This document shows, one piece after another, positions 1-64,000 of a stretch of DNA of 64,000 nucleotides. This DNA is from a virus, in IMG/VR virus record IMGVR_UViG_3300046028_008994, one strand, 5' to 3'. Every line of letters begins with the position of its first letter. Positions within the stretch are counted from its first letter, which is position 1. The notes beneath the pieces were generated by a model, which was not told where the DNA came from, did no database searches, and saw only the letters and a list, made by a program, of their open reading frames with translations. The position numbers were made by a program, and so were the translations under genes.

Positions 1-1
1 T

Positions 2-226
2 GCTGCTAATTTTGCATTTGCGAGATTAAAACCAAAACCTCCACCAGAAGTTATTCCTGAGCCTTCTCAACCAATCTATCAACCTCCAACACAACCTGAT
101 AATACAAATGTTTTTTTAGATAAAATAAGTAATATAACAGAAAGTAATATGGATTTTATAAATAAGCAGGAACATTTAAAAAATGAAATAGAACGATTTA
201 AAGAAGAAACAAAAACATATTTTTAA
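2..226 (+). CDS. 3' end of hypothetical protein (runs off window)
   Basis: Open frame AANFAFARLKP...EETKTYF ending TAA at 224-226. Confidence 0.6.
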   Translation, partial: AANFAFARLKPKPPPEVIPEPSQPIYQPPTQPDNTNVFLDKISNITESNMDFINKQEHLKNEIERFKEETKTYF

Positions 227-270
227 AATCTATATTAATTTCTTATATAAAATTATTAAATTTTTAAATT

Positions 271-304
271 AAGCTTGGAAAACCAAGCTTTCTTTTGTAT
301 ATTT
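271..304 (+). promoter_or_regulatory. Terminator hairpin overlapping TTGG-N19-TATATT promoter
   Basis: AAGCTTGG-aaaa-CCAAGCTT followed by T-run and GTATATTT; one of 11 similar elements. Confidence 0.75.
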
Positions 305-309
305 AAATC

Positions 310-1101
310 ATGAAAATTAGTCACGAAGTTCCTTTATGTTTATTAGAGGATAGTTTATGGTTCAATGATTATCAATATTGTTTACCACATTTATTAGATC
401 AAAGCGAAGAATATAAAAATTTCTTTATTAGAGCTAAGCAAAATAATGTGTATATAATAATGGATAATTCACTTCACGAATTAGGTCATGCTTATGATAG
501 TGAACGCTTATTATACTGGATTAACGAGTTAAAACCCAATGAATTTATTATTCCTGATGTATGGCAAGATATGAAAGGTTCAATCAACAATGCTAGAGAA
601 TGGTCTAAAATTGACTTACCTGAGGAAGTTACTAAAGTAGCTGTAGTTCAAGCAATGAATTTAAGTGAAGCAATGACTTGCTATCAATATTATAGAGATT
701 TAGGTTATACAAAAATAGCATTTTCTTATGGTGCTTCTTATTATAGTGAATTAAATAATCATCCTAATCCAGATTTAGCTAAAGCTTTAGGTCGTATTTA
801 TATGATTAATCATTTATATAAAATTAAATTAATTAAAGACGATCACAGAGTACATTTATTAGGATGTCAGGTACCACAAGAATTTAGCTGGTATAATAAT
901 ATGTCTTTTATTGAAACAATAGATACTTCTAATCCTATTATGGCAACATTAGATAATATAGAATATCATTCAACAGGTTTACAAACTAAACCAAAAGCAA
1001 ACATGAATAATAATTTTTATATTAACCCAGATGAAATTGACTATGAATTATTAAACCACAACATTTCCACATTTAAAGATTTAACAAATACAATATATTA
1101 A
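310..1101 (+). CDS. TGT-fold protein, candidate 7-deazaguanine DNA transglycosylase (DpdA-like)
   Basis: IMDNS, IIPDV, VHLLG and IDTS motifs typical of TGT-like TIM barrels; heads the queC/D/E/folE cluster. Confidence 0.6.
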   Translation: MKISHEVPLCLLEDSLWFNDYQYCLPHLLDQSEEYKNFFIRAKQNNVYIIMDNSLHELGHAYDSERLLYWINELKPNEFIIPDVWQDMKGSINNAREWSKIDLPEEVTKVAVVQAMNLSEAMTCYQYYRDLGYTKIAFSYGASYYSELNNHPNPDLAKALGRIYMINHLYKIKLIKDDHRVHLLGCQVPQEFSWYNNMSFIETIDTSNPIMATLDNIEYHSTGLQTKPKANMNNNFYINPDEIDYELLNHNISTFKDLTNTIY

Positions 1102-1102
1102 T

Positions 1103-1333
1103 ATGCAAGAACAATATCAATCACTTTTCGATTATCTAGGAAAACCAGCAGGTACAGATTTAGGTAAACAAGTTTTTACTGAATCTAAAAAACAAGGTAT
1201 AAAAACAATAATAAGAGAAGTTAAAACAAAAAATTATGAAGGAAAAGTAATGGTTTATCCTACATCTTTTTTAGAAAATTACTTTAATCCTCAACCAACT
1301 CAACCAAATATTTTTGATGATCTTCTATTTTAA
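1103..1333 (+). CDS. hypothetical protein
   Basis: 76 aa ORF abutting upstream gene. Confidence 0.6.
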   Translation: MQEQYQSLFDYLGKPAGTDLGKQVFTESKKQGIKTIIREVKTKNYEGKVMVYPTSFLENYFNPQPTQPNIFDDLLF

Positions 1334-1369
1334 TTTGGAAAACAATAAAAATTTTAATATATTATAAAT

Positions 1370-2272
1370 ATGAATAAAAAATATGCTGTACTCTCCTTAA
1401 GTGGAGGAATGGATTCAAGCACATTATTAATTAAACTCCTATCAGAAAACTATCAAGTAGTTGCACTCTCTTTTGATTATGGACAAAAACATAAAGTAGA
1501 ATTAGAAAGAGCTACTGAATTGGTAAAATATATTAATAGTAGGAGCATTGGTACTAAAGGAGGATATGGAGGGTATGAATTAGTCAAACATCAAATAATT
1601 ACATTAGATGGTTTAGCACAATTACTTAATTCTTCATTAGTTGAAGGTGGTGCTGAAGTACCTGAAGGACATTACGCTGAAGAAAATATGAAGGATACTG
1701 TAGTACCTAATCGTAATAAAATATTTTCAAGTATTATTCAAGCAGTAGCTTTATCTATTTCTAATAAAAAAGAGGCGGAATGTGTTATTGCTTTAGGAGT
1801 ACATAGTGGTGATCATTCTATTTATCCTGATTGCACAGAAGCATTTAGAAATGCGGATGAATATGCTTTTAAAATAGGAAATTGGGACTCAGAATTAGTA
1901 AATTATTACACACCATATATGGAAGGTAATAAATTTACAATCTTAGAAGATGGAGTTAAATGTTGTGATGAATTAGGTTTAGATTTTGATGAAGTATATA
2001 AACGTACTAATACAAGTTATAAACCAATTAAATTAATAAAATCAGAAAAAAGATTTAAAGGAACAGAAGACGAAATAAATGTATTCTTTGAAGTATGGTA
2101 CAGTGACTACAAATCAGCATCTTCAGTTGAACGTGTAGAAGCATTTATGAAATTAGGTCGTCCTGATCCTTGTGAATATGCTGACGAAAATGGTCCTGTA
2201 GCTTGGGAACACGTAGTCTCTTACGTATGTTCAGTGCTAGAAAATCATGAGAAAGAAACGTCAAATAACTGA
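1370..2272 (+). CDS. queC: 7-cyano-7-deazaguanine synthase QueC
   Basis: SGGMDS PP-loop, FDYGQKH, VPNRN, HSGDHSIYPDC. Confidence 0.95.
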   Translation: MNKKYAVLSLSGGMDSSTLLIKLLSENYQVVALSFDYGQKHKVELERATELVKYINSRSIGTKGGYGGYELVKHQIITLDGLAQLLNSSLVEGGAEVPEGHYAEENMKDTVVPNRNKIFSSIIQAVALSISNKKEAECVIALGVHSGDHSIYPDCTEAFRNADEYAFKIGNWDSELVNYYTPYMEGNKFTILEDGVKCCDELGLDFDEVYKRTNTSYKPIKLIKSEKRFKGTEDEINVFFEVWYSDYKSASSVERVEAFMKLGRPDPCEYADENGPVAWEHVVSYVCSVLENHEKETSNN

Positions 2273-2433
2273 TAGACCAATGTATGCTATTATAAATAAA
2301 AACGGTGAAGTATTTGCTGGATTATTAAGTGGTTATCCACAATGGTCTTCTGATTGGGATAATGTTAAACTATTATTTCGAGAAAATACTGCTTTTATTT
2401 ATAATACCAACCCAACAGAATACGAATTAATAA

Positions 2434-2673
2434 ATGAAAGTGAATTATAAACAGCCCAAATTCGATCCACAAACTGGAGAAATTAACCCTTATATGATAG
2501 ATTTAGAATTAAAAACAAACAAACAACCAGATCCAAGAAAACACCAGCTAGTAAGCTTTATCAAATCAGGCATCAGAATCTCAGGCTACATTTGTTTGCC
2601 TTTTGATTTAACAATTGCTTGCCTTATCTTGGTTTTCTCAGAATTAGTTGGTATATTAGAAGAATTAGTATAA
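2434..2673 (+). CDS. small membrane protein
   Basis: Hydrophobic C-terminus ending LVGILEELV. Confidence 0.55.
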   Translation: MKVNYKQPKFDPQTGEINPYMIDLELKTNKQPDPRKHQLVSFIKSGIRISGYICLPFDLTIACLILVFSELVGILEELV

Positions 2674-2710
2674 CATAGTGTGCTCCTTGATTTTTAACAT
2701 ATTTATAATC

Positions 2711-3292
2711 ATGGAGCACACCAAAATATATTATTTACATTATGGAGATAATATTCCTTTTTATGTAGGGAAAACTAGAAATGAATATCATAGATTATTT
2801 AACCATAAAAAAACGTTTGGTAAAAACACTGTGATGGAAATAATAGATGAAGTTTTAAATTGGAGAAAATGGGAAGTGTATTATATTGAAGAATTTAAAA
2901 AACAAGGATATATTCTTCAAAATAAAAATAAAGGTGGAGGTGGCTCTGAAAAATGGGAAGATAAATCAATCCAAAAACTAAAATCTCACCCTACAAGAGG
3001 TAAAAATATAAGTGAATCTCATAAAGGAAAACAAAAATCACATAAAGGAAAAAAATTTAAAGAAGAACATAAACAAAAAATAAAAGCAACAAGAGATTTT
3101 CTCAAAAATAGGCCTAATACTTGGATTAATACTCCTGTATTACAATATGATTTAGAAGGAAATTTTATTAAAGAGTGGTCATCTCAATTAGAGGCTACTA
3201 AATATTTAAATAAAACAGGAGATGGAATAGGAGCTTGTTGTAGAGGAAGACAAAAAAAAGCTTACAATTACATTTGGAAATTTAAAAAATAA
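2711..3292 (+). CDS. GIY-YIG homing endonuclease with NUMOD-type tail
   Basis: IYYL...FYVGKT, NKNKGGGG, C-terminal PVLQYDLEGNFIKEW...YIWKFK; ATG 2711 follows ATATTTATA. Confidence 0.8.
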   Translation: MEHTKIYYLHYGDNIPFYVGKTRNEYHRLFNHKKTFGKNTVMEIIDEVLNWRKWEVYYIEEFKKQGYILQNKNKGGGGSEKWEDKSIQKLKSHPTRGKNISESHKGKQKSHKGKKFKEEHKQKIKATRDFLKNRPNTWINTPVLQYDLEGNFIKEWSSQLEATKYLNKTGDGIGACCRGRQKKAYNYIWKFKK

Positions 3293-3308
3293 ATTATATA
3301 TTACAAAC

Positions 3309-3554
3309 ATGAAAAAAATATTTTTATTTACAGCAGAGTGGTGTCCTGGCTGTAAAACATTAGAACCAACAATGGATAGAGTTAGAGATGCAGGAGTAAC
3401 TGTTGAAAAAATTAACATTGATTATGAATCAGATAGAGCTAGAGCAGCTAATGTTATGAGTATTCCAACAGTAGTATTAGCTGAAAACGGTCAAGAAATC
3501 AAACGCTTCGTAGGAGCTAAAACATACGAACAAGTATTAGAATTTATTAAATAA
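3309..3554 (+). CDS. thioredoxin
   Basis: WCPGC and SIPT cis-Pro motif. Confidence 0.9.
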   Translation: MKKIFLFTAEWCPGCKTLEPTMDRVRDAGVTVEKINIDYESDRARAANVMSIPTVVLAENGQEIKRFVGAKTYEQVLEFIK

Positions 3555-4021
3555 TGGGAAAATTTCAATCAACAAAATTATTTGACGGATTCAGTTGTGT
3601 ATTTCGTCAATGGAAAGCAGAAGGTACTCATTGCCAATTTTTACATGGTTATGGAGTATCATTTAGAGTATGGTTCGAAGGTGAATTAGACGAACGTAAT
3701 TGGGTATGGGATTTTGGAGGTATGAAACGTGCTAAAGGTACTATTGATGGTAAAAATCCTAAAGCATGGATGGATCATATGTTTGACCATACTGTTATAG
3801 CATCAATAGATGATCCTTACTTGGATAAATTTAAACAAATGGAAGTAGATGGTATAATCCAATTAAGAATAATTCCAGCAACAGGAGCAGAACAATTTGC
3901 AAAGTACATTTATGAAAAACTAAACACTTTTATTCAAGAAGAAACAAAAGGTAGAGTGAAAATAACAAAAGTAGAATTTATGGAGCATAGTAAAAATACA
4001 GCAATTTATACAGAAATATGA
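3554..4021 (+). CDS. queD: 6-carboxy-5,6,7,8-tetrahydropterin synthase QueD
   Basis: CQFLHGY, WDFGG, FDH, TGAE. Confidence 0.92.
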   Translation: MGKFQSTKLFDGFSCVFRQWKAEGTHCQFLHGYGVSFRVWFEGELDERNWVWDFGGMKRAKGTIDGKNPKAWMDHMFDHTVIASIDDPYLDKFKQMEVDGIIQLRIIPATGAEQFAKYIYEKLNTFIQEETKGRVKITKVEFMEHSKNTAIYTEI

Positions 4022-4800
4022 GTTTAGGAAGAATAACAGATTACGATAAAAAATTACCAATAGTAGAATTATACTATTGTGTACAAAGTGAAGGTTCAAG
4101 AGCAGGCTTTCCAACAGTAGCCGTTAGAACAACAGGCTGTACTCACAGATGTTGGTTTGGTGAAGGTGGTTGGTGTGATTCATGGTATACAAGCATTCAT
4201 CCTGAAAAAGGTGGATTTACATTTAATGATATTGTTAAAATGTATGATAATAGACCTGATATTACTGAAATGATGTTAACAGGTGGTTCTCCAACAATGC
4301 ATCCTGATTTAGTTAATGAATTAACACATTTTGCTAATGAAAGAGGTATTGTAATTACAATTGAAACTGAAGGTTCACATTTTCTAGAAACAGATTTTCC
4401 AATTGGCTTAATTTCATTATCACCTAAATTTACTAATAGTGTTCCTAAATTAGGAGTATTAACACCAAAAGGAGCTGTAGTAGATCAAAAGATGATTGAT
4501 CAACATAATAAATTACGTTTAAATAAAGACGCAATGTGTAAAACAATTGATTATCATACTAATTACCATTTTAAACCAGTGTGTAATCCTGTAGAAATGC
4601 CTGAAATTTGGGAAGAAATTGAAGCATTTAGAGTAGAGATGAATATTCCTAAAAACAAAACATGGATTATGCCTCCAGGTGATAATAGACAAGAGTTAAT
4701 AAGAGTATATCCAATGGTATTTGATTTTTGTGCTGAACATGGATATAATTTTACAGGTAGAGAACATATTATTGCCTTTGATACTCGTCGTGGAGTTTGA
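4018..4800 (+). CDS. queE: 7-carboxy-7-deazaguanine synthase QueE (radical SAM)
   Basis: QSEG, VRTTGCTHRC...WCDS, LTGG, IETEG, SLSPK. Confidence 0.92.
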   Translation: MSLGRITDYDKKLPIVELYYCVQSEGSRAGFPTVAVRTTGCTHRCWFGEGGWCDSWYTSIHPEKGGFTFNDIVKMYDNRPDITEMMLTGGSPTMHPDLVNELTHFANERGIVITIETEGSHFLETDFPIGLISLSPKFTNSVPKLGVLTPKGAVVDQKMIDQHNKLRLNKDAMCKTIDYHTNYHFKPVCNPVEMPEIWEEIEAFRVEMNIPKNKTWIMPPGDNRQELIRVYPMVFDFCAEHGYNFTGREHIIAFDTRRGV

Positions 4801-4845
4801 TTATAATACATAAAGAAGAGTCTATTTTCATATATTTATTAATAT

Positions 4846-5484
4846 ATGAGTAGATATAAACAAATATGTAATGAATGTAAAATACATTATAAATCAAATG
4901 GATCAGGGAGTAAATATTGTTCTCCTGATTGTAGGCAAATAGCAAGAGCTAAAGATAGACAATTTACTTCCTGTTCCTGTTGTTTTAAAGATGTTAGATA
5001 TTTTCCTAACAGTGAACATAAAAATAAGAAAAATATTTTTTGTTCTAATAAATGTCAAGGAGAATGGATGAAAATTAATTCACAAAATCTTCAATTGGTT
5101 GAAAGAGCTAATAAGATGAGAGAAAGTTGGAATGAAAATGCTTGGAAAAAAGGAATTGAAACTAGAATAAAAAAAGGAAATATCATTGATTGGGATAAAG
5201 CAGGATGGAAACAATATTGGAAAAGATGTGATTGGTTAACTAGAAAAATTAGAAAACAAATGTTAGAAAATTGGGATGGTTATGATTATATTAGTAAAGA
5301 ATATATTAAAGATAATTTAATTTTACATTATAGTCATGGTGATTATCCTACATTAGACCATATTAAACCCCGATCACAGTGTTTTAAAGAAGGTTTATCT
5401 CCATATGAAGCTACTAAACCAGAAAATTTAGCATGGACTACAAGAAAAAACAATAGTAAAAAATCACAGAAAAAATTAAAATAG
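4846..5484 (+). CDS. HNH endonuclease with N-terminal Cys-rich zinc fingers
   Basis: CxxC, YCSxxC and FCSxxC clusters; LDHIKP...NLAW...NSKK. Confidence 0.75.
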   Translation: MSRYKQICNECKIHYKSNGSGSKYCSPDCRQIARAKDRQFTSCSCCFKDVRYFPNSEHKNKKNIFCSNKCQGEWMKINSQNLQLVERANKMRESWNENAWKKGIETRIKKGNIIDWDKAGWKQYWKRCDWLTRKIRKQMLENWDGYDYISKEYIKDNLILHYSHGDYPTLDHIKPRSQCFKEGLSPYEATKPENLAWTTRKNNSKKSQKKLK

Positions 5485-5487
5485 AAA

Positions 5488-5886
5488 ATGGTATTATTAA
5501 CAACACATCCTGTTAAAAAATTAGATTTAGGTACTCATGGTAATCTATTTGGTGGTAAGTTACTCTCACTATTAGATTCAGCTGTAGCAGCTTATGCAAT
5601 GGAGACATGCCATAGTAAAAATATGGTTACTGTTTCTATTGATAAATGTGAGTTTAAAAAACCTGCAAAAGAAGGTAATTTAGTAAAAATATATGCTGAA
5701 TTAACTAAAATAGGAACTACATCAGCTCAATTTAATGTTGAGGCTAGAAATTATAATGTATTTACTGAAGAAGAAACTTGTATATTATCTACTCATATGA
5801 CTTTTGTTAGAATTGATGACGAAGGCGGACCAATTCCAATTTCAGAAACAGTTAGAAGAAAATTTAATTCTCCAGTTACAAAATAA
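5488..5886 (+). CDS. hotdog-fold acyl-CoA thioesterase
   Basis: DLGTHGNLFGGKLLSLLD, VTVSID, TFVRID (YciA-like). Confidence 0.85.
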   Translation: MVLLTTHPVKKLDLGTHGNLFGGKLLSLLDSAVAAYAMETCHSKNMVTVSIDKCEFKKPAKEGNLVKIYAELTKIGTTSAQFNVEARNYNVFTEEETCILSTHMTFVRIDDEGGPIPISETVRRKFNSPVTK

Positions 5887-5898
5887 TATTTATAATAT

Positions 5899-6138
5899 AT
5901 GAAAATAACGTATTTTTACCATAAAGGATGTCGTCAATGTAAAGACTTAGCTCCTATCATAAATGAATTTCAAGCTCCTCTTAACATTAATTTGGTAGAC
6001 ACATATACTGATAGTATGTTAATGGAAGAAAATACAATTAACTGGGTTCCTACTCTTGTGATTGAAGATAAAAACGGAAAACACAAATTTGAAGGACCAG
6101 CTGAAGTTAAAGAAGTTTTGAGAAAATTAGTTTTATGA
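5899..6138 (+). CDS. thioredoxin-like protein
   Basis: CRQC and WVPT. Confidence 0.8.
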   Translation: MKITYFYHKGCRQCKDLAPIINEFQAPLNINLVDTYTDSMLMEENTINWVPTLVIEDKNGKHKFEGPAEVKEVLRKLVL

Positions 6139-6638
6139 TAGTAGAATTCACAGAAAAAGAAATACAAGACAAAATTAAACAAATTGCTGATTTTATTAAT
6201 CAGAAACAACATAATAAACCTCCTGTGTTTATATGTGTATTAAACGGTGCTTTTATGTTTTTTACGGATTTAGTGAAACAAATAGGTAAATGCGAAATAG
6301 ACTTTATACGTGCGAAATCTTACGAAGGTACTACACAAAGTGAGATAAAAATTACTAAATCTTGTGAATTAGAACTAATAGATAGAGATGTTTATTTAGT
6401 AGATGATATCTATGATTCGGGAAATACAGTAAAAGCATTAATAAAACATTTATCAAACGAAAAAGCAAATTCAATAACACCAATTACATTATTTAAAAAG
6501 TGGCATTCAAATCATCCTGAATTAATATATGGTTTTGAATTAACAGATGAACATTGGTTAATAGGTTATGGTTTAGATGCAAGTGATGGTACTCAAAGAA
6601 ACCTTACTTATATTAAAGGTATCCAACCAGGAGATTAA
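6135..6638 (+). CDS. hpt: hypoxanthine/guanine phosphoribosyltransferase-like protein
   Basis: VLNGAFMFFTDL, PRPP loop LVDDIYDSGNT, IGYGLD. Confidence 0.88.
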   Translation: MIVEFTEKEIQDKIKQIADFINQKQHNKPPVFICVLNGAFMFFTDLVKQIGKCEIDFIRAKSYEGTTQSEIKITKSCELELIDRDVYLVDDIYDSGNTVKALIKHLSNEKANSITPITLFKKWHSNHPELIYGFELTDEHWLIGYGLDASDGTQRNLTYIKGIQPGD

Positions 6639-6650
6639 TATTTATATTAA

Positions 6651-7481
6651 ATGAATTCAACACACGTATTTAAAAGAAAAATAGCAGAAATAAAAGATGA
6701 ATATCCTTTATTAGAAAATCATGGAGATTTATGGGCTTTAGGAATGTATGATAGTATTTGTGAAGAACAGATTTTAAAAGAATTTATTTCACAAACAATT
6801 GAAGCTGATAAAACTTCTAAAGAACTTGATAAACGTTTTCCAGCTTTAGATATTTCAATAAATATAGAATCACCAAAAGTATTTAGTATAAATCTACCTA
6901 AATCAGCTTTTAAATATTGGGGGGAAATATCTAAATTTCTTGATACTTTTGGTTGGTATCCATCTTATATAGCATTAGTTACAGAGGATTTTTTTGGTGG
7001 TTTTTTAAAAGATAAAGGAAAATATAGCAATGAATCTATGAATACCATGATGAAATCAGCTGATGATGAGGATGCTATTCAAATATCAATAGAAGCCAAA
7101 TATGATACAGAACAACAACCAGAAAAATATTATTATCATTTAGTTCCCGATATTTATCTAGATAAAGTAGAATTAAAAGGTTTGACACCAAAAACCAAAA
7201 GTAAAATAGCAACTCATCCAGAACGAGTATATTTACTAAATCCAGATAATGAAGATGAATTTGAAAAAATAGCTAATATGCTGTATGATAAAACTCCATC
7301 AAAAGAAACAAAATCAAAAATTAAAAATTATCATCTGTTAAGAATTAATGCTGATGCTATAAAAGATAAAGTTAAATTTTATAACGATCCTAATTTTCGA
7401 ATTGGAAATGGAGCTGTTTGGACATATCAAAATATAGCTCCTAAATACATAGAAAAAATAGAAACTATTCCTATTGGATAG
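6651..7481 (+). CDS. protein with C-terminal ADP-ribosyltransferase-like (Tpt1/KptA-type) domain
   Basis: YYH...LDKVELKGLTP...RVYL...LLRI...AVWTYQNIAPKYI pattern; AATATTTATA 4 nt upstream. Confidence 0.5.
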   Translation: MNSTHVFKRKIAEIKDEYPLLENHGDLWALGMYDSICEEQILKEFISQTIEADKTSKELDKRFPALDISINIESPKVFSINLPKSAFKYWGEISKFLDTFGWYPSYIALVTEDFFGGFLKDKGKYSNESMNTMMKSADDEDAIQISIEAKYDTEQQPEKYYYHLVPDIYLDKVELKGLTPKTKSKIATHPERVYLLNPDNEDEFEKIANMLYDKTPSKETKSKIKNYHLLRINADAIKDKVKFYNDPNFRIGNGAVWTYQNIAPKYIEKIETIPIG

Positions 7482-7522
7482 TTTGGTAAAATAAAAAACA
7501 ATTTATATATTATAATAAAGTT

Positions 7523-8200
7523 ATGTCAGATAAGAAAAAATTCGATTTAGAATGTGTTACGCCCGGTTTTGCCAATGGCTTAGCACCAGGTGCACCATTC
7601 ACCGAATCTCAAAAATGGGAAATGGTAGTAGAGGCTGAAGAAGCATATGGTAAATTTCTAGATGCATTAAAATGTGATTGGAGAAATGACCCAAATTCAT
7701 CAAACACACCACACAGAGTAGCAAAAGCATATGTTTTTGATTTATGGAAAGGTAGATACGAGGATATGAGTGGAATAACTTCATTTCCATCAGATGGTTA
7801 TGATGGTATTGTAATCGAACGTAACATTCCATTAACAAGTATGTGTTCACATCACCACCAAACAATTGGAGGTGTAGTTCATGTTGGTTATATTGTTGGT
7901 GAAAATGGTAGTGTAATCGGTTTATCAAAATTAAATCGTATTGTAGAACATTTTGGGCGCAGAGGTGCTATTCAAGAACAATTAACATCAGCAATTCATC
8001 AAGCAGTAGATAAAGTTTGTGAAAACAACAGAGGTGTTATTGTAACAGTAGTAGCAACACACAATTGTGTAAAATGTAGAGGTGTTAAACATCAAGGTGC
8101 ATCAATGGTTACAACTAAAGCATCAGGAGTGTTTATGGATAATGCTAATCAAGCACGTACAGAGTATTTTGATAGTTTAAAAATTAATGGAAGTTTATAA
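7523..8200 (+). CDS. folE: GTP cyclohydrolase I
   Basis: TPHRVAK, SMCSHHH, GLSKLNR, QEQLT, HNCVKCRGV. Confidence 0.95.
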   Translation: MSDKKKFDLECVTPGFANGLAPGAPFTESQKWEMVVEAEEAYGKFLDALKCDWRNDPNSSNTPHRVAKAYVFDLWKGRYEDMSGITSFPSDGYDGIVIERNIPLTSMCSHHHQTIGGVVHVGYIVGENGSVIGLSKLNRIVEHFGRRGAIQEQLTSAIHQAVDKVCENNRGVIVTVVATHNCVKCRGVKHQGASMVTTKASGVFMDNANQARTEYFDSLKINGSL

Positions 8201-8201
8201 T

Positions 8202-8654
8202 ATGGTAACAATTTACGCACACAAAAATCATCCAGATGCTGTTATACCTGAAGTAGCTTATGGTAAAACATCAGCTTGTTTCGATATTACTTGTACTGAA
8301 ACAACAATAATTCCACCAAACGGTAAAGCAGTAGTACCTAATGGTTTAAATTTAGTAATAGAAGATAATTATAAATATTGGATGCAAATTCAATTAAGAT
8401 CATCTAAAGGATTTAAACATGATTTAATTCCTCATTACGGAACTGTTGATCCTGGTTATACAGGTGATTTAGGTATTAAAATATACAATGTTGGTTCAAC
8501 ACCAGTAACTATTGAAAAAGGGGAAAGATATGCTCAAATAGCTGTTATCCCAATCCCAGAATATGAGATTATAGAATTAGATGATACTGAATTTGAATCT
8601 GTAAAATCTCGTCAAGGTAGAGGAGATAAAGGATTTGGTTCTTCTGGTAAATAA
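8202..8654 (+). CDS. dut: trimeric dUTPase
   Basis: ACFDI, RSS, GTVDPGYTG, AQ, RGDKGFGSSG. Confidence 0.92.
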   Translation: MVTIYAHKNHPDAVIPEVAYGKTSACFDITCTETTIIPPNGKAVVPNGLNLVIEDNYKYWMQIQLRSSKGFKHDLIPHYGTVDPGYTGDLGIKIYNVGSTPVTIEKGERYAQIAVIPIPEYEIIELDDTEFESVKSRQGRGDKGFGSSGK

Positions 8655-8655
8655 T

Positions 8656-8665
8656 AATATTTATA
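8656..8665 (+). promoter_or_regulatory. AATATTTATA motif, putative late promoter (example of a dispersed family)
   Basis: Same or near-identical motif ends 3-4 nt before ATG at 2711, 5899, 6651, 8669, 11704, 32478, 42618, 52274, 52496 and 57452. Confidence 0.6.
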
Positions 8666-8668
8666 ATC

Positions 8669-8959
8669 ATGAAAAAAGCAGATAACTTCAACCCTGGGAA
8701 GTGGTTAGTAGAAAACAAATTAACTAATCAATCACAGTTGAATGAAATGCCTATAATAATGGATCCTAATAGAAAAGTAGATTTAAATTCAATAGAACTT
8801 GATGGTGTTGATCCATCTGATTATCCTGATTTTTCTGATGCTTATGTAATATATGCTCAATACACAGATGGGACCCCACTAACAGAAGATGAATTAGATG
8901 AATTTAATGATAAACATTATGATATAGCTCAGGAATTAGCTTTAGAAAGATTTTACTAG
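8669..8959 (+). CDS. acidic protein with shared MKKADNFNPGKWLVENKL leader
   Basis: First 19 aa identical to 53149..53484. Confidence 0.75.
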   Translation: MKKADNFNPGKWLVENKLTNQSQLNEMPIIMDPNRKVDLNSIELDGVDPSDYPDFSDAYVIYAQYTDGTPLTEDELDEFNDKHYDIAQELALERFY

Positions 8960-8986
8960 AAAATAAAATTAAAATTTTATAACATT

Positions 8987-9021
8987 AAGGCTTGGGAAAC
9001 CAAGCCTTTTTTTGTATATTA
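8987..9021 (+). promoter_or_regulatory. Terminator hairpin overlapping promoter for polB
   Basis: AAGGCTTGG-gaaa-CCAAGCCTT, T-run, GTATATT. Confidence 0.75.
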
Positions 9022-9028
9022 ACAGAGA

Positions 9029-11689
9029 ATGTATCAATCAATTTATTATGATAAAGACGAAAAACAATATTATCTAAGAGATGATAGTTGGGAAGGCTTT
9101 AAGGAATTCCAATATTGGCCTACTTATTATCAAAAAGATTATGAAGGTGAATTTGAAACATTAGAAGGTGAACGAGTATCTGCTGTTAATCGTATTAAAG
9201 ATTGGAAAGATACAAGTTATTTTGAAAAAGATGTTGATAGAACCACACGTTTATTAGTAGACCAATATTATGAATCAGACGAAACACCAAAATTCCACAA
9301 TATTGTTTATTTAGATATAGAGTGTGAAATATTAGGTGCATTAACCGAAGAAAGTATTAAACAAGCATTAGCTAAAATAACAGCACTTGCTTTATATGAT
9401 AATAATTCTAAAAAATACTATTGTTTAATATTAGATGAAACAGGTACTATGGAAGAAGTACATGATGATACTAAAGAGGTAATACCTTACACTTCCGAAT
9501 CTGATTTATTACATGGTTTTTTAAATAAATGGTATCAATTAGATCCTACAATTGTTACAGGATGGAATAGTATGTTTTTTGATATACCTTATTTGTATTA
9601 TAGAATAAGTAAAGTATTAGGTACAGATATAGCTAAAACATTATCTCCAATCAATAAAATAAAAATAACACCATATTCAGAACAACCAGTAAGTATTGGA
9701 GGGGTTGCGCATTTAGATTATATGCTTTTATTTAAAAAGTTTATTACTAAACAAGAACCAACTTATCGATTAGGTGATATTGGTACTAAGTATGTTAAAT
9801 TAGGTAAAATTGAATATGATGGTTCATTAGATAATTTATTTAGAGAAGATGTAAATAAGTTTATTGAATATAATGTTCGAGACGTTGAAATTATTGTTGA
9901 ATTAGAGAAAAAATTAAAATTTATTGAATTAACAATTACAATTTGTCATTTGTGTCATACTGATTACGAACAGATTTACTTATCAACAATGTTAAATGAG
10001 GGAGCAATTTTAACATATTTAAAACGTAAAGGAATTGTTTCACCTAATAAACCTACAACAATGAATCCTGCTTTAAGGGATTTAAGTGTTAAAAAAGCAA
10101 AATGGGAATATGAGCAAGGTAATATTACTAAAGAGGAATTAGAAGAAATTATATTCTTAGCAGAATATGCAGGTGGTTATTTAAAAGATCCTATTCCTGG
10201 TTTATATGAGTGGGTTATTGACTTAGACTTTACCTCGTTATATCCTTCAATCATTCGTTCACTTAATATGGGTATTGAAACTCTAGTAGGTCGTGTTGTA
10301 AATGGAGGTAAATTTGATAATCAATGGTCTTTAAAGGAATTAAAACAAATGGATCCTAATAAAGTAGTTGTTATTGAAAAAATTAAAAAGAATAGAACAA
10401 TTGCTACTTCACAAATTACAGTAGGCGGATTAATTAGTATTATTGAAAGTAATGATTTAATAATTTCTGCTCCTGGTGTTATATTCCGTAAAGATAAATC
10501 TAGTATTGTTTGTGAAATTTTATCTGATTGGTTTGCTAAACGTCAAGAATATAAAGATTTGATGAAACAAGCATACAAATCAGGTAATAAAGAGTTAGGT
10601 GATTTTTATAATAGTAGACAACATGCTTACAAGATTAAATTAAATGACGTTTATGGTGTATTTGCTATTAACGGATGGAGATACACAGATGGTAATAAGT
10701 TTATATCTAAAGCTATTACACTAACAGGTCAACGATTAACACAAGAATCAATTAAATTTGTAAATATTTGGTTAAATGAACAATTAGGTACAGAAGATAA
10801 AGATTACATTGTAACATCAGATACTGACTCGTTGTTTATTCAAGTTAAAGATTTAATATTATTCCGTAAACCAGAATTAGCCACTGCAGATCAAGAAACA
10901 ATTGTACAAGAGGTATTAAAAGTTGCTACTGAAATACAATCATTAGCAAATAATTATTTAAATACTTTAGTACAAGAGTTATTTAACATTAAATTTCCTG
11001 ACGAACCACATTATTTTGAATTAAAACAAGAGGTTGTATTAGATAGAGGTTATTTTGCAGGTAAAAGAAGATACGCAATGCATATTGTTAATAAAGAAGG
11101 TGTAACAGTAGATGAACTAGATGTTAAAGGATTAGATTTGATGAAATCAAATTTCCCTCCTATATTTAGAAAATTTGGTGAACATATTATTAATGAAATT
11201 ATGTTTGGTAGAGAAAAAACTGATATTGATAAACAAATTCTAGATTTTAGAACATCAATAAGAACAGTTGATTGGAGAACAATATTAAAACCAACAGGTT
11301 TAAAGAAGATGAAAGAATATATTGCATCACCTCCTATGACTGGTGATATATTTTCAAGATTAGGTAACAAATGTCCAATTAATACAAAAGCTGCTATTTA
11401 TTATAATGATATTTTACGATTTAAAAAGTTAGATAAAAAATATCCAACATTTCAAATTGGTGATAAAATGTTTATAGCTTACTTAAAAGACAACCCATAC
11501 CGAGTTGATGTTGTAGGATTTAATGGGTATAATGATCCACCTGAAATAATGGAATTTGTTGAAAAATATATAGATAGAGACGGTTTATTTGATTCAGTTA
11601 TGAAAAATAAATTAGAATCATTATATTCAGATTTAGGATGGGGTGCTGTAGTATTAAATCAAAATATTAACAAATTCTTTAAGTTTTAG
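9029..11689 (+). CDS. family B DNA polymerase (T4 gp43-like)
   Basis: Exo DIE, GWNS.FFD and YNVRD; pol DFTSLYPS, KIKLNDVYG, SDTDS, KRRYA. Confidence 0.97.
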   Translation: MYQSIYYDKDEKQYYLRDDSWEGFKEFQYWPTYYQKDYEGEFETLEGERVSAVNRIKDWKDTSYFEKDVDRTTRLLVDQYYESDETPKFHNIVYLDIECEILGALTEESIKQALAKITALALYDNNSKKYYCLILDETGTMEEVHDDTKEVIPYTSESDLLHGFLNKWYQLDPTIVTGWNSMFFDIPYLYYRISKVLGTDIAKTLSPINKIKITPYSEQPVSIGGVAHLDYMLLFKKFITKQEPTYRLGDIGTKYVKLGKIEYDGSLDNLFREDVNKFIEYNVRDVEIIVELEKKLKFIELTITICHLCHTDYEQIYLSTMLNEGAILTYLKRKGIVSPNKPTTMNPALRDLSVKKAKWEYEQGNITKEELEEIIFLAEYAGGYLKDPIPGLYEWVIDLDFTSLYPSIIRSLNMGIETLVGRVVNGGKFDNQWSLKELKQMDPNKVVVIEKIKKNRTIATSQITVGGLISIIESNDLIISAPGVIFRKDKSSIVCEILSDWFAKRQEYKDLMKQAYKSGNKELGDFYNSRQHAYKIKLNDVYGVFAINGWRYTDGNKFISKAITLTGQRLTQESIKFVNIWLNEQLGTEDKDYIVTSDTDSLFIQVKDLILFRKPELATADQETIVQEVLKVATEIQSLANNYLNTLVQELFNIKFPDEPHYFELKQEVVLDRGYFAGKRRYAMHIVNKEGVTVDELDVKGLDLMKSNFPPIFRKFGEHIINEIMFGREKTDIDKQILDFRTSIRTVDWRTILKPTGLKKMKEYIASPPMTGDIFSRLGNKCPINTKAAIYYNDILRFKKLDKKYPTFQIGDKMFIAYLKDNPYRVDVVGFNGYNDPPEIMEFVEKYIDRDGLFDSVMKNKLESLYSDLGWGAVVLNQNINKFFKF

Positions 11690-11703
11690 TAATATTTATA
11701 ATT

Positions 11704-12225
11704 ATGAAAGATAATTTTGATGTTCATAAATGGAATAATCAACGAAAACTAACAGAAGCTAATATTTTTGAAATAAAAATAAATAATCCTTTATCATTAG
11801 TAAGATCAAATTTTGACTATGATGGAACTTTTCTATATTTTACCACACAAGAGGGAGGTAAACTATTAAAAAAATTATTACCAATGCCATCACCATCTAT
11901 TTTATCAATTTACTATAAAAAAATACTACCAGAAAATCCTGAGTATCCTAATGTTGTTCAAGAAGCAAAAAAAGCACTTAATGTTATATTATTATCTTCC
12001 TTAAAAGATAATCCTAATATGACTTTTCGTTTATCAACAATTAAAGAAGACTCTTTATCAAATGGTATGGTTGTTGTTTTAGATATGGATAAAGAAAATA
12101 ATAATGAAGAAAAAAATATTATAATGAGAACTATTAATGACGCTTTAAGTTCATCTGTTGATGATGTTTTAGAAGATATAGTAAATGGAAATGAGGCAGG
12201 AGATTATGAAGAATATGATGAATAA
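11704..12225 (+). CDS. protein with MKDNFDVHKW...LTE leader
   Basis: AATATTTATA upstream, hairpin downstream; leader related to the 8669/53149 pair. Confidence 0.7.
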   Translation: MKDNFDVHKWNNQRKLTEANIFEIKINNPLSLVRSNFDYDGTFLYFTTQEGGKLLKKLLPMPSPSILSIYYKKILPENPEYPNVVQEAKKALNVILLSSLKDNPNMTFRLSTIKEDSLSNGMVVVLDMDKENNNEEKNIIMRTINDALSSSVDDVLEDIVNGNEAGDYEEYDE

Positions 12226-12247
12226 TATAATTAATAGATTTTAAATT

Positions 12248-12283
12248 AAGGCTTGGATAACTAAGCCTTTTTTTGTATATTTA
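12248..12283 (+). promoter_or_regulatory. Terminator hairpin overlapping promoter
   Basis: AAGGCTTGG-ataa-CTAAGCCTT, T-run, GTATATTT. Confidence 0.75.
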
Positions 12284-12296
12284 TAATAAATAAGTT

Positions 12297-13037
12297 ATGA
12301 TTAATAAGTTAGATCTTACGGCTATTATTTCCAAGTATTATTTAAACGGCCTAGTTGAAGCCGTTAAATGGGAAATTCAAGATAACAACCTTTCAATTAA
12401 ATTCACTGCACCTGACCGTTCAATGTTAGGTATAGTTAAGCACAGTAATTTTGAAATCGAAGATTCTGTGTTCGGTGTTAATAATACAACACAATTAAAC
12501 AAACTACTAGGTATTACTAATGGTTATTTAGATCTTAAATATATTAAATACAATAATAAGATTACCAAATTAGTAGTATCAGATAATCAATTTACTTTAA
12601 ATTATGCTGTTGCTGATATACAAATTATCCCAAAAGCAGGAGAATATATCGGAGATGATAGTTACAACATCATGGCTGATTTAGATAATGAAAGTATTAA
12701 TGCTATTGTTAAAGCTAAATCAGCTTTAGCAGATAGTGATACAGTTGTATTTAAACCTCACACAGGTGCTGATGGAGATTTACAAATGGAAATGGAATTT
12801 GGTGGAAATATAGAACATTCTAATAAAGTATCGTTTTATATACCAAATATCAAAACAAAAGACTTACCTACAAACTTTAAAGCACATTACAATTCAGATT
12901 TAATAAAAGAAATAATGTATTGTAATAAAGATGTAGCTACAGGTAAAATGGTTATAAATTTAGATGGGATTATGAGTTTAGTATTTGAAAGTAATAATCT
13001 TAAAAGTGAATATTTTCTAGTTGCAAAAGAAGTATAA
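12297..13037 (+). CDS. DNA sliding clamp (gp45/PCNA-like)
   Basis: 246 aa, C-terminal EYFLVA, position between PolB and clamp loader. Confidence 0.7.
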   Translation: MINKLDLTAIISKYYLNGLVEAVKWEIQDNNLSIKFTAPDRSMLGIVKHSNFEIEDSVFGVNNTTQLNKLLGITNGYLDLKYIKYNNKITKLVVSDNQFTLNYAVADIQIIPKAGEYIGDDSYNIMADLDNESINAIVKAKSALADSDTVVFKPHTGADGDLQMEMEFGGNIEHSNKVSFYIPNIKTKDLPTNFKAHYNSDLIKEIMYCNKDVATGKMVINLDGIMSLVFESNNLKSEYFLVAKEV

Positions 13038-13092
13038 GAAAATTTGGATATTATAAAAAATCATCGTATATTTAGTGTAATTAAATTTAGTT

Positions 13093-13416
13093 ATGACAGA
13101 AATAAAAGAACCATCAACCTCCAACACAACAATTATTAGAGATCCTAAAATTGAACCATTTTACATAAGTAAAGATGCTTATTGTTATACTATCTTTAAA
13201 ACGGTTACTCCTGATATAAGATACACAGAAAATAACCAACCAGGTAAAGAATATTCAAAATCATTAGGACATTATAGTAGCTTTGCAAGTTGTTTAAAAG
13301 CTTTAGCAAAAGAAAAAGTAAATGACAATCAAAATTATAGTTCTATACAAGAATATATTGATAAATTTAAAAAATTAGAAACATCAATTAAAGAATTATT
13401 AAACGTAGTAGATTAA
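13093..13416 (+). CDS. hypothetical protein
   Basis: 107 aa ORF with own TTGG-N19-TATATT promoter. Confidence 0.6.
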   Translation: MTEIKEPSTSNTTIIRDPKIEPFYISKDAYCYTIFKTVTPDIRYTENNQPGKEYSKSLGHYSSFASCLKALAKEKVNDNQNYSSIQEYIDKFKKLETSIKELLNVVD

Positions 13417-13424
13417 ATAAAAAT

Positions 13425-13733
13425 ATGAAATTAGAAGCATTATACAACGCAGTTATCGTTAAGCCATTTGAGGCTGAGGAAACAACTCACGGAAACATTA
13501 TAGTTCCCGATTTAGGAAATGAAAAAAACAAACTAGGAAAAGTAGTAGCAGTAGGAGATGGATATTATTCAGTTACTGGTGCTTGGTTAGACACAATTTT
13601 AGAAGTAGGAAATATTGTTGTATTACCAACTATGGGATTTACTAAATTAGAACACGAAGGTGAAGAATATTGGATTGGACCTGAAAATCAAGTATTAGCT
13701 CGTCTCAACAATGAAACAGAAGAAAAAATATAA
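13425..13733 (+). CDS. groES: co-chaperonin GroES
   Basis: ETTHGNIIVPD, GKVVAVGDG; adjacent to groEL. Confidence 0.92.
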   Translation: MKLEALYNAVIVKPFEAEETTHGNIIVPDLGNEKNKLGKVVAVGDGYYSVTGAWLDTILEVGNIVVLPTMGFTKLEHEGEEYWIGPENQVLARLNNETEEKI

Positions 13734-13738
13734 AAATC

Positions 13739-15349
13739 ATGAGTAAAATTATAGAATTTGGCCCAGAAGCCCGTAAAAAACTATCAGCTGGTATAGATAA
13801 ACTAGCAAACGCAGTAACATCAACGTTAGGACCTAATGGTCGTAACGTAGTTATTGCTAATCAAGGTATTCCACAAAGTACAAAAGATGGTGTTACTGTA
13901 GCAAAATCAATCACATTAGAAGATCCAATTGAAGAATTAGGTGTTCAATTACTAAAACAAGCAGCTATTAAAACAGCTGATAATGCTGGTGATGGTACAA
14001 CTACATCTACATTATTAGCCCAAGAAATGGTTAAACAAGGTTTACTTCATTTAAATAATGGAGCTAATGCTGTAGAAATTAAACGTAGTATTGATAAAAC
14101 AGTTAAAGAATTAGTTAACTTTATTCGTACAGATATTAAAGAAGATATTTCATCTGAAGACCAACTTAAACAAGTTGCTACAATTTCAGCAAATAATGAT
14201 CCTGAAGTAGGTGAATTAATAGCTACTGCAATGCAGAAAGTTGGTCGTGAAGGAGTAGTGTTTATTGAAGAATCTAAAAACGGTGAAACTTATCTTGAAA
14301 CAGTAGAAGGAATGCAGTTTGATAGAGGTTACAAATCACCTTATTTTGTTACTGATAATAACACTATGAGTACTACTATTAGTGATGCATTGATTTTAAT
14401 AGCTGATAAAAAATTCACACAAGTTAAAGAATTATTACCAATTTTAGAAGCAGTATCAACACAAAATAAATCATTATTAATTATTGCTGAAGATATTGAA
14501 GGTGAAGCATTAGCTACTTTGATTGTAAATAAAGCAAGAGGAATTTTAAAAGTAGTTGCTGTTAAAGCTCCTGATTTTGGTGATAGAAGAAAATTAATCC
14601 TTGAAGATATTGCTATTATGACTGGTGGTCAAGTATTCAGTACTGAAAAAGGAATGAAACTTGATAAATTTAATTGGGAATGGTTTGGTGAAGCTAGAGT
14701 AGTAACAGTAGGTAAAGATACTACAACATTAGTTGATGGTAAAGGTGAAGCAGAAAAAATCGAAGCTCGTATCACAGAACTACAATCACAAATTGAAAAG
14801 TCAGTATCTCCATATGAAAAAGAAAAATTGCAAGAACGTTTAGCTAAATTTGTGGGTGGAGTAGCAATTGTTCACGTAGGTGGTTTTACTGAATCTGAAA
14901 TGAAAGAGAAAAAAGACCGTGTTGATGATGCTTTACAAGCAACAAAAGCCGCTTTAGAAGAAGGTATTGTTCCAGGTGGTGGTGCTGTATTATTACACGC
15001 TCGTACTAGCATCAATATTAGTGATATTGGTTCACAAATTGTTTATAATGCTTGTGCTGCACCATTTAAGAAAATTTTATCAAATGCTGGTTATGAGCAA
15101 GAAGATATTTATAATGCTGTTAATTCAGTAACAGGTGGTGATTATTGGTTTGGTTGGGATTTAAAATCAGAAGATTTCGTAAATATGAAAGATGCAGGTA
15201 TTATTGATCCAGCTAAAGTAACTAGAACAGCACTTGAAAATGCAGCATCAGTTGCAGGTACTATTTTATTAACAGAAGCAGTAGTTGTTGATAAACCTGA
15301 AGACAATAAAAATGATGACGGATTAGGAAATATGATGGGAATGATGTAA
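13739..15349 (+). CDS. groEL: chaperonin GroEL
   Basis: TLGPNGRNV, TKDGVTVA, AGDGTTT, EGMQFDRGY, GIVPGGG, GMM tail. Confidence 0.98.
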   Translation: MSKIIEFGPEARKKLSAGIDKLANAVTSTLGPNGRNVVIANQGIPQSTKDGVTVAKSITLEDPIEELGVQLLKQAAIKTADNAGDGTTTSTLLAQEMVKQGLLHLNNGANAVEIKRSIDKTVKELVNFIRTDIKEDISSEDQLKQVATISANNDPEVGELIATAMQKVGREGVVFIEESKNGETYLETVEGMQFDRGYKSPYFVTDNNTMSTTISDALILIADKKFTQVKELLPILEAVSTQNKSLLIIAEDIEGEALATLIVNKARGILKVVAVKAPDFGDRRKLILEDIAIMTGGQVFSTEKGMKLDKFNWEWFGEARVVTVGKDTTTLVDGKGEAEKIEARITELQSQIEKSVSPYEKEKLQERLAKFVGGVAIVHVGGFTESEMKEKKDRVDDALQATKAALEEGIVPGGGAVLLHARTSINISDIGSQIVYNACAAPFKKILSNAGYEQEDIYNAVNSVTGGDYWFGWDLKSEDFVNMKDAGIIDPAKVTRTALENAASVAGTILLTEAVVVDKPEDNKNDDGLGNMMGMM

Positions 15350-15360
15350 ATTTAAAGAAA

Positions 15361-15549
15361 ATGAGAGACGCAGTAAGTTTAATAGGAAAATCACTTCAAC
15401 TTAAAGAAGTAAAATACACCATTAGTAGTGTAAATTTTGTACCCGGAACTAATAAATTGTATATTGGACTAGCTAAGTCTGATGGTGTAATGGTAAATTA
15501 TTCATATTTAGACTTATTGCCGTTTCTTATTGAACAAATTAAGTTATGA
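15361..15549 (+). CDS. hypothetical protein
   Basis: 62 aa ORF in operon. Confidence 0.55.
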   Translation: MRDAVSLIGKSLQLKEVKYTISSVNFVPGTNKLYIGLAKSDGVMVNYSYLDLLPFLIEQIKL

Positions 15550-15797
15550 TAAAAGAAGTTAATAAACTAATAGCAGAACGAGTACCACCAGGTGATCAAT
15601 GGACCCTAGTATATGATACTAAAGCTATTATCTATAATTCTATTGCACATACTTTAGAAGCACATTATTGGTTAGCAGATGTTAAACCTAAAGCATTTAG
15701 ACTTGAACCAGCAAAAGGTTTATTATTTGCTATTGTAGATGAAGATATAGAAGAAACTATTGAACAACCTAAAACATTTAACATTTATGGCGAATAA
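15546..15797 (+). CDS. hypothetical protein
   Basis: 83 aa ORF, ATGA overlap. Confidence 0.6.
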   Translation: MIKEVNKLIAERVPPGDQWTLVYDTKAIIYNSIAHTLEAHYWLADVKPKAFRLEPAKGLLFAIVDEDIEETIEQPKTFNIYGE

Positions 15798-16722
15798 AGA
15801 ACATACAATTTTAGTTGAGAAATATAGACCTAAAACATTAGATACTTATCTTTGTGATGATACATTAAGAGATAAATTTCAAACATTTCTTACTGAACAA
15901 GATATTCCACATTTAGGATTCTTTGGATTACAAGGTAGTGGTAAATCAACACTAGCAAAAATATTAGTAAATAATATTAATTGTGATTATATCTATCTAA
16001 ATGCTACCGAAAACAGAGGTATGGATGATATTAAAGAAAAAGTAGGTTCATTTGCTTCTGCTGCTAGTTTTAAACCATTAAAAATTGTTATTTTAGATGA
16101 AGCAACTCATATTCTACAAGCATCACAAGTATTGTTGTTAAATATGATAGAAACGTATAGTTTAACGACAAGATTTATTTTGACAGGAAATTATCCTGAA
16201 CGTTTAATTCCACCTCTAAGAAGTAGATTACAAGAATTTAAATTAACTCCTCCATCTAAAAAAGTAGTTGCTAAACATGTAGTTAATATTTTAGAAACTG
16301 AAGATATTGAATTTGAAATAGAAGATTTAGCAAAAATTATTCATAGTTCATATCCTGATTTTAGAAAAATCATCAATACTTGCCAAAAACATATTGTTGA
16401 TAATGTATTAACATTACCAGGAACATTAAGTAGTAATAATGATTTTAACAAACAAATAATAGATGAATTGAAAAAACCGTCTAGTAAAACGTTTAATGCT
16501 ATTAGACAGATTATCGCAGATAATAATATTTCCTCGTTTGATGACGTGTATAAATACTTATATGACAACGATAATCACTATGCTGTAGGATGTGAAGGAC
16601 AAATAGCAATTATTTTAAACGAGTGTATTTATCAATCAAACTTTAAAGTAGACTTAGAAATAAATTTTATGTCTTGTATCTCTCGTATTATTGAAACATT
16701 AAAAACAAATAAAATTTTATAA
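15787..16722 (+). CDS. clamp loader AAA+ subunit (gp44/RFC-like)
   Basis: VEKYRP, GLQGSGKS, ILDEA, LRSR, PDFRK. Confidence 0.93.
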   Translation: MANKEHTILVEKYRPKTLDTYLCDDTLRDKFQTFLTEQDIPHLGFFGLQGSGKSTLAKILVNNINCDYIYLNATENRGMDDIKEKVGSFASAASFKPLKIVILDEATHILQASQVLLLNMIETYSLTTRFILTGNYPERLIPPLRSRLQEFKLTPPSKKVVAKHVVNILETEDIEFEIEDLAKIIHSSYPDFRKIINTCQKHIVDNVLTLPGTLSSNNDFNKQIIDELKKPSSKTFNAIRQIIADNNISSFDDVYKYLYDNDNHYAVGCEGQIAIILNECIYQSNFKVDLEINFMSCISRIIETLKTNKIL

Positions 16723-16727
16723 ACAAA

Positions 16728-16976
16728 ATGAGCAAACAACAACCACAATTAAACACAAACATTGATATCAAAAGCACAACTGCTATCAAATCACCAGATG
16801 GTAATCAAGTATTCGCTGAAGGTGTAATTTTACGTAAAGTATCTAGATTTATAACAGGTACATCAGAAGACGGAATAATTCCAGTACCAGTATTTTATGA
16901 TATAAAAACGGGTAAAGTATTAGTAGAATTATTACCTAAAGAATTGAGAGCAGAGTTCGAAGATGACAATATTTGA
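16728..16976 (+). CDS. hypothetical protein
   Basis: 82 aa between clamp loader subunits. Confidence 0.65.
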   Translation: MSKQQPQLNTNIDIKSTTAIKSPDGNQVFAEGVILRKVSRFITGTSEDGIIPVPVFYDIKTGKVLVELLPKELRAEFEDDNI

Positions 16977-17373
16977 TTTTTTTAAACAAGTAACTACCGA
17001 TAAAAAACCTTGGTCATCTTTTACCGAAGATGAGCAAAAGGCATTTAATCCTTATATGCTACATAAAATAGTATCTATGACCGAGGCTTATATCGAAGTT
17101 GCTAATTTAGGACAATCATTACCTTATACTGAAAAAGAAAAAATATATAAATTTTATTGTGAATTTTTACCTAAAAAATCTATATATTCAAAATATATTA
17201 AAGGTACTAAAACAAAAGTAAATGAAGATTTATTACAATATATTTCTAAGTATTATGAATGTTCATTTAGAGAAGCTGAAGAATATTTAACTCTATTAAG
17301 TAAAGAAGATACAGTAAATATTTTGAGCAGATATGGTATTGAAGATAAAGAAATTAAAAAACTAATTAAATGA
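16963..17373 (+). CDS. clamp loader small subunit (gp62-like)
   Basis: FNPYMLHK...YYECSFREAEEY; follows gp44-like gene. Confidence 0.75.
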   Translation: MTIFDFFKQVTTDKKPWSSFTEDEQKAFNPYMLHKIVSMTEAYIEVANLGQSLPYTEKEKIYKFYCEFLPKKSIYSKYIKGTKTKVNEDLLQYISKYYECSFREAEEYLTLLSKEDTVNILSRYGIEDKEIKKLIK

Positions 17374-17588
17374 AAGAAGCAGTAAATAATCCAGCACACT
17401 ACGGTGGAGCAGACAATCCTTATGAAGCAATCAAAGTTATTGATGCTTGGGATTTAAATTTTAATTTAGGAAATACAGTTAAATATATTGCTCGTTGTGG
17501 TAAAAAAGATGATGAAATACAAGAGCTTGAGAAAGCAGCTTGGTATTTAAATAACGAGATTAAAAAAAGAAAATCTCGTAATGGATGA
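17370..17588 (+). CDS. DUF3310 family protein
   Basis: VNNPAHY, FNLGNTVKYIAR.GKK, LEKAAWYL. Confidence 0.88.
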   Translation: MKEAVNNPAHYGGADNPYEAIKVIDAWDLNFNLGNTVKYIARCGKKDDEIQELEKAAWYLNNEIKKRKSRNG

Positions 17589-18594
17589 GGCATTAAGAGC
17601 TTATTATGGTTTTAGTACAGGAATAAAAGAAAAAAAACCAAAAGCTAAAAAACTACCTTCTATTGTAAAGGAAATAAAAAAATATACTTTACAAACAATG
17701 GATTATTCTAAACAAAAATCCATTTCATATAGTCAAATGTCTATGTTTACACATTGTCCACACAAATGGGCATTACAATACAAAGACGGACATTATACAT
17801 CAGAGTCGTCTATAAACATGACTTTTGGTACTGCATTACACGAAGCGCTTCAACATTATATTACCACTATATACGATAAAAGTGGCGCAGAAGCCGATAG
17901 AATTGAGTTAAATGAATACTTTGAAGAACGTTTAAGAGAAACATATAAAAAAGATGTTAAATCAAATAATAACGTTCATTTTTCAAATTCATTTGAATTA
18001 GCTGAATTTTATGAAGATGGAATTAAGATTCTTGAATATATTAAAAAAAACAGAAATACACTTTTTAATAAAAAAGGTTGGTATTTAATTGGTTGTGAAG
18101 TTCCTATTTTAACAAACCCAAATCAAGAATATCCTAACATTTTATTTAAAGGATATTTAGATGTTGTTTTATATAATGAATTAACAGGTAAATTTTTAAT
18201 ATTAGATATAAAAACAAGTAAAACAGGTTGGAATGATGATTCTAAAAAAGATGAAACTAAACAATTTCAATTAATACTTTATAAGTACTTTTTTTCAAAA
18301 CAATTTAACGTTTCAATAGATAATATAGATATTAAATTTTTTATTGTAAAACGAAAAATAAACGAAGATGCTGAATTTGCAGCAGCTAAAAGAAGAGTAC
18401 AAGAATTCATTCCTGCAAACGGAAAAGTAAAAGTAAATAAAGCAACACAAGCTATGGATAAATTTATTAGTACTTGTTTTGAACAAAATGGTACTTACAA
18501 ACAAATAAGTCATGAACCTATTCCTAGTCTATGGAATTGTCGATTTTGCCCATTTTCAGGTAAAAATGACTTGTGTTCAAAGGGATTAAAATAA
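17581..18594 (+). CDS. PD-(D/E)XK (Cas4/RecB-like) exonuclease
   Basis: SYSQ...CP, FGTALH, GYLD, DIKTS, QLILY, CRFCPF...C. Confidence 0.85.
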   Translation: MDEALRAYYGFSTGIKEKKPKAKKLPSIVKEIKKYTLQTMDYSKQKSISYSQMSMFTHCPHKWALQYKDGHYTSESSINMTFGTALHEALQHYITTIYDKSGAEADRIELNEYFEERLRETYKKDVKSNNNVHFSNSFELAEFYEDGIKILEYIKKNRNTLFNKKGWYLIGCEVPILTNPNQEYPNILFKGYLDVVLYNELTGKFLILDIKTSKTGWNDDSKKDETKQFQLILYKYFFSKQFNVSIDNIDIKFFIVKRKINEDAEFAAAKRRVQEFIPANGKVKVNKATQAMDKFISTCFEQNGTYKQISHEPIPSLWNCRFCPFSGKNDLCSKGLK

Positions 18595-18660
18595 TCTCAT
18601 ATATATTTATATTTTTTATGTTTTGTCATATATTTATATATAACAAAATAAATAAAATTT

Positions 18661-18852
18661 ATGAGTAAAAAAGACATGACACTAACCTCTGTGAAAATTC
18701 AGAGTGATTTGTTTGAACTCTTCAAGATAGAATGTGTTCGAATGAAATTTTCATTACAAAAATTAAACGATAGAGCAGTTCATTTATATTTGACCGATCC
18801 TGAGTTTAGAAAAATGATTCATTCTCATAGTAATTTAGATACTACTGAGTAA
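18661..18852 (+). CDS. small ribbon-helix-helix-like DNA-binding protein
   Basis: LTSVKI strand followed by two helices. Confidence 0.5.
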   Translation: MSKKDMTLTSVKIQSDLFELFKIECVRMKFSLQKLNDRAVHLYLTDPEFRKMIHSHSNLDTTE

Positions 18853-18902
18853 TTGAATTTGGTTATTAAAAAGAAAAGTTATATATTACCAATACACAAG
18901 TT

Positions 18903-20336
18903 ATGATAAAAGAAAAATTCGGTTATTTAAAACCTGACGAAAGAAAGAAAATACTCCTAATATGCGATGATATTCGTGTACATTCAGGAGTAGCAACAGT
19001 TACAAGAGAAATAGTATTTCACACAGCTCAACATTTTAATTGGGTAAATTTAGGAGGAGCAATTAACCATCCTGAAGCCGGTAAACGTTTAGATTTATCT
19101 CAATCAATAAACGAGGCTACAGGTTTAACAGATTCTTCTGTATTTATGTATCCTGTAAATGATTATGGAACTCCAGATTTATTACGACATATAATAAAGA
19201 TTGAAAAACCAGATGCTATAATGCTAGTTACTGATCCACGTTATTTTATATGGTTGTTTAGTATGGAAAATGAAATTAGAAAACATATTCCAATTACTTA
19301 TTTGAATATCTGGGATGATTATCCAGCACCTTTATATAACAAACCATTTTATGAGGCTTGTGATTTATTAATGGGTATTTCAAAACAAACAGTTAACATT
19401 AACAAATTAGTTTTAGAAGAAAAAGCATCAGATAAAATCATTAAATATGTACCTCATGGTTTAAATCATGAAATATTCAAACCTTTAGATAAAAATGATC
19501 CTGCTTTAATTGAATTTAAGAAAAGAATACTTAAAGGCAAAGAATATGATTTTGTGTTATTTTTTAACTCTAGAAATATTAGACGCAAACAAATCCCAGA
19601 TACTATTTTAGCATACAGACATTTTATAGATAAATTAACTGCTGAACAAGCTAAAAAATGTGCTTTTGTATTACATACTGAAAGAGTAAGTGAACATGGT
19701 ACTGATTTAGATGCTGTTATTGAATTATTAGCTAATGGTGAAGAATACAATATTATCTTTACAGATGATAGATTTGACCCACACCAAATGAATTTGCTTT
19801 ATAATTGTACAGATGCTCAAATTTTATTAACTTCAAATGAAGGTTGGGGATTAAGTTTAACTGAAGCATTATTGACAGGTAAACCAATTATTGCTAACGT
19901 AACAGGTGGAATGCAAGACCAAATGAGATTTGAATTTGAAGATGGAACGTGGATTGATTTCACCCCAGATTTTCCTTCAAACCATAATGGAACTTACAAA
20001 AAACATGGTAAATGGGCATACCCAGTATACCCAACCAATAAATCATTGGTAGGTTCACCAGTAACACCGTATATATGGGATGATAGATGTACAGCCGAGG
20101 ACGCTGCTGAACAAATTATGAACGTTTATACAGACGAAAATCGTGTTGAAAACGGTTTAGCAGGTAGAGAATGGGCATTAAGCGATGAAGCCGGATTTAC
20201 AGGTGAAAAACAAGGTATTAGAGTAATAAATGCATTTGATGAATTATTTTCAACTTGGGAACCAAGAGAAAAATTCGAATTTATTAATACCAATGAAGTT
20301 AAGGATAGAAAAATAAACCATAAATTATTATACTAA
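18903..20336 (+). CDS. GT-B (GT4-like) glycosyltransferase
   Basis: HSGVA, YVPHG, RNIRRK, EGWGLSLTEA. Confidence 0.9.
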   Translation: MIKEKFGYLKPDERKKILLICDDIRVHSGVATVTREIVFHTAQHFNWVNLGGAINHPEAGKRLDLSQSINEATGLTDSSVFMYPVNDYGTPDLLRHIIKIEKPDAIMLVTDPRYFIWLFSMENEIRKHIPITYLNIWDDYPAPLYNKPFYEACDLLMGISKQTVNINKLVLEEKASDKIIKYVPHGLNHEIFKPLDKNDPALIEFKKRILKGKEYDFVLFFNSRNIRRKQIPDTILAYRHFIDKLTAEQAKKCAFVLHTERVSEHGTDLDAVIELLANGEEYNIIFTDDRFDPHQMNLLYNCTDAQILLTSNEGWGLSLTEALLTGKPIIANVTGGMQDQMRFEFEDGTWIDFTPDFPSNHNGTYKKHGKWAYPVYPTNKSLVGSPVTPYIWDDRCTAEDAAEQIMNVYTDENRVENGLAGREWALSDEAGFTGEKQGIRVINAFDELFSTWEPREKFEFINTNEVKDRKINHKLLY

Positions 20337-20340
20337 AAAA

Positions 20341-21630
20341 ATGAACAAACCGTTATTTATAATTAGTTCTGCATTTGATACTTACAGTGGGTATGGTGCT
20401 AGAAGTCGTGATCTGATCAAAGCAATTATTGAAACAGACAAATATGAGGTAAAACTATTATCTCAACGTTGGGGAAATACACCATTTGGTTTTTGTGAAG
20501 ACAATTCTGAATGGGAATTTTTAAGTAAATTAGTATTACCTAATAATCAATTACCTAAACAACCAGAAATTTGGATGCAAATTAGTGTTCCAAATGAATT
20601 CCAACCAGTAGGAAAATACAATATTGGTTGTACAGCAGGTATTGAAACAACAATATGTCCTCCTGATTTTGTAGAAGGTATAAATAGAATGGATCTAACA
20701 TTAGTATCTTCAGAACATGCTAAAAAAGTATTCCAAGATTCTAAATATGAAAAAAGAAATCAACAAACTAATCAATTAGAAGGAGTCGTTGAGTTAAATA
20801 AACCAATGGAGGTTTTATTTGAAGGTGCTAATTTAGATGTTTATAAAGCAATTGATACACCTTGTTCTTTAGATATTAACATAAAAGAAAGTTTTGCTTA
20901 CTTATTTGTAGGACATTGGATGCAAGGAGATCTTGGAGAAGATAGAAAAAACGTAGGTTTTTTAATTAAAGCATTTTATGAAACATTTAAAAACAAATCA
21001 AATAAACCAGCACTTATTTTAAAAACATCTCAAGTAGGTTCTTCATATGTTGATAGAGAAGAAATTTTGAAAAAAATTAAAATGATTAAAAAAACAGTTA
21101 ATTCTACAAACCTACCAAACATTTATTTATTACATGGTGAATTCACTGATGTTGAAATGAATGAAATATATAATCATTCTAAAATAAAAGCTATGATTAA
21201 TTTAACTAAAGGTGAAGGATTTGGAAGACCATTACTTGAATTTACTTTAAGCAAAAAACCATTAATTACAACAGGTTGGTCAGGACATTTAGATTTTTTA
21301 AATCCTGAATTTACTACTTTAATTGGAGGTAATTTAGCTAATGTTCACCCAAGTGCTGCTAATCAATTTATATTAAAAGAAGCACAATGGTTTTCACCAG
21401 ATCCAGGTCAAATAGGTTTTTATTTAAAAGATGTATTTGAAAATTATAAAAACTATACTGATGGAGCTAAACGTCAATCACACTATAGTAAAACTAACTT
21501 TAGTTGGGATAAAATGAAAGAAAAAACAGATGAATTATTTACTAAATATATTCCTGAATTTCCAAAACAAATAGAATTAAAATTACCTCAATTAAAAAAA
21601 ATTGAATTACCAAAATTACAAAAAATATAA
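20341..21630 (+). CDS. GT-B (GT4-like) glycosyltransferase
   Basis: SGYG, DRKN, GEGFGRPLLE, GWSGHLDF. Confidence 0.88.
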   Translation: MNKPLFIISSAFDTYSGYGARSRDLIKAIIETDKYEVKLLSQRWGNTPFGFCEDNSEWEFLSKLVLPNNQLPKQPEIWMQISVPNEFQPVGKYNIGCTAGIETTICPPDFVEGINRMDLTLVSSEHAKKVFQDSKYEKRNQQTNQLEGVVELNKPMEVLFEGANLDVYKAIDTPCSLDINIKESFAYLFVGHWMQGDLGEDRKNVGFLIKAFYETFKNKSNKPALILKTSQVGSSYVDREEILKKIKMIKKTVNSTNLPNIYLLHGEFTDVEMNEIYNHSKIKAMINLTKGEGFGRPLLEFTLSKKPLITTGWSGHLDFLNPEFTTLIGGNLANVHPSAANQFILKEAQWFSPDPGQIGFYLKDVFENYKNYTDGAKRQSHYSKTNFSWDKMKEKTDELFTKYIPEFPKQIELKLPQLKKIELPKLQKI

Positions 21631-22094
21631 TGAATAACGAACAAATGATAATATGCCCTAAATCAAAGGGCGATGCCTGTATGGTAACAGAAGCGACCCC
21701 AGGCATCAAAACATACTTTAGTTTTTCATGTGGTTTTCAAACAAATTCTTTAATGAAAGAAGGAGAAGATTTTTATGAAGAACAAATATCAATACTACCT
21801 GAATTATACAAAGATTTAACATGGAAAGATCCTGAAACCGAATTGATGTGGATTCCAAGCATGGTAAATGAACCTACTAAAGGTATGATTTTTGCTAATG
21901 GTCCTTCTAAAGATAGTTGGGGATGGTCAGCTGTAAAAGCAGTACCAGTAACAGAAGCAGAAGCTGAAAAATACCCAATTCCAGGTAAAAAAGGTGAGTA
22001 TTATAAATTGAGAATGGATATGACAACTATGAAAAATTTTTCTGAAAGAGAATACATAGATGCTTTATCTTATGTTGGCTTACTACCGGAATAA
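21630..22094 (+). CDS. hypothetical protein
   Basis: 154 aa coupled ORF in glycosylation island. Confidence 0.65.
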   Translation: MNNEQMIICPKSKGDACMVTEATPGIKTYFSFSCGFQTNSLMKEGEDFYEEQISILPELYKDLTWKDPETELMWIPSMVNEPTKGMIFANGPSKDSWGWSAVKAVPVTEAEAEKYPIPGKKGEYYKLRMDMTTMKNFSEREYIDALSYVGLLPE

Positions 22095-22109
22095 TCGTAT
22101 ATTGGCAGT

Positions 22110-22760
22110 ATGAAAATTAGTTATGCAATTACTGTCTGTAACGAACTAGAAGAAATAAAACAACTATTACCTTTTCTAATCGAAAATAAAAGAAAAGAAG
22201 ATGAAATAGTTGTTTTTTTCGACTCAGTTAATGGTTCTCAAGAAGTAGAACAATATTTAAGAAGTATTGAACCTGGTTTGACCTATACCCCAATTGAAAA
22301 TTATACTTTTAGATGGTATGGTTATGATTTTTATGGTGATTTTTCTAATATGAAAAATGAACTTACTGAATTTTGTAAAGGTGATTATATATTCAATATA
22401 GATGCTGATGAAATGATTTCTAAAGATTTTATTGAGGTATTACCTTTAATCATTGAAAATAATCCTGAAGTAGAATTTTATTGGGTCCCAAGAGAAAATT
22501 ACGTAACAGGAATAACTCAAGAACATATTCAAAAATGGGGTTGGAAATTAGATAATTACAACAGAATAAATTACCCAGATTATCAAGGTCGTATTTACAA
22601 AAATGAACCTAATAGAATTATGTGGGTAAATAAGGTTCATGAAAGAATTGTAGGATATAAACATTATTCAACATTACCTGATAACCAGGCTTTTTCAATA
22701 AACCATACAAAAACAATAGAAAAACAAGAAAAACAAAACGAGTTTTATAATACAATATGA
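22110..22760 (+). CDS. GT2 glycosyltransferase
   Basis: ISYAITVCNE, IDADE, PDYQGR, VHE. Confidence 0.85.
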   Translation: MKISYAITVCNELEEIKQLLPFLIENKRKEDEIVVFFDSVNGSQEVEQYLRSIEPGLTYTPIENYTFRWYGYDFYGDFSNMKNELTEFCKGDYIFNIDADEMISKDFIEVLPLIIENNPEVEFYWVPRENYVTGITQEHIQKWGWKLDNYNRINYPDYQGRIYKNEPNRIMWVNKVHERIVGYKHYSTLPDNQAFSINHTKTIEKQEKQNEFYNTI

Positions 22761-23569
22761 AAATAAAAACATCCCATTTTGATAAAAAATTATTTGAAGA
22801 TAAACTTCAACATTTATCCCATTTAGATTTTTCGTTATTCGTAGAAACTCCTCCACAATCACAAGATGAATTATCAAACATAAACATTATTTCATTCCAA
22901 GAACCTAATGAGTATTTTGGTTTACATGATTGGACTATCCAAAATAAAAATTTATTTGATGTTATACTAACACAAAGTGATAAAGTATTAAATAATTGTG
23001 ACAATGCTACTTTCCAACCGTTTGGACATACTTGGTTACAACCAGATCAATATAATAAAGAACATGATAAAAATTTTCAATTATCTCACTTATGTGGTAA
23101 ATTATTAAAAACATATGGTCATTCTTTAAGACATGAAACTTTAGCAAGACAAAATGAATTTAATATTCCTCTTAAATTTTATGATGTTTATGGAGATAGA
23201 AATAACATTGAAGATGCTCGTTTAGGTAAAGAATTTATATTTGGAGATTCACAATTTGGAGTAGTAATTGAAAATACTTCACGTAGAGGATATTTTACTG
23301 AAAAAATATTAGATTGTTTTTTACTTAAAACTATTCCAATTTATTGGGGTTGTTCGAATATTGGGGATTTTTTTGATATAGACGGTATTATTACGTTTAA
23401 TAACGTAGATGATTTAATATATATATCTAATAATTTAACAGAAGATTATTATGAATCTAAAAAAGAAATTATAAATAAAAATTGGGAATTAGCTTTAAAG
23501 TTTGTACATTACGAACAAAATATAATAAATAAAATAGAAGAAATTTTTAAACACAACAATATAATATGA
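22757..23569 (+). CDS. GT10-like glycosyltransferase
   Basis: IEN...YFTEKILDCF...IPIYWG. Confidence 0.75.
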   Translation: MKIKTSHFDKKLFEDKLQHLSHLDFSLFVETPPQSQDELSNINIISFQEPNEYFGLHDWTIQNKNLFDVILTQSDKVLNNCDNATFQPFGHTWLQPDQYNKEHDKNFQLSHLCGKLLKTYGHSLRHETLARQNEFNIPLKFYDVYGDRNNIEDARLGKEFIFGDSQFGVVIENTSRRGYFTEKILDCFLLKTIPIYWGCSNIGDFFDIDGIITFNNVDDLIYISNNLTEDYYESKKEIINKNWELALKFVHYEQNIINKIEEIFKHNNII

Positions 23570-24708
23570 AAAAAATATGGTACGCCCCCTATAAGTTTGA
23601 ATCTTATGGAGAAGAAGAAATTAAAGCAGTAGAAGAATCATTACGTTCAGGGTGGTTAGGTGGACAAGGTCCTAAATCTGTTGAATTTGAAGAAAAAATT
23701 GCTAAACGTTTCGGAAAAAAATATGGAGTGTTTGTAAACTCAGGATCATCAGCTTGTTTATTAGCATTAGCTTGTTTACAATTACCAAAAGGAACCAAAG
23801 TTATTACACCAGCTTGTACATTTTCAACAACATTAGCTCCTATGATTCAATTAGGACTTAACCCAGTATTTGTAGATGTAGGATTAAACGATTACGTAGC
23901 TGACATCGATCAAATAATAGAAGCTATTACACCTGAAGTTAAAGTAATTATGTTACCTAATTTAATTGGTAACAAACCAGATTGGAAAAAACTAAAAAAT
24001 GATATAAAATTTTTAGGTAGAAAAGATATTATATTAATTGAAGATTCGGCAGATACTATTACTAATACTCCTGAGTCAGATATTGCTACTACAAGTTTTT
24101 ATGCTTCTCATGTTATTACTGCTGGTGGTACAGGAGGTATGGTGATGTTTAATGATAAAAAATTAGTAAATGTTTGTCTTCAATTTAGAGATTGGGGTCG
24201 TTTAGGTGGAGATTCTGAAATAATGTCTGATCGTTTTAATCATATGGTTGATGATATTCCTTATGATCATAAATTTTTATATAGTGTTTTAGGATACAAT
24301 TTTAAATCATCAGAAATGAATGCTGCTTTTGGTTTAGTTCAATTAAAACGATTTGAGAATTTTGAACAAATTAGAAGAAAAAATGTCGAGCGTTATATTG
24401 AAAATCTTAAAGATGTAAAAGAAATTTTATTACCTGATGATTCTATCCACCCTAATTGGTTAGCTATTCCTTTACAAACAGAAAAAAGATATGAGTTACT
24501 TAATTTTTTAGAAGATAATAATATTCAAACTAGAGTAACATTTGCTGGTAATGTAACTCGCCATCCTGCCTATAGAGAATATTTACAAGATTTTACAAAC
24601 TCTGATATTATTATGAAAAATGGATTTTTATTAGGAGCACATCATGGAATGACTGTTGGTGATGTGGATTATGTATGTGATAAAATTAAAGAATTTTTTA
24701 ATAAATGA
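23566..24708 (+). CDS. DegT/DnrJ-family PLP/PMP enzyme, probable NDP-4-keto-6-deoxyhexose 3-dehydratase (RfbH/DdhC/ColD-like)
   Basis: VNSGSSA, IEDSAD, SFYASHVIT (His at the Schiff-base Lys position), RDWGR, YDHKF, GYN. Confidence 0.8.
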   Translation: MKKIWYAPYKFESYGEEEIKAVEESLRSGWLGGQGPKSVEFEEKIAKRFGKKYGVFVNSGSSACLLALACLQLPKGTKVITPACTFSTTLAPMIQLGLNPVFVDVGLNDYVADIDQIIEAITPEVKVIMLPNLIGNKPDWKKLKNDIKFLGRKDIILIEDSADTITNTPESDIATTSFYASHVITAGGTGGMVMFNDKKLVNVCLQFRDWGRLGGDSEIMSDRFNHMVDDIPYDHKFLYSVLGYNFKSSEMNAAFGLVQLKRFENFEQIRRKNVERYIENLKDVKEILLPDDSIHPNWLAIPLQTEKRYELLNFLEDNNIQTRVTFAGNVTRHPAYREYLQDFTNSDIIMKNGFLLGAHHGMTVGDVDYVCDKIKEFFNK

Positions 24709-25322
24709 TAGATTTAAAAAAACAAATAGTCAAAATTGCTTTTAAGCACAAATTAAGTCACTTAGGAAGTTACCTTTCTAGTGTTGATATAATAGATGAA
24801 ATATATTCTAAAATGAATAAAGATGATATATTCATCCTATCCTCAGGACATGCTTCATTAGCGATGTATGTTTGTATAGAAAAATATTTTGGTATTGATG
24901 CTGAAATGTTATTTTTAAAACATGGAGGTCACCCTCATAGAGATGAAGAAAATAAGATTCATTGTTCAACAGGTAGTTTAGGTTTAGGTTTACCTATAGC
25001 ATTAGGTAGAGCATTAGCTAATCCAAATAGAAAAGTATGGGTATTAATTAGTGATGGTGAGGCAGCTGAAGGAAGTATTTGGGAATCACTTAAAACAATT
25101 CAAGAATTAAATATTAACAATATTGAGGTATTTGTTAATATAAATGGATTGTGTGCTTATAAAGAAGTAGATATTGATTACATGTCAATAAGACTTAAAT
25201 CATTTTTACCTCGAATTGAATTAAGATACACTACAGTAGAACAATATCCTTTTTTAAAGGGATTAAATGCTCACTACCATGTAATGTCAGAAGAAAATTA
25301 TAATCAAGTTATAAACATATGA
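24705..25322 (+). CDS. transketolase N-terminal (TPP-binding) subunit
   Basis: SHLGS, LSSGH, TGSLGLG, SDGE..EG. Confidence 0.88.
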   Translation: MIDLKKQIVKIAFKHKLSHLGSYLSSVDIIDEIYSKMNKDDIFILSSGHASLAMYVCIEKYFGIDAEMLFLKHGGHPHRDEENKIHCSTGSLGLGLPIALGRALANPNRKVWVLISDGEAAEGSIWESLKTIQELNINNIEVFVNINGLCAYKEVDIDYMSIRLKSFLPRIELRYTTVEQYPFLKGLNAHYHVMSEENYNQVINI

Positions 25323-25795
25323 GAAAAGAATTCGCACAACTATTACATACCGAAATGATTAATAATCCTGATATTTATTTAATCACAGGTGATCTAGGAT
25401 ATGGATTATGGGATAAAATCAAAAATGATTATCCTAATAGATTTTACAATGTTGGATCTTCAGAAATGGCTATGATGGGAGCAGCTATTGGTTTAGCTAT
25501 GGATGGAAAAATTCCATATGTTTACTCAATTACACCATTTGCCATCTACAGACCATTTGAAATGATTAGAAATTATCTTGATCACGAAAATATCCCAGTA
25601 AATATTGTTGGAGGAGGTAGAGATAGAGATTATAGTTATTTAGGATTTTCACACTGGTCACACGATGATAGAAGAATAATGGGTGTTTTTGATAATGTAA
25701 AATCATTTTGGCCTGAAGATGAAGATGAATTGCTAAATAGTTTTCAATTTTCACTTACAAAACAATCACCTACTTATATAAATCTTAAACGATGA
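25319..25795 (+). CDS. transketolase pyrimidine-binding subunit
   Basis: TGDLG, NVGSSE, RPFEMIR, GFSH. Confidence 0.88.
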   Translation: MRKEFAQLLHTEMINNPDIYLITGDLGYGLWDKIKNDYPNRFYNVGSSEMAMMGAAIGLAMDGKIPYVYSITPFAIYRPFEMIRNYLDHENIPVNIVGGGRDRDYSYLGFSHWSHDDRRIMGVFDNVKSFWPEDEDELLNSFQFSLTKQSPTYINLKR

Positions 25796-26571
25796 ATGTA
25801 TTAATAACAGGTGGAAATGGTTATGTTGCTAAAAGTCTTTATAATGCTTTAAAAGAAAAATATAATATAACTTTAATTACAAGAAAAAATTTTGATTTAA
25901 CAGATTCATTTGAAACTCTTAAATTTTTTTCTAATAAATATTTTGATATTGTAATCCATACTGCGGCTGTTGGTGGTAGTAGACTCAAACCAGAAAACTC
26001 GTCTACTATGGATCAAAATCTTCAAATGTATTATAATTTATTATCATGTAAAAACAAATACAATAAATTTATATATTTTGGTTCAGGAGCAGAAATATAT
26101 AACCCTGAATCACCATATGGTTTAAGTAAAAGAGTAATTGCTAAATCAACATCAGAAATTGAAAATTTTTATAATATAAGAATATTTGGTGTGTTTGATG
26201 AAAATGAATTAGATACTAGATTTATAAAAACATGTATTAGAAAATATATTAATAAAGAACCAATGTTGGTACAAGATAAAAAAATGTCCTTCTTCTATAT
26301 GCAAGATTTAATTACATTAGTAGATCATCATATTCAAACCCCCTCAAGTTCTTTATTAAAAGAAAGTAATTGTGCTTATCTTAACTCAACTTCATTAATA
26401 GATATAGCTAATATTATAAATGAACTAGATGATTATAAAGTTCCAATTTATATAGATACACAAGTAGGAAAAGATTATGAATCAAAATATAATGCTCCGT
26501 ATTTACTAAAATATATTGGATTAAATCAAGGAATTATAAAAACATATAATAAATTAAAAAATGAATATTAA
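25792..26571 (+). CDS. NAD-dependent epimerase/dehydratase/reductase
   Basis: TGGNGYV, HTAA, YGLSK. Confidence 0.88.
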   Translation: MNVLITGGNGYVAKSLYNALKEKYNITLITRKNFDLTDSFETLKFFSNKYFDIVIHTAAVGGSRLKPENSSTMDQNLQMYYNLLSCKNKYNKFIYFGSGAEIYNPESPYGLSKRVIAKSTSEIENFYNIRIFGVFDENELDTRFIKTCIRKYINKEPMLVQDKKMSFFYMQDLITLVDHHIQTPSSSLLKESNCAYLNSTSLIDIANIINELDDYKVPIYIDTQVGKDYESKYNAPYLLKYIGLNQGIIKTYNKLKNEY

Positions 26572-27502
26572 AATAACGCTCCATATAATGCCATGGGATA
26601 TAGATTGTGCATTATTAGTTTTTGATAAATTAAAACAATCTTCTTATTTTATTAGTAATGAAGATAAAATTTATATTGATTCTTTTTTAAATTTATCTCA
26701 CGACATTATTGATTGGGATAATTCTTCATTTCCAAAAGAATATTTTATAAAAAAATATCAAATATTAGATGATCTAGTTAAAAATGTTTTTATCCATAAA
26801 CCATTTATATATGACAAAGAAGGAATTTATGGTCATTTAGATTCCCAAAAAACCATAATTGAACCATTTATTGATTATTACATAGGATTATGTCCTGATG
26901 TTGAATTTCAAGAACATCTTCTTTATTATTTAATAGAATCAGCAAAACAAATAAAAAATGAATATTTTGTTTTAACTCCTCAAATTTTTAAGAGTTGGGA
27001 TTCAAGTTGGGATATTTTAGTAAATGATAAATTTCAAGACATCCCTTACAATCAATGTTATAATATTGATATTCATAAAATAAGACATGACTGTTTAGAA
27101 TTAGACACTCCTACACTTAAACTTTCTCCTGGTTTTAAATTTGCTGGTTGGCTTGATTTGTATAGTAAAAATTTTTATGAAAAATTAATACCTACTTTAG
27201 ATGAATGGAAAGGATATGGTCCTTGGGATTTATATGCTATGAATGTATGTAATATTGCAAAATCTAAAGGAGTAGATGTTGAACAATATATTTTAGAAAA
27301 CCAAGTAATATGGTTTAAAGATGTAGGTTGTTGGCAAAATGAAGAAGAACATGCGGGTCATGGAAAAATAAGATTAATTTATAAAGATTTTTTAACAATA
27401 AAACTTGGAAGACAAGAACAAAGATCGTATATTGATACAAATATTATTCATTATTTAAACCAATGGATAGAATATGCTAAAAATAATAATATAATTAAAT
27501 AA
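26561..27502 (+). CDS. putative GT-A glycosyltransferase
   Basis: CPDV (DxD-like), GYGPWD; island context. Confidence 0.5.
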   Translation: MNIKITLHIMPWDIDCALLVFDKLKQSSYFISNEDKIYIDSFLNLSHDIIDWDNSSFPKEYFIKKYQILDDLVKNVFIHKPFIYDKEGIYGHLDSQKTIIEPFIDYYIGLCPDVEFQEHLLYYLIESAKQIKNEYFVLTPQIFKSWDSSWDILVNDKFQDIPYNQCYNIDIHKIRHDCLELDTPTLKLSPGFKFAGWLDLYSKNFYEKLIPTLDEWKGYGPWDLYAMNVCNIAKSKGVDVEQYILENQVIWFKDVGCWQNEEEHAGHGKIRLIYKDFLTIKLGRQEQRSYIDTNIIHYLNQWIEYAKNNNIIK

Positions 27503-27505
27503 AAA

Positions 27506-28204
27506 ATGATAAAAACAATAACAACTTATGAAGATCTAGTTCAAGATCTTATTGACAACAAAATTACAATGGTTAGACCAGATGAATTTAAAACTATATT
27601 TAAACATTATCCTAAAATACAACAAGTAGAAGGAGATGTAGTAGAATGTGGTGTTTGGAGAGGAGGTTTTTCAATATTTCTTAGTTATATATTCCAGGAT
27701 AAAAACATTTGGGTTTGTGATTCATATGAAGGTTTTCAACCACCTGAAATAGCTAAACATCAATATGATAAAGAAAGACATACTCATCTTGTTACTCACA
27801 ACGCTGTAGGTCCATTAGCTATTAGTCTTGAAGAAGTTCAATTACATTTTAAAACATATGGTTTAGGTGAAGAAGAAAGAATTAAATTCTTAAAAGGATT
27901 TGTTAAAGATACTTTACCAACATCAGGAATTGAAAAAGTTTCATTATTAAGAATAGACGTAGATGCTTATTCTGCTACATTAGAAACATTAGAGGAATTA
28001 TATGATAAAGTACAACCTGGAGGATATATAATATTTGATGATTCTTGTTTATATGAAACTTTAGATGCTATTAAAACATTTTTTAAACAAAGAAATATAG
28101 AAGAATATATTTTACACCCTGTTACTGATGAAAAATTATCATTAAATGCTCAACACACAAATGATGATTCAGGTTTTCCCGCAGGTTGTTATATTATAAA
28201 ATAA
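27506..28204 (+). CDS. TylF/MycF-family sugar O-methyltransferase
   Basis: GDVVECGVWRGG, DSYEG, KGFVKDTLP, LRIDVD, GGYIIFDD. Confidence 0.92.
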   Translation: MIKTITTYEDLVQDLIDNKITMVRPDEFKTIFKHYPKIQQVEGDVVECGVWRGGFSIFLSYIFQDKNIWVCDSYEGFQPPEIAKHQYDKERHTHLVTHNAVGPLAISLEEVQLHFKTYGLGEEERIKFLKGFVKDTLPTSGIEKVSLLRIDVDAYSATLETLEELYDKVQPGGYIIFDDSCLYETLDAIKTFFKQRNIEEYILHPVTDEKLSLNAQHTNDDSGFPAGCYIIK

Positions 28205-28211
28205 ATAAAAT

Positions 28212-28943
28212 ATGAAAAAAACATTAACTCAAATTGCAAATGCAGTTGTTTCCCAAAATGGGGAATCAAATGGGATTGATAAAGGAACAATTAAGAATTC
28301 ATGTCATGGGTTTACAAAAGCATATGATAATATATTAACTCCTTTAAGAGAAAAACCTATTCTTATGTTAGAAATAGGAGTATCGGGAGGGGGTTCCCTT
28401 AAAATGTGGGAAGAATATTTCACAGATGTTACAATTATTGCTCTAGACATTGTTGATGAGACTCATCTATCAAATAATAAAACTTTTGTTTATCAATTAG
28501 ATCAATCTAATGAAACTCAATTACAGAATTTTGTAAATCAATGTAACGAAAATGGATATGAATTTGATTTTATTATTGATGATGGAAGTCATCATATGAG
28601 AGACCAACAATTAACATTAGCTTATTTATTTCCATTACTAAAACCTCAAGGAATATACATTATAGAAGATCTTCATACATCTTTACTTCCTAATGGTTAC
28701 CCAATATATGGAAAACTTATAGAAATTCACCCAAACAGACATAATACTACATTAAATTATCTTTCTCATGGTATAGATAGCATTTATATTACGGCAGAAC
28801 AAAATAAATATTTAAATGAAAATATTGATTATATCAATATACATAATATATTTAATCCTATTATAGATACATGGCATGAATCTTTAGGTGTAGGAAAACC
28901 ATATAAAGGAAGAAGCATAACATCATTCATATTTAAAAAATAA
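28212..28943 (+). CDS. class I SAM methyltransferase
   Basis: LEIGV..GGSL, IIDDGSH, GIYIIEDL. Confidence 0.85.
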   Translation: MKKTLTQIANAVVSQNGESNGIDKGTIKNSCHGFTKAYDNILTPLREKPILMLEIGVSGGGSLKMWEEYFTDVTIIALDIVDETHLSNNKTFVYQLDQSNETQLQNFVNQCNENGYEFDFIIDDGSHHMRDQQLTLAYLFPLLKPQGIYIIEDLHTSLLPNGYPIYGKLIEIHPNRHNTTLNYLSHGIDSIYITAEQNKYLNENIDYINIHNIFNPIIDTWHESLGVGKPYKGRSITSFIFKK

Positions 28944-28946
28944 AAA

Positions 28947-29528
28947 ATGAAAATAATTCAAATCGGGGCTAATAATGGAAAAGATAACGTTTTTGATTTC
29001 ATTAAAGAAAATCAAAAATCACTAGAGTTAGCAATATTGATAGAACCTATACCTTTTATTATCAATGAATTAAAAGATCAGTATAAAGATATAAATAATA
29101 TTGTAGTAGAAAATATAGCTATAACTAATGAAGAAAATCTTGAACAAATGACTCTATATTATTTAGGAGATAGTAATTATGAAGTAAGTTCATTTAGTAA
29201 ACATCATGTAATAACCCATAAACCTCCAGGTTCATCATTTCCATTAGAATCATTAGAAGTTTCTTGTTTAACTATTAATAAGATTATGAATAAATATGAT
29301 TTAGAAATAATAGATTATTTATTTATAGATACTGAAGGATTAGATGTTCATATAATAGCTAGTATTGATTTTACAAAGTATAAAATTAAAAATATTATAT
29401 TTGAAGCTGTTCATACTGATGGTGCATTTAGTAAAGGTGAAAATTTTAATAAAATATGTAATTATTTAAATCAATTAGGATATAATTTATCAAATATAGA
29501 CCAATTAAACATAAAAGCTAGTTTATGA
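28947..29528 (+). CDS. FkbM-family methyltransferase
   Basis: IQIGANNG, IEP, IDTEGLD. Confidence 0.88.
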   Translation: MKIIQIGANNGKDNVFDFIKENQKSLELAILIEPIPFIINELKDQYKDINNIVVENIAITNEENLEQMTLYYLGDSNYEVSSFSKHHVITHKPPGSSFPLESLEVSCLTINKIMNKYDLEIIDYLFIDTEGLDVHIIASIDFTKYKIKNIIFEAVHTDGAFSKGENFNKICNYLNQLGYNLSNIDQLNIKASL

Positions 29529-30205
29529 AAATAATATATAGAATATCAGACGCAGGTTACAATAAAGTAAAACCTGACTATATTAACAATGAAAATTGTT
29601 TAAGGAATTTCGTTCATGTGTTTGGTAATCAAAATTTAGAAATTATAGCAGATAACTGTAGTGAAGAAACACTACGTATGATTACTAAATATGTACATCC
29701 AAATAAAATACAAAATGTATCTATTGGACATGGAGCAGGAACATTTAATCTAGCTTTAGATAAAGCATTAGAATATGATGATGAAACAATAGTTTATTTT
29801 GTAGAGAATGATTACCTTCATAGAGAAAAATCACCAGAAGTTTTAGTTGAAGGATTACAATTAGGATATGATTATGTTTCTTTGTATGATCATCCTGATA
29901 AGTATATTAACGGAGCAAATCCATTTGTAGAAGATGGTGGGGAGGTAACAAGACTAATGCTAACAAATTCTTGTCATTGGAAGTTAACAAACTCTACAAC
30001 TATGACATTTGCTGCTAGAGTAAGTACTTTAAAACAAGATGAAGCAATCCTAAGAGATTTTACATCAGGAACACACCCCAACGACTTTCCAATGTTCTTA
30101 GCTTTAAGAGAAAAGCAACATGGATTAGTAACACCAGTACCAGGATACTCTACACACGGAGAAACAGCTTGGTTAACACCTTTAACAGATTGGAGTAAGA
30201 TATGA
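29525..30205 (+). CDS. putative GT-A glycosyltransferase
   Basis: YFVENDYLH, YDHPDKY. Confidence 0.65.
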   Translation: MKIIYRISDAGYNKVKPDYINNENCLRNFVHVFGNQNLEIIADNCSEETLRMITKYVHPNKIQNVSIGHGAGTFNLALDKALEYDDETIVYFVENDYLHREKSPEVLVEGLQLGYDYVSLYDHPDKYINGANPFVEDGGEVTRLMLTNSCHWKLTNSTTMTFAARVSTLKQDEAILRDFTSGTHPNDFPMFLALREKQHGLVTPVPGYSTHGETAWLTPLTDWSKI

Positions 30206-30954
30206 TAAGCGTAATTATACCAACATATAAGTCACCAGAGGCTTTGGATCTATGCTTACGTTCAGCAATTAAGGGTCAACAAAACGAAAATCAAATCATA
30301 GTGGTTATAGATGGCTTCTATGATATTAATAAAGAGGTACTGGAAAAGTATGCTAATGATATTGAAATATTAGTTTTAGAAGAAAACGCAGGATTGTGTA
30401 GAGGTACTAATTTAGGAGTTTACAATGCTGAGTATGATAAAATTCTTATTGTAAACGATGATAATGTATTTCCAATAGACTGGGACGTTCAACTTGAAAA
30501 AGTATATAATCCTCATTTTGTTATATCACCTAATCAAATAGAACCAAACCCAAGTATGTTTAGACAATTTCATATTAGAGATTGTGGTCGTGATCCTAAA
30601 ACATTTAGTTTAGAAAATTTTAATTTATATGAAGAACCATTAAGAGGAAATCCAGATGATATGACCGGTTCTACATTACCTATATTAATGTCTAAAAAGA
30701 TGTTTTTAAGTGTTGGTGGTTGGGATGAAAATTATCAAGACGGAATGGTAGCTGATTGGGATTTCTTTTTAAAATGCCAACTTATAGGATTAAAAATGAT
30801 GAGAACATATAATTGTCATTTTTATCACTTTGCCTCTGTTTCTGTAAATGGAGAAAAAAGAAGACAAGCCGAATTAAATGGATATGAATATTCTAAATAC
30901 AAGTGGGGTGATTATATAAAACACAATCCTGAAGATAATTTGAAATATATTTAA
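30202..30954 (+). CDS. GT2 glycosyltransferase
   Basis: ISVIIPTY, NDDN, GGWDE, DWDF. Confidence 0.9.
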   Translation: MISVIIPTYKSPEALDLCLRSAIKGQQNENQIIVVIDGFYDINKEVLEKYANDIEILVLEENAGLCRGTNLGVYNAEYDKILIVNDDNVFPIDWDVQLEKVYNPHFVISPNQIEPNPSMFRQFHIRDCGRDPKTFSLENFNLYEEPLRGNPDDMTGSTLPILMSKKMFLSVGGWDENYQDGMVADWDFFLKCQLIGLKMMRTYNCHFYHFASVSVNGEKRRQAELNGYEYSKYKWGDYIKHNPEDNLKYI

Positions 30955-30991
30955 ATTTGGAAACTTAAAAAATAAATTGTATGTTTACCTT

Positions 30992-31150
30992 ATGATATTT
31001 GGATTTTATAATAGAACAGATGAAACACAGGAGATTATTAATCGTACTGTATCCACATCAAGATTAAATGCTGCTAAACATTTCGCAGAACGCAAACAAC
31101 TTCCACTAAAAGAATTTTTAAAAATATTTGCTGTTAAATGTTTAATATAA
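30992..31150 (+). CDS. hypothetical protein (52 aa, not in ORF track)
   Basis: MIFGFYNR...; directly after TTGG-N19-TATGTT promoter. Confidence 0.55.
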   Translation: MIFGFYNRTDETQEIINRTVSTSRLNAAKHFAERKQLPLKEFLKIFAVKCLI

Positions 31151-31542
31151 GTAGCTTCGGAAAAAATTTAATCATTAAAGATAAAAATAAAATAATTACT
31201 AGCGATAAACAAACGTTTATTGATTTAGTTGACACTTTTAGTATGGCCCACCAACGTTCTTTGTCAGTTGAAAAAGAACATGGTTTAAAATTAGAAAAAT
31301 ATGATGGATTATTTTTTGTAATAATTGAAAATTTATTTTTTACCCATTATGGTGAATGGCAGGGTGAATTAATTTTATGGTATGTGTATGATAGAACAGA
31401 TGAAGATGGTAATTTATATCCTATGATGCTTTTTGATGAAGAAACAGGAGATGAAACTGAAGTAGTGATTGAAAATGCTAGTGAATTATATTCATTTATC
31501 CAAAAAATTGCTAAAAAAATAAAAAATAAAAAGAAAAAATAA
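31138..31542 (+). CDS. hypothetical protein
   Basis: 134 aa ORF. Confidence 0.6.
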   Translation: MFNISSFGKNLIIKDKNKIITSDKQTFIDLVDTFSMAHQRSLSVEKEHGLKLEKYDGLFFVIIENLFFTHYGEWQGELILWYVYDRTDEDGNLYPMMLFDEETGDETEVVIENASELYSFIQKIAKKIKNKKKK

Positions 31543-31554
31543 ATATTTACGGTT

Positions 31555-31812
31555 ATGACAAAATGTATTCACTGTGGAGAAGAAATCCACCCAAAACGAT
31601 TAGAAATCCTTCCTTCAGCTAAAACATGTGTATCATGTTCTACTACAGAAAAAAAAGGAGGATTAACAATAATGAAAGGTACTGGTGACCATACTTGGAT
31701 TGAAACAATCCCTATGGAACAAGAAGACTATCAAAAAATACTTAAAGCAGAAAATAAAACATTTAATACATCATTTGATAATCTAGAACCAGAATTTAGT
31801 TCTGAGGTTTAA
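31555..31812 (+). CDS. TraR/DksA C4 zinc-finger protein
   Basis: CIHCGEEIHPKRLEILPSAKTCVSC. Confidence 0.8.
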   Translation: MTKCIHCGEEIHPKRLEILPSAKTCVSCSTTEKKGGLTIMKGTGDHTWIETIPMEQEDYQKILKAENKTFNTSFDNLEPEFSSEV

Positions 31813-31815
31813 TTT

Positions 31816-32466
31816 ATGCCCAAAGCAAAACCATTAAAAAAAGAAGAAATCATAGCGGCAATGGCTAAAACCAAATCCGTTCGTTCTGCTTGCCGTTACT
31901 TAAATTGTTCATACCAACACTTAAAAAAATGGATGAAATTTTATGAAGGTGAAGATGGTAAATCTTTGTTTGAACAACATAAAAATCCTGCAGGTAAAGG
32001 TATTCCTAAGTTTACTAATAATTCACCATGGAAACGAAAAGAACCTGCTATATTAGATATTGTTGAAGGTAGAGTAGATCCATCTCATTTAAACCCTCAA
32101 AAAGTTAAATATAAACTTATAGAAGCGGGTTATTTAAAAGAGGAATGTAGTACGTGTGGTTTTCATGAACGACGCGTTATAGACTATAAAATGCCGTTAA
32201 TTATGCATTTTAAGAATGGTAACAAACAACATTACACTCTTAATAATCTTCAAATGCTTTGTTATAATTGTTATTTTCTTTATGTAAATAGTATTTTTAC
32301 TGAAAAAGAAATCGAAAACATGGAAGATCATGTTCCGCGTAATGGAAGTAAAGATATCCCTGAAAAATTACAAATTGATGAATATACTCAGAAAAGATTA
32401 GATGAATTAGGAATATTTGGTAAAGACGATACAGAAGATCCTTATAATTTAGTATCTTACAAATAA
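31816..32466 (+). CDS. HTH plus HNH-like nuclease
   Basis: N-terminal HTH; CSTCG...HFKNGN...NLQMLCYNC. Confidence 0.7.
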   Translation: MPKAKPLKKEEIIAAMAKTKSVRSACRYLNCSYQHLKKWMKFYEGEDGKSLFEQHKNPAGKGIPKFTNNSPWKRKEPAILDIVEGRVDPSHLNPQKVKYKLIEAGYLKEECSTCGFHERRVIDYKMPLIMHFKNGNKQHYTLNNLQMLCYNCYFLYVNSIFTEKEIENMEDHVPRNGSKDIPEKLQIDEYTQKRLDELGIFGKDDTEDPYNLVSYK

Positions 32467-32477
32467 TATTTATAAGT

Positions 32478-32912
32478 ATGATTAAATTTTTAAATATATT
32501 AGAGGAATCAATTGATATTTACTCTTTAGATAAATTAAATTCTTTTGCTAATATTACAATATATACTGAAAATGCTGATGAATTTAGGGTTAGTTTTTCT
32601 CCTAAAAATTCTCCTAATAAATATCAATTATCTATTTATAAAATAGATGAATATTATGAAGTACAATTTGGAATAATAGAAAAAGGAATAATTAAAACTA
32701 GTGTTTTAGTAAATGATAATTTTACTTTATCTGTATTATCTATAGTTTTTAGTTTATTAAGATATTATATTGATGAATATTCTGTTTTTGCTTTTGAGTT
32801 TGAGGCATATGATATACGACCTAAATTATATAATTTATATCTTGATAAAAATTTTACAGATTATGATAAATATAAAATGGGTCCTAATGAATTTAGATTT
32901 ATTAAAAAATGA
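32478..32912 (+). CDS. protein with MIKFLNILEE leader
   Basis: AATATTTATA 3 nt upstream; leader resembles 42618. Confidence 0.6.
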   Translation: MIKFLNILEESIDIYSLDKLNSFANITIYTENADEFRVSFSPKNSPNKYQLSIYKIDEYYEVQFGIIEKGIIKTSVLVNDNFTLSVLSIVFSLLRYYIDEYSVFAFEFEAYDIRPKLYNLYLDKNFTDYDKYKMGPNEFRFIKK

Positions 32913-33190
32913 AAATAGAAGAATATTTAAGTAAGTTTAATAATAAAAAATATGATTTATCTTTAAAAGAATTCTTTTTAACAGAAGAAGCTTTAAATAA
33001 AGGTATAACTGTTGAAGAAGAAATAAAATATCAAGAATCAACATTTGATGGTTTTCTTCTTGATATAGATTTTACTATAATTATGTTTTTAATAGATATA
33101 GAAGATAAATTTAATGTAGTTATTAATGATTATGAGGTAGAAAATATTAAATCTATTAATGATCTAATTAAAAAATATTTATCAATATGA
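32909..33190 (+). CDS. acyl-carrier-protein-like protein lacking the Ppant serine
   Basis: IEDKFNVVINDYEVENIKSINDL matches ACP helices II-IV; no DSL. Confidence 0.5.
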   Translation: MKIEEYLSKFNNKKYDLSLKEFFLTEEALNKGITVEEEIKYQESTFDGFLLDIDFTIIMFLIDIEDKFNVVINDYEVENIKSINDLIKKYLSI

Positions 33191-33343
33191 AAAACAAAAA
33201 ACATGATAAAATAGTTAAAGATTATGATATACAAAAGTCTAAACATTTAGATAATTTAGCTACAAAAATGTTAAAAAACCAAGAAAAAGCAGATCAATTA
33301 AAATCCAAAACAATAAACACAAATTTTTTAAACTTATTTTAAT

Positions 33344-33643
33344 ATGGCAGTACCCGAAATAAATGTAGATAGCACAGAAGAGTTCCAAGAACTTATTAAT
33401 AACAAAGACTTTAGAATATCAAAACATATTGTTGAAGGAATTTTAGCAAATCTAAATACTAAGAAAAAACATGTTCATGTTTTATCTGTAATTTGTGAAG
33501 ATGAAGATGAAATTTTTGATATAACAGTTGAACGTAAACATTTTGCAGAAACATTAGATGAAAATCTAAAATATTATGTTGAAAATGAAGAATATGAAGG
33601 TTGTCAAAAAATAATTGAAGCGATTAAATTATTAAAAGATTAG
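33344..33643 (+). CDS. hypothetical protein with UVR-like C-terminus
   Basis: YVENEEYEGCQKI. Confidence 0.55.
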   Translation: MAVPEINVDSTEEFQELINNKDFRISKHIVEGILANLNTKKKHVHVLSVICEDEDEIFDITVERKHFAETLDENLKYYVENEEYEGCQKIIEAIKLLKD

Positions 33644-33656
33644 TATATGTATAAAC

Positions 33657-33809
33657 ATGGCTGGAAAAATCAAAAAACAAACATCAACAACTTCATTACA
33701 TAAAGTAAAACCTAAAAAAAGTAGAAAAGGTATTCATGCTAAAACAAAAACAAGTAAAAGCAAAAATGCTACAAATTATACTAAAAAGTATAGAGGACAA
33801 GGAAGATAA
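33657..33809 (+). CDS. small very basic protein (50 aa, ends KKYRGQGR; not in ORF track)
   Basis: TATATGTATA variant motif 3 nt upstream; Lys-rich. Confidence 0.65.
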   Translation: MAGKIKKQTSTTSLHKVKPKKSRKGIHAKTKTSKSKNATNYTKKYRGQGR

Positions 33810-34125
33810 ACAATAAATATATATAAGTTATGAGTAAAACAAGCTATCAACAAAGATTAGAAACATTAAAAATTTGGATTGAAGATAAAAAAATCAAATC
33901 CAAAGTAAAGAAAAAACAATCAAAATGGATTAAAGATTTATCTGAAGATAATGACTGATCTTCCAAACATTACAGATGAATTTTTTTCAACAATCCCTGA
34001 CGAGTTATTAATTAAAATGGCTCTTTATGATTGGGGATCATTAAAAAAAGTTTGCATGGCTCTTACTTTAGATATTCATTTAATTGAAGAATACGAAAGA
34101 AAAAAGAGACTTAAAAATTAAAAGA

Positions 34126-34163
34126 AAGGCTTGGGAAACCAGGCCTTCTTTTGTATGTTCACA
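34126..34163 (+). promoter_or_regulatory. Terminator hairpin overlapping promoter
   Basis: AAGGCTTGG-gaaa-CCAGGCCTT, T-run, GTATGTTCACA. Confidence 0.7.
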
Positions 34164-34165
34164 TC

Positions 34166-34390
34166 ATGATTAGAGATAAAGAAGATAGAACATACCCTGA
34201 AGTAATAGAAATTGATCTTACAGGACCTGAAGGTAATGCTTTTTCATTATTAGCTGTAGCTAAAGATTTAGCTCATATTAATAAATTTGATTGGGATAAT
34301 ATTTTCACTGAAATGACTAAAAGCGATTATGAAAATTTAATTCAAGTAATGGATAATTATTTTGGGGATCAAATAATATTACAAAGATAA
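34166..34390 (+). CDS. hypothetical phage protein
   Basis: IDLTGPEGNAFSLL motif. Confidence 0.65.
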   Translation: MIRDKEDRTYPEVIEIDLTGPEGNAFSLLAVAKDLAHINKFDWDNIFTEMTKSDYENLIQVMDNYFGDQIILQR

Positions 34391-34674
34391 TGCAAAAAGG
34401 AAAAACAACAGAAGAAGTAAAAACAAAATTTACTCGTGAATTTATTGATGATGATGGTATTAAATCAATATGGAAATATGATTTGAATGTTACAACTAGT
34501 GGTCCTATTAGTACAGAACAAATATTTCCTAAAAATATGGAAATAATTGTAGAAGAAGAAGTAATATTAAATGAATCTTTGCCTATGTCTAAAAGAAAAT
34601 TTTGGAGTGAGGCAACTCAAAAATGGGTAGGATATACTAGAGGACTTGCACTAGGTTTAGTACCTGGTAAATAA
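34390..34674 (+). CDS. hypothetical protein
   Basis: 94 aa coupled ORF. Confidence 0.55.
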   Translation: MQKGKTTEEVKTKFTREFIDDDGIKSIWKYDLNVTTSGPISTEQIFPKNMEIIVEEEVILNESLPMSKRKFWSEATQKWVGYTRGLALGLVPGK

Positions 34675-34723
34675 TCTACTTAAAAACAGGTGTATTACTT
34701 ATTTTTTATAATATGTATTATTG

Positions 34724-35479
34724 ATGAAAACAAATATATATTATCTATGTAGAGAAGATAAAGTTCCATTTTATGTAGGAAAAGCTAATAACTTAAAAAT
34801 TAGAGAAAACCAACATAAATTAAAATTAGGGAAAAACATTATTTTAGAAGCAATAGATGAAATACCAACAAATGAATGGAAATTTTGGGAAAAACATTAT
34901 ATTTCTTTATTTAAAAGTTGGGGTTTTATTTTAGTAAATAAAAATGAAGGTGGTGGAGGAGAATTATATAGATCCGAAGAAACTAAACAAAAATTAAGAA
35001 AACCTAACCCAAAAGCAGGTAGAAGAGGTCCATTAAATCAAGAAATAAAAAATAAAATAAGTAAATCAAAAACAGGAAAACATCATACTGAAGAAACAAA
35101 ATTAAAAATATCAAACTCAAATAAAGGAAAATTGGTTTCACAGGAAACATTAGATAAAAAAAGAAAGGCAATGGTTGGTAAAAAATTTACTGAGGAAACT
35201 AAATTAAAGATGAGTATGTCTTCAAAAGGTAAAACTAAATCTCTACTTCATAAAGAAAAAATAAAAATACATCTTGATAATATTAAAGATAAAATAAGAA
35301 AAGCAAAGAGTAAACCTGTTTTACAATATGATTTAGAAGATAATTTTATTAAAGAATGGAATAGTATGACTGAAGTAAGTAATACTCTAAAAGAAATAAA
35401 AACATCAGGGATAAGTCGTTGTATATGTGGTAATCAAAATTATTATAAAGGATTTATATGGAAAATAAAAATAATTTAA
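34724..35479 (+). CDS. GIY-YIG homing endonuclease with NUMOD3 repeats
   Basis: IYYL...FYVGKA, NKNEGGGG, repeated HTEETKLKIS, PVLQYDL...FIKEW. Confidence 0.85.
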   Translation: MKTNIYYLCREDKVPFYVGKANNLKIRENQHKLKLGKNIILEAIDEIPTNEWKFWEKHYISLFKSWGFILVNKNEGGGGELYRSEETKQKLRKPNPKAGRRGPLNQEIKNKISKSKTGKHHTEETKLKISNSNKGKLVSQETLDKKRKAMVGKKFTEETKLKMSMSSKGKTKSLLHKEKIKIHLDNIKDKIRKAKSKPVLQYDLEDNFIKEWNSMTEVSNTLKEIKTSGISRCICGNQNYYKGFIWKIKII

Positions 35480-35633
35480 ATGGGTTAAGTATAGGTCATG
35501 TAAAACAAATTATTAGACGTTCAATGATAACTAAAACTAAACCCAGCAAAAAAGAATATGATAGAAAAAGAGAGAAGAAAAAATTTTTGGAATCTTAAGA
35601 TGTTTTTTGTATGTTTACAATATAATAAAGGTT

Positions 35634-35993
35634 ATGATAAAATCAATAAATACAAAAGAAGAAAGATGTTTTATTAACATTGAATCTCAGTACAGAGGAT
35701 CAACAACAGTATGGTTTGTTGATGATTTATTTGACGTTAGAAAACGATTAGCAACTTACAAAGATGGTAAATGGACTTATTCATCTCCTAACAGAATGAA
35801 TGATCTAATCAGTTTAATGAAACACAATACCCAATTAAAAAGAGCATTACAAGAAAGTTTAAATCACATGGTTAATGAGGAAGAATTATCTGGGATAGTA
35901 GATTGGAGATGTTTTAAACGCAAAGTAAAACTAAAAGCAATTAGAATTACAAGAAAGTTAAAGAAATTTATTAAAAACAATATAGAATTTTAA
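35634..35993 (+). CDS. hypothetical protein
   Basis: Follows promoter; AGGTTATG start. Confidence 0.55.
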   Translation: MIKSINTKEERCFINIESQYRGSTTVWFVDDLFDVRKRLATYKDGKWTYSSPNRMNDLISLMKHNTQLKRALQESLNHMVNEEELSGIVDWRCFKRKVKLKAIRITRKLKKFIKNNIEF

Positions 35994-35996
35994 GTT

Positions 35997-36230
35997 ATGA
36001 GAAAAAAAATTGACAAATCCATTACTCCTGTTTGGAACAAAGCAAAACAATTAATTGCAGAAGGTAAATTAGAAGAAGCAGATGATGCTTTAATGACAAT
36101 AATTTGGAGAGTAGCAGATTATACAATGAATGGACACAACGATGATTATAAAATCGAAGGTGTTAAAAAAGGTGTTTGGTACGAACGTGCTTGGACTGCT
36201 ATTGAAGTTAATGGTTTATTACCTGCATAA
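35997..36230 (+). CDS. hypothetical protein
   Basis: 77 aa. Confidence 0.55.
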   Translation: MRKKIDKSITPVWNKAKQLIAEGKLEEADDALMTIIWRVADYTMNGHNDDYKIEGVKKGVWYERAWTAIEVNGLLPA

Positions 36231-36231
36231 T

Positions 36232-36537
36232 ATGGGAGAAAAAAGAGGATCAACAGAAAAATTAGTATACGATTTTCCAACAGAAAAAAATTGTCAAGTT
36301 TTACTAAATGATAGATGGTGTAGAGTTACACCACGTGAATTTAGAAGTTGGGGAAACAAACGTCGTATTATCTTTTATAAAGATGGTAAAGAAGATATTC
36401 AAGAGTATATTGGACCTGTGTATTATTGGAACACTAATAAAAAATGTAAAGAACTTACATCAGATAAAGTTCAGTTTATTTCATCAATGCCTTTTGTGTC
36501 ATTATTAAGACCTCATGAAAGACATTTAGCAGATTAG
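36232..36537 (+). CDS. hypothetical protein
   Basis: MGEKRG...RVTPREFRSW. Confidence 0.55.
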   Translation: MGEKRGSTEKLVYDFPTEKNCQVLLNDRWCRVTPREFRSWGNKRRIIFYKDGKEDIQEYIGPVYYWNTNKKCKELTSDKVQFISSMPFVSLLRPHERHLAD

Positions 36538-36934
36538 GAAAATAAGCTTGGAAATTAAAAAACAATTTTGTATGTTCACATTATGAAAATAGCAATAATA
36601 AGTTTAGTTTGTATAATTTTACAAGAAATAAGTTTTAATGGAAGTATTTATTCTTACAAAGCAGTAACAGAAAATGGCGATACAGGAACATTATTCTCAA
36701 ACAAAAAATTAACACAAGGGGATACAATACATTTAAAATGATAAAAATAGTTGTATTGTTAGTGGTTTGGTTTTTTATATTAACCGGAGCTATTATAGTA
36801 TCTAAAATATGTTTATGGGCAATAAAACAACAAGACATAACATATGTTTTAACAGGTGGATTTATAATAACTACAATATGGTTTTTTATAACAAGTGAAG
36901 TATTACAAATAATTAAAAAAATAAAAATAAAAAA

Positions 36935-37114
36935 ATGATAAAAATGTTAGTATTCATTGCCTTAGTAATCGCTATTGGAAGCGTATTATATTTAATAGGT
37001 AATAAAGTATCAAAAGTACTTAGTAAAGACGTTTCAGAAAACCTTGAAAACGATATCCAAAAAGGTAAACAAGCAAAAGAAAAAATCAAACAATTAAATA
37101 AAAAAATCAAATAA
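36935..37114 (+). CDS. single-TM protein upstream of SPFH gene (not in ORF track)
   Basis: MIKMLVFIALVIAIGSVLYLIG plus charged tail. Confidence 0.55.
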   Translation: MIKMLVFIALVIAIGSVLYLIGNKVSKVLSKDVSENLENDIQKGKQAKEKIKQLNKKIK

Positions 37115-37116
37115 AA

Positions 37117-38343
37117 ATGGAATCAAAACAATTAATCAAAGTATTAGCGTTAGTCCTCGCTATCACGGTGGCTGTAATTATCAATCCGTTCTCATGGAAT
37201 GATGCTACTGAAAGAACAGTAATTACCCAAATGAGTGGTAAACAATTTGTAGAATTTAAACCGGGTGTGTTTTATGCAGGTTTCTTTTCTAAAGAAACAA
37301 CTTACCCAAATCAAATTTCAGTATCACATATGGATACTGCATTTAATGGTGATTATAGTTTAACAGATAACACATGTGAAATAGGAGTAATCAAAGACGT
37401 TAGGTTTAATGATGCAACTACAGCAGTTATTTCAGGTATTACTCAGTATATTTTACCTCCAGGTGAAAAAGAAATGATTGAAATACATAATGCTCATAGA
37501 TCACCAGAATCATTTGTACAACGTAGATTAGCACCTTACACAATTGAATGTTTAAAATCAAGCGCTCAGTTAATGAGTTCTGAAGCCCATTACAGTGGTG
37601 GTAGAGCCCAAATGACACAAGACTATATGGATCAACTTAGAAATGGTTCTTATTTATTAAATATTAGAGAATTAATTTTATATGATTCATTAGAAAAATC
37701 AAATAAAAGAACATATGCTGTACAAATTCAAGTAAGTAAAGGTGGTGATAAATTAAGAAAATTCAGTTCAATTAAAGAATACTCTGTAATTGTAGGTGAT
37801 GCTCAAATAATTGATGTTGACTATGAGGTAAAAGTTGATGAAATGTTATCTAAGAAAATTGATGCCGCTACTAAAGCAAGTATTTCAAAACAAGAATTAA
37901 TGACTGCTCAACAAAAGCAATTAACAGCTGAAGCTCAAGGTAAACAAACATTGGTTGAGATTGAATATAAACAAAAACAAAATCAAACAATTGAGGTAGT
38001 AAAAGCACAAACGTTAGTTGAATTAGCTAAACAGGATTTAATCAAACAAGAGATTGCTAGACAAGCCGCTGAAAAAGAAGCTGCTAAAATTAAAATATTA
38101 GCAGATGCTCAAGCATATGAAAAACAAAGATTACTTCAAGCCGATGGTGCTTTGGAACAAAAGTTAAAAGCATATACAACAGTAATGGGATATTGGTCCA
38201 CAGCGTTTTCAAATCACCAACATCCATTAACACCAACGTTTATGATGGGTAGCGGAAATGGAGGTAATGCAGGAACGAATTTCATGGAATTAATGAACAT
38301 GAAAACAATGAAAGATTTAAATCTAGACTTCAAAACTAAATAA
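37117..38343 (+). CDS. SPFH/band-7 membrane protein
   Basis: N-terminal TM, SPFH core, Ala/Glu/Gln coiled coil (AEAQG, ADAQAY). Confidence 0.8.
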   Translation: MESKQLIKVLALVLAITVAVIINPFSWNDATERTVITQMSGKQFVEFKPGVFYAGFFSKETTYPNQISVSHMDTAFNGDYSLTDNTCEIGVIKDVRFNDATTAVISGITQYILPPGEKEMIEIHNAHRSPESFVQRRLAPYTIECLKSSAQLMSSEAHYSGGRAQMTQDYMDQLRNGSYLLNIRELILYDSLEKSNKRTYAVQIQVSKGGDKLRKFSSIKEYSVIVGDAQIIDVDYEVKVDEMLSKKIDAATKASISKQELMTAQQKQLTAEAQGKQTLVEIEYKQKQNQTIEVVKAQTLVELAKQDLIKQEIARQAAEKEAAKIKILADAQAYEKQRLLQADGALEQKLKAYTTVMGYWSTAFSNHQHPLTPTFMMGSGNGGNAGTNFMELMNMKTMKDLNLDFKTK

Positions 38344-38367
38344 GAAACTTTAAAATATTTTCAAATT

Positions 38368-38404
38368 AAGGCTTGGTTATCCAGGCCTTTTTTTGTATAT
38401 TTAC
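38368..38404 (+). promoter_or_regulatory. Terminator hairpin overlapping promoter for cassette array/thyA
   Basis: AAGGCTTGG-ttat-CCAGGCCTT, T-run, GTATATTT. Confidence 0.72.
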
Positions 38405-38409
38405 GATAT

Positions 38410-38625
38410 ATGGATAAACAAAGATACACACAATCATTATCTTCAGAAGAATTCGAAGCAGCTTATGTAAAATACGCTTGTAATGAAGTCACTCACAACA
38501 CAATGACTCGAGGTGAATTTGCTAATTTGTTAGAAACAAATAAAGAATTTGCTAAAAGGTTTGTTCCTAATTATTTTGATAATACATTTGATTGGTCTTA
38601 TAATAACGAAACTGAAATAAAATAA
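38410..38625 (+). CDS. small protein distantly similar to the ThyA insertion domain
   Basis: AAYVKY...TRGEFANLLETNKEFAKRF vs ThyA DAYKNY...TQEEFINKIKTDDKF. Confidence 0.5.
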   Translation: MDKQRYTQSLSSEEFEAAYVKYACNEVTHNTMTRGEFANLLETNKEFAKRFVPNYFDNTFDWSYNNETEIK

Positions 38626-38674
38626 TGTTCCAAACAAATCACAATAACATACAACAATAAAACAATAGAAAGTT

Positions 38675-38887
38675 ATGAAAATTAATAGACCAAAAGATGG
38701 TGACTATAGATATAAAACTAAGTTTTTATGGTTCCCTAAAAGATTTGATGGCGGGTGGTATTGGTTAGAAATTGTAACCATTAGACAAGTATATTTTTAT
38801 TATGGACTAATCCCAGGATGGTATAATGTGTGTTTGTCAAACCCAGAATCAGGTCTCCCAATAAGTATTGACCCCATTAAAAAATAG
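38675..38887 (+). CDS. hypothetical cassette protein
   Basis: KFLWFPK...WYWLE; starts in repeat. Confidence 0.6.
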   Translation: MKINRPKDGDYRYKTKFLWFPKRFDGGWYWLEIVTIRQVYFYYGLIPGWYNVCLSNPESGLPISIDPIKK

Positions 38888-38893
38888 AAAGTT

Positions 38894-39247
38894 ATGAATA
38901 AAGAACAACAAGAATTATTGGATGAGGCTTATAAGAATTATTCTAAAAAAATGATGTATCATCCGGTGGAAAATTGGTTAGATGATGGAAATGGTGAAAA
39001 AACTTACCGACAATTATCACAAGAAGAATTCATCAACAAATGTAAAAACGATACAGAGTTCTCTGGAAGGTGGGGATTAAAGATTGAAGAACGAGAATTA
39101 GATATGATGGAAAGATGGAAGATAGCCGACCTAACACCTAATATGGAAGAATTTGATTTTGCTAATTATATGTGCGACAAACACAATGTACCAACCAAAC
39201 TAATCACAATAACATACAACGATAAAAAAATAGAAAGTTATGAATGA
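38894..39247 (+). CDS. ThyA-loop-derived cassette protein 1
   Basis: DEAYKNY, SQEEFINKCKND, WG, REL, NVPT. Confidence 0.75.
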   Translation: MNKEQQELLDEAYKNYSKKMMYHPVENWLDDGNGEKTYRQLSQEEFINKCKNDTEFSGRWGLKIEERELDMMERWKIADLTPNMEEFDFANYMCDKHNVPTKLITITYNDKKIESYE

Positions 39248-39443
39248 AGAAGAAAAATTTGTAGATTGGATTGAAAGTCTAGTTGGTCGGGAAATTGTAG
39301 ATTATAATATTAAACCAAAGTTTGATGATGACGGAAACGTTTTATCCTATGATATTATGGTACAGCCAAAAATGTCATTACAATATTTAGAGATTCCAAT
39401 TACGATATCATCAACAGATAAAACAATAGAAAGTTATGAATAA
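39240..39443 (+). CDS. hypothetical cassette protein
   Basis: Starts and ends in repeats; ends DKTIESYE. Confidence 0.65.
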   Translation: MNEEEKFVDWIESLVGREIVDYNIKPKFDDDGNVLSYDIMVQPKMSLQYLEIPITISSTDKTIESYE

Positions 39444-39930
39444 AGAACAACAAGAATTATTGGATGAGGTTTATAAGAATTGGTGTAAACAATTTGAAGT
39501 TGACCCCAATAATTTTAATGTGGATGAATTAGTTAAAGGACACGGTGACCAGTGTTGGGGTTATCCTATATTAGACCATGTTAAACCAACATCAAAAGAA
39601 TATAAAAGAGGTCAAATAAACGCTTATTTAGAGGGTAAAGCAGATAGACCTTTCTTTTATTTATCAAAAGAAGAATTCATCAACAAATGTAAAACTGATA
39701 TTGTGTTCTCTGAAAAGTGGGGATTAAAGATTGAAGAACGAGAGTTGAGTTTGGAAGAAAGATGTGATGAATATATTAAAATAAATCCACAAGAAACAAA
39801 TGATGGAGTATTGAATTACAAATGGATTGGAGACAATCTATGTACTCATGAAGATTACAATAAATGGAATATCCCAACCAAACTAATCACAATCACATAC
39901 AACGATAAAACAATAGAAAGTTATGAGTAA
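39436..39930 (+). CDS. ThyA-loop-derived cassette protein 2
   Basis: Paralog of 38894; KEEFINKCKTD, RELSLEERC, NIPT. Confidence 0.75.
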   Translation: MNKEQQELLDEVYKNWCKQFEVDPNNFNVDELVKGHGDQCWGYPILDHVKPTSKEYKRGQINAYLEGKADRPFFYLSKEEFINKCKTDIVFSEKWGLKIEERELSLEERCDEYIKINPQETNDGVLNYKWIGDNLCTHEDYNKWNIPTKLITITYNDKTIESYE

Positions 39931-40204
39931 AAGAAAAGAAAAAAAAGACCGAATAAAACAAAGATGGGATGCACTTCAAACCGAGATTGACAATTTATTT
40001 AATTCAATTATGTATGAATCATTTACAGAATGGAAGGGTATTATTGAAATCGAAATCATACAAATCATTAAGAAATATAATGTTGTGGCTTGGTATGGTA
40101 GAGAATTGAAAGTAATTACATCAATACACCCAGTTGATAATGAATACACTTTTGATGTTAGAACAATCAAAGGTAATTGGAGAGTAATGAAAATTATTAA
40201 ATAA
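39923..40204 (+). CDS. hypothetical cassette protein
   Basis: Starts in repeat. Confidence 0.6.
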   Translation: MSKRKEKKDRIKQRWDALQTEIDNLFNSIMYESFTEWKGIIEIEIIQIIKKYNVVAWYGRELKVITSIHPVDNEYTFDVRTIKGNWRVMKIIK

Positions 40205-40223
40205 ATTAAGCTAATAGAAAGTT

Positions 40224-40373
40224 ATGAATGAAATACAATATTTTTTAAAAAAGGCAATAAGTTCTTGTAGAAAAGGTAAATTTTACTACAGACCTTGGAA
40301 ACAATTACTAACTATTATTCTACTACAAATTAAATGTAGGATATTAACAGGAAAAACATTAGACAAACTATGA
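40224..40373 (+). CDS. hypothetical cassette protein (49 aa, not in ORF track)
   Basis: Starts in sixth repeat; stop overlaps thyA start (ATGA). Confidence 0.55.
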   Translation: MNEIQYFLKKAISSCRKGKFYYRPWKQLLTIILLQIKCRILTGKTLDKL

Positions 40374-41539
40374 ACAATCTAGATAAACAATACACAGACC
40401 TACTTCAAGACATTCTTGATAATGGTGTACAAAAAGGAGACCGCACAGGAACTGGAACCATTTCAGTATTCGGTAGACAAATTCGTCATAAAATGAGTGA
40501 TGGTTTTCCATTACTTACAACTAAGAAGATGCCTTTCAAAACAATTGTAACTGAATTGTTATGGTTTTTAAGAGGTGATACAAACATTAAGTTCCTTGTG
40601 AATAATGGTTGTCATATTTGGGATGGTGATGCATATAAAAATTATTTGAATGTGGTTATGTTTGAAAAACCTGACTATCTACACGAAAAACACGGGCATC
40701 TTAATATGAGTGTAAAAAAAGAAGGTGATAACTATCTACCATTTACACAAGAAGAATTTATCAATAAAATTAAAACTGATGATAAATTTAGACATTGGGG
40801 TGAGTTAGGTCCGATTTATGGTAAACAATGGAGGCGTTGGACTAAAAAGAAAATGTGGTTATCAACCGATGGCTCATATGAAAACATTTATGATGAAGCT
40901 GACCAAACGGTTATTGACCAAATAGCTGGATTAATCAACGACCTTAAAACAAATCCAGATTCAAGACGATTGATGGTTAATGCTTGGAATGTAGGTGAAT
41001 TAGATGAAATGGTACTTCCACCTTGTCATTATGGATTTCAACTTTATACAAGAGAGTTGAGTTTTGATGAAAGATGTAAAATACAAATCGATAGATTAGA
41101 TGGGATGTATTCATCAGAAAAAGATTTGTTTATCCATCATTCAATTAATGCGGTAAAACAAATAAAAATGGATAAAAACAATATCCCAACCAGAGCAATC
41201 TCTTTAATGTGGAATCAACGTTCAGTAGATACTGGGTTAGGATTAGGTTTTAATATAGCTAGTTATGGATTGTTATTAGAGATTTTTGCTAAAGAAGTAA
41301 ATATGGTTCCTGATGAGCTTATAGGTAATTTAGGAGATGTACATTTGTATTTGGATCATGTAGAACCTATTAAAGAACAATTAACAAGAGAACCATTCCA
41401 ATTACCTAAACTAAAAATTAAACAACATTCTATTGATGAACCAAGTCCTTTAACAAAACCTCAATATTGGCATCCTGATGATTTTGTAGTTGAAAATTAC
41501 CAATCTCATCCTACTATTAAACTTCCCTTATCAAATTAA
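40370..41539 (+). CDS. thyA: thymidylate synthase with large insertions
   Basis: DRTGTGT, FPLLTTKK, ELLWFL, GPIYGKQWR, DSRR, LPPCH, QRSVD, FNIASY, DVHLY. Confidence 0.97.
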   Translation: MNNLDKQYTDLLQDILDNGVQKGDRTGTGTISVFGRQIRHKMSDGFPLLTTKKMPFKTIVTELLWFLRGDTNIKFLVNNGCHIWDGDAYKNYLNVVMFEKPDYLHEKHGHLNMSVKKEGDNYLPFTQEEFINKIKTDDKFRHWGELGPIYGKQWRRWTKKKMWLSTDGSYENIYDEADQTVIDQIAGLINDLKTNPDSRRLMVNAWNVGELDEMVLPPCHYGFQLYTRELSFDERCKIQIDRLDGMYSSEKDLFIHHSINAVKQIKMDKNNIPTRAISLMWNQRSVDTGLGLGFNIASYGLLLEIFAKEVNMVPDELIGNLGDVHLYLDHVEPIKEQLTREPFQLPKLKIKQHSIDEPSPLTKPQYWHPDDFVVENYQSHPTIKLPLSN

Positions 41540-41592
41540 TGTAGAAAATGTATTTTTCATATATTTATAATCAACGGAATGTTGATAGATTT

Positions 41593-42372
41593 ATGGAAAA
41601 TTATTATTTATATTATCATAAAAACCCACTAACTAAAGAGTTATTTTATATTGGGATAGGAACAAATAAAAGAGCATGGGATTTTACCTCAGGAAGAAAT
41701 CCTCATTATAAAAATTATATTAAAAAACATGGTGAACCTATAGTGGATATAATTAAAGAAAATCTTACTAAAGAAGAAGCATGTTCTATTGAAATGGAAT
41801 ATATAGCTAAATATGGAAGAAAAGGAATAGAACCTAAAGGTATATTACTAAACAAAAGTATTGGAGGAGAGATTATTGCTTTAGGAAATAAATTTACTGA
41901 AGAGCAAAAACAAAAAATAGTTCAAGCTAAAACAGGACAAAAATATAATATACCTGAAGGAAGAGCCCATGGTAGTAAAGGTAAACCTAAACCTGATGGA
42001 TTTATGAGTGATGAAATAAAAGAAAAAATTAGCAAAGGAAATAAAGGAAAAAAACATAGTAAAATTCACAGTAATAAAGGAATACCTATCTCTGAAGATA
42101 CTAAGCAAAAAATAAGTAAGGCTAATTCTAAACCCAAACCAGAAGGTTTTGGAAATACTATTAAACAAAATAGAAACCATAAATTAATAGGAGAAAAAAA
42201 TAGTAAACCTATCATTCAATTAGATACTCAAAATAATATAATTTGTGAATTTAAATCTGTTAAAGAAGCACTTAAATATTTTAAAAAATCAATAAATAAC
42301 TCTTGCATAACAGCTTGCCTAAAAGGAAGACAAAAAACAGCTTTTGAGTATGTTTGGAAATACAAAGAATAA
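41593..42372 (+). CDS. free-standing GIY-YIG homing endonuclease
   Basis: YLYYH...FYIGIG..RA, E...I, LLN; NUMOD3-like repeats; YVWKY tail. Confidence 0.85.
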   Translation: MENYYLYYHKNPLTKELFYIGIGTNKRAWDFTSGRNPHYKNYIKKHGEPIVDIIKENLTKEEACSIEMEYIAKYGRKGIEPKGILLNKSIGGEIIALGNKFTEEQKQKIVQAKTGQKYNIPEGRAHGSKGKPKPDGFMSDEIKEKISKGNKGKKHSKIHSNKGIPISEDTKQKISKANSKPKPEGFGNTIKQNRNHKLIGEKNSKPIIQLDTQNNIICEFKSVKEALKYFKKSINNSCITACLKGRQKTAFEYVWKYKE

Positions 42373-42389
42373 TTCGTATATTAATAACA

Positions 42390-42602
42390 ATGATTAAATT
42401 AAAGTTAATAAATCCCGTAGGTGATATCGTTAAAGATATTGAATTATCAGAATGGACAGATATTGAAAGTTTTAAATCAAGTCATAGATTTATATTAGAG
42501 TCTAGCGATGGTTCAATATTCAATTACTCAGAAAAAGAATGGATGGAATTACCTCCTGATTATCAATCACACCCAACAATTAAAGCACCTTTATCTAATT
42601 AA
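42390..42602 (+). CDS. hypothetical protein ending in a copy of the ThyA C-terminus
   Basis: Ends YQSHPTIKAPLSN vs ThyA YQSHPTIKLPLSN. Confidence 0.65.
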   Translation: MIKLKLINPVGDIVKDIELSEWTDIESFKSSHRFILESSDGSIFNYSEKEWMELPPDYQSHPTIKAPLSN

Positions 42603-42617
42603 TTAATATTTATAATC

Positions 42618-42863
42618 ATGATAAAATTAACTGACATTTTGGATGAAATTAAAACAGATATCAATGAAATAAGCGATGTGAAATATGCTTATTATATGCT
42701 TAAATATGATAATAATGAAAAAACATATATGACTAGTGGTTATCTTAAAGTATTAAGTTTTATAAGTAGTAATAATATAACTGATTACGAATTATATGGT
42801 AGAAAATTTAATCCTAAAAATCGTTCAAATGAATGGGAATTTATTGAAAAAACTAATGTCTAA
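42618..42863 (+). CDS. protein with MIKLTDILDE leader
   Basis: AATATTTATA 3 nt upstream. Confidence 0.65.
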   Translation: MIKLTDILDEIKTDINEISDVKYAYYMLKYDNNEKTYMTSGYLKVLSFISSNNITDYELYGRKFNPKNRSNEWEFIEKTNV

Positions 42864-43362
42864 AATTCTTTACCTGTCAGATAATGAAGATAATACTGTT
42901 GATGAAATTATCAAATCAATCTTAGAAATAAATGAGGAAGATCAAGGAACCGCATCACCACTTCCTATACACTTATATGTTAATTCATATGGTGGTGAAG
43001 TTTATTTGTTTCTCGGTTTAATAGACATTATAAATGCGTCTAAAACGCCAGTTTATACATATGCTTTGGGAGCATCTATGAGTAGTGCTTTATTAGTCGT
43101 ATTAGCAGGTCATAAGCGATTTGCATATAAACATTCAACATTTATGTACCATCAAATTAGTACTGGTGAATGGGGTACAACAAAACATCTAGAAGAAGAT
43201 TTAGTTGAATCAAAACGTTTACAGAAAATAATTGACAATATTATTTTAACTAAGACTAAAATAACTAAACGACAATTAACAAGTATATATAACAATAAAA
43301 AAGATTGGTATATGAATTCTGAAGATGCTTTAAAATATCAAATAATAGATACAATTATTTAA
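42856..43362 (+). CDS. clpP: ClpP-like protease
   Basis: YVNSYGG, ASMSS, FMYHQ, DWYMNSEDAL. Confidence 0.85.
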   Translation: MSKILYLSDNEDNTVDEIIKSILEINEEDQGTASPLPIHLYVNSYGGEVYLFLGLIDIINASKTPVYTYALGASMSSALLVVLAGHKRFAYKHSTFMYHQISTGEWGTTKHLEEDLVESKRLQKIIDNIILTKTKITKRQLTSIYNNKKDWYMNSEDALKYQIIDTII

Positions 43363-43420
43363 AATAAACTTGGATTCCTAAATTCTATTTCGTATGTTGA
43401 CATCATTAAATAAAAATAAT

Positions 43421-43615
43421 ATGTCAGAAAATAGTAGTAGCAGTAGTTTTGGTTTAGGAACAATTTTATTCATTATATTCTTAACCTTAAAATTAGGGGG
43501 TTGGGGTGTAGTAGCAACTTGGTCTTGGTGGTGGATATTTAGTCCGTTGTGGATTCCATTATTAATAGTATTAGGAATTGGTATTGTTGCACTTATTGTA
43601 CATATCTTAAAGTAA
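43421..43615 (+). CDS. membrane protein
   Basis: LKL.G...WSWWWIFSPLWI. Confidence 0.7.
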   Translation: MSENSSSSSFGLGTILFIIFLTLKLGGWGVVATWSWWWIFSPLWIPLLIVLGIGIVALIVHILK

Positions 43616-43634
43616 AATAAAATAAATAAAGGTT

Positions 43635-43934
43635 ATGGAAGTTATAAAAGAAAAATGTCATCACTGCGGTAAAGAAAAAGAAAACTGTTACCATGGATTT
43701 ATAGCAATGACTATCCCTATTCCTGAAGCAGAAGCTTTAATTGACAAATGGAGTAGAAATAATTGGTGGTCTAATTTAGAAAGAACAGATCTTAATGAAG
43801 AAGACTACAAAGAATTAGAAAGTCTTGCTACATATGATCAATTATTAAATACAGTTGGAAGAGGAATCCAATGTAATGAATGTGCAATAAAGGAAGAGGA
43901 ATTATATAAAAAATATTACCCAAAAAATAAATAA
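43635..43934 (+). CDS. hypothetical zinc-binding protein
   Basis: CHHC ... CNEC. Confidence 0.55.
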   Translation: MEVIKEKCHHCGKEKENCYHGFIAMTIPIPEAEALIDKWSRNNWWSNLERTDLNEEDYKELESLATYDQLLNTVGRGIQCNECAIKEEELYKKYYPKNK

Positions 43935-43939
43935 AGGTT

Positions 43940-44524
43940 ATGAGAATTTATAAACAAAATGAAGTAGACATGTCTGTAAAAGACATAACATTTAATTACA
44001 AGGTTAAAAATGTATTAGCAGGATTATTTGTAGCTAGTGTAATGTTAATTGCTTTATCTTCTTTTATTCCAGTTAAACAAAACTTTATAATTAAAACAGT
44101 TGTAGTTCATGATACTATTAAAGAGTTAGTTGTAATGAAACATGGATTAACAGAAATCACAGTAGATCGAAATGCGAATATTCCTACATTCTGTAACAAT
44201 CCAGGAGCGTTAAGACCATCTTCAATTAAAGAGGTAAACAATTTAGCAATTGGTACTATTCAAGCACCATCAGGTGAGTTTTTACATTTTGCTAATGAGG
44301 AACATGGTTATAAAGCTTTGGAAATAGTATTGAAAAAAGTATATTGGAATACTTCAATTAAGGAATGTATTAAAAGGTATGCTCCATCATTTGAAAATGA
44401 TACTGAAGGTTATATTTCTAAAATAGTAAAGAAAATGAATATTAATCCAAACACATTAGTAAAGGATTGTAATATTAAAAAATTAATGAAAACAATAGCG
44501 GAAATAGAAGGATTTAAACAATAA
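43940..44524 (+). CDS. membrane-anchored lysozyme-fold peptidoglycan hydrolase-like protein
   Basis: N-terminal TM; NNPGALR, F...EHGY.AL, RYAPSFENDTEGY, EG. Confidence 0.65.
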   Translation: MRIYKQNEVDMSVKDITFNYKVKNVLAGLFVASVMLIALSSFIPVKQNFIIKTVVVHDTIKELVVMKHGLTEITVDRNANIPTFCNNPGALRPSSIKEVNNLAIGTIQAPSGEFLHFANEEHGYKALEIVLKKVYWNTSIKECIKRYAPSFENDTEGYISKIVKKMNINPNTLVKDCNIKKLMKTIAEIEGFKQ

Positions 44525-45042
44525 TGAAAAAATATATAAACATAATTAAAAACCTAATTAGATGGTTCCCAGTAATAGTAAAAGATAGAGATTATGATGA
44601 TTATTTTATCTTTGAAATACTTAAAACAAAACTCAAACACCAAGCCAAATACATTGGAGATAGAGATTGGCATACTCGAGCTAAAAGAGATGCTGAAATA
44701 ATGATGACTTGTGTTCGTTTGATTGAAAAAACTCAAGATGAATTTTATTCTGGAGATTACATGAATTATCATGAATCAAGATTTAATTGGTTAGATATTG
44801 AAGAAAGACCAGATTGTAAAGAATTAAAAATTGAACATATTTCTGAGGACTATGATTCTTATTTTGCAAAACATAAATCAGCTGTTAAAAGAGTTTTAGC
44901 AGATAAAAAATTACAAATATTTAAATTAAATGGTGATGATAAACAAAGATTAGCAATGAATTTAGGTTATTATAATGAAAAAAGAGCCCAAGATTTATTA
45001 TTTAAGTTAATAAATAGAAATATTAGAGGATGGTGGGATTAG
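44524..45042 (+). CDS. hypothetical phage protein
   Basis: 172 aa; ends RGWWD. Confidence 0.65.
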   Translation: MKKYINIIKNLIRWFPVIVKDRDYDDYFIFEILKTKLKHQAKYIGDRDWHTRAKRDAEIMMTCVRLIEKTQDEFYSGDYMNYHESRFNWLDIEERPDCKELKIEHISEDYDSYFAKHKSAVKRVLADKKLQIFKLNGDDKQRLAMNLGYYNEKRAQDLLFKLINRNIRGWWD

Positions 45043-45094
45043 TTTGGAGATTTAAAAATTCGTTCGTATATTCACAATATAAATAAAAATAAAA

Positions 45095-46432
45095 ATGAAG
45101 TTATCAATTAAAGAAAATAGTACTAATTATGTTTGTACTGTAGTAGAAATTAAAGATTTATTTCCTATTGAAGGAGCAGATAAAATTCAAAGATGTGTAG
45201 TCAATGGAAATGATGTTGTTGTAAGTAAAGATGTAAAATTAGGTGATAAAATGCTTTATTTTGTATCTGGAACTAGATTAAATGAAGATTATTGTAAGTA
45301 CAATAATTTGTTAGATAAAGCAGAATCAAATAATGATACTACTAAAAAAGGATTTATTAGTTATAAACAATTTAGAGTTAAAGCTATTAGATTAAAAGGT
45401 ATTGTTTCTGATGGTATGTTGATGCCTTTAGAAAGTTTAGGTTTTGATGATAATGCTTGGGATAGTGATTTAAAACCAGGAAATGAATTTACAGATATTA
45501 ATGGTATTTCAATTTGTGAAAAATATTTTGTACCTTGTAGAAATTCTAATCCAGGAGGTAAAGCACCAGCTAAAACTCCTAAAATTAGTAGATTAGTTGA
45601 AAATCAATTTTTCTTACATAACGATACAGATAATTTAAGAAAAAATATTCATAAATTAGATGCTAATGACATTATTAGTATTCATTATAAAAAACACGGT
45701 ACATCAGCTGTTTTTGGTAATGTTTTAGTTAAAAAGAATCTAAAATGGTTTGAAAAATTAGCTAAAAAATTAGGTGTGAATATTGTTGATACTCACTATG
45801 ATATTGTTTATTCAAGTAGAAAAGTAGTTAAAAACGAATATTTAAACCCAAATCAAGATGGTGGTTATTATAGTGAAGATATTTGGGGAGTAGTAGTTAA
45901 AGAAATTAGCCATTTAATTCCTAAAAACTGGACTTTGTATGGTGAAATTTTAGGTTATACACCTTCAGGCGCTTACATTCAAGATGGTTTTGATTATGGT
46001 TGCCAAAAAGGAGAACACAAATTTTATGTTTATAAAATATCTGTTGTTAATCCTGATGGTCAAGTTATTTATTTAACTGATAAACAAATCCAAGAATGGT
46101 GTGAAAAAGTAGGTTTATTATTTAAAGATACTTTTATTTATTATGGTAACATAGATAATTTATTTGAAAGTAAAGAATTCCAAGATTGGGATGTTTTAGT
46201 TAGAGAAGAAATAAGAGATTCATGGAAAGAAACATTATTAGATTATTTAGAATTCAAATATAATGAAAAAGATTGTTATATGTGTGTAAATAAAGTTCCT
46301 GAAGAAGGTATTATTTTAAGAATAGAAAAATTAGAACACTACGAGGCTTATAAATTAAAATCTAAAAGATTTATTTTAGGTGAATCTGAAGCTCAGGAAA
46401 AAGGACAAGAAAATTTAGAAGACAATCAATAA
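45095..46432 (+). CDS. RNA ligase (Rnl2/DRB0094-like) with N-terminal OB fold
   Basis: IEGADKI, RVKAIRLKG..S.G, motif I KKHGTS, YGE, EEGIIL, KLKS. Confidence 0.85.
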   Translation: MKLSIKENSTNYVCTVVEIKDLFPIEGADKIQRCVVNGNDVVVSKDVKLGDKMLYFVSGTRLNEDYCKYNNLLDKAESNNDTTKKGFISYKQFRVKAIRLKGIVSDGMLMPLESLGFDDNAWDSDLKPGNEFTDINGISICEKYFVPCRNSNPGGKAPAKTPKISRLVENQFFLHNDTDNLRKNIHKLDANDIISIHYKKHGTSAVFGNVLVKKNLKWFEKLAKKLGVNIVDTHYDIVYSSRKVVKNEYLNPNQDGGYYSEDIWGVVVKEISHLIPKNWTLYGEILGYTPSGAYIQDGFDYGCQKGEHKFYVYKISVVNPDGQVIYLTDKQIQEWCEKVGLLFKDTFIYYGNIDNLFESKEFQDWDVLVREEIRDSWKETLLDYLEFKYNEKDCYMCVNKVPEEGIILRIEKLEHYEAYKLKSKRFILGESEAQEKGQENLEDNQ

Positions 46433-46455
46433 AAAAACAATTAAATAAAATAAAA

Positions 46456-46701
46456 ATGAGAGAAGAATTAAACCCAGAACCAGTTATGGAAAAAATGTCA
46501 GAAGAGTACAAACCATCAAAAGCAGAAGCACTTAGAGAATATGAAATTAGTATTCGTTTTTTAAGTAGAGGATGTGTTGTAAGAGTAGGATGTAAAGAAA
46601 TTGCTTTTGAAGATGTTAATAAAGCAATGTCTCAACTTAATGAGTATGTAACAGGAGATACATATGAAGTTCAAAAACAATGGCGTAAAATTTTAGGTTA
46701 A
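46456..46701 (+). CDS. hypothetical protein
   Basis: VVRVGCKEIAF. Confidence 0.6.
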   Translation: MREELNPEPVMEKMSEEYKPSKAEALREYEISIRFLSRGCVVRVGCKEIAFEDVNKAMSQLNEYVTGDTYEVQKQWRKILG

Positions 46702-46723
46702 TAACTAAAATAATTTTAAAGAT

Positions 46724-46760
46724 AGGCTTGGTTTTCCAAGCCTTCTTTCGTATATTCACA
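46724..46760 (+). promoter_or_regulatory. Terminator hairpin overlapping promoter
   Basis: AGGCTTGG-tttt-CCAAGCCT then TTTCGTATATTCACA. Confidence 0.72.
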
Positions 46761-46762
46761 AT

Positions 46763-47848
46763 ATGAAATTAAGTAAATTATATTCAAGAGCAACAAATGG
46801 TAAAATAAATACCTTTGAAATTGAAGTAGAAGGTAATAAATACCGTACAATAACAGGTTACAAAGATATGAAACTTACAACAAGTGAGTGGACAGTTTGT
46901 GATGCAAAATCATATTGTAGTGCTGAGGAACAAGCATTAAAAGAAGCAACAGCGATTCATCGTAAAAAAATAGAAACAGGTTCATTTGAAGATATTAGCC
47001 AAATTGATAATAAAGTATTTTTTGAACCAATGCTCGCTAAAGACTGGAATAAAGAAAAAAGTAAAGTTAAATTTCCTCTTTTCAGTCAGCCAAAACTCGA
47101 TGGTATTCGTTGTATTGTTAGAGTAGATGGAATGTGGAGCAGAAATGGTAAACAAATCATTTCAGCACCTCATATTTTTGAAATACTAAAACCACTATTT
47201 GAAATTAATCCTGATTTAATATTTGATGGAGAGTTATATGCTGATAAATTTGCAAATGATTTTAATGCTATTTGTTCATTAGTTAAGAAAACTAAACCAA
47301 CAGAAGAAGATTTATTAGAATCAGCTAAAGCAATTCAATATCACATTTATGATTTGCCAAGTTATAATGCTGTGTTTACACAACGTTATAAACATTTACA
47401 TAAAATGCTAACTAATTATCATTCATCTATAGTTGTAGTTACAACAGATCAAATTGATAATATGAATGATGTTGCTGGTTATTATGAAGACTATGTTAAT
47501 GAAGGTTATGAAGGTCAAATGATTCGTTTAGATGGAAATTATGAGAACAAACGTTCTAAGTATTTACTTAAACATAAATCATTTATTGATGAAGAATATA
47601 CAATTTTAGATGTTGTTGAAGGTATTGGTAATAAAACAGGAATGGTTGGTTCATTTGTATTTGAAAGTAAAACAGGTAAACGATTTAATTCATCACCTAA
47701 ATTTAATTGGGAAGAATGTACTAAAATGTGGAATGAAAGAGAAAGTTTAATAGGCAAATCAGCAACAGTTAAGTATTTTAACTTAACACCAGATGGTGTA
47801 CCTCGTTTCCCATATGTAATTAAAATAGCAAGAGAAGATTATGAATAA
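46763..47848 (+). CDS. ATP-dependent DNA ligase
   Basis: PMLA, QPKLDGIR, DGELY, YEGQMIR, LLKHK, PRFP. Confidence 0.95.
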   Translation: MKLSKLYSRATNGKINTFEIEVEGNKYRTITGYKDMKLTTSEWTVCDAKSYCSAEEQALKEATAIHRKKIETGSFEDISQIDNKVFFEPMLAKDWNKEKSKVKFPLFSQPKLDGIRCIVRVDGMWSRNGKQIISAPHIFEILKPLFEINPDLIFDGELYADKFANDFNAICSLVKKTKPTEEDLLESAKAIQYHIYDLPSYNAVFTQRYKHLHKMLTNYHSSIVVVTTDQIDNMNDVAGYYEDYVNEGYEGQMIRLDGNYENKRSKYLLKHKSFIDEEYTILDVVEGIGNKTGMVGSFVFESKTGKRFNSSPKFNWEECTKMWNERESLIGKSATVKYFNLTPDGVPRFPYVIKIAREDYE

Positions 47849-48263
47849 AAAAATATATTTAGACGACATACGTACACCACATGATCCATCATGGGTTGTA
47901 GTAAGAAATTATGATGAATTTGTAAATAAAATCACTGAAATTGGTTTAGAAAATATTGAGCTAATTTCATTAGACCATGATTTAGGTGATTCAGCAATGA
48001 AAGAATGGCATACAAACGTATATCACAACTATACTTTAGATTATAATAACATCACTGAAAAAACAGGAATGGATTGTACTAAATGGTTAGTTGAACAGTG
48101 GTTAAACGGAGCGCCTGTTTGTAAAGTAATGATTCATTCAGCCAATGCTATTGGAAGTGCTAATATGATGGGGTTAATTAATAATTACAAACATATTCAT
48201 AGATCACCACAAGACTGTGTTAGATGGAATATACCACATACAATAGAAACAATAATTGAATAA
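47841..48263 (+). CDS. cyclic-phosphate-processing receiver-domain protein
   Basis: IYLDDIR, ISLDHDLG, TGMDC..WL, HSAN. Confidence 0.8.
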   Translation: MNKKIYLDDIRTPHDPSWVVVRNYDEFVNKITEIGLENIELISLDHDLGDSAMKEWHTNVYHNYTLDYNNITEKTGMDCTKWLVEQWLNGAPVCKVMIHSANAIGSANMMGLINNYKHIHRSPQDCVRWNIPHTIETIIE

Positions 48264-48473
48264 AATGAGTGATCTTAGAGTTAAAGTAAAATATTATGAT
48301 ATTGAAATAGAATATTCAGTACCATTAACAGAACGAGATTATTTAGAAGTTGGCAAAACAACTCAGGCCTCAATAGTTGATTTTGTTAAACAAACTACCG
48401 AATGTGTAGAACAACTTATAATTACTGGAAGAAAAAGTTTGGAGAACTAAAATAAAGATTGTATATTCACAAT

Positions 48474-49133
48474 ATGAAAATAATATTAAAACCAGAACAA
48501 CAATTATTTTTTACTTCAGATACACACTACAGTCATAAAAATATCTGTAGAGCAACTACTGAATGGAAAGATGCTGATGATAAAACTCGTGATTTTAAAT
48601 CATTAAATCATATGAACGATACTATTGTTAACAACATTAATAGAATGGTTGGTGAAGATGATATATTATTTCATCTAGGTGATTGGTCATTTGGTGGGTT
48701 TGAAAAAATACAAGAGTTTAGAGATAGAATTGTTTGTAAAAATATTCACTTGATTTTAGGCAACCATGACGAACATATTGAGCGTAATAAAGACGATATA
48801 AGGTGTTTATTTACATCAGTAAACCACTATATTAATCTAGATATACGTCGACCATCAATAAAAGGTAAAGGACAAATAGACAAATATAGATTTATTTGTA
48901 TGCACTTTCCAATTGCGTCTTGGGATGAAATGAATAATAATGTTATACACTTGCATGGTCATGTACACCTTCCAAAACATCAAAGGATTGGAAACGGAAG
49001 GAGTCTTGATGTAGGTGTAGATGGTAATGGTTTAGAACCAATTTCATTAGATGAAGTAGTATCATTACTCAAAGATCAACCAATAGACAAACTTTGCCTT
49101 CCTCGTGATCATCATGTTAAAAGATTAATTTAA
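48474..49133 (+). CDS. calcineurin-like metallophosphoesterase
   Basis: SDTH, LGD, GNHD, HFP, HGHVH, DVGVD. Confidence 0.9.
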   Translation: MKIILKPEQQLFFTSDTHYSHKNICRATTEWKDADDKTRDFKSLNHMNDTIVNNINRMVGEDDILFHLGDWSFGGFEKIQEFRDRIVCKNIHLILGNHDEHIERNKDDIRCLFTSVNHYINLDIRRPSIKGKGQIDKYRFICMHFPIASWDEMNNNVIHLHGHVHLPKHQRIGNGRSLDVGVDGNGLEPISLDEVVSLLKDQPIDKLCLPRDHHVKRLI

Positions 49134-49296
49134 TGAAAAGTCCAATATTAGATAAAGTTTTTAAGGATATGGAAAAAGATCCTTGGCATGTTAAATTAAA
49201 ACGTTGGTGGAGAGTAACAATATGGATTTGGGTGTGTATAACTCGTTTTATATGGGACTTAGACTATCAACATAACATATTTAAAAAAAGAAAAAA

Positions 49297-50049
49297 ATGA
49301 AATTAATAGCATTAGGAGATACACACGGAAGAGGAATATGGCAACACATAATCCAAAAAGAAAACCCAGACCACATTGTGTTTATAGGGGATTATTTTGA
49401 TTCATTTGATATTCCATACATTGATCAAATGTATAATTTTAAACAAATTATCAATTATAAAAAAACTAACCCTGATAAATGTACATTGTTAATAGGAAAC
49501 CACGATGTTCATTATCAAAGATGGGCCATTACAGGTTTTGAAAATTACTCAGGTTTTCAAAGAGCTCATACTCTTGATATTTGTCAAGAGTTTGAATTGA
49601 ATGAAGATTTATTTCAAATGGCTTACAAAATGGATAATTTTTTATTTACTCATGCTGGTGTAACTAAAACATGGCTTGAAAATATGGAAATTGAAAACGA
49701 TGAAAACATGGTTGATGTTATTAATGATTACGCTAAATTTAAACCTCAATTATTTGGTTTTGGAATTGTTGGTAGAACAGGTTATGTTGATCCTTATGGT
49801 GATAATATTTGGCAAAATCCAACTTGGGTAAGGGAAAGATCGTTAATGAAAGATTCTAAAGATTTAGGCTACATTCAAATAGTAGGTCATACTACTAAAA
49901 ATCAAATAGATATTGAAGGTAAAAGTACTAACTCAAAATATTTTTTCATAGACACATTAGAAACTTCAGGTGAATATTTGATTATTGAAGATGGAGAAAT
50001 AATGTGTAATAGTTGGAAAAAAGATAATTTAAGAAAAAATAAACAATAA
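49297..50049 (+). CDS. calcineurin-like metallophosphoesterase
   Basis: GDTHG, GDYFD, GNHD, HAG, VGHT. Confidence 0.9.
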   Translation: MKLIALGDTHGRGIWQHIIQKENPDHIVFIGDYFDSFDIPYIDQMYNFKQIINYKKTNPDKCTLLIGNHDVHYQRWAITGFENYSGFQRAHTLDICQEFELNEDLFQMAYKMDNFLFTHAGVTKTWLENMEIENDENMVDVINDYAKFKPQLFGFGIVGRTGYVDPYGDNIWQNPTWVRERSLMKDSKDLGYIQIVGHTTKNQIDIEGKSTNSKYFFIDTLETSGEYLIIEDGEIMCNSWKKDNLRKNKQ

Positions 50050-50068
50050 GAGCCCTGTAAAAGGGCTC
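50050..50068 (+). terminator. hairpin after phosphoesterase
   Basis: GAGCCCT-gtaaa-AGGGCTC. Confidence 0.5.
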
Positions 50069-50106
50069 AAATTTTGTAATATTTATTATCGACCAAAACA
50101 ATAAAT

Positions 50107-50805
50107 ATGATGATAAATATATCTAAAAAATGCTCCAAATGTGGAGATAATAAAGAAATTACTGAATTTTCTAAAGACAAATCAAGAAAAGATGGTTATG
50201 CTAATTATTGTAAATTATGTAAGGGTTCTTTAGATAAAAAAATATATGATGGTATAGATAAACAAGTTATTAAATCTAAAAATAAAAATTTATATATAAA
50301 AAATAAAGATATTAAGAAAAAACAAAACATTATATATTATCATAATAATAAAGAAAAATATCTAATAAAATTGAGAGAATATAATAAAATTTATTCTCTT
50401 AATAATAAAGAAAAAAGAAATATTTATCAACGTGTTAGGAGAACTAAAATAAAATATCAAACAAGATGGAGAAATTTATTACTAGACACTCTTAAAAGAT
50501 TAGGTAAAACTAAAGAATCATCAACCCAAGAATTATTAAATTATTCAGCTTTAGATTTAAAAAATCACTTAGATAATCTAGGGATGGATTGGAACAATGA
50601 CCATATAGATCATAAAATTCCTGTTACTTGGTTTAAACCTGAAACACCACCCTATATAGTTAATGATTTAAGAAATTTACAACCATTAAATGAAAATGAT
50701 AATAAATCAAAAGGTAATTTATATATGCATCCTGTTTCTATAGATTTTTTAGAATTAGTTAAACCCCATATTTTAGAAAAATATCAAAATAGTTTGGGAT
50801 TATAA
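50107..50805 (+). CDS. HNH homing endonuclease
   Basis: CSKC...CKLC zinc ribbon; HIDHKIP...NLQPL...NKSKGN. Confidence 0.8.
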   Translation: MMINISKKCSKCGDNKEITEFSKDKSRKDGYANYCKLCKGSLDKKIYDGIDKQVIKSKNKNLYIKNKDIKKKQNIIYYHNNKEKYLIKLREYNKIYSLNNKEKRNIYQRVRRTKIKYQTRWRNLLLDTLKRLGKTKESSTQELLNYSALDLKNHLDNLGMDWNNDHIDHKIPVTWFKPETPPYIVNDLRNLQPLNENDNKSKGNLYMHPVSIDFLELVKPHILEKYQNSLGL

Positions 50806-51034
50806 ATTTTTATTTATATATTCATGCTAATATGATAACACAATCACAATTAAACTCAATAGGTTATTTCACTTGTAGTAATCAACATGAATTTTTTAAT
50901 GGTTCATTTGATTACTTATTTAACATTAGAACTCAAGATTTATGGAGTGTTAATGATGGAATTGGAGAAAATGAGTTTTTGTGTAAGTGTACAGATATAG
51001 AAGAATTAGTTAAATTATTAGAATTAAATCCTTA

Positions 51035-51577
51035 ATGATATCAGAAAGTAGTATAATAGAAGGTTGTTTGAATGAAAACAAAACATACCAAAATGAGTTA
51101 TATAAACGATACTCAAGTAAAATGATGGTAGTGTGTTTGAGATACGCAAAGGATAAAATGGAAGCCGAAGATATTTTGCAAGAAGGTTTCATAAAAATTT
51201 ATGATAATATTTCTAAATTTAGGATGCAAGGTTCTTTCGAGGGTTGGATTAGACGAATTATGGTGAATACTGCTCTTAATAAAATAAAAACCACCAAAAT
51301 GGTGTTTGAAAATATAGATGATATTGGTGATGAATTTATTGAACCGATTATTGAAGATACAACATTGAATGAAAAAGTATTATTAGATATAATAAGTAAA
51401 TTACCTAAAGGATACAAATATGTATTTAATATGTACGCAATTGAAGGTTTTAATCATAAAGAAATTGCTAATAGTTTAGGGATAGAAGAAGCGAGCTCAA
51501 GAAGCCAATACGCGAAAGCAAAAAAATATTTACAACAAAAATTAATTGAATTACAAAATGGAGAAATTAACAAATAA
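51035..51577 (+). CDS. ECF sigma-70 factor (Bacteroidota type)
   Basis: AEDILQEGFIKI, SFEGWIRRIMVN, LP.GY..VFNMYAIEGFNHKEIA. Confidence 0.92.
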   Translation: MISESSIIEGCLNENKTYQNELYKRYSSKMMVVCLRYAKDKMEAEDILQEGFIKIYDNISKFRMQGSFEGWIRRIMVNTALNKIKTTKMVFENIDDIGDEFIEPIIEDTTLNEKVLLDIISKLPKGYKYVFNMYAIEGFNHKEIANSLGIEEASSRSQYAKAKKYLQQKLIELQNGEINK

Positions 51578-51839
51578 AACAGATAAATTGATTAGATCTA
51601 CTTTAAAAGTAGAAAAAAGATATGATTGGGAAAGAATTGATGGTAAAAAAACATTAGCAGAAAAAATGACACAACAAACAATAGAATTAATGAAAGGGTT
51701 TCACATTTGGATTGATACTCACTATCTTCAAGGTACACACTTTGAAGTAAATGCTTTTTATGTTCCTAAAGTAGGTAAATTTGAAAACTATACTTTAGAT
51801 GAATTAGCTATCAAATACTTAGAAGAATGTACCTTATAG
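51558..51839 (+). CDS. hypothetical protein
   Basis: Coupled ORF. Confidence 0.5.
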   Translation: MEKLTNKTDKLIRSTLKVEKRYDWERIDGKKTLAEKMTQQTIELMKGFHIWIDTHYLQGTHFEVNAFYVPKVGKFENYTLDELAIKYLEECTL

Positions 51840-51995
51840 AAAATAAAGAAAATGAACAATGGTTAACAGTTGGAGGTAATACAACTAAAGATACAACACA
51901 CCCCGGCTTAATATCATTTGATAATAAAGAAGAAGCAGAACTTACCTTATTATCTTTAAAAACAGACAATTGGAGAATAATTAAAATAAAATAAT

Positions 51996-52262
51996 ATGCC
52001 TAGATTTTTAGAGTACGTAGAAACAGAAGCCGAATTAGATATTTCAGTAAGTGATTTTTATAATGAATTAAATCATAAAGAAGTAAAAGAACTTATTAAT
52101 ATACTAATTGAAGAAGATTACATCAAAAGAAATGATGTTGTTGAAGATGAATCAATATATGAATGGGAATTCAATAAAATAATTACTAAAATAGCAAATA
52201 ATAGAGTGATGTTAACCGCAGAAGAAGAGGAATTACTTAAAAAAATATCTGATAGATTCTAA
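51996..52262 (+). CDS. hypothetical protein
   Basis: 88 aa, acidic. Confidence 0.55.
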   Translation: MPRFLEYVETEAELDISVSDFYNELNHKEVKELINILIEEDYIKRNDVVEDESIYEWEFNKIITKIANNRVMLTAEEEELLKKISDRF

Positions 52263-52273
52263 TATTTATAAGC

Positions 52274-52483
52274 ATGACATTCAATGATTTTAACTTAAGA
52301 AAAAAACAATGGTTCCTTGAATGGAGTGAGAAATGGGGACCTATGGATGTAGATTTAAAAACATTCATGTTAATGCATGGTGTCACGGAAGATCAATTTA
52401 ATGAATTGAGTAATTATAAACCTAATGTACCATCTCCAAGTAAAGATGATTATGATGATTTTCATCCTCACGAATCCTTTTAA
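52274..52483 (+). CDS. hypothetical protein behind AATATTTATA motif
   Basis: Motif 52261-52270. Confidence 0.6.
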   Translation: MTFNDFNLRKKQWFLEWSEKWGPMDVDLKTFMLMHGVTEDQFNELSNYKPNVPSPSKDDYDDFHPHESF

Positions 52484-52495
52484 ATATTTATTATT

Positions 52496-53095
52496 ATGAA
52501 TAATGAGTTTAAAAGATTACAGCAGTTAGCTGGTATTAAAGAAATAACTATAAGTGATCCAACTAAACCAAATATAAATAATTTAGAAATAGGAGATAAA
52601 TTATTAGTTAAGTATATAGATCCATTAGATATTTTTTTGGGTTTTAAAGTAGGGGAGGTTTGGGAAGTAGTGGAAATTGATGATGATCGTAGTTATTATA
52701 GATTAGAAAGAAATAACTCAAGTATTGGTTTTCGAGGAAAAAACATGAAAGACTTAGTTAATAAAGGTACATTTGAATATGCTAGAGGACCTGAAATTAA
52801 TGAGATGGTAGTTAAAGATCCTCGAACTAAAAACCTAATTGGTGATATAGTTCTTTTAGATAAAAAGTTTATTGATAAAATATCAAAAATGCCATCTGAT
52901 TTTAATCAAACAAAATTAGCCAATGATTTTTATGGTAAATATGAAGACTATGGAATTATAGATGCATTAGATATGGATTATGATGAATTAAGAGAAAAAC
53001 TTGGGAATCAACAATATAAATCATTAATGAAATTATATGAAGAACTAAAGTTAATGATGAATAAATTACCAAACACTATTGATGAAATATTTTAA
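52496..53095 (+). CDS. protein with NEFKRLQQLAGI leader
   Basis: Leader shared with 57452; internal INEMVVKDP repeat of the junction motif. Confidence 0.7.
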   Translation: MNNEFKRLQQLAGIKEITISDPTKPNINNLEIGDKLLVKYIDPLDIFLGFKVGEVWEVVEIDDDRSYYRLERNNSSIGFRGKNMKDLVNKGTFEYARGPEINEMVVKDPRTKNLIGDIVLLDKKFIDKISKMPSDFNQTKLANDFYGKYEDYGIIDALDMDYDELREKLGNQQYKSLMKLYEELKLMMNKLPNTIDEIF

Positions 53096-53112
53096 AACAT
53101 TATAATATTTAT

Positions 53113-53149
53113 ACAAAATAACAAAATAACAAAATAACAAAATAACAAA
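53113..53149 (+). repeat. tandem ACAAAATA x4.5
   Basis: Between AATATTTATA (53104) and ATG 53149. Confidence 0.85.
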
Positions 53150-53484
53150 TGAAAAAAGCAGACAACTTTAACCCAGGAAAGTGGTTAGTAGAAAACAAAT
53201 TAACTAGTACTTCCAAATTATTAAACGAAAACAAAAATTTAGGTCCTAATGATTTTGATACATTTCAGTGGAAAGATGCCCCCGCAAACCCAAATGCTCA
53301 AGTAAAAGACTTAGAAGAAGGTGATACTATGTCTAAAAAAGATTTTTGGGATGGAAATGTTACAGACCGTGGAGATGATAGTATACCATCATATGGTAGT
53401 GAAGATGAAAACGGTGTATGGACATTTTCTTGGGATTCTGGTGAATTTGAAGGATTTGTTGAAGGTGAAGATTTCACAATTTAA
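53149..53484 (+). CDS. acidic protein with shared MKKADNFNPGKWLVENKL leader
   Basis: Leader identical to 8669. Confidence 0.75.
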   Translation: MKKADNFNPGKWLVENKLTSTSKLLNENKNLGPNDFDTFQWKDAPANPNAQVKDLEEGDTMSKKDFWDGNVTDRGDDSIPSYGSEDENGVWTFSWDSGEFEGFVEGEDFTI

Positions 53485-53508
53485 CTAATTACAAAATATT
53501 TTTAATTT

Positions 53509-53543
53509 AAGGCTTGGGAAACCAAGCCTTTTTTTGTATATTA
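53509..53543 (+). promoter_or_regulatory. Terminator hairpin overlapping promoter
   Basis: Same sequence as the 8987 element. Confidence 0.75.
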
Positions 53544-53549
53544 AGGTAT

Positions 53550-54797
53550 ATGGTTAAACTTTCACACGCAGGAAACAATATAGTTGGTTCCGAAATTATT
53601 AAAATCTCACAACACATAAAGCAAGTACAAAAAACAAAACGTGTCTTAAATTTAACAATGGGTGATTTTGATCCTTACGTTAATCCAATTCCTGAAACGT
53701 TAAAAGAGGAAATAATAAATGCTTATTCAATTGATTTAACTAATTATCCATTATCTTCAGGTGAATTATCTTTAAGACAATCAGTTAGTAGTTATTTTAA
53801 ATATAGGAGAGGTATTAAATATAATGAAAACGAGATATTGGTAGGATGTGGCGTCAGACCATTGATTTATACCGTATTTAAAGCGATTGTAGATGAAGGT
53901 GATGTAGTTGTGTATCCTGTACCTTCTTGGAATAATAACCACTACTCATTTTTACACAATGCTGATTTAGAACCAATTGAATGTACACCTGAGAATGCTT
54001 TCTTTCCAACAGTTGAGGATATTGAATTAAGAATACATTACACAACATTGGTTTGTTTATGTTCACCTCAAAACCCAACAGGTAGAATAATTGATAAACA
54101 AGTATTAAAAGGTATATGTGATGTTATTGTTAATGAAAATAAACGTAGAGGTAGTTATGAAAAACCTTGTTATTTATTCTTTGACCAAATTTATTCTGAT
54201 TTAGTTGGTAAGGAATTTACACATCCATTAGATGTTTGTCCTGAAATTAGAGAATATTTAATATGTGCTGATGGTATTTCAAAATCGTTATGTGCAACAG
54301 GTGTTAGAGTAGGTTGGTTAATGGGGCCTCAAAACATTATAGATAAAATGACTGAAATATTTTCACATATTGGGGCTTGGGCTGCTAAACCGGAACAAAA
54401 CGCTGTAGCATTTTATTTAAATAATAGAGAAGATATTGGTGAATTTATTCAACAAAAACAACAACAATATGATTTTATATCCTCTAAAATAATAAATTTA
54501 TTTAACTTAATGAAAGTAAAAGATTATGATGTTGATTGTCAGAATTCAGATGGTGGTATTTATATTTCAGTTTATTTAGGTTATGTTAATAATTTTCCAA
54601 CCACTGAAGAATATATTAATTTTTTAATTGAAAAATGTGGTTTAGGAATTGTACCTTTTGAGTATTTTGGTTCAAAAGAAAATAAAGGTTGGTTTAGAAT
54701 ATCAATTGGTAGTATTGATTCTAATAATATACACAATGTATTAGAAATAATTCATAATGCAATTATAAAATCTTCAAAAACAGATTTGGTTGCTTAA
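53550..54797 (+). CDS. class I/II PLP aminotransferase (aspartate aminotransferase-like)
   Basis: SPQNPTG, FDQIY, DGISKSLCATGVRVGW, WFRIS. Confidence 0.92.
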   Translation: MVKLSHAGNNIVGSEIIKISQHIKQVQKTKRVLNLTMGDFDPYVNPIPETLKEEIINAYSIDLTNYPLSSGELSLRQSVSSYFKYRRGIKYNENEILVGCGVRPLIYTVFKAIVDEGDVVVYPVPSWNNNHYSFLHNADLEPIECTPENAFFPTVEDIELRIHYTTLVCLCSPQNPTGRIIDKQVLKGICDVIVNENKRRGSYEKPCYLFFDQIYSDLVGKEFTHPLDVCPEIREYLICADGISKSLCATGVRVGWLMGPQNIIDKMTEIFSHIGAWAAKPEQNAVAFYLNNREDIGEFIQQKQQQYDFISSKIINLFNLMKVKDYDVDCQNSDGGIYISVYLGYVNNFPTTEEYINFLIEKCGLGIVPFEYFGSKENKGWFRISIGSIDSNNIHNVLEIIHNAIIKSSKTDLVA

Positions 54798-54837
54798 AAT
54801 CAATTTCGTACATTCACAACATAATAAAAAATAATAT

Positions 54838-55929
54838 ATGAATAATAGAGTATGTTTTAAAGCTGATGGAACTGATGAAACAGGTGTTAAAATTATTAAT
54901 GAATTAATAAGATTGGGTGGAAAGAACCCAAGTGATTATTATGGTACTTCTAATAACCGTTATTATTATATCAATGATAAAGGTAATGTAGATTTGGAAT
55001 ATGCTATTCCTGAAGGATATACATTAACAGAGTTACCATCTGAAGTAAAACTTAATATTAATAATAAAGTGTGTTTTAAATCTGATGGAACTGATAAAAC
55101 AGGTACTAAAATTATTAATGAATTAATAAGATTGGGTGGAAATAATTCAGGTAAATATAGTGGAAATGGTATAACATATCCTTTTTATTATATTACTGAT
55201 GAAGGATATATTACTCAGGAAAGTTATGTTCCTGAAGGATACACATTAACAGAGTTACCATCTGAAGTGAAACTTAATATTGGTGATGCTGTTAGGGTAA
55301 AACCGGATGCTCGTTATAGAACAGCTGTAGAGAATGATTGGAGAAGTGGTCCATTTAAACAAACAGCAAGAGAAATCCAATATATCTTTAAAATAGAAGG
55401 AGATCTTATTTGTATAGATTATAAAGATTATTGGGACCGAGATTACTTTGTAGTAGAAAGAAAAAACGTAGAATTAGTAGAATCAAAAATAAAAGAAATA
55501 AATATGAAAAATAGAATATTAACACCACAAAATGCAACTCGAATTATTACCATTGCTTGCTCAACTTGGAAACCAAAATTAGCTGAAAAATGGGCAACAA
55601 ATATTGTCTTAAACAAAGACACTGAAATCTCAGAGGAATTTTATCAAGAAATGAGAAAAGCTTGTACCTCAGACCAAAACACATTATTTGATGAAATATT
55701 TGGTAGTGATGAACAATTAATTAATATCAGTGATTTAGAGATAGGTGAGGCAATGAAAATTTATGATAATAATTCTCGTTGGAATGGTATAATTATAATG
55801 AGAATATGGGCTGAGGTTGATGAAGTTAGATATGTTGATATTAATAATCCTAGAAGTACTTGGAATAATAATCCTAAATTTATAGGTAAAAAAGTTAAAT
55901 TAACAATTACACACGAGGAAATAAATTAA
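54838..55929 (+). CDS. mosaic protein with tandem N-terminal domain duplication
   Basis: NN.VCFK.DGTD.TG.KIINELIRLGG...PEGYTLTELPSEVKLNI occurs twice. Confidence 0.7.
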   Translation: MNNRVCFKADGTDETGVKIINELIRLGGKNPSDYYGTSNNRYYYINDKGNVDLEYAIPEGYTLTELPSEVKLNINNKVCFKSDGTDKTGTKIINELIRLGGNNSGKYSGNGITYPFYYITDEGYITQESYVPEGYTLTELPSEVKLNIGDAVRVKPDARYRTAVENDWRSGPFKQTAREIQYIFKIEGDLICIDYKDYWDRDYFVVERKNVELVESKIKEINMKNRILTPQNATRIITIACSTWKPKLAEKWATNIVLNKDTEISEEFYQEMRKACTSDQNTLFDEIFGSDEQLINISDLEIGEAMKIYDNNSRWNGIIIMRIWAEVDEVRYVDINNPRSTWNNNPKFIGKKVKLTITHEEIN

Positions 55930-55951
55930 GTAAATTTAAAAATAATTGATT

Positions 55952-55990
55952 AGAGGGTTGGTTTCCAACCCTCTTTTTTGTATGTTTACA
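55952..55990 (+). promoter_or_regulatory. Terminator hairpin overlapping promoter
   Basis: AGAGGGTTGG-ttt-CCAACCCTCT, T-run, GTATGTTTACA. Confidence 0.72.
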
Positions 55991-55993
55991 TCA

Positions 55994-56257
55994 ATGAAAC
56001 AAACAGTAATAAAATATTATACAAACCAACAAATTACATTGGGTGAAGCTATTGAAATAATGGAAGAATATACCAAGTTAATAGATAAAGAAGGTGCATT
56101 AACTAAAGCTATGATTGATCAAATAATTAACCCAATGAATCCATTTGGTCCTGGTATGCTTCAACAAGCTGTTAAAATATCTGTTGAAACAGTTGAACAC
56201 ACTTTAGATATTACAAAAGTTCACAACAAAGAAGGAAAACTAATCAAAATATTTTAG
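55994..56257 (+). CDS. hypothetical protein
   Basis: Follows promoter. Confidence 0.55.
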   Translation: MKQTVIKYYTNQQITLGEAIEIMEEYTKLIDKEGALTKAMIDQIINPMNPFGPGMLQQAVKISVETVEHTLDITKVHNKEGKLIKIF

Positions 56258-56299
56258 AAAAAATTTGGAGCAATAAAAATCAATTCGTATGTTTACACT

Positions 56300-56500
56300 A
56301 TGTTATTAGAAGAAGCAAAAATACTAGCCCAACAAGGAATTAAAGTAACACATCGTTATTTCACATCTGATGAATATATGACAATGCGCGGTAATATGAT
56401 TGTGTTTGAAGATGGTTGTGAAATATTCTTCAATGATTGGGTTGAAGGTAAAGATTATTTAAAAGAAGGTTGGGAAAAATTTGAAAAAGATTTGGAGTAG
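56300..56500 (+). CDS. hypothetical protein
   Basis: KVTHRYF..DEY; own promoter. Confidence 0.6.
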   Translation: MLLEEAKILAQQGIKVTHRYFTSDEYMTMRGNMIVFEDGCEIFFNDWVEGKDYLKEGWEKFEKDLE

Positions 56501-56559
56501 TGAGATTCGATTCGTATGTTTACATCAATAAAAAAATAAAAAATAAATAAATAAAGGTT

Positions 56560-56949
56560 ATGTCAAAAAAATCATCAAAAACAGCAAAAGTTGCAGAAAC
56601 AGTAGTAGAAACAGTAGCAACAGTAGAAACAGCAGTAGTTGAAACAGTAGTAGAAACACCTGCAGTAGAAGAAGTAGCAACAGCAGTAGAAGCAGTTGCT
56701 GAACCAAAACAATTAGGCCGTAAAGTTAATCCTAATTCAGTTCGTCAACAAAAATTAGCTAAAATTGCAGAATTAAAAGCTCAAGGTGTTGAAATTAAAA
56801 GAGGTCGTAATGCAAACCCAGAATCAAAGAACCAACAAAAACAAATGAGATTTGAAGCGTTGCGTGCTCAAGGTTTTGAAGTAAAAAGAGGTAGACCAAA
56901 AATGATTAAAGCTGAAGTAGTAAATGTTGAAGCTGTAGTTGAAAATTAA
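56560..56949 (+). CDS. putative DNA-binding protein with AT-hook-like motifs
   Basis: Low-complexity VETV N-terminus; GRKVNPNS, KRGRNANPES, KRGRPK. Confidence 0.6.
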   Translation: MSKKSSKTAKVAETVVETVATVETAVVETVVETPAVEEVATAVEAVAEPKQLGRKVNPNSVRQQKLAKIAELKAQGVEIKRGRNANPESKNQQKQMRFEALRAQGFEVKRGRPKMIKAEVVNVEAVVEN

Positions 56950-57030
56950 TTAGAACACTTGAAAACAATTTAAGAAAGGCTTGATTTTCCAAGCCTTCTT
57001 TTATATATTTATAACATAATAAAAAATCAA

Positions 57031-57429
57031 ATGAAAATAAATAATCCAGTAAATGCTCTTATTAAAATAGGCAAGTACGTAGTTAATCCATCAACATCAA
57101 CAAATAAACAACTAACTAGATATACTTGGGATGATGCTGTTAGTAAAAAAATAGTTAAAAGTGTAACTAAAAACAATGTTGAAAATTTATTCAACACTTT
57201 AGGAATAAAACCAACCAAAGTAGAAGTAGAAGATATTTATGGTCGTGCATCTATTTATGTGTTTGGTGAAGTAAACGGAACTAAAATAATATATGCTAGA
57301 AGAGAAAGTGATTCACCAATGGCAGGACAAACTAAAGTTTATTCACCATACGCTGTAGTTAGATTATTACATATAAAAAATCTACCTAAAGATGAAATAT
57401 TACAAGCATTAAAAATACCTAACTCTTAA
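57031..57429 (+). CDS. hypothetical protein starting MKINNP
   Basis: TATATTTATA upstream; start equals the post-leader motif of 11704 (EIKINNP). Confidence 0.6.
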   Translation: MKINNPVNALIKIGKYVVNPSTSTNKQLTRYTWDDAVSKKIVKSVTKNNVENLFNTLGIKPTKVEVEDIYGRASIYVFGEVNGTKIIYARRESDSPMAGQTKVYSPYAVVRLLHIKNLPKDEILQALKIPNS

Positions 57430-57451
57430 AAATATTTAAATATTTATAATC

Positions 57452-57808
57452 ATGAAAAAAGAAGTATTAAACGAAGAATTTCTTAGAATGCAAGAATTAG
57501 CAGGTATTGTTAATGAAATGCCTATAATAAAAAATCCATTATTAAATAAACGTGCAATTGAAGTAATTAAAGAATGGATTTGGTATACTTGTGATGAAGG
57601 ACAAGCAACAGATGATATCAACAAATATAATAAAATGGTTGACGAATATTTTGCTAATAAGAATGAAGTTATTTCAAAAGAGGATTTTCACAAAATTTGG
57701 GAAAAAGTAGTTGAAAAATGGGGAGTTGGAGATGTGGGAGCTGATTGGGAAGCTTTTGACGAAACATGGGAAGATGTTCAAAACGGTACTTTAATGGGAA
57801 CATATTAA
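57452..57808 (+). CDS. protein with LNEEFLRMQELAGI leader
   Basis: AATATTTATA 3 nt upstream; NEMPII shared with 8669. Confidence 0.7.
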   Translation: MKKEVLNEEFLRMQELAGIVNEMPIIKNPLLNKRAIEVIKEWIWYTCDEGQATDDINKYNKMVDEYFANKNEVISKEDFHKIWEKVVEKWGVGDVGADWEAFDETWEDVQNGTLMGTY

Positions 57809-57830
57809 TAAAAATATATAATATTTTAAG

Positions 57831-57868
57831 AGAGGCTTGGGAAACTAAGCCTCTTTTTGTATGTTCAC
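57831..57868 (+). promoter_or_regulatory. Terminator hairpin overlapping promoter
   Basis: AGAGGCTTGG-gaaa-CTAAGCCTCT, T-run, GTATGTTCAC. Confidence 0.72.
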
Positions 57869-57871
57869 CGT

Positions 57872-58114
57872 ATGAAAAAATTATCAGAAAAAACAACACA
57901 AATATACAATGTTGAAACATACAGTGCAATTGATGTTTCTTTAGTATACAAAGGTGAAGATTATAATGTAGAAATAAAAGTATATGATGGGTTTGATAGT
58001 GGAAAAATTAATGCTCCTGTTATATATGATTTAAGTGATAATAAATTGATTAATCCCTTAGATCCTATTTTTGATGAAATAATCGAGTATGTTGAATCTC
58101 AAGTAATAAAATGA
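57872..58114 (+). CDS. hypothetical protein, paralog of the C-terminal half of 61082
   Basis: YK...Y.VEI...DPI.DEII.Y.E shared. Confidence 0.6.
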   Translation: MKKLSEKTTQIYNVETYSAIDVSLVYKGEDYNVEIKVYDGFDSGKINAPVIYDLSDNKLINPLDPIFDEIIEYVESQVIK

Positions 58115-58227
58115 AACCATTAACAAGAGAACAATTAATTAAAAACGGAACATGCTGTGGATTAAAATGTATGAATTGTCCTTACATTCCAAAAGCAGTT
58201 AAAGGTAATAAAAATTTAACTAAATAA
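58111..58227 (+). CDS. small Cys-rich protein (DUF5522-like; not in ORF track)
   Basis: GTCCGLKCMNCPY. Confidence 0.6.
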   Translation: MKPLTREQLIKNGTCCGLKCMNCPYIPKAVKGNKNLTK

Positions 58228-58436
58228 AAACATATTTGGTTACCTGAGATAAATTTCGTATATTCACATCATAATAAAAAAATATGAGTAATATAAAAAA
58301 TTTAACAATCGAGGATATTAATGAAATAATGGAAGCAATTGAAACTACATCTGTTAAAGTGTATTGGAAAGAGTTTGATGAAATTAAATTAGCATTAATG
58401 AAATTAGTAGTTGATAAAAAACAAGCGTAAATAATA

Positions 58437-59381
58437 ATGAAAAACATACATTTAATACCAACAGATAAATTAAGTAGGTTAGGTAGATTTATTGATACTG
58501 ACAATTTAGTTTTAAGAACGGATGATGATATACCAAGAGGTGAAAACATAAACATTTACATTACTTCTGATGAAGAAATTAAAGAAGGGGATTTGATTTT
58601 ACCACCATCTAATATTCCTGTTAGATACGATGGACAAAAATACAAAGGTGATGAACCATTAAAATGTTGGAAAAAAATAATCCTAACAACAGACCGAGAC
58701 TTAATCAAAGATGGTGTTCAAGAAATTGATGATGAGTTTTTAGTATGGTTTGTAAATAATCCAAGTTGTGAGTGGGTTGATGTTACTGATTGGATGGACA
58801 CGAATGGTAATATTGCTTTTGGTGGGGATGTAAGATATCAAATATCTTCTTCTACATATAACAAAATCATCATTCCACAAGAAGAACCTAAACAAATTAA
58901 ATGTTATTGTGGTCATACTATAACTTGTGATTGTGAACCTTTACAAGAAACACTTGAAGAAGCTGCTGAAATGTATATTCAATCAAAAAATCCACAATGG
59001 ACACCATATCATAAACAATCTTTTAAAGATGGTGCTAAATGGCAAGATGAGAGAAGCCAAAAAATAGTACCTTTTGATGCTGTAGATATTGAAGTATTTG
59101 CAATAAAACCAAATGAAGATGGGAAATTATTTGCTTATATTGGGTATAAAATTGCTAATGGAAATTTCGAATTCAATGTTGTACCTTTTACTGAACCTCA
59201 AGCAGAAAGAATGTATAGTGAGGAAGATATGTTTGAATTTTCTCAATGGATTTCTCATGAAGATTGGGTTTATTTACCAAGTAAAGATTATTGGGTAAAT
59301 GAAGAACAAGAAGAATTAGAACAGAAATTAAGCTCAAAGGAAATATTGAATCTATGGTTTGAACAACTTAAAAAGAAATAA
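58437..59381 (+). CDS. modular hypothetical protein (ETLEEAAE / KWQ / ERMYSEEDM modules)
   Basis: Modules repeated in the next gene. Confidence 0.7.
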   Translation: MKNIHLIPTDKLSRLGRFIDTDNLVLRTDDDIPRGENINIYITSDEEIKEGDLILPPSNIPVRYDGQKYKGDEPLKCWKKIILTTDRDLIKDGVQEIDDEFLVWFVNNPSCEWVDVTDWMDTNGNIAFGGDVRYQISSSTYNKIIIPQEEPKQIKCYCGHTITCDCEPLQETLEEAAEMYIQSKNPQWTPYHKQSFKDGAKWQDERSQKIVPFDAVDIEVFAIKPNEDGKLFAYIGYKIANGNFEFNVVPFTEPQAERMYSEEDMFEFSQWISHEDWVYLPSKDYWVNEEQEELEQKLSSKEILNLWFEQLKKK

Positions 59382-59382
59382 T

Positions 59383-59619
59383 ATGAAAGAAGAAACAATA
59401 GAAGAAGTTGCTGAAAGATTGTTTAATAATTTTCAAAAAGAAAATCCTATTATACCAACAGAAGATATTAGACCTTTTAAATTAGGATTTATTAAAGGTA
59501 CTAAATGGCAACAAGAAAGAATGTATAGTGAGGAAGATATGTTAAGATTTGCACAAAAATACTCAGTAAATAAATTAGATAAATCTCATATTCAACAATT
59601 TAAAAAGAAATTTGGCTAA
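59383..59619 (+). CDS. hypothetical protein, ETIEEVAE / KWQQERMYSEEDM module
   Basis: 28-bp exact DNA repeat with upstream gene. Confidence 0.65.
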   Translation: MKEETIEEVAERLFNNFQKENPIIPTEDIRPFKLGFIKGTKWQQERMYSEEDMLRFAQKYSVNKLDKSHIQQFKKKFG

Positions 59620-59649
59620 GCAAAATCAAAATCGTATATTCACAGCATA

Positions 59650-60024
59650 ATGAAACAAGAGATTAAACCAACATACACAACCTTTGAACAAGCCAAATGG
59701 CTAAAAGAAAAAGGATTTGATATACCTTGTAGAGAAGGATGGTATATAGCTCAATTAGACCCTTATAAAGGTCAGCTATTTCCTGATGATACAGGAGGTA
59801 AACACGAAATAGAAAAACCAGAACAACACCAAGTTGTTGAATGGTTAAGGATTAACCATGGTATTTGGATTAGTGTTCAACAAGATGTTAATAAATACGA
59901 TGCTTACATAAAAAATAAAAAATATGATAGAACAAAAGTTCAACATGTAACCAACCAATTTAATTTACCGCAAGAAGCATATTCAGGAGCATTTGATTAC
60001 ATTAAAGACAATAATTTGATATAA
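59650..60024 (+). CDS. hypothetical phage protein
   Basis: FEQAKWLKEKGFD...VVEWLR..HGIWI. Confidence 0.65.
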   Translation: MKQEIKPTYTTFEQAKWLKEKGFDIPCREGWYIAQLDPYKGQLFPDDTGGKHEIEKPEQHQVVEWLRINHGIWISVQQDVNKYDAYIKNKKYDRTKVQHVTNQFNLPQEAYSGAFDYIKDNNLI

Positions 60025-60026
60025 GC

Positions 60027-60260
60027 ATGGAAATAATATTTTTTATAATATCAATTATGATAACTACTTTAATAATATGGAGTATTGGTAGGTCAGTATT
60101 TGAAACCAATAAACAATTAATAAAAGCATATGAAACCTCAGAATTTTTAGGTCTAATACATCTTATAATGGGAATATTATTAATGTCAACTTTATTTATA
60201 ACATTGTGTGCTTGTAATAATACTTTTTGGCATTTACCTTATTTAATAACAAAACAATAA
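60027..60260 (+). CDS. two-TM membrane protein
   Basis: Two hydrophobic segments. Confidence 0.55.
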   Translation: MEIIFFIISIMITTLIIWSIGRSVFETNKQLIKAYETSEFLGLIHLIMGILLMSTLFITLCACNNTFWHLPYLITKQ

Positions 60261-60266
60261 TTTAAT

Positions 60267-60509
60267 ATGAATTGTACAGATAGACAAAAAGAATTAATGA
60301 TTGATTTAATTAATAAACAGTTAAATAAATTAGAAGAATCTATTAAATGTATAGAAGGAAATATTAAACATAATTTAGCAAAAATACCTAACAAAAATAA
60401 GTTAATGGAAGCCGAATTATTTCATGCAATTGGACAACACTATATAAAACTTGCTCAATGTTTAGCGGATAAATTTAATTTGGAAACTGTTTTAAAGACA
60501 ATAACTTAA
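60267..60509 (+). CDS. hypothetical protein
   Basis: 80 aa. Confidence 0.5.
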   Translation: MNCTDRQKELMIDLINKQLNKLEESIKCIEGNIKHNLAKIPNKNKLMEAELFHAIGQHYIKLAQCLADKFNLETVLKTIT

Positions 60510-60510
60510 T

Positions 60511-60756
60511 ATGACAACAAAAGAAGAATTAGCAAAAGAAATATTAATTAGAAAATTAGTTGGTACTCATGTTACAATAGAACAAAATGACCGTTGGGGT
60601 ACTATATTTAATGAAAGTGGTAGATTAAGTAGTGATAGTTCAGTTGAATTAATGAAAATATTTAAAATATATTTTGAAGTGAAATATGAAGATGAATTAG
60701 AAGCCAAAAATCAAGAAATAAAACAATTAAAAGAGGAATTGGCTAAGCAAAATTAA
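60511..60756 (+). CDS. hypothetical protein
   Basis: 81 aa. Confidence 0.5.
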   Translation: MTTKEELAKEILIRKLVGTHVTIEQNDRWGTIFNESGRLSSDSSVELMKIFKIYFEVKYEDELEAKNQEIKQLKEELAKQN

Positions 60757-60776
60757 AACCATATATTCACAACATA

Positions 60777-61022
60777 ATGATAAAAGTATTAACTAGAAAA
60801 GAATATAAAAGACTAAGAACAATAGAAAGCGCTGCTCATCGTTATGCTTACTCTTTAAAAAACCATTCAGAAAGTATAAAACTAAATCAGTATAGAATAT
60901 TGTGGAAACAAATAGCAGAGGAATTAAATATATTACAACCAAATGGAGAAGAGGTAAAATATAGAACAGATATGGGTGAAGATTATTCATATGGATATAA
61001 TTTTGGAGATATTTTAGCTTAA
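60777..61022 (+). CDS. hypothetical protein
   Basis: Own promoter. Confidence 0.55.
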   Translation: MIKVLTRKEYKRLRTIESAAHRYAYSLKNHSESIKLNQYRILWKQIAEELNILQPNGEEVKYRTDMGEDYSYGYNFGDILA

Positions 61023-61081
61023 AAACAGATTTGGAGAAGCAAAACAGAAATCGTATATTCACAGCATAATAAAAAATAATA

Positions 61082-61498
61082 ATGAAAGAAAATAAAGTAT
61101 TAAGTCCAATTAAATTAGTTGTAATGGCATTAACAGATTATAATATTAATGGTGAAGAATTAGAAACATTGATTAGAGATTTAGGGATGGAAGATCAAAT
61201 GTTAAGACAATTGGTTATGAAAGCAGATATTGATGTTGTAAATGAATTGATTAGAGAAAAAGAGGAATTGGAGTTAATAAATGAAACAAAAGTACATAAT
61301 ATAGTTTCATTTACTACAGTTAATATTTATTTAACATATAAAGAAATAAAATATAGTGTTGAAATTAGATATTATAATGATAGTGATATTGATTATATCG
61401 TATCTGACTCAGTTACAGGAGATAAATTACATAGTAAAGATCCTATAGTTGATGAAATAATTACTTACATTGAAGAAAATGTTGATTTGGCTAATTAA
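61082..61498 (+). CDS. hypothetical two-domain protein
   Basis: Own promoter; C-terminal half paralogous to 57872. Confidence 0.6.
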   Translation: MKENKVLSPIKLVVMALTDYNINGEELETLIRDLGMEDQMLRQLVMKADIDVVNELIREKEELELINETKVHNIVSFTTVNIYLTYKEIKYSVEIRYYNDSDIDYIVSDSVTGDKLHSKDPIVDEIITYIEENVDLAN

Positions 61499-61530
61499 AA
61501 TCAATTTCGTATATTCACAGCATAATAAAA

Positions 61531-61710
61531 ATGAAACATCAACTAATAGGAATAACAGTAGTAACAATTATAATGTACTTGTTTGGGAGTGTATGTGCAG
61601 GAACATTAAATATAGGAGAATGGAGCAAAGCAGGAAGAGTGATATTAGCATTAATATGGCTTATAATATTACCAAACATTGTAGTAGAAAAATACACAGG
61701 AGAAAAATAA
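61531..61710 (+). CDS. two-TM membrane protein (not in ORF track)
   Basis: MKHQLIGITVVTIIMYLFG...; after promoter at 61486. Confidence 0.55.
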   Translation: MKHQLIGITVVTIIMYLFGSVCAGTLNIGEWSKAGRVILALIWLIILPNIVVEKYTGEK

Positions 61711-61732
61711 ATAATATAATTCAGAAACATAA

Positions 61733-61978
61733 ATGAGACAATATAGAATAAAACAAACGGACGATAACAAATACTATGCTCAAACAAGACAATTAGCAAC
61801 GGTAGTACGTTTCATTGATTTGGATTGGTATTCTATAACTAATGAATTAGAGGAAGTAGAGGATTATGAGTGTGAGGATTGGGGAAATCCATTATCAACA
61901 ATGGAACAAGCACAAGAACGAATAGAGCAATTTAAATTAAAAACACAATACCCTAAATATCATCCGTTTAATAGTTAA
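61733..61978 (+). CDS. hypothetical protein
   Basis: YRIKQ...YYAQ. Confidence 0.55.
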   Translation: MRQYRIKQTDDNKYYAQTRQLATVVRFIDLDWYSITNELEEVEDYECEDWGNPLSTMEQAQERIEQFKLKTQYPKYHPFNS

Positions 61979-62552
61979 AATAACGGTATATAACAACGTC
62001 TGATAAGGTCTCTGATAAGGGATATGATAAGGATTCTATTACGGTTAATACAACTATAAATAATAGTAACGTGTGACAAACTGATATGAAAGGGGATATG
62101 GAAATTGATAAGGAAAATTGATATGTGACTAACATGAAAATGGATATGTGGTGTGGTGGGTTAAGGGATATAACCACCCACGTCATCGCCCCGTCCCATT
62201 TTACTACTACTAAAAGTATATACAACAAATCGCAAAAACGCGCATCTCTTTGATAGGGCCCTTTGATAAAAGGAATTTTACATGATGAAGATTTAAAAAC
62301 CATCAATCCATTGAGGGATTGCTTTAATAGGGCCCTTTTGATATGGAATTTAGCGCGTTTTTTTGTGATTTTGGAAAAATTGAATAACAATCTATCAATA
62401 GATTGATAGCTTTATAAGTTCTTTGACAAGTTTTTTTGATAAGGGGAATTTTACGGGCGGAAGGGGATGCCGGCCCCGCAAAGAGCGGTGAGGATCGCGA
62501 GAGGGGAGGAATTTTACCCGCGGAAGATTTTAAAAGTCTGATAAGGAATTTT
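61979..62552. repeat. Non-coding tract with clustered short direct repeats
   Basis: TGATAAGG x6, GGAATTTTAC x3, ATAGGGCCCTTT x2. Confidence 0.75.
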
Positions 62553-62600
62553 GGCAATGTAGGAAACCTTTCGTATGTTTACATCAAATAAATAAATAAT

Positions 62601-63035
62601 ATGGCAAAAAGATTAACACAGTACGAAATTGATGCAATTTTGGGACAAGTAGTTTCAGAAATTGAGAACAACAAGAAAGATTTGACAAGTGATTCTGACG
62701 TGGTTAAGATGGAGAAATTAGCTAAAGCTGATAAGATTCACTTAATAACTCTAGAAAAAGAAATAGATGGGTTAAGAGAAAAATATGATGAACTCAAATC
62801 CCAAATTCAGGATAAACACTTAGGATTTGCTAAGGAAAAAGGGTTATATGTGAATAAATGGGATTTTGAAAGAGTACATGATCATGATTATGATATTGGT
62901 GAACAATTTTATAGTGTTCAATCACTAGATTATGATGTTAAGACCCAAATTAGAAATCATATTATATTGAGTGGCTTGAAATTAGATAACTTAGATTCTT
63001 TGATAGGGGATTTGGTAAAGAAATTTAGTAAATAA
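62601..63035 (+). CDS. hypothetical coiled-coil protein
   Basis: 144 aa; promoter at 62550-62583. Confidence 0.6.
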   Translation: MAKRLTQYEIDAILGQVVSEIENNKKDLTSDSDVVKMEKLAKADKIHLITLEKEIDGLREKYDELKSQIQDKHLGFAKEKGLYVNKWDFERVHDHDYDIGEQFYSVQSLDYDVKTQIRNHIILSGLKLDNLDSLIGDLVKKFSK

Positions 63036-63037
63036 TT

Positions 63038-63841
63038 ATGCCATTAAATATCAATTCAGAAACATTTTTGACAGGGGCTCAGGTGCGAGCCAAGGCCCCG
63101 TCAATATTCACTACCCAAGGGTCTCCAGAAACAAGTGAACGCTACGCTCACATCCAAACTGATAGGATCATCTCTGATATGGAGCTCTTGGGGTGGGGTG
63201 TCGTGGATGCTAAGGAGGTTAAGGCTAGGAAAGGGGTAGGATTCCAGAAGCACCTAGTGGTGTTTAGAAATCCGGACCTAATGATCTCGGCTGAAGATGG
63301 GGACGATGTGTTCCCACAGATCCTTTTAACAAATTCTCACGACGGGAAGAACGCGTTTACTTTTACCGCTGGCCTATTTAGAATAATATGTGAGAATGGG
63401 CTAGTGATCTCCACTACGGAATTCGAGAGCATGAAAATCAGGCACTACGGGTATTCATTTGAGGAGCTCCAGATCACGATCAGGGCTATGATTGAGCGCT
63501 TACCGTTGACAATTGAGTCACTTAACAAGTTCCGTGCCGTGGAATTGGGACAGGAGCAGATGCTAGAGTTTGCCCAGAGGGCACTAGCAACCAGATTTAC
63601 AGCCGATGAATTAGAGAACATTGAAGTGGACCTAGCGCAACTGCTAGAGCCGACCAGAGCAGAGGATAGGGGATCAGATCTGTGGAGCGTGTTTAACGTG
63701 GTTCAGGAGAAATTGGTGGGCGGAATGTTCAGCTACACTTATGGGGATAAGACCCGCAAGGCTAGACGGATAAAGAACTTTAAACAGGATATCGCCGTTA
63801 ATGAAAAATTATATGATTTAGCATTGTCATACGCGGCTTAA
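63038..63841 (+). CDS. DUF932/DUF945-family protein
   Basis: SERYAHI.T, KHLVVFR, LTNSHDG, AGLFRIICENGL, LWSVFNVVQE. Confidence 0.85.
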   Translation: MPLNINSETFLTGAQVRAKAPSIFTTQGSPETSERYAHIQTDRIISDMELLGWGVVDAKEVKARKGVGFQKHLVVFRNPDLMISAEDGDDVFPQILLTNSHDGKNAFTFTAGLFRIICENGLVISTTEFESMKIRHYGYSFEELQITIRAMIERLPLTIESLNKFRAVELGQEQMLEFAQRALATRFTADELENIEVDLAQLLEPTRAEDRGSDLWSVFNVVQEKLVGGMFSYTYGDKTRKARRIKNFKQDIAVNEKLYDLALSYAA

Positions 63842-63856
63842 AGAAATAACTATGAT

Positions 63857-63896
63857 AGGGGATTTGGGTAACTAGATCCCCTTTTGTATGTTTACA
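63857..63896 (+). promoter_or_regulatory. Terminator hairpin overlapping promoter
   Basis: AGGGGATTTGG-gtaa-CTAGATCCCCT, T-run, GTATGTTTACA. Confidence 0.7.
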
Positions 63897-63898
63897 GA

Positions 63899-64000
63899 AT
63901 GAGTAATTATCTATATTTTGACAAGGCACAAACCAAAAGAGGTCGTGGTAGACCAAAAATTCAGAACGTAATGCCTGTTCCTTCTATTATTGATTTCACA
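63899..64000 (+). CDS. 5' end of AT-hook-containing protein (runs off window)
   Basis: MSNYLYFDKAQTKRGRGRPK. Confidence 0.55.
   Translation, partial: MSNYLYFDKAQTKRGRGRPKIQNVMPVPSIIDFT

Follow-up and report, generated by a model that had tools for sequence, protein, structure and literature searches.

In phage T4, the capsid targeting sequences (CTS) of IPI, IPII, IPIII and Alt and the 10-residue propeptide of gp24 are removed by the prohead protease gp21, whose cleavage rule is L/I-x-E (PMC9026906, PMC3012670). Head and ejection proteins of the giant phages phiKZ, 201phi2-1 and SPN3US are cut after S/A-x-E, and the portions of the two accounts drawn on here describe no shared portable leader family for these phages (PMC9026906, PMC5694885). 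A different precedent is set by the promoter-early stem-loop (PeSL) elements, mobile regulatory cassettes of the T4-type phages RB49 and phi1 (Arbiol et al. 2010, PMC2839356). The genes described here resemble T4 in placing a short N-terminal propeptide ending in (L/I)-x-E on unrelated, non-essential proteins, in a phage that encodes a gp21-family protease and whose cargo set differs from that of its relatives. As far as the accounts drawn on go, the likeness to the giant phages lies in numerous head-internal proteins, cleavage after Glu by a diverged gp21 homologue (cuts that are predicted here) and redundant sites in propeptides; the preferred P3 residue is hydrophobic here and small there, and the dispersed single-gene cassettes are unlike the giant-phage arrangement. 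By analogy, the most likely fate of these cassette proteins is loading into the head and trimming inside it, since they share leaders, one of which copies the phage's own scaffold tail.

The window, the whole 64,000-nucleotide stretch of DNA analysed, comes from an uncultured freshwater T4-like phage that keeps the T4 gene order of TerL, portal, gp21-type protease (phrog_207, E 3.8e-57), acidic scaffold and gp23-type capsid protein. In the capsid-protein propeptide the invariant E of QLVTE↓T (arrow, cleavage) aligns with the known T4 site FLTE↓A, and LVTE↓T is the presumed maturation site of that protein. The sequence-only reading had proposed shared leaders in seven ORFs, and all seven, once translated, bear them (w8669, w11704, w32478, w42618, w52496, w53149 and w57452). 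The genes are scattered among replication genes, as cassettes set between early and replication genes that are conserved; all features located below lie on the plus strand. The predicted leader ends in (L/I/V)-x-E in 7/7, and the junctions that had been listed are all present (LNE↓MPIIMDP, VNE↓MPIIKNP, IFE↓IKINNP, IKE↓ITISDP and the internal INE↓MVVKDP), giving the consensus E↓[MI]x[IV]xxP after the presumed cut. A 132-aa late-motif gene (57031..57429) opens directly on this junction motif (MKINNP..), without a leader. Such a conserved junction past the cut site sets these proteins apart from the T4 CTS; it is unexplained by the T4 analogy and not predicted by the model favoured here. The source genome holds about 15 candidates in three leader classes, A to C.

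Class C leaders are about 26-27 residues long, of the form MKKADNFxxxKWLVENKLTxxSxLxE. Genes w8669 and w53149 share the identical stretch MKKADNFNPGKWLVENKLT, as had been reported, at 93% DNA identity over 58 nt, and the 4 differences in 19 codons are all synonymous. The 96-aa gene w8669 (8669..8959) has its leader, MKKADNF..KWLVENKLT..QLNE, at nt 8669-8746; the cut is predicted to follow E26, and the cargo is acidic (whole-protein pI 4.1). The first 19 residues of w53149 (111 aa, 53149..53484) equal those of w8669, and its predicted cut follows E27 (LLNE). The supposed kinship of w11704 (MKDNFDVHKWNNQRKLTEA) to this class also holds: this variant gene (173 aa, 11704..12225), flanked by the DNA polymerase and clamp genes, has the leader MKDNFDVHKWNNQRKLTEANIFE (nt 11704-11772) and then the junction IKINNP. 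In other contigs the class C leader heads two further cargos, with conservation stopping at L-x-E. Genes 194, 195 and 202 of Flavobacterium phage immuto, a cultured relative, carry it too and adjoin or lie inside the head-gene block of that phage.

On sequence criteria, only the MIKF type, class A, resembles the T4 CTS in form, being a 10-residue amphipathic leader MI(K/R)(F/L)xxI(L/I)xE. The pattern MIK(F/L).(N/D)IL.E was recovered in w32478 (144 aa, 32478..32912; leader MIKFLNILEE, nt 32478-32507, of T4 propeptide length and form) and in w42618 (81 aa, 42618..42863; leader MIKLTDILDE), whose stop codon and the start of the following gene appear to overlap (ATGTCTAA). Genome-wide, ^MI[KRS][FL]..I[IL].E fits 6 proteins against 0.0005 expected from shuffles, with E at residue 10 in all. 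With their 10 residues and I-L/I-x-E ending, class A leaders are like the T4 CTS peptide MKTYQEFIAE and the gp24 propeptide MAKINELLRE. A looser leader pattern fits TerL too, so amphipathic N-termini by themselves prove little.

Classes B and C are longer than the T4 CTS (about 16-27 residues) and unrelated to it in sequence. The class B form, of about 16-22 residues, is (MKKQIL)NEEFxR(M/L)QxLAGI-h-x-E, and the motif EF.R(L/M)Q.LAGI was found where expected, in w52496 (199 aa, 52496..53095; leader MNNEFKRLQQLAGIKE, nt 52496-52543) and w57452 (118 aa, 57452..57808; leader MKKEVLNEEFLRMQELAGIVNE, nt 57452-57517, then the junction MPIIKNP). A further site, INE↓MVVKDP, lies inside w52496 after E103 (nt 52804), so the protein looks like a two-module polyprotein; its first module gives a weak hint of an SH3/FeoA-like fold. 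Residues 6-55 of w57452 match residues 663-709 of a 772-aa late protein (genome 54026). The R-x-Q-x-LAGI leader is also the C-terminal tail of the scaffold in the source phage (NRWQILAGIKKI) and six relatives: RWQLLAGI in G004, LRMQKLAGII in G001, ARMRELAGL in G002, NRFQKLAGII in G003, SRWQKLAGIIK in immuto and ERMKKLAGIVK in Microcystis phage Mel-JY01. In copying this tail, class B departs from the T4 CTS, which suggests a docking partner different from that of the CTS; the C-terminus of T4 gp22 itself differs from the LAGI-type tails. Scaffolding proteins of P22, phi29 and others have a C-terminal coat-binding region, and we know of no description of a scaffold tail re-used at the N-terminus of other proteins as their address. 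[quoted passage not shown]

The spread of the class B leader is wide. A DNA-pattern search of IMG/VR for EFxR[LM]QxLAGI gave 124 in-frame places, 113 of them N-terminal, in front of cargos forming 65 clusters; h-x-E follows LAGI by 2-5 residues in 112/124 and by exactly three in 81/124. The HMM search that had been suggested as a check was run with a profile built from 94 leaders against 1.84 billion proteins (cut-off E<=1e-3), and 932 cluster representatives carry the leader, which is almost always N-terminal and joined to unrelated cargo, most of it unannotated. Among the best 150 profile-matched proteins, 145 of 153 motifs are N-terminal and 140 have h-x-E exactly three residues after LAGI. 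Counted by sequence, about 15 candidates of classes A-C and at least 932 class B representatives amount to a far larger scale than in T4. The motif is also found internally, at polyprotein joints, and at C-termini, a further difference from the CTS; these include C-termini of non-scaffold proteins, and the motif may therefore be a general interaction peptide.

The cargos themselves were said to be unrelated, and this stands for at least 65 groups elsewhere; it fails for w52496 and genome genes 134482 and 134807, paralogues that have the module after the w52496 leader (..IGDKL..) in common. Most cargos in the window are acidic, unlike the basic T4 IPII and IPIII, and most cargos lack a family match: a Pfam scan of 120 profile-matched leader proteins left 110 without one, and a few cargos have enzyme domains (HD, RecA-like, PBECR4 nuclease). 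The observed/expected ratio (O/E) of (L/I)-x-E is 0.83 in 214 LAGI cargos versus 1.21 in 580 neighbouring ORFs (bootstrap difference -0.38, 95% CI -0.49 to -0.28), and falls to 0.71 once the first 12 residues are dropped. Control motifs, (L/I)x[D,Q,K,N,S] and Ex(L/I), showed no depletion in cargos; the depletion peaks at the P3 spacing, with spacings 0 and 2 mildly depleted (0.81-0.84 of control). In the source genome alone the difference (0.93 vs 1.21) is small and not significant. Such scarcity is expected if cargos are exposed to the phage-encoded gp21-type protease.

On balance, and with some confidence, we read the leader-bearing products as pre-proteins expressed from late cassettes, which would be targeted to the head and trimmed by the protease, freeing the cargo inside. 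The sequence-only reading is partly supported: leaders conserved as peptides, their protease-type ends, the identity with the scaffold tail and the scarcity of (L/I)xE in cargos favour its targeting part; its word "effector" is a guess, and the cargos could equally be disposable core components. It is unlikely that the leader proteins are auxiliary parts of the prohead core, which fill or size it, are degraded and leave the head, with no delivery to the host. The scaffold-tail leader fits this as well, as do class C proteins that are strongly acidic like scaffold (pI 4.1-4.7), a class C leader resembling the EWLAENKL motif with which the conserved gp22 core of T4 begins, the weak similarity to scaffold of the class C protein 166885 in the genome, and the richness of class D proteins in (L/I)xE (O/E 2.17). 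However, the avoidance of (L/I)xE by LAGI cargos argues for surviving the protease rather than degradation, the extreme diversity and fast turnover of the cargos fit an accessory better than a structural role, and enzyme domains on a few cargos point the same way.

The genes were also held to follow a late-promoter-like motif, and (A/T)ATATTTATAA / AATATTTAT(A/T) does lie upstream of 7/7: at 8656..8665 (AATATTTATA, 3 nt before the w8669 ATG), 11691..11700 (w11704), 32465..32474 (w32478), 42605..42614 (w42618), 52483..52492 (w52496), 53104..53113 (w53149, with an (CAAAATAA)x4.5 repeat following in the untranslated stretch) and 57439..57448 (w57452). Within the window the bare 10-mer shows only weak enrichment (16 matches vs 7.75 expected), and the core occurs genome-wide 75 times on the plus and 22 times on the minus strand. 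TerL, portal, sheath, tube and fibre genes have it upstream, as do non-virion genes (clamp, homing-endonuclease-like, redox). About 20 of 46 genes have only 3-5 nt between motif and ATG, an awkward spacing for a promoter. One conserved hairpin terminator, AAGGCTTGGGAAACCAAGCCTTTTTTT, stands 3' of four genes as had been described: w8669 (8987..9013, AAGGCTTGGGAAACCAAGCC + T7), w11704 (12248..12274, variant loop), w53149 (53509..53535) and w57452 (57832..57858, GAGGCTTGGGAAACTAAGCCTC + T5). Five of its six genome copies follow leader-bearing genes.

Comparison with G004, of 80-94% DNA identity to the source phage, showed the proposed modules of promoter, leader, cargo and often terminator to be portable: cassettes are swapped, moved or missing, and breakpoints fall at the motif and the terminator. 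A GIY-YIG endonuclease gene takes the position of w11704, the orthologue of w53149 sits upstream of the gene for DNA polymerase, w32478 and w52496 are missing, and the w42618 region is not alignable. The w32478 indel is edged by its own motif on the left and by a second copy, at about 33175, on the right; the terminator after w53149 is kept in G004 though both cassettes are missing there. Like PeSL, these are small ORFan genes in variable regions, flanked by a repeated promoter and stem-loop terminator, with insertions, deletions and replacements at the repeats among close relatives. Unlike PeSL, whose promoter is early and sigma-70-like, the motif is that of virion genes, of late type, and the repeated unit runs into the coding region as a putative functional peptide leader. 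The edges of the G004 indels, the short motif-to-ATG gap and the PeSL precedent (PMC2839356) could mean that the shared 5' ends act as DNA or RNA, as homology arms for shuffling or near-leaderless mRNA start signals, with no peptide targeting. We consider this improbable: leaders vary at synonymous sites with residues unchanged, conservation ends exactly past h-x-E, and the LAGI motif recurs inside proteins, at their C-termini and in the scaffold; this reading leaves the depletion of (L/I)xE in cargos unexplained, and cassette mobility fits head targeting, of which it forms part.

That the leaders bind a partner outside the head (host protein, tail or baseplate, chaperone), with h-x-E a compositional coincidence in helical sequence, would suit the non-scaffold proteins with C-terminal LAGI and the frequency of h-x-E in AT-rich proteomes (O/E 1.2, controls), yet is hard to credit when the motif ends seven scaffolds, its distance to h-x-E is so often exactly three residues, class C genes sit within the immuto head-gene block and it is (L/I)xE that is specifically depleted in cargos.

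Under the head-targeting reading, each cassette would be self-contained, with a late promoter, a gene and often the shared intrinsic terminator, and the N-terminal leaders would serve as head-targeting signals. Since the class B leader duplicates the scaffold tail, it probably docks wherever the tail docks in the prohead, at the inner face of the shell or in the core. Once the prohead is assembled, the gp21-family protease would cut after the leader-terminal (L/I/V)-x-E and likewise at internal copies in multi-module proteins, leaving the cargo free in the head, where it may be retained in the virion and delivered to the host. The fast turnover of the cassettes would be due to recombination wherever promoter, leader or terminator sequences are repeated.

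The leader-bearing genes belong to a distant T4-like myovirus. The window covers bases 66463-130462 of a 171,684-bp IMG/VR record with direct terminal repeats, 29% G+C and nearly every gene on the + strand; its DNA gave no megablast match in the phage collection, and the phage DNA polymerase shares 33% identity with its counterpart in Microcystis phage Mel-JY01. The head genes lie outside the window in T4 order: TerL, portal, four unknown genes, a gp21-type protease, an acidic 353-aa protein and a gp23-type capsid protein. The protease (genome 18272-18880; phrog_207, E 3.8e-57), encoded between the portal and the scaffold and capsid genes, places in the same phage, within a T4-like head block, the gp21-family prohead protease expected of a capsid targeting sequence (CTS) system. 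The 353-aa protein is taken to be the scaffold on account of its gene position, its composition and its 55% identity, over the alignable parts, to the protein encoded between protease and capsid genes in Flavobacterium phage vB_FspM_immuto (immuto), which by its head genes is the nearest cultured relative and has a syntenic head block. Pairwise comparison of this putative scaffold with the T4 scaffold gp22 gave no significant similarity (E 18), and Pfam PF25623 (T4_CASP), which T4 gp22 fits at E 6.8e-89, fits neither the scaffold nor the leader proteins of this phage. An ECF-type sigma factor is encoded at window 51035-51577 (Sigma70_r2 E 4.6e-15, Sigma70_r4_2 E 1.2e-10), and a second, weak match to sigma region 2, which may represent a gp55-like late sigma, at genome 141875-142585.

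Seven genes of the window, named here by their start positions, carry shared N-terminal leaders of three classes, and this feature is real and not a product of chance. As the sequence-only reading had described, w8669 and w53149 (class C) share an identical 19-residue leader, their DNA differing at four positions that are all synonymous, and w11704 carries a diverged version of it; EFxR(L/M)QxLAGI is common to w52496 and w57452 (class B, the LAGI leader), and MIK(F/L)x(N/D)ILxE to w32478 and w42618 (class A). Each of the seven leaders closes with (L/I/V)-x-E, and the junction sequences of that reading come next. Genome-wide, the class A pattern is met in six proteins against 0.0005 expected, with Glu at residue 10 in every one. 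The junction E|[MI]x[IV]xxP occurs nine times in the genome and is not accounted for by the CTS reading. Another gene with the late-type motif discussed below (window 57031-57429) opens directly with the junction motif (MKINNP..) seen after the presumed cleavage site of w11704 and has no leader; its product looks like a cargo module that lacks one. The 69-aa product of a further late-motif gene (window 52274-52483, start MTFNDFNLRKKQWFLEW), conserved in the close relative G004, is similar at its start to ADNF..KWLVE of the class C leader and may belong to that class as a more diverged member. A looser 'class D' pattern (MKxxDLRxIIREE..) was set aside as a low-confidence candidate; it is fitted by TerL too, and (L/I)xE is frequent in its cargos.

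The leader genes share their flanks as well. The motif AATATTTAT(A/T) was found to precede all seven, as claimed, and 46 of the 248 genes have (A/T)ATATTTATAA in their upstream 60 nt, among them those for TerL, portal, sheath, tube, baseplate and fibre; the motif core occurs 75 times on the coding strand and 22 times on the other. The motif is also found before some non-virion genes. We infer a late-type promoter, since the motif precedes virion genes. In about 20 of the 46 genes it ends only 0-5 nt 5' of the ATG with no visible Shine-Dalgarno sequence (for example window 8656-8671, 32465-32480 and 57439-57454), a spacing that would mean late mRNAs with little or no 5' leader, or else a motif that also acts at the start of translation. 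In w53149 the gap between promoter motif and ATG is filled by about 4.5 copies of a tandem repeat (CAAAATAA; window 53114-53148). The hairpin AAGGCTTGGGAAACCAAGCC with its T-run does stand directly after four of the seven genes (w8669, w11704, w53149 and w57452), and five of the six genomic copies of this conserved terminator follow leader-bearing genes. The sixth (window 38368-38394) follows the gene for a leaderless 408-aa protein (window 37117-38343) whose N-terminus resembles a membrane span.

That these genes form portable modules was borne out by comparison with G004, a 149-kb contig whose DNA polymerase is 97% identical to that of the phage and whose DNA is collinear and 80-94% identical over most of the aligned window. 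The two genomes differ exactly at the cassettes, and the differences coincide with the repeated promoter motif and terminator. Upstream of the polymerase gene, G004 has an orthologue of the w53149 cargo in place of w8669, with promoter, leader and terminator the same; downstream, a GIY-YIG endonuclease gene takes the place of w11704. In more distant relatives the polymerase gene directly adjoins the clamp gene. Also missing from G004 are w32478 with its neighbour, the indel (window 32476-33170) being flanked by two promoter motifs in the phage and one in G004, and w52496 with w53149 (window 52474-53495), where the terminator is kept. At least six paralogous proteins with GIY-YIG homing endonuclease-like N-termini are encoded in the phage (window 2711-3292, 34724-35479 and 41548-42372; genome 23831, 61745 and 9470), several with the late-type motif upstream. 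Cassette shuffling mediated by promoter-early stem-loop (PeSL) elements is known from the T4-type phages RB49 and phi1 (PMC2839356). The ORFans between repeated promoter motif and hairpin around w8669, w11704, w53149 and w57452 resemble PeSL cassettes, as does the placement of differences between close relatives at the repeated elements; unlike PeSLs, the present cassettes have a virion-gene (late-type) motif and a coding leader instead of an early sigma-70-like promoter.

The strongest pointer to the head interior is that a cargo leader copies the conserved tail of the scaffold. The last residues of the putative scaffold are R-x-Q-x-LAGI (..NRWQILAGIKKI), and in six relatives the gene immediately 5' of the capsid gene encodes a protein with the same ending: RWQLLAGIKKQL in G004, NEAFLRMQKLAGII, ARMRELAGLHKK and NRFQKLAGII in the relatives G001, G002 and G003, SRWQKLAGIIK in immuto and ERMKKLAGIVK in Mel-JY01. 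The C-terminus of T4 gp22 is unlike this tail. Elsewhere in the genome, R-x-Q-x-LAGI is found on genes 134482 and 134807 and at residues 669-676 of a 772-aa late protein that starts with the class A leader MIRFTTILKE. This protein (genome 54026-56344) has a large late paralogue of 889 aa (genome 2252-4921), neither with a family match. The class A leader of the 772-aa protein, the conserved terminator behind its gene and a LAGI-ITE|MPVISNP joint inside it, some 90 residues from the C-terminus, make it a candidate large packaged polyprotein.

Evidence on processing comes from the capsid protein and from the cargos. In T4, gp21 cleaves after L/I-x-E, and propeptides of 10-19 residues direct the internal proteins to the core (PMC9026906, PMC3012670). 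When capsid-protein N-termini were aligned, the known FLTE|A site of T4 fell on an invariant Glu, the aligned site being QLVTE|T in the phage and QIVSE|A, QLISE|A, QLVVE|A, QLVME|S and QLVVE|Q in relatives; capsid sites and leader ends thus share the form I/L/V-x-E. Within 214 LAGI cargos, (L/I)xE occurs at 0.83 of expectation (0.71 without the first 12 residues), against 1.21 in 580 non-leader ORFs from the same loci and strand. The bootstrap difference between cargo and control was -0.38 (95% CI -0.49 to -0.28), and none of 1000 resamples reached zero. No depletion was seen in these cargos for (L/I)x[D,Q,K,N,S], Ex(L/I) or (L/I)xxxE; spacings 0 and 2 and (V/M)xE were mildly depleted. The phage genome alone shows a trend in the same direction that is not significant. 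Depletion of this kind would be expected if internal cutting were selected against.

The LAGI leader is widespread. A degenerate DNA pattern for EFxR[LM]QxLAGI run on IMG/VR gave at least 124 in-frame matches; among the 124 listed, the motif is N-terminal in 113, typically as MKKQILSEEFxRMQKLAGIITE, and h-x-E follows two to five residues past LAGI in 112, at exactly three in 81. The internal copies often retain the Met of MKKQIL, as though adjacent cassettes had been fused into polyproteins in which every joint carries a leader. With a profile built from 94 leaders, at least 932 representatives were retrieved (E<=1e-3) from 1.84 billion proteins, and in the best 150 of these 145 of the 153 motif copies located lie at the N-terminus. 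Word-index searches for homologues with the leader only returned the query alone, leader matches being too short for that method. The class C leader occurs in other contigs on two further cargos, conservation ending at QS(R/Q)L(D/N)E, and is seen with at least four cargos overall. In immuto, class C leaders are found on two genes immediately ahead of TerL (194 and 195) and on gene 202 between protease and scaffold, and gene 188 bears a LAGI leader; a leader gene was also sought in the corresponding gap of the phage (genome 18880-19246, about 365 nt), where no convincing ORF was found. Two GenBank names in immuto look wrong: immuto_204 (L136:9001-10242), called 'DNA polymerase phi-like', is the acidic scaffold encoded between protease and capsid genes, and immuto_194 (L136:1006-2007), called 'cob(I)alamin adenosyltransferase', starts with a class C leader.

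The cargos are for the most part as unrelated as had been suggested, 113 of at least 40 aa among the LAGI matches listed falling into 65 clusters, with the exception that those of w52496 and genome 134482 and 134807 are paralogous and share an ..IGDKL.. module. Searches of PHROGs and Pfam gave no significant family for the seven leader proteins, the 132-aa w57031 product or the 772- and 889-aa late proteins, nor did PHROGs for the LAGI paralogues at 134482 and 134807, and a Pfam scan left 110 of 120 profile-matched proteins without a family. For w52496 the ESM Atlas gave a weak hint of an SH3/FeoA-like fold, for w11704 nothing, and AlphaFold2 without an alignment modelled w52496 at pLDDT 39. 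The family scans, the structure atlas and this model yielded no clue to cargo function. It is possible that the class C proteins are disposable components of the core, a reading favoured by the acidity of their cargos.

Two properties recall the T4 CTS: N-terminal propeptides that end in the gp21 motif, (L/I/V)-x-E in all seven genes, and one conserved leader placed on variable, otherwise unrelated cargo. Classes B and C, by contrast, have no sequence similarity to the CTS, and class A shares only its length and amphipathic pattern. Since the leaders are not related to the T4 CTS in sequence, the system is filed as one that would work like the CTS system and not as its homologue. The class C stretch KWLVENKLT resembles EWLAENKLA of T4 gp22 (E 0.028, found after the fact), which sits where the stretch still conserved in cyanophage gp22 begins; in place of ENKL, cyanophage and Vibrio phage gp22 have EW(M/A)x(E/D)N(A)(L/I/V), and the WL.ENKL resemblance is only a lead. 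The literature search found no paper on immuto virion proteins or on Mel-JY01, no proteomics for the phage under study and no paper extending capsid-targeting sequences to metagenomic T4-like phages; 'LAGI' retrieved unrelated words only.

Judged from sequence, the best reading of these observations is an expanded, diversified T4 capsid-targeting system housed in mobile late-gene cassettes, one of its leaders being of a type not described before, a mimic of the tail of the scaffold. A fuller proposal is put forward tentatively, and if pressed we would lean slightly against it: the LAGI leader would be a transplanted docking tail of the scaffold, defining a second capsid-loading route, mechanistically unlike the T4 CTS, through the scaffold's own shell/core contact, and used by ORFan families that would number in the hundreds to thousands among aquatic T4-like phages, Flavobacterium phages included. 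The cargo genes would move as late-promoter/leader/terminator cassettes recombining between sites and genomes, and the conserved EW(L/M)xEN core motif of gp22-type scaffolds would similarly be the source of the class C leader.

The idea is directly testable in the cultured Flavobacterium phage immuto, which bears class B and class C leaders, and the leaders could serve as packaging tags in the engineering of Bacteroidota phages. The findings suggest that new capsid-targeting signals may originate by the copying of scaffold pieces and that phages may exchange such cargo in the form of cassettes with promoter, leader and terminator as their boundaries. If true, about 1,000 protein families now without any annotation would gain a capsid-interior address and a processing rule, and might be among the first phage proteins that the host encounters, for instance as anti-defence or take-over factors.

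Follow-up and report, generated by a model that had tools for sequence, protein, structure and literature searches.

The region upstream of thyA in a large uncultured phage is probably a hyperplastic array of accessory genes, in which an adapter of ~25 nt would couple the translation of adjacent genes and also serve homologous recombination. Arrays of this kind occur in a family of uncultured large phages, whose nearest named kin are the Flavobacterium phage genus Immutovirus. The genome of the array phage is complete at 171,684 bp, and the window analyzed here, a stretch of 64,000 nucleotides, is part of it. All genes of the array lie on the + strand, with overlaps or with gaps of at most 49 nt. 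The sequence-only reading had placed a promoter before the array at 38368; the site is actually a G+C-rich terminator-like hairpin followed by a T run, which closes an upstream gene of 408 aa, and the array starts 3′ of it. At the other end the array is closed by its anchor gene, thyA, as had been claimed. The parts of the locus are as follows.

38368..38389, + strand: terminator-like hairpin (9-bp stem with 5 GC pairs, then a T run)
38410..38625, + strand: ORF0, 71 aa, family F37 (5 members)
38628..38678, + strand: 3′-end remnant of a lost ThyA-derived (F1) gene, with junction copy 1 (38664-38678)
38675..38887, + strand: cassette 1, 70 aa, family F32 (phrog_11031, function unknown)
38883..38897, + strand: junction copy 2, exact motif match
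38894..39247, + strand: cassette 2, 117 aa, F1 family, ends in IESYE
39229..39243, + strand: junction copy 3, exact motif match
39240..39443, + strand: cassette 3, 67 aa, family F92, ends in IESYE
39425..39439, + strand: junction copy 4, exact motif match
39436..39930, + strand: cassette 4, 164 aa, F1 family (E 2e-53), ends in IESYE
39912..39926, + strand: junction copy 5, exact motif match
39923..40204, + strand: cassette 5, 93 aa, function unknown, 56 metagenome homologue clusters
40213..40227, + strand: junction copy 6, exact motif match in a true intergenic spacer
40224..40373, + strand: cassette 6, 49 aa, overlaps the thyA start by ATGA
40370..41539, + strand: thyA, 389 aa (Pfam Thymidylat_synt PF00303, E 1e-93)
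41548..42372, + strand: free-standing homing-endonuclease-like gene with NUMOD3/NUMOD1 motifs
42390..42602, + strand: small ORF with a second ThyA C-terminus at its end (..YQSHPTIKAPLSN)

The 15-mer AATAGAAAGTTATGA is the core of a ~25-nt stop/start junction, AAAM-AATAGAAAGTTATGA-RTAAAGAA. A search of the whole genome recovered the six exact + strand copies already noticed in the sequence (38664, 38883, 39229, 39425, 39912 and 40213), and the ATG of every copy opens an ORF (70, 117, 67, 164, 93 and 49 aa). IESYE is indeed the C-terminus of three of these, ORFs 38894-39247, 39240-39443 and 39436-39930, and cassette 1 ends at a TAG within junction copy 2. The sequence-only reading had also described an orphan cassette end before cassette 1 as the scar of a lost cassette, and it proved to be a true remnant of a lost gene body: the segment is non-coding, bears a 4-nt deletion relative to intact copies and (at ~38628-38678) shows 89% identity with the 3′ end of ORF 38894-39247, and in the relative G004 an intact 142-aa gene ends at the equivalent site. 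Similar F1 3′-end remnants without a gene body are present in several contigs. Cassette 3 is a 5′-shortened form of a 94-aa gene of G004, with the junction fused straight to the new start. ORF0 weakly resembles the ThyA-derived family at the EEFINKCKTD..EF motif (25 residues; hhalign probability 70%, E 4e-5). For the cassettes other than F1 no function was found in Pfam or PHROG, the only PHROG matches being phrog_11031 and phrog_11908, both of unknown function, and cassette 6 has close homologues only (82-100% identity). The dN/dS values of the cassette families (0.09-0.35) indicate that the cassettes are real genes, and the 15-mer is exact even though dS is 0.2-1.6.

No further copy of AATAGAAAGTTATGA at up to one mismatch was found in the whole 171,684-bp genome, and all 11-mers of the motif are unique to the array. 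Among gene starts, AATAGAAAGTT (at most one mismatch) occurs at 196 of 254 (77%) within arrays versus 0 of 922 outside, and the distribution of motif matches is bimodal between the two. Genome-wide, starts lie in an A-rich, G-poor context (G at 11% of starts at −3 and 6% at −7), unlike the motif, which has G at both positions. Because the 15-mer is confined to one locus, the starts off the array lack the motif and the start context differs, the junction is a discrete element and not the general start signal of the phage. Junction copies were counted in 81 related viral loci, with 1-10 copies per array, mostly just upstream of a ThyA-family gene, and relatives carry 2-9 copies at a single locus each; these relatives were found by means of the motif, so that its conservation among them is partly by construction. 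The 23-mer is present in 73 viral contigs versus 1 of 185,579 prokaryote genomes. No cultured phage with the junction was found in 50,697 phage records, and Immutovirus lacks both the junction and F1 upstream of thyA.

The junction provides a stop codon in each of the three frames, no more than 9 nt from an ATG, so the upstream gene always terminates there. Upstream genes stop in the IESYE frame at 126 junctions, at the internal TAG at 46 and at the TGA of ATGA at 11. There is no Shine-Dalgarno sequence (no GGAG-type core) in the junction, and its mean MFE is −3.2 versus −5.6 kcal/mol at other starts (P = 5e-18). No hairpin was found at the six junctions, where 75-nt windows (0 to −4 kcal/mol) were no more stable than shuffled sequence. 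A sigma-70 scan detected no promoter-like site at the junctions, and it mapped no common promoter for the array, the sigma-70 model not being applicable to promoters of the Bacteroidota type. From these features we infer coupled translation at the junction: the adapter would end whatever gene precedes it, in any frame, and the next gene would start by coupling.

The exact conservation of the junction could instead reflect the binding of a factor. The junction would then be mainly an operator, at which a phage or host protein or RNA binds AATAGAAAGTTATGA on the mRNA or DNA and co-regulates the block, with shuffling as a by-product; such an element has its models in the RegA sites of T4 and in the start-associated sequences of Cluster K mycobacteriophages. 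Both the exactness of the core between diverged gene bodies and the atypical G at −3 and −7 would fit an operator, as would the restriction of the motif to one functional neighborhood and its presence at the start of thyA itself in relatives (it opens 6 of 26 ThyA genes and, in the ThyA-like family F5, which lacks the inserts, 7 of 13). However, the genome encodes no RegA-family protein (PF01818) and no candidate binding protein was found, the protein of the commonest cassette is acidic (median pI 4.95) and hence an unlikely nucleic-acid binder, and an operator alone does not explain why identity comes in cassette-sized islands and why breakpoints cluster, as described below. We consider this alternative unlikely.

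It is evident from the comparison of relatives that cassette number and order vary. Neither of the two outcomes that the sequence-only reading had named as refuting, a 15-mer common at gene starts genome-wide and a cassette content fixed among relatives, was therefore observed. Phages whose backbones share 66-77% identity, and whose thyA genes share 67-86%, have single cassettes in common at 94-99% identity. The segment 38630-38905 shows 98.9% identity with G004, and 39244-39481, which begins within cassette 3, shows 97.1% identity with the same relative, whereas 38653-38908 is 94% identical to another relative, G001. Among the internal ends of segments of at least 93% identity, 163 of 308 (53%) fall between −55 and +60 of a junction, versus 23% expected. 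A metagenome scan for near-identical population variants yielded only six loci. These results support the view that the locus is a site of gain, loss and reordering of ready-to-translate cassettes, with the repeat marking the breakpoints, as far as comparisons of sequence can indicate. Moreover, F1 copies have a median identity of 43.5% within a locus versus 74.6% with the best match in another contig, and only 3 of 110 have their best match in their own locus. Recent local tandem duplication was thus rejected, the copies in one array being old, diverged paralogues, and the cassettes are drawn from a shared pool rather than from local duplication.

The same data bear on whether the repeat is a passive relic, that is, a functionless sequence left where tandem copies of a ThyA-fragment gene meet, at the 3′ end and 5′ start that they have in common. 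The motif does encode the IESYE tail of F1, the MNKE that follows is the F1 head, and F1 genes precede about half of the junctions. Yet the motif is just as exact between two non-F1 genes, in non-coding spacers and in other reading frames, and with paralogues of the same array only ~43% identical the duplication is old while the 15-mer has not decayed. A relic of this kind is very unlikely.

We consider homologous, rather than site-specific, recombination to be the inferred agent of the exchange. Since many phages have every cassette bounded by this one sequence, the adapter could act as a portable homology patch, and recombination between patches, catalyzed by a RecA/UvsX-like protein of the phage or by that of the host, would delete, insert, reorder or exchange whole genes with their expression signals intact, either within one genome or between co-infecting phages. 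The array phage does encode a RecA-family (RecA/UvsX-like) gene. A patch of 15-25 nt is short for RecA-type exchange; with the conserved 3′ end of F1 and the MNKEQQELL start included, the shared stretch reaches ~55-75 nt at many junctions, so the F1 ends rather than the 15-mer may carry most of the crossovers. Furthermore, motif-free contigs also carry cassette 5 (39923-40210), at 96.5% identity, which indicates that exchange of cassettes at their boundaries is not strictly motif-dependent.

The sequence-only reading had suggested an integron-like site of expansion and contraction, of which the gain, loss and reordering of cassettes at the repeat has been borne out but the integron mechanism has not. 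In such a site-specific system a dedicated recombinase would move circular cassettes in and out at an attC-like repeat, and the cassettes here are indeed one-directional, tightly packed and furnished with one repeat apiece, and their content differs among relatives. However, the absence of an integrase noted for the window extends to the complete 171.7-kb genome, in which neither a tyrosine (PF00589) nor a serine (PF00239) recombinase was found. The asymmetric repeat neither contains an inverted repeat nor forms a hairpin, and the breakpoints scatter over ~100 nt around the junction instead of falling at a single phosphodiester bond. This reading is largely refuted already and is extremely improbable; with no such recombinase and no attC-like hairpin, "integron-like" is valid as an analogy only.

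The commonest cassette, F1, is a stand-alone protein built from the two insertion segments of ThyA. The ThyA of the array phage carries two lineage-specific insertions, and cassette 2 joins ThyA segments 87-144 and 220-288 and lacks the catalytic core. An AlphaFold2 model of cassette 2 is confident (pLDDT 86.6), and a PDB search with it gave no significant match. The 3′ end of F1 together with the junction aligns with the stretch of thyA that encodes NQRSVDTGLG, which would correspond to the homing site of T4 td. Extra conservation of synonymous sites at the F1 3′ end (~0.80 versus 0.73 in mid-gene) is too slight to serve as evidence.

These relationships raise a conceivable but doubtful further reading, in which the array and thyA form one system, with the array as a donor library from which gene conversion remodels the surface of this essential enzyme. 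As stand-alone copies of the two surface insertions of ThyA, the F1 cassettes would swap insertion segments with functional thyA genes; residues 11-96 of cassette 4, which share 85% identity with residues 87-172 of the ThyA of another phage and carry the insertion found there, are an example. The junction itself would have arisen from a copy of thyA truncated in the NQRSVDTGLG stretch, perhaps after a break by an endonuclease.

Breaks could also be the driving force of the exchange. I-TevI-like endonucleases would cut thyA or thyA-derived cassette ends in co-infecting phages and gene conversion would drag cassettes along, so that the junctions would be mere points where homology resumes. In 23 of 46 loci, that of the array phage among them, a gene of the GIY-YIG/NUMOD/I-TevI type is found close to the array; in the array phage the product of 41548..42372 clusters with proteins of relatives that have GIY-YIG and I-TevI DNA-binding domains; the second copy of the ThyA C-terminus 3′ of this gene and the alignment of the F1 end with the NQRSVDTGLG stretch point in the same direction. 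However, relatives with large arrays, such as G001 and G004, have no endonuclease nearby, the CAACG cleavage-type motif lies upstream of only 61 of 96 F1-type junctions and 12 of 111 others, and CAACG also persists in two junction flanks of the array phage, which itself encodes the endonuclease. We find it quite unlikely that breaks account for the locus. CAACG (I-TevI-type) was also considered as a conserved part of the junction flank, and was found to be unsupported (64% of F1-type versus 11% of other flanks).

If the adapter works as proposed for the array, it points to a simple and general way for phages to hold a plug-and-play shelf of small genes, which probably serve host takeover or counter-defence. 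Phage genomes are mosaic, but movement of single accessory genes with their expression signals kept has been documented in very few systems, with promoter-early stem-loops (PeSLs) of T4-type phages as the main case; the 25-nt adapter, present in at least 81 loci, would achieve the equivalent through translation, and would do so in phages whose starts lack a Shine-Dalgarno sequence. The junction also offers a handle for spotting such shelves in metagenomes and a natural connector sequence to try in expression work in Bacteroidota. The ThyA-derived mini-proteins, which tie the array to thyA, are a second question raised by the locus.

In integrons, attC sites are imperfect inverted repeats of ~57-141 bp that act as single-strand hairpins, with the tyrosine recombinase IntI encoded adjacently. 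The array resembles them in its one-directional, repeat-bounded cassettes whose number and order vary among relatives; those of integrons are promoterless and lie downstream of a common promoter. It differs in that attI, attC hairpins and recombinases of the tyrosine or serine type, IntI included, are all absent, and in an exchange that appears to be homology-based. The start-associated sequences (SAS) of Cluster K mycobacteriophages are 13 bp long with an AGGAG Shine-Dalgarno core, lie 3-7 bp 5′ of the start and are spread over half of the genome, with no role in cassette exchange described (Pope et al. 2011, PMC3203893). Like the junction, SAS are short asymmetric repeats found in one phage group only, always in one orientation and directly at the starts of unrelated non-structural genes, with the upstream stop sometimes within the repeat and a suspected role in translation initiation. 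The junction, in contrast, includes the ATG, lacks a Shine-Dalgarno sequence and has its copies in one contiguous array.

Among published systems, the closest is the shuffling mediated by PeSLs in T4-type phages (Arbiol et al. 2010, PMC2839356; Comeau et al. 2014, PMC4122927). PeSLs are intergenic elements that combine a sigma-70 early promoter, a stem-loop terminator and a Shine-Dalgarno sequence at ~50 sites per genome, and their mini-circles have been demonstrated (PMC2839356, PMC4122927). Unlike these scattered elements, the junction is confined to one locus beside thyA, has neither promoter nor stem-loop, overlaps coding sequence and acts via stop and start codons. In both systems, a short conserved expression repeat lies between small ORFan or accessory genes in a hyperplastic variable region, the breakpoints of indels and replacements between related phages fall in the repeat, and homologous recombination between repeats is the proposed agent.

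The 15-mer AATAGAAAGTTATGA is present in six exact copies, all on the + strand (38664, 38883, 39229, 39425, 39912 and 40213), as the sequence-only reading had reported. That reading also had the ATGs of the repeats starting six consecutive small genes, three of them ending in IESYE, with thyA closing the array, and the ORFs agree: each repeat ATG opens one, IESYE is the C-terminal end of three of the six, and thyA comes after the array.

38675-38887, +, cassette 1, 70 aa
38894-39247, +, cassette 2, 117 aa
39240-39443, +, cassette 3, 67 aa
39436-39930, +, cassette 4, 164 aa
39923-40204, +, cassette 5, 93 aa
40224-40373, +, cassette 6, 49 aa
40370-41539, +, thyA
41548-42372, endonuclease-like gene

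The window is a portion of a complete viral genome with terminal repeats (171,684 bp, 29% G+C). Throughout this genome, no copy of the 15-mer with ≤1 mismatch lies beyond the array, and all 11-mers of the motif are found solely there; from base composition, ~0.002 exact 15-mers are expected by chance per 64 kb. The 15-mer is thus not common at gene starts genome-wide. Sequences preceding the ATG of the genome's 188 long ORFs are A-rich and G-depleted (G 11% at -3, 6% at -7) and show no Shine-Dalgarno motif, a pattern usual for Bacteroidota and their phages. Unlike this context, the motif has G at both -3 and -7; it is not the general start signal. Beyond the array, a few genes start within a weaker context, AAAGTTATG or AGGTTATG, genome-wide in this phage and at 2361-2393 and 2705-2737 of the Immutovirus locus L193, where 3 of 12 starts near thyA carry it; this genome also has five extra copies of AAAGTTATGA, all on the + strand. 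The weaker context may be a simpler start-site flavour from which the repeat-bearing junction derives.

The 15-mer is clustered in many contigs in a scan of IMG/VR, and the 23-mer AATAGAAAGTTATGARTAAAGAA is found in 73 viral contigs but in only 1 of 185,579 prokaryote genomes, the match lying on a 12-kb contig from a Bacteroidales MAG. Searched over their whole records, relatives have exact copies at one locus only and few one-mismatch copies elsewhere; a complete 160.9-kb relative genome has five exact copies and one near copy at its locus, and one relative fragment has eight exact and one near. We analysed 81 loci with 243 junctions. At these loci, 196 of 254 gene starts inside arrays differ by ≤1 nt from the 11 nt of the motif ahead of its ATG, compared with 0 of 922 outside; the distribution is bimodal, and the junction is therefore a discrete element. 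After upstream genes other than those of the ThyA-derived F1 type, the conserved stretch is about AAAM-15mer-RTAAAGAA; conservation of the motif among relatives is partly by construction, as they were retrieved via it. Sequence past the array is long enough at 46 loci: in 29 of them the start of a ThyA-family gene is ≤3 kb past the last junction (≤300 nt in 19 of these), and in 23 of the 46 an I-TevI-like GIY-YIG gene lies close to the array. In relatives, 6/26 ThyA genes and 7/13 genes of the insert-less ThyA-like family F5 carry the motif at their own start. The closest named relative by thyA DNA (70% identity) is the Flavobacterium phage genus Immutovirus, which lacks both the junction and the ThyA-derived genes. 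We found no description of this junction in the published literature.

The motif offers stops in all three frames: TAG in the ATG frame, TGA overlapping the ATG, and TAA/TGA right after it in the third. At the junctions of the 81 loci, upstream genes end in the IESYE frame (126), at TAG (46) or at TGA (11). Of the six copies in the window, three encode an IESYE tail, one provides the TAG stop and two fall outside coding sequence; all are exact. Otherwise unrelated proteins have in common the IESYE tail and the MNKE or MSKE head that the junction encodes. The junction is also unusually unstructured: the mean RNA folding energy of 75-nt stretches is -3.2 kcal/mol at junctions, against -5.6 at G+C-matched starts of other genes (p = 5e-18) and -9.7 within genes.

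Cassette number and order vary among arrays, which excludes a fixed cassette content among relatives. Backbone identity to relatives is 66-77%, and that of thyA 67-86%. Relative G004 matches 38630-38905 at 98.9% identity, a stretch that runs from an F1 remnant through cassette 1 and the junction to 8 nt into the following gene, and 39244-39481 at 97.1%; relative G001 matches 38653-38908 at 94%. The genes adjoining these stretches are different cassettes. Of the 308 internal ends of segments with ≥93% identity at all loci, 163 fall within -55 to +60 of a junction, versus 23% for random positions; left ends concentrate shortly before the motif, and right ends 15-30 nt past its start. G004 has an intact F1 gene whose final ~50 nt correspond to the orphan, partly deleted cassette end noticed earlier (38628-38678), and similar F1-type remnants are seen in further contigs. 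Cassette 3 is a 94-aa gene shortened at its 5' end, its new start joined directly to the junction. Moreover, F1 copies that share an array are anciently diverged paralogues (43.5% identical) and are closest to copies in other phages (74.6%); for only 3 of 110 does the best match come from the same locus. This F1 pattern rules out recent local duplication as the source and indicates that arrays are built from a shared pool. Cassette 5 (bounds 39923 and 40210) occurs at 96.5% identity in motif-free contigs whose thyA is 71.5% identical, so exchange at gene boundaries is not strictly motif-dependent.

The cassettes are real genes: dN/dS, computed without junction-encoded codons, is 0.09-0.35 for ten cassette families and 0.24 for ThyA (dS 0.2-1.6), and cassette 5 has 56 metagenome homologue clusters. 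Most have no Pfam/PHROG function. The dominant family, F1 (137 members, including cassettes 2 and 4), consists of ThyA residues ~87-144 and 220-288, two lineage-specific insertions with flanking strands; the catalytic core is absent. Its predicted model is confident (pLDDT 86.6) and has no PDB match. Residues 11-96 of cassette 4 match the first insertion of another phage's ThyA (L023:2-1168:-) at 85% amino-acid identity (E 2e-53), and an F1 gene of G004 matches the second insertion of this phage's thyA (41052-41200) at 82.5% DNA identity; F1 genes and thyA therefore swap segments across phages. A ~68-aa protein (MENTKFKIGDKAYKPKGYKFPC..) is encoded on its own downstream of thyA in L122 (G001), whereas in L038:7570-8148:+ and L077:3817-4407:+ it extends an F1 cassette at the N-terminus, giving domain fusions of 192-196 aa that end in IESYE. 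Arrays also stand ahead of a 276-aa insertion-free Thymidylat_synt-family gene (F5; Pfam E 7e-61) in L124 (G005), L125 (G002) and 11 other loci, and hold several insert-derived F1 cassettes; F1 thus persists without an insert-bearing ThyA alongside.

Aligned as DNA, the homology with thyA goes on across the F1 3' end and into the junction, covering the NQRSVDTGLG-encoding stretch with a gap of 4 nt, so the junction may descend from a truncated thyA copy. Past thyA, small ORFs end in a copy of the ThyA C-terminus (..IKAPLSN, ..PPLSN, ..KEPLSN; window 41548-42602, L123 (G004) and L186), which in the window sits after the endonuclease gene; in cultured Immutovirus a duplicated ThyA 3' end (..IKAPLSN, off the annotated ORF frame) lies downstream of thyA (L193 5026-5055). 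We read these copies as a second junction type. On the upstream side, a 102-aa ORF (35171-35479), 3 kb from the array, groups with the GIY-YIG/NUMOD endonuclease family F2; it probably represents either a gene fragment or a second small gene related to homing endonucleases. A 408-aa protein (37117-38343) matches only phrog_11908, whose function is unannotated, and its gene is at that position in no relative examined, so the upstream flank is also variable. A promoter had been placed at 38368; 38368-38389 is instead a terminator-like hairpin with a T run.

The proposal of an integron-like expansion/contraction site is borne out for cassette exchange at the repeat and not for its mechanism: the complete genome has no tyrosine/serine recombinase and the junction no hairpin, which makes an integron-type mechanism very unlikely. 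The genome encodes a RecA/UvsX-like gene, and junction homology often reaches 55-75 nt via conserved F1 ends. We favor a reading in which the junction is probably a translation-coupling start region under selection that doubles as a homology patch for recombination: selection would keep it as the start region for coupled translation, and the resulting identity at every boundary would let it serve as a patch within and between genomes. We infer both that translation is coupled and which machinery performs the recombination; a junction-binding factor and breaks induced by the neighbouring endonuclease are possible contributors.

The closest published system is the modular shuffling mediated by PeSLs in T4-type phages, which shares this logic; PeSLs are promoter-terminator units (PMC2839356, PMC4122927), whereas the array here uses a stop/start adapter. 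Start-associated sequences of Cluster K mycobacteriophages are alike in position, but have a Shine-Dalgarno core and are dispersed, with no link to shuffling described (PMC3203893).

Follow-up and report, generated by a model that had tools for sequence, protein, structure and literature searches.

Core-less offshoots of a phage thymidylate synthase share a pool of exchangeable loops with the enzyme

Why does a phage carry, just ahead of its thymidylate synthase (TS) gene, small free-standing genes that resemble the variable parts of that enzyme? The question is raised by a 64,000-nucleotide stretch of viral DNA (IMG/VR record IMGVR_UViG_3300046028_008994, here called the window), part of a complete phage genome (171,684 bp, bearing terminal repeats) that is detected across many lake-water metagenomes. 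Small plus-strand genes precede thyA, and a homing endonuclease gene lies directly 3′ of it (Table 1). The original prediction was that two of the small genes consist of the two variable insertions of the adjacent ThyA, freed of the catalytic core, and that they act either as donor cassettes supplying alternative loops to thyA or as decoys of the ThyA surface. Are these genes truly related to thyA? Do loops move between them, and in which direction? What might the encoded proteins do?

Table 1. Features of the thyA locus, in window coordinates
Feature	Position	Strand	Remarks
Terminator-like hairpin	38368..38389	+	Closes upstream gene, just 5′ of array; consensus match only, 1 found against 1.0 expected in shuffles
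ORF, 71 aa	38410..38625	+	Module 1 (small-domain-like) only; distant member; homologue in L108
Orphan mini-gene 3′ end	38629..38679	+	Behind stop codon; recombination scar supplying the next gene's start
13-nt junction ATAGAAAGTTATG, six copies	38665..40226	+	At 38665, 38884, 39230, 39426, 39913 and 40214; ends one gene, starts the next
Mini-gene 1, 117 aa	38894..39247	+	Helix, loop 1, small-domain helices, strand, loop 2, two strands
Mini-gene 1 loop 1	38942..39019	+	Shared by 43 minis that differ widely in loop 2; in 0 sampled ThyAs (sample biased to this query)
Mini-gene 1 loop 2	39116..39184	+	In 107 minis; in 0 sampled ThyAs (sample biased to this query)
Unrelated ORF, 67 aa	39240..39443	+	Acquired mini-gene 3′ end (junction repeat)
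Mini-gene 2, 164 aa	39436..39930	+	
Mini-gene 2 loop 1, 61 aa	39484..39666	+	90% identical to L156 ThyA loop 1; DNA 85% over 258 nt
Mini-gene 2 loop 2	39763..39867	+	86% to minis of L247 and L307
thyA, 389 aa	40370..41539	+	Long-form TS, catalytic motifs intact
ThyA variable loop 1	40646..40747	+	Within small domain
ThyA variable loop 3	40841..40912	+	Residues 158-181; no regular part of minis
ThyA variable loop 2	41075..41176	+	Core β-hairpin; 71% identity to its counterpart in minis P0045 and L101; DNA 82.6% over 149 nt
NUMOD-type homing endonuclease	41548..42372	+	Directly after thyA
Small ORF	42354..42602	+	C-terminus is a copy of the last 14 residues of ThyA; homologue in L085

Thymidylate synthase and its core-less relatives

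The thyA product scores above the cut-offs of PF00303 and TIGR03284 (313.8 and 299.8 bits). Every residue of the set checked (the PCH cysteine, RR, RS-D, the dUMP-specifying asparagine and H-x-Y) is present, as C219, R199/R200, R284/S285/D287, N295, H325 and Y327, and these are invariant in 86 relatives. By family and by catalytic and substrate-binding residues the gene is assigned to TS, and synthesis of dTMP is predicted. A search of the 171,684-bp genome for DHFR found none.

The sequence aligns with long-form TS (L. casei 1lca, E. faecalis 3uwl, S. aureus 4dq1; PF00303, TIGR03284) through the small domain. The proposal that the first insertion lies where L. casei ThyA has its small domain is thereby upheld, only the inner loop being hypervariable. 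The small domain of long-form TS is highly variable among organisms (PMC6479881); the present ThyA group differs in having three to four hypervariable, swappable loops. Both of the large insertions originally described are there but the third variable loop had been overlooked, and a fourth occurs in about 20% of relatives. Inserted intron- or intein-like elements with endonuclease-like ORFs split or lengthen thyA in five loci (L081, L118, L130, L151 and L152), and several of these elements sit at the start of loop 1.

Colinear two-segment alignments of the two mini-proteins with the window ThyA score 117-118, the best of 1000 shuffles reaching 68-75, and three neighbouring ORFs aligned likewise gave chance scores. 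The boundary motifs do occur in the same order with the core removed, and the DNA-level matches noted earlier (39018/40746, 39740/41052 and 39868/41180) are all present. The homology exceeds the loops: LKIEEREL and PTKLITITYN of the mini-proteins correspond to the ThyA core strands FQLYTREL and PTRAISLMWN, and the shared region takes in the helix that precedes loop 1, the small domain's closing helices and the two core strands around loop 2. On sequence grounds, then, ORFs 38894 and 39436 are thyA without its catalytic core, that is the small domain and two core β-strands with a variable loop on each. Compared with long-form TS they retain the closing helices of the small domain and two core strands but are missing the catalytic cysteine, the residues that bind substrate and the bulk of the fold. 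No TS model matches them, nor did searches of Pfam (PF00303 included), PHROGs and NCBIfam give a match, the catalytic core being deleted; PADLOC and known defence and counter-defence families likewise gave none. ORF 38410, suggested as a more distant third member, carries module 1 by profile (E 2.2e-5) and that module only, its pairwise alignment not being significant.

A model of the mini-protein folds confidently (pLDDT 87); the AlphaFold model of the window ThyA is poor (pLDDT 60). The best Atlas structural match of the mini-protein is a viral ThyA, with a TM-score of 0.47-0.50 over residues 4-110, which lends borderline support to the modelled mini-protein being one contiguous TS subdomain. 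Its nearest named neighbours are TS models (TM 0.41-0.50) and searches of solved structures with it produced no match (best Z 3.0). Complex prediction for ThyA with a mini-protein gave 0.26 against a mark of 0.32. We conclude that the mini-proteins descend from the TS fold.

Since Firmicute ThyA also has the small domain and the strands belong to the TS core, we infer that the mini-genes derive from thyA and not the reverse. An internal deletion in a long-form phage thyA would have fused the WG that closes the small domain to the YG that follows the catalytic cysteine. The glycine codon at this putative junction is GGA in 94% of mini-genes; in thyA the YG codon is GGA in 82% and the WG codon GGT in 89%, so that the mini-gene codon agrees with the former and differs from the latter. 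The homology that marks descent by core deletion is plain, the exact junction presumptive.

The family is large, with 4,243 clusters at 90% identity, or 420 at 50% identity with E<=1e-10, and a single locus has one to seven copies. Of 76 mini-gene loci about three quarters have thyA within 10 kb, almost always downstream. The mini-genes are optional: among 51 loop-type ThyA clusters, only two have a mini-gene within 6 kb. None was found in GenBank phages or GTDB genomes, and a literature search for this family or arrangement returned no description; the family and its exchange system are real and undescribed. We note that sequence samples were ranked by likeness to the genes of this window. 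An apparent enrichment of mini-genes beside loop-less ThyA (10/38 as opposed to 2/51) was rejected, as the query had been picked for having mini-genes and matches cluster near the query.

Several observations concern the surroundings. Within the genome the 13-nt junction is confined to this array, and a promoter scan gave chance level. Genes 3′ of thyA often end in a PLSN-type ThyA C-terminus (window 42354-42602, L157 7285-7533, L158 7279-7476, L052 7903-8082); such genes are exchanged between close isolates, and in L052 and L074 the gene is a free ThyA loop 4 module. The window (58437-59381 and 59650-60024), L152 (14838-16875) and L103 (8144 and 12189) also contain further multi-copy families of small genes whose frames are conserved and whose middles vary. 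By eye, window positions 310-8200 hold a 7-deazaguanine pathway cluster (QueC-like 1370, QueD-like 3554, QueE-like 4018, FolE-like 7523), which suggests modified DNA; the gene at 310, with no NCBIfam match, is possibly DpdA-like. Positions 18903-30954, also judged by eye, hold a long run of glycosyltransferase-, methyltransferase- and sugar-biosynthesis-like genes.

Loop exchange and its direction

Loops were compared across 210 ThyAs and 235 mini-proteins, a ThyA twin being defined by at least 50% identity. Twins, at 50-100% identity, exist for 42 of 137 distinct mini loop 1 sequences and for 36 of 122 loop 2 sequences, against none in shuffled sets, so that loops are indeed shared between mini-genes and thyA. 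The window takes part in both ways, through loop 1 of mini-gene 2 and loop 2 of ThyA (Table 1). In one lineage (L090, L091, L115) a tract of 117 nucleotides is identical between the mini-gene and the thyA on its contig, both ends of the tract fall in the conserved flanks, and the mini-protein is an exact copy of its own ThyA in loop 2. This is the only lineage among 68 loci in which a mini-protein matches a loop of its own ThyA.

Between these flanks the loops are hypervariable, as anticipated. Chao1 estimates place the pool at 110-210 classes per site, and loops of different classes are unrelated. ThyA pairs with at least 93% core identity differ in loop 1 class in 648 of 736 cases and in loop 2 class in 706 of 790. 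Loop classes are thus uncoupled from the ThyA core, and loops 1 and 2 combine freely in both carriers. Two isolates of the cultured Flavobacterium phage immuto, whose genome has no mini-gene, differ by a clean swap of ThyA loop 3. The RecA-like and AAA_24 (Sak4-type) candidates encoded in the window's genome may take part in such exchange.

Are the mini-genes simply duplication debris? Within-class dN/dS for loops is 0.12-0.15 in pairs involving ThyA and 0.18-0.23 between mini-genes, and for the mini framework blocks 0.24-0.36, values from pairs that are not strictly independent and from samples ranked by likeness to the window. All 135 copies with the central motif are intact ORFs on inspection, contig ends apart, and none is clearly broken. 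The loops are under purifying selection and represent discrete conserved alleles rather than decay. Divergence between mini loops may date in part from time spent in thyA, and the purifying selection could reflect folding, not binding. The sole damaged-looking mini-gene noticed besides the scar at 38629 is at L147 9940-10360, its start lost or frameshifted by fusion with the upstream gene.

As to direction, L132 and L090 are 99.7% identical in the thyA region and their orthologous mini-genes match up to the loop 2 flank, beyond which the loops differ; copying from thyA to the mini-gene is therefore the simpler reading. The ThyA-type Ile/Val occurs in 26 of 215 mini-proteins and the mini-type Cys in none of 188 ThyAs (p 7e-8), an asymmetry to which selection in ThyA may add. 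Transfer from mini-gene to thyA, sought with synonymous-codon markers, gave no clear case and was not shown. Flow that can be oriented is thus most simply read as running from thyA to mini-gene, though the reverse may occur as well. Exact pieces from three sequencing runs reproduce parts of the window's arrangement and none spans the whole. A few mini/thyA joints and many alternative loops, seen in contigs at 85% likeness, were not counted as chimeras since they may come from other phages.

What the mini-proteins may do

At 20 loci mini-genes lie upstream of a different, 276-residue ThyA that has neither loop socket. These loop-less enzymes comprise 12 distinct sequences, 63-99% identical to each other, and the mini-proteins beside them carry loops of the common pool: 12 of 27 share their loop 1 class, and 12 their loop 2 class, with loop-type ThyAs of other phages. 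Two other small-protein families also have loop 2-type modules, as does the fourth site of ThyA; such a module also ends a DUF5662 protein, another lies within an RNA-ligase ORF whose integrity is uncertain, and one mini-protein bears ThyA loop 3 ectopically. It is the modules, and not the pairing of thyA with mini-gene, that look like the units of selection. The analysis shows that the mini-genes descend from thyA, exchange modules at the conserved flanks, are under purifying selection and do not depend on the loops of the phage's own ThyA.

In the RNA-ligase ORF, at L108 6651-7259, a hairpin has taken up a ThyA loop 4 module; the ORF stops at 202 residues, the same place as in an insert-free copy from L273, possibly an intron site. 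The two additional small-protein families (L052 3877-4987, L058 1626-2866, L223, L224) have other frameworks and draw on the same loop pool for module 1 or for modules 1 and 2.

We lean, with moderate confidence, towards reading the mini-protein as an autonomous domain that displays peptide modules. Each site would draw on a shared pool of 100-200 modules, borne by ThyA or by free scaffolds and probably serving host interaction. The product would be a self-contained domain of about 120 residues that has two loop sockets and is under selection of its own. Whole loops move among mini-genes, among thyA alleles and between the two through homologous recombination at the short conserved flanks; the six junction repeats may allow the array to expand and contract, and the mini-genes are perhaps expressed by translational coupling. 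The phage would display conserved modules on its essential enzyme, or more of them on free scaffolds. The most likely task of the modules would be to bind host or competitor proteins in the infected cell, for example in counter-defence or host adaptation, different modules being favoured in different hosts.

Among the alternatives the proposed decoy role ranks first. A host sensor or inhibitor would recognize the small-domain and hairpin face of phage ThyA, from which the enzyme escapes by loop swaps while the mini-proteins titrate the sensor. The resemblance of the mini model to viral ThyA models, the exact loop 2 copy in the L090/L091/L115 lineage and the variation of ThyA loops independently of the core would fit. 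However, because a match to the phage's own ThyA is confined to that one lineage, the idea of a decoy of the phage's own surface is weakened; mini-genes also persist beside ThyAs without the mimicked surface, the modules occur in unrelated scaffolds and a literature search found no defence system triggered by phage ThyA. We consider this version unlikely; a looser host-interaction role for the mini-proteins is likely.

Might the modules instead be nearly neutral or selfish, recombination near a homing-endonuclease-rich locus spreading tolerated loops and leaving the mini-genes as long-lived by-products? An endonuclease adjoins thyA in the window and similar ORFs occur at 15 of 80 loci by a rough motif test. 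The ectopic insertions into the RNA-ligase ORF and of loop 3 into a mini-gene, the acquisition of thyA or mini-gene 3′ ends by other genes and the patchy presence of mini-genes are also as this would have it. The low dN/dS of loops and framework, the conserved residues specific to mini-proteins and the near absence of broken copies argue against it, and we rate it lower again.

That the mini-genes store loops for conversion into thyA, in the manner of silent cassettes, is largely refuted as a main role and very improbable. Exchange at conserved flanks, the part of this proposal that concerned mechanism, is strongly supported by the twins and the 117-nt tract; adjacency is real too, and the mini-genes may serve as a population-level reservoir as a side effect. 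Yet the L132/L090 comparison and the Ile/Val and Cys asymmetry point the other way, mini-genes beside loop-less ThyA have no acceptor, immuto swaps a loop without a mini-gene, and donors would not need a conserved protein frame. Least credible of all is a TS regulator binding phage or host ThyA through the two retained core strands, for although mini-genes adjoin thyA of either type and keep these strands, the strands retain their alternating hydrophobic positions whereas the ThyA-invariant Q, T and S have become K, E and T, at positions which we take from the TS fold to face the dimer interface, and regulation would not call for loop alleles by the hundred.

Returning to the display domain, a wider and more tentative proposal, which we put forward at rather less than even confidence, is that large freshwater phages run a population-wide peptide display, in which recombination reassorts, on enzyme and mini-scaffold sockets, hundreds of discrete modules aimed at the host, such as inhibitors of its defence proteins. 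In any case an essential enzyme has given rise, through the loss of its core, to a new protein family that is still in genetic exchange with it, and recombining short surface peptides is an unusual viral route to varying a housekeeping protein. If the modules bind host factors they would amount to a large and untapped collection of peptides for phage-host interaction, set on a scaffold that is natural, stable and has two loops. The cultured pair immuto and Flavobacterium LMO8, with the same loop pool, makes the question testable.

Comparison with known systems

Neisseria pilS/pilE and Borrelia vls achieve antigenic variation by segmental gene conversion. In common with them, partial copies lie near a full gene and conversion tracts are bounded by conserved flanks, here in the 117-nt case. 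The mini copies differ in being intact ORFs under selection at the protein level, not non-coding or degenerate donors; the flow that can be oriented runs from full gene to copies, and the copies persist without an acceptor gene. Neither the donor status of silent cassettes nor their one-way direction from cassette to gene is seen in the mini-genes.

As far as the T4-type mobile cassettes that mediate modular shuffling are described where PMC3157838 cites Arbiol et al. 2010, the likeness lies in gene-junction repeats within an array of small accessory genes. The present repeat differs in being a coding 3′ end plus start codon, and no promoter stem-loop was found.

The T-even gp38 adhesins have hypervariable segments between conserved glycine-rich motifs, and share with the thyA system a conserved core, the reshuffling of variable segments through recombination within conserved motifs or close to them, and a population-wide library (PMC3157838). 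There the varying protein is a receptor-binding protein of the virion, whereas here it is a metabolic enzyme with core-less offshoots, and modules cross gene families. Glycine-rich motifs, a family match or a sequence relation to gp38 were not found in the mini-proteins or ThyA. By analogy, the thyA/mini system works like gp38 shuffling without being a member of the gp38 family. It shows a metabolic enzyme under cassette variation of a kind known from tail-fibre adhesins.

The closest cultured ThyA (54%) is that of Flavobacterium phage vB_FspM_immuto (MW353175, MW353176). It carries four loops from the same pool, its loop 1 being 86% identical to that of the L113 mini-protein. The phages differ in that immuto has no mini-gene and the window DNA polymerase has no close match in immuto or other cultured phages.
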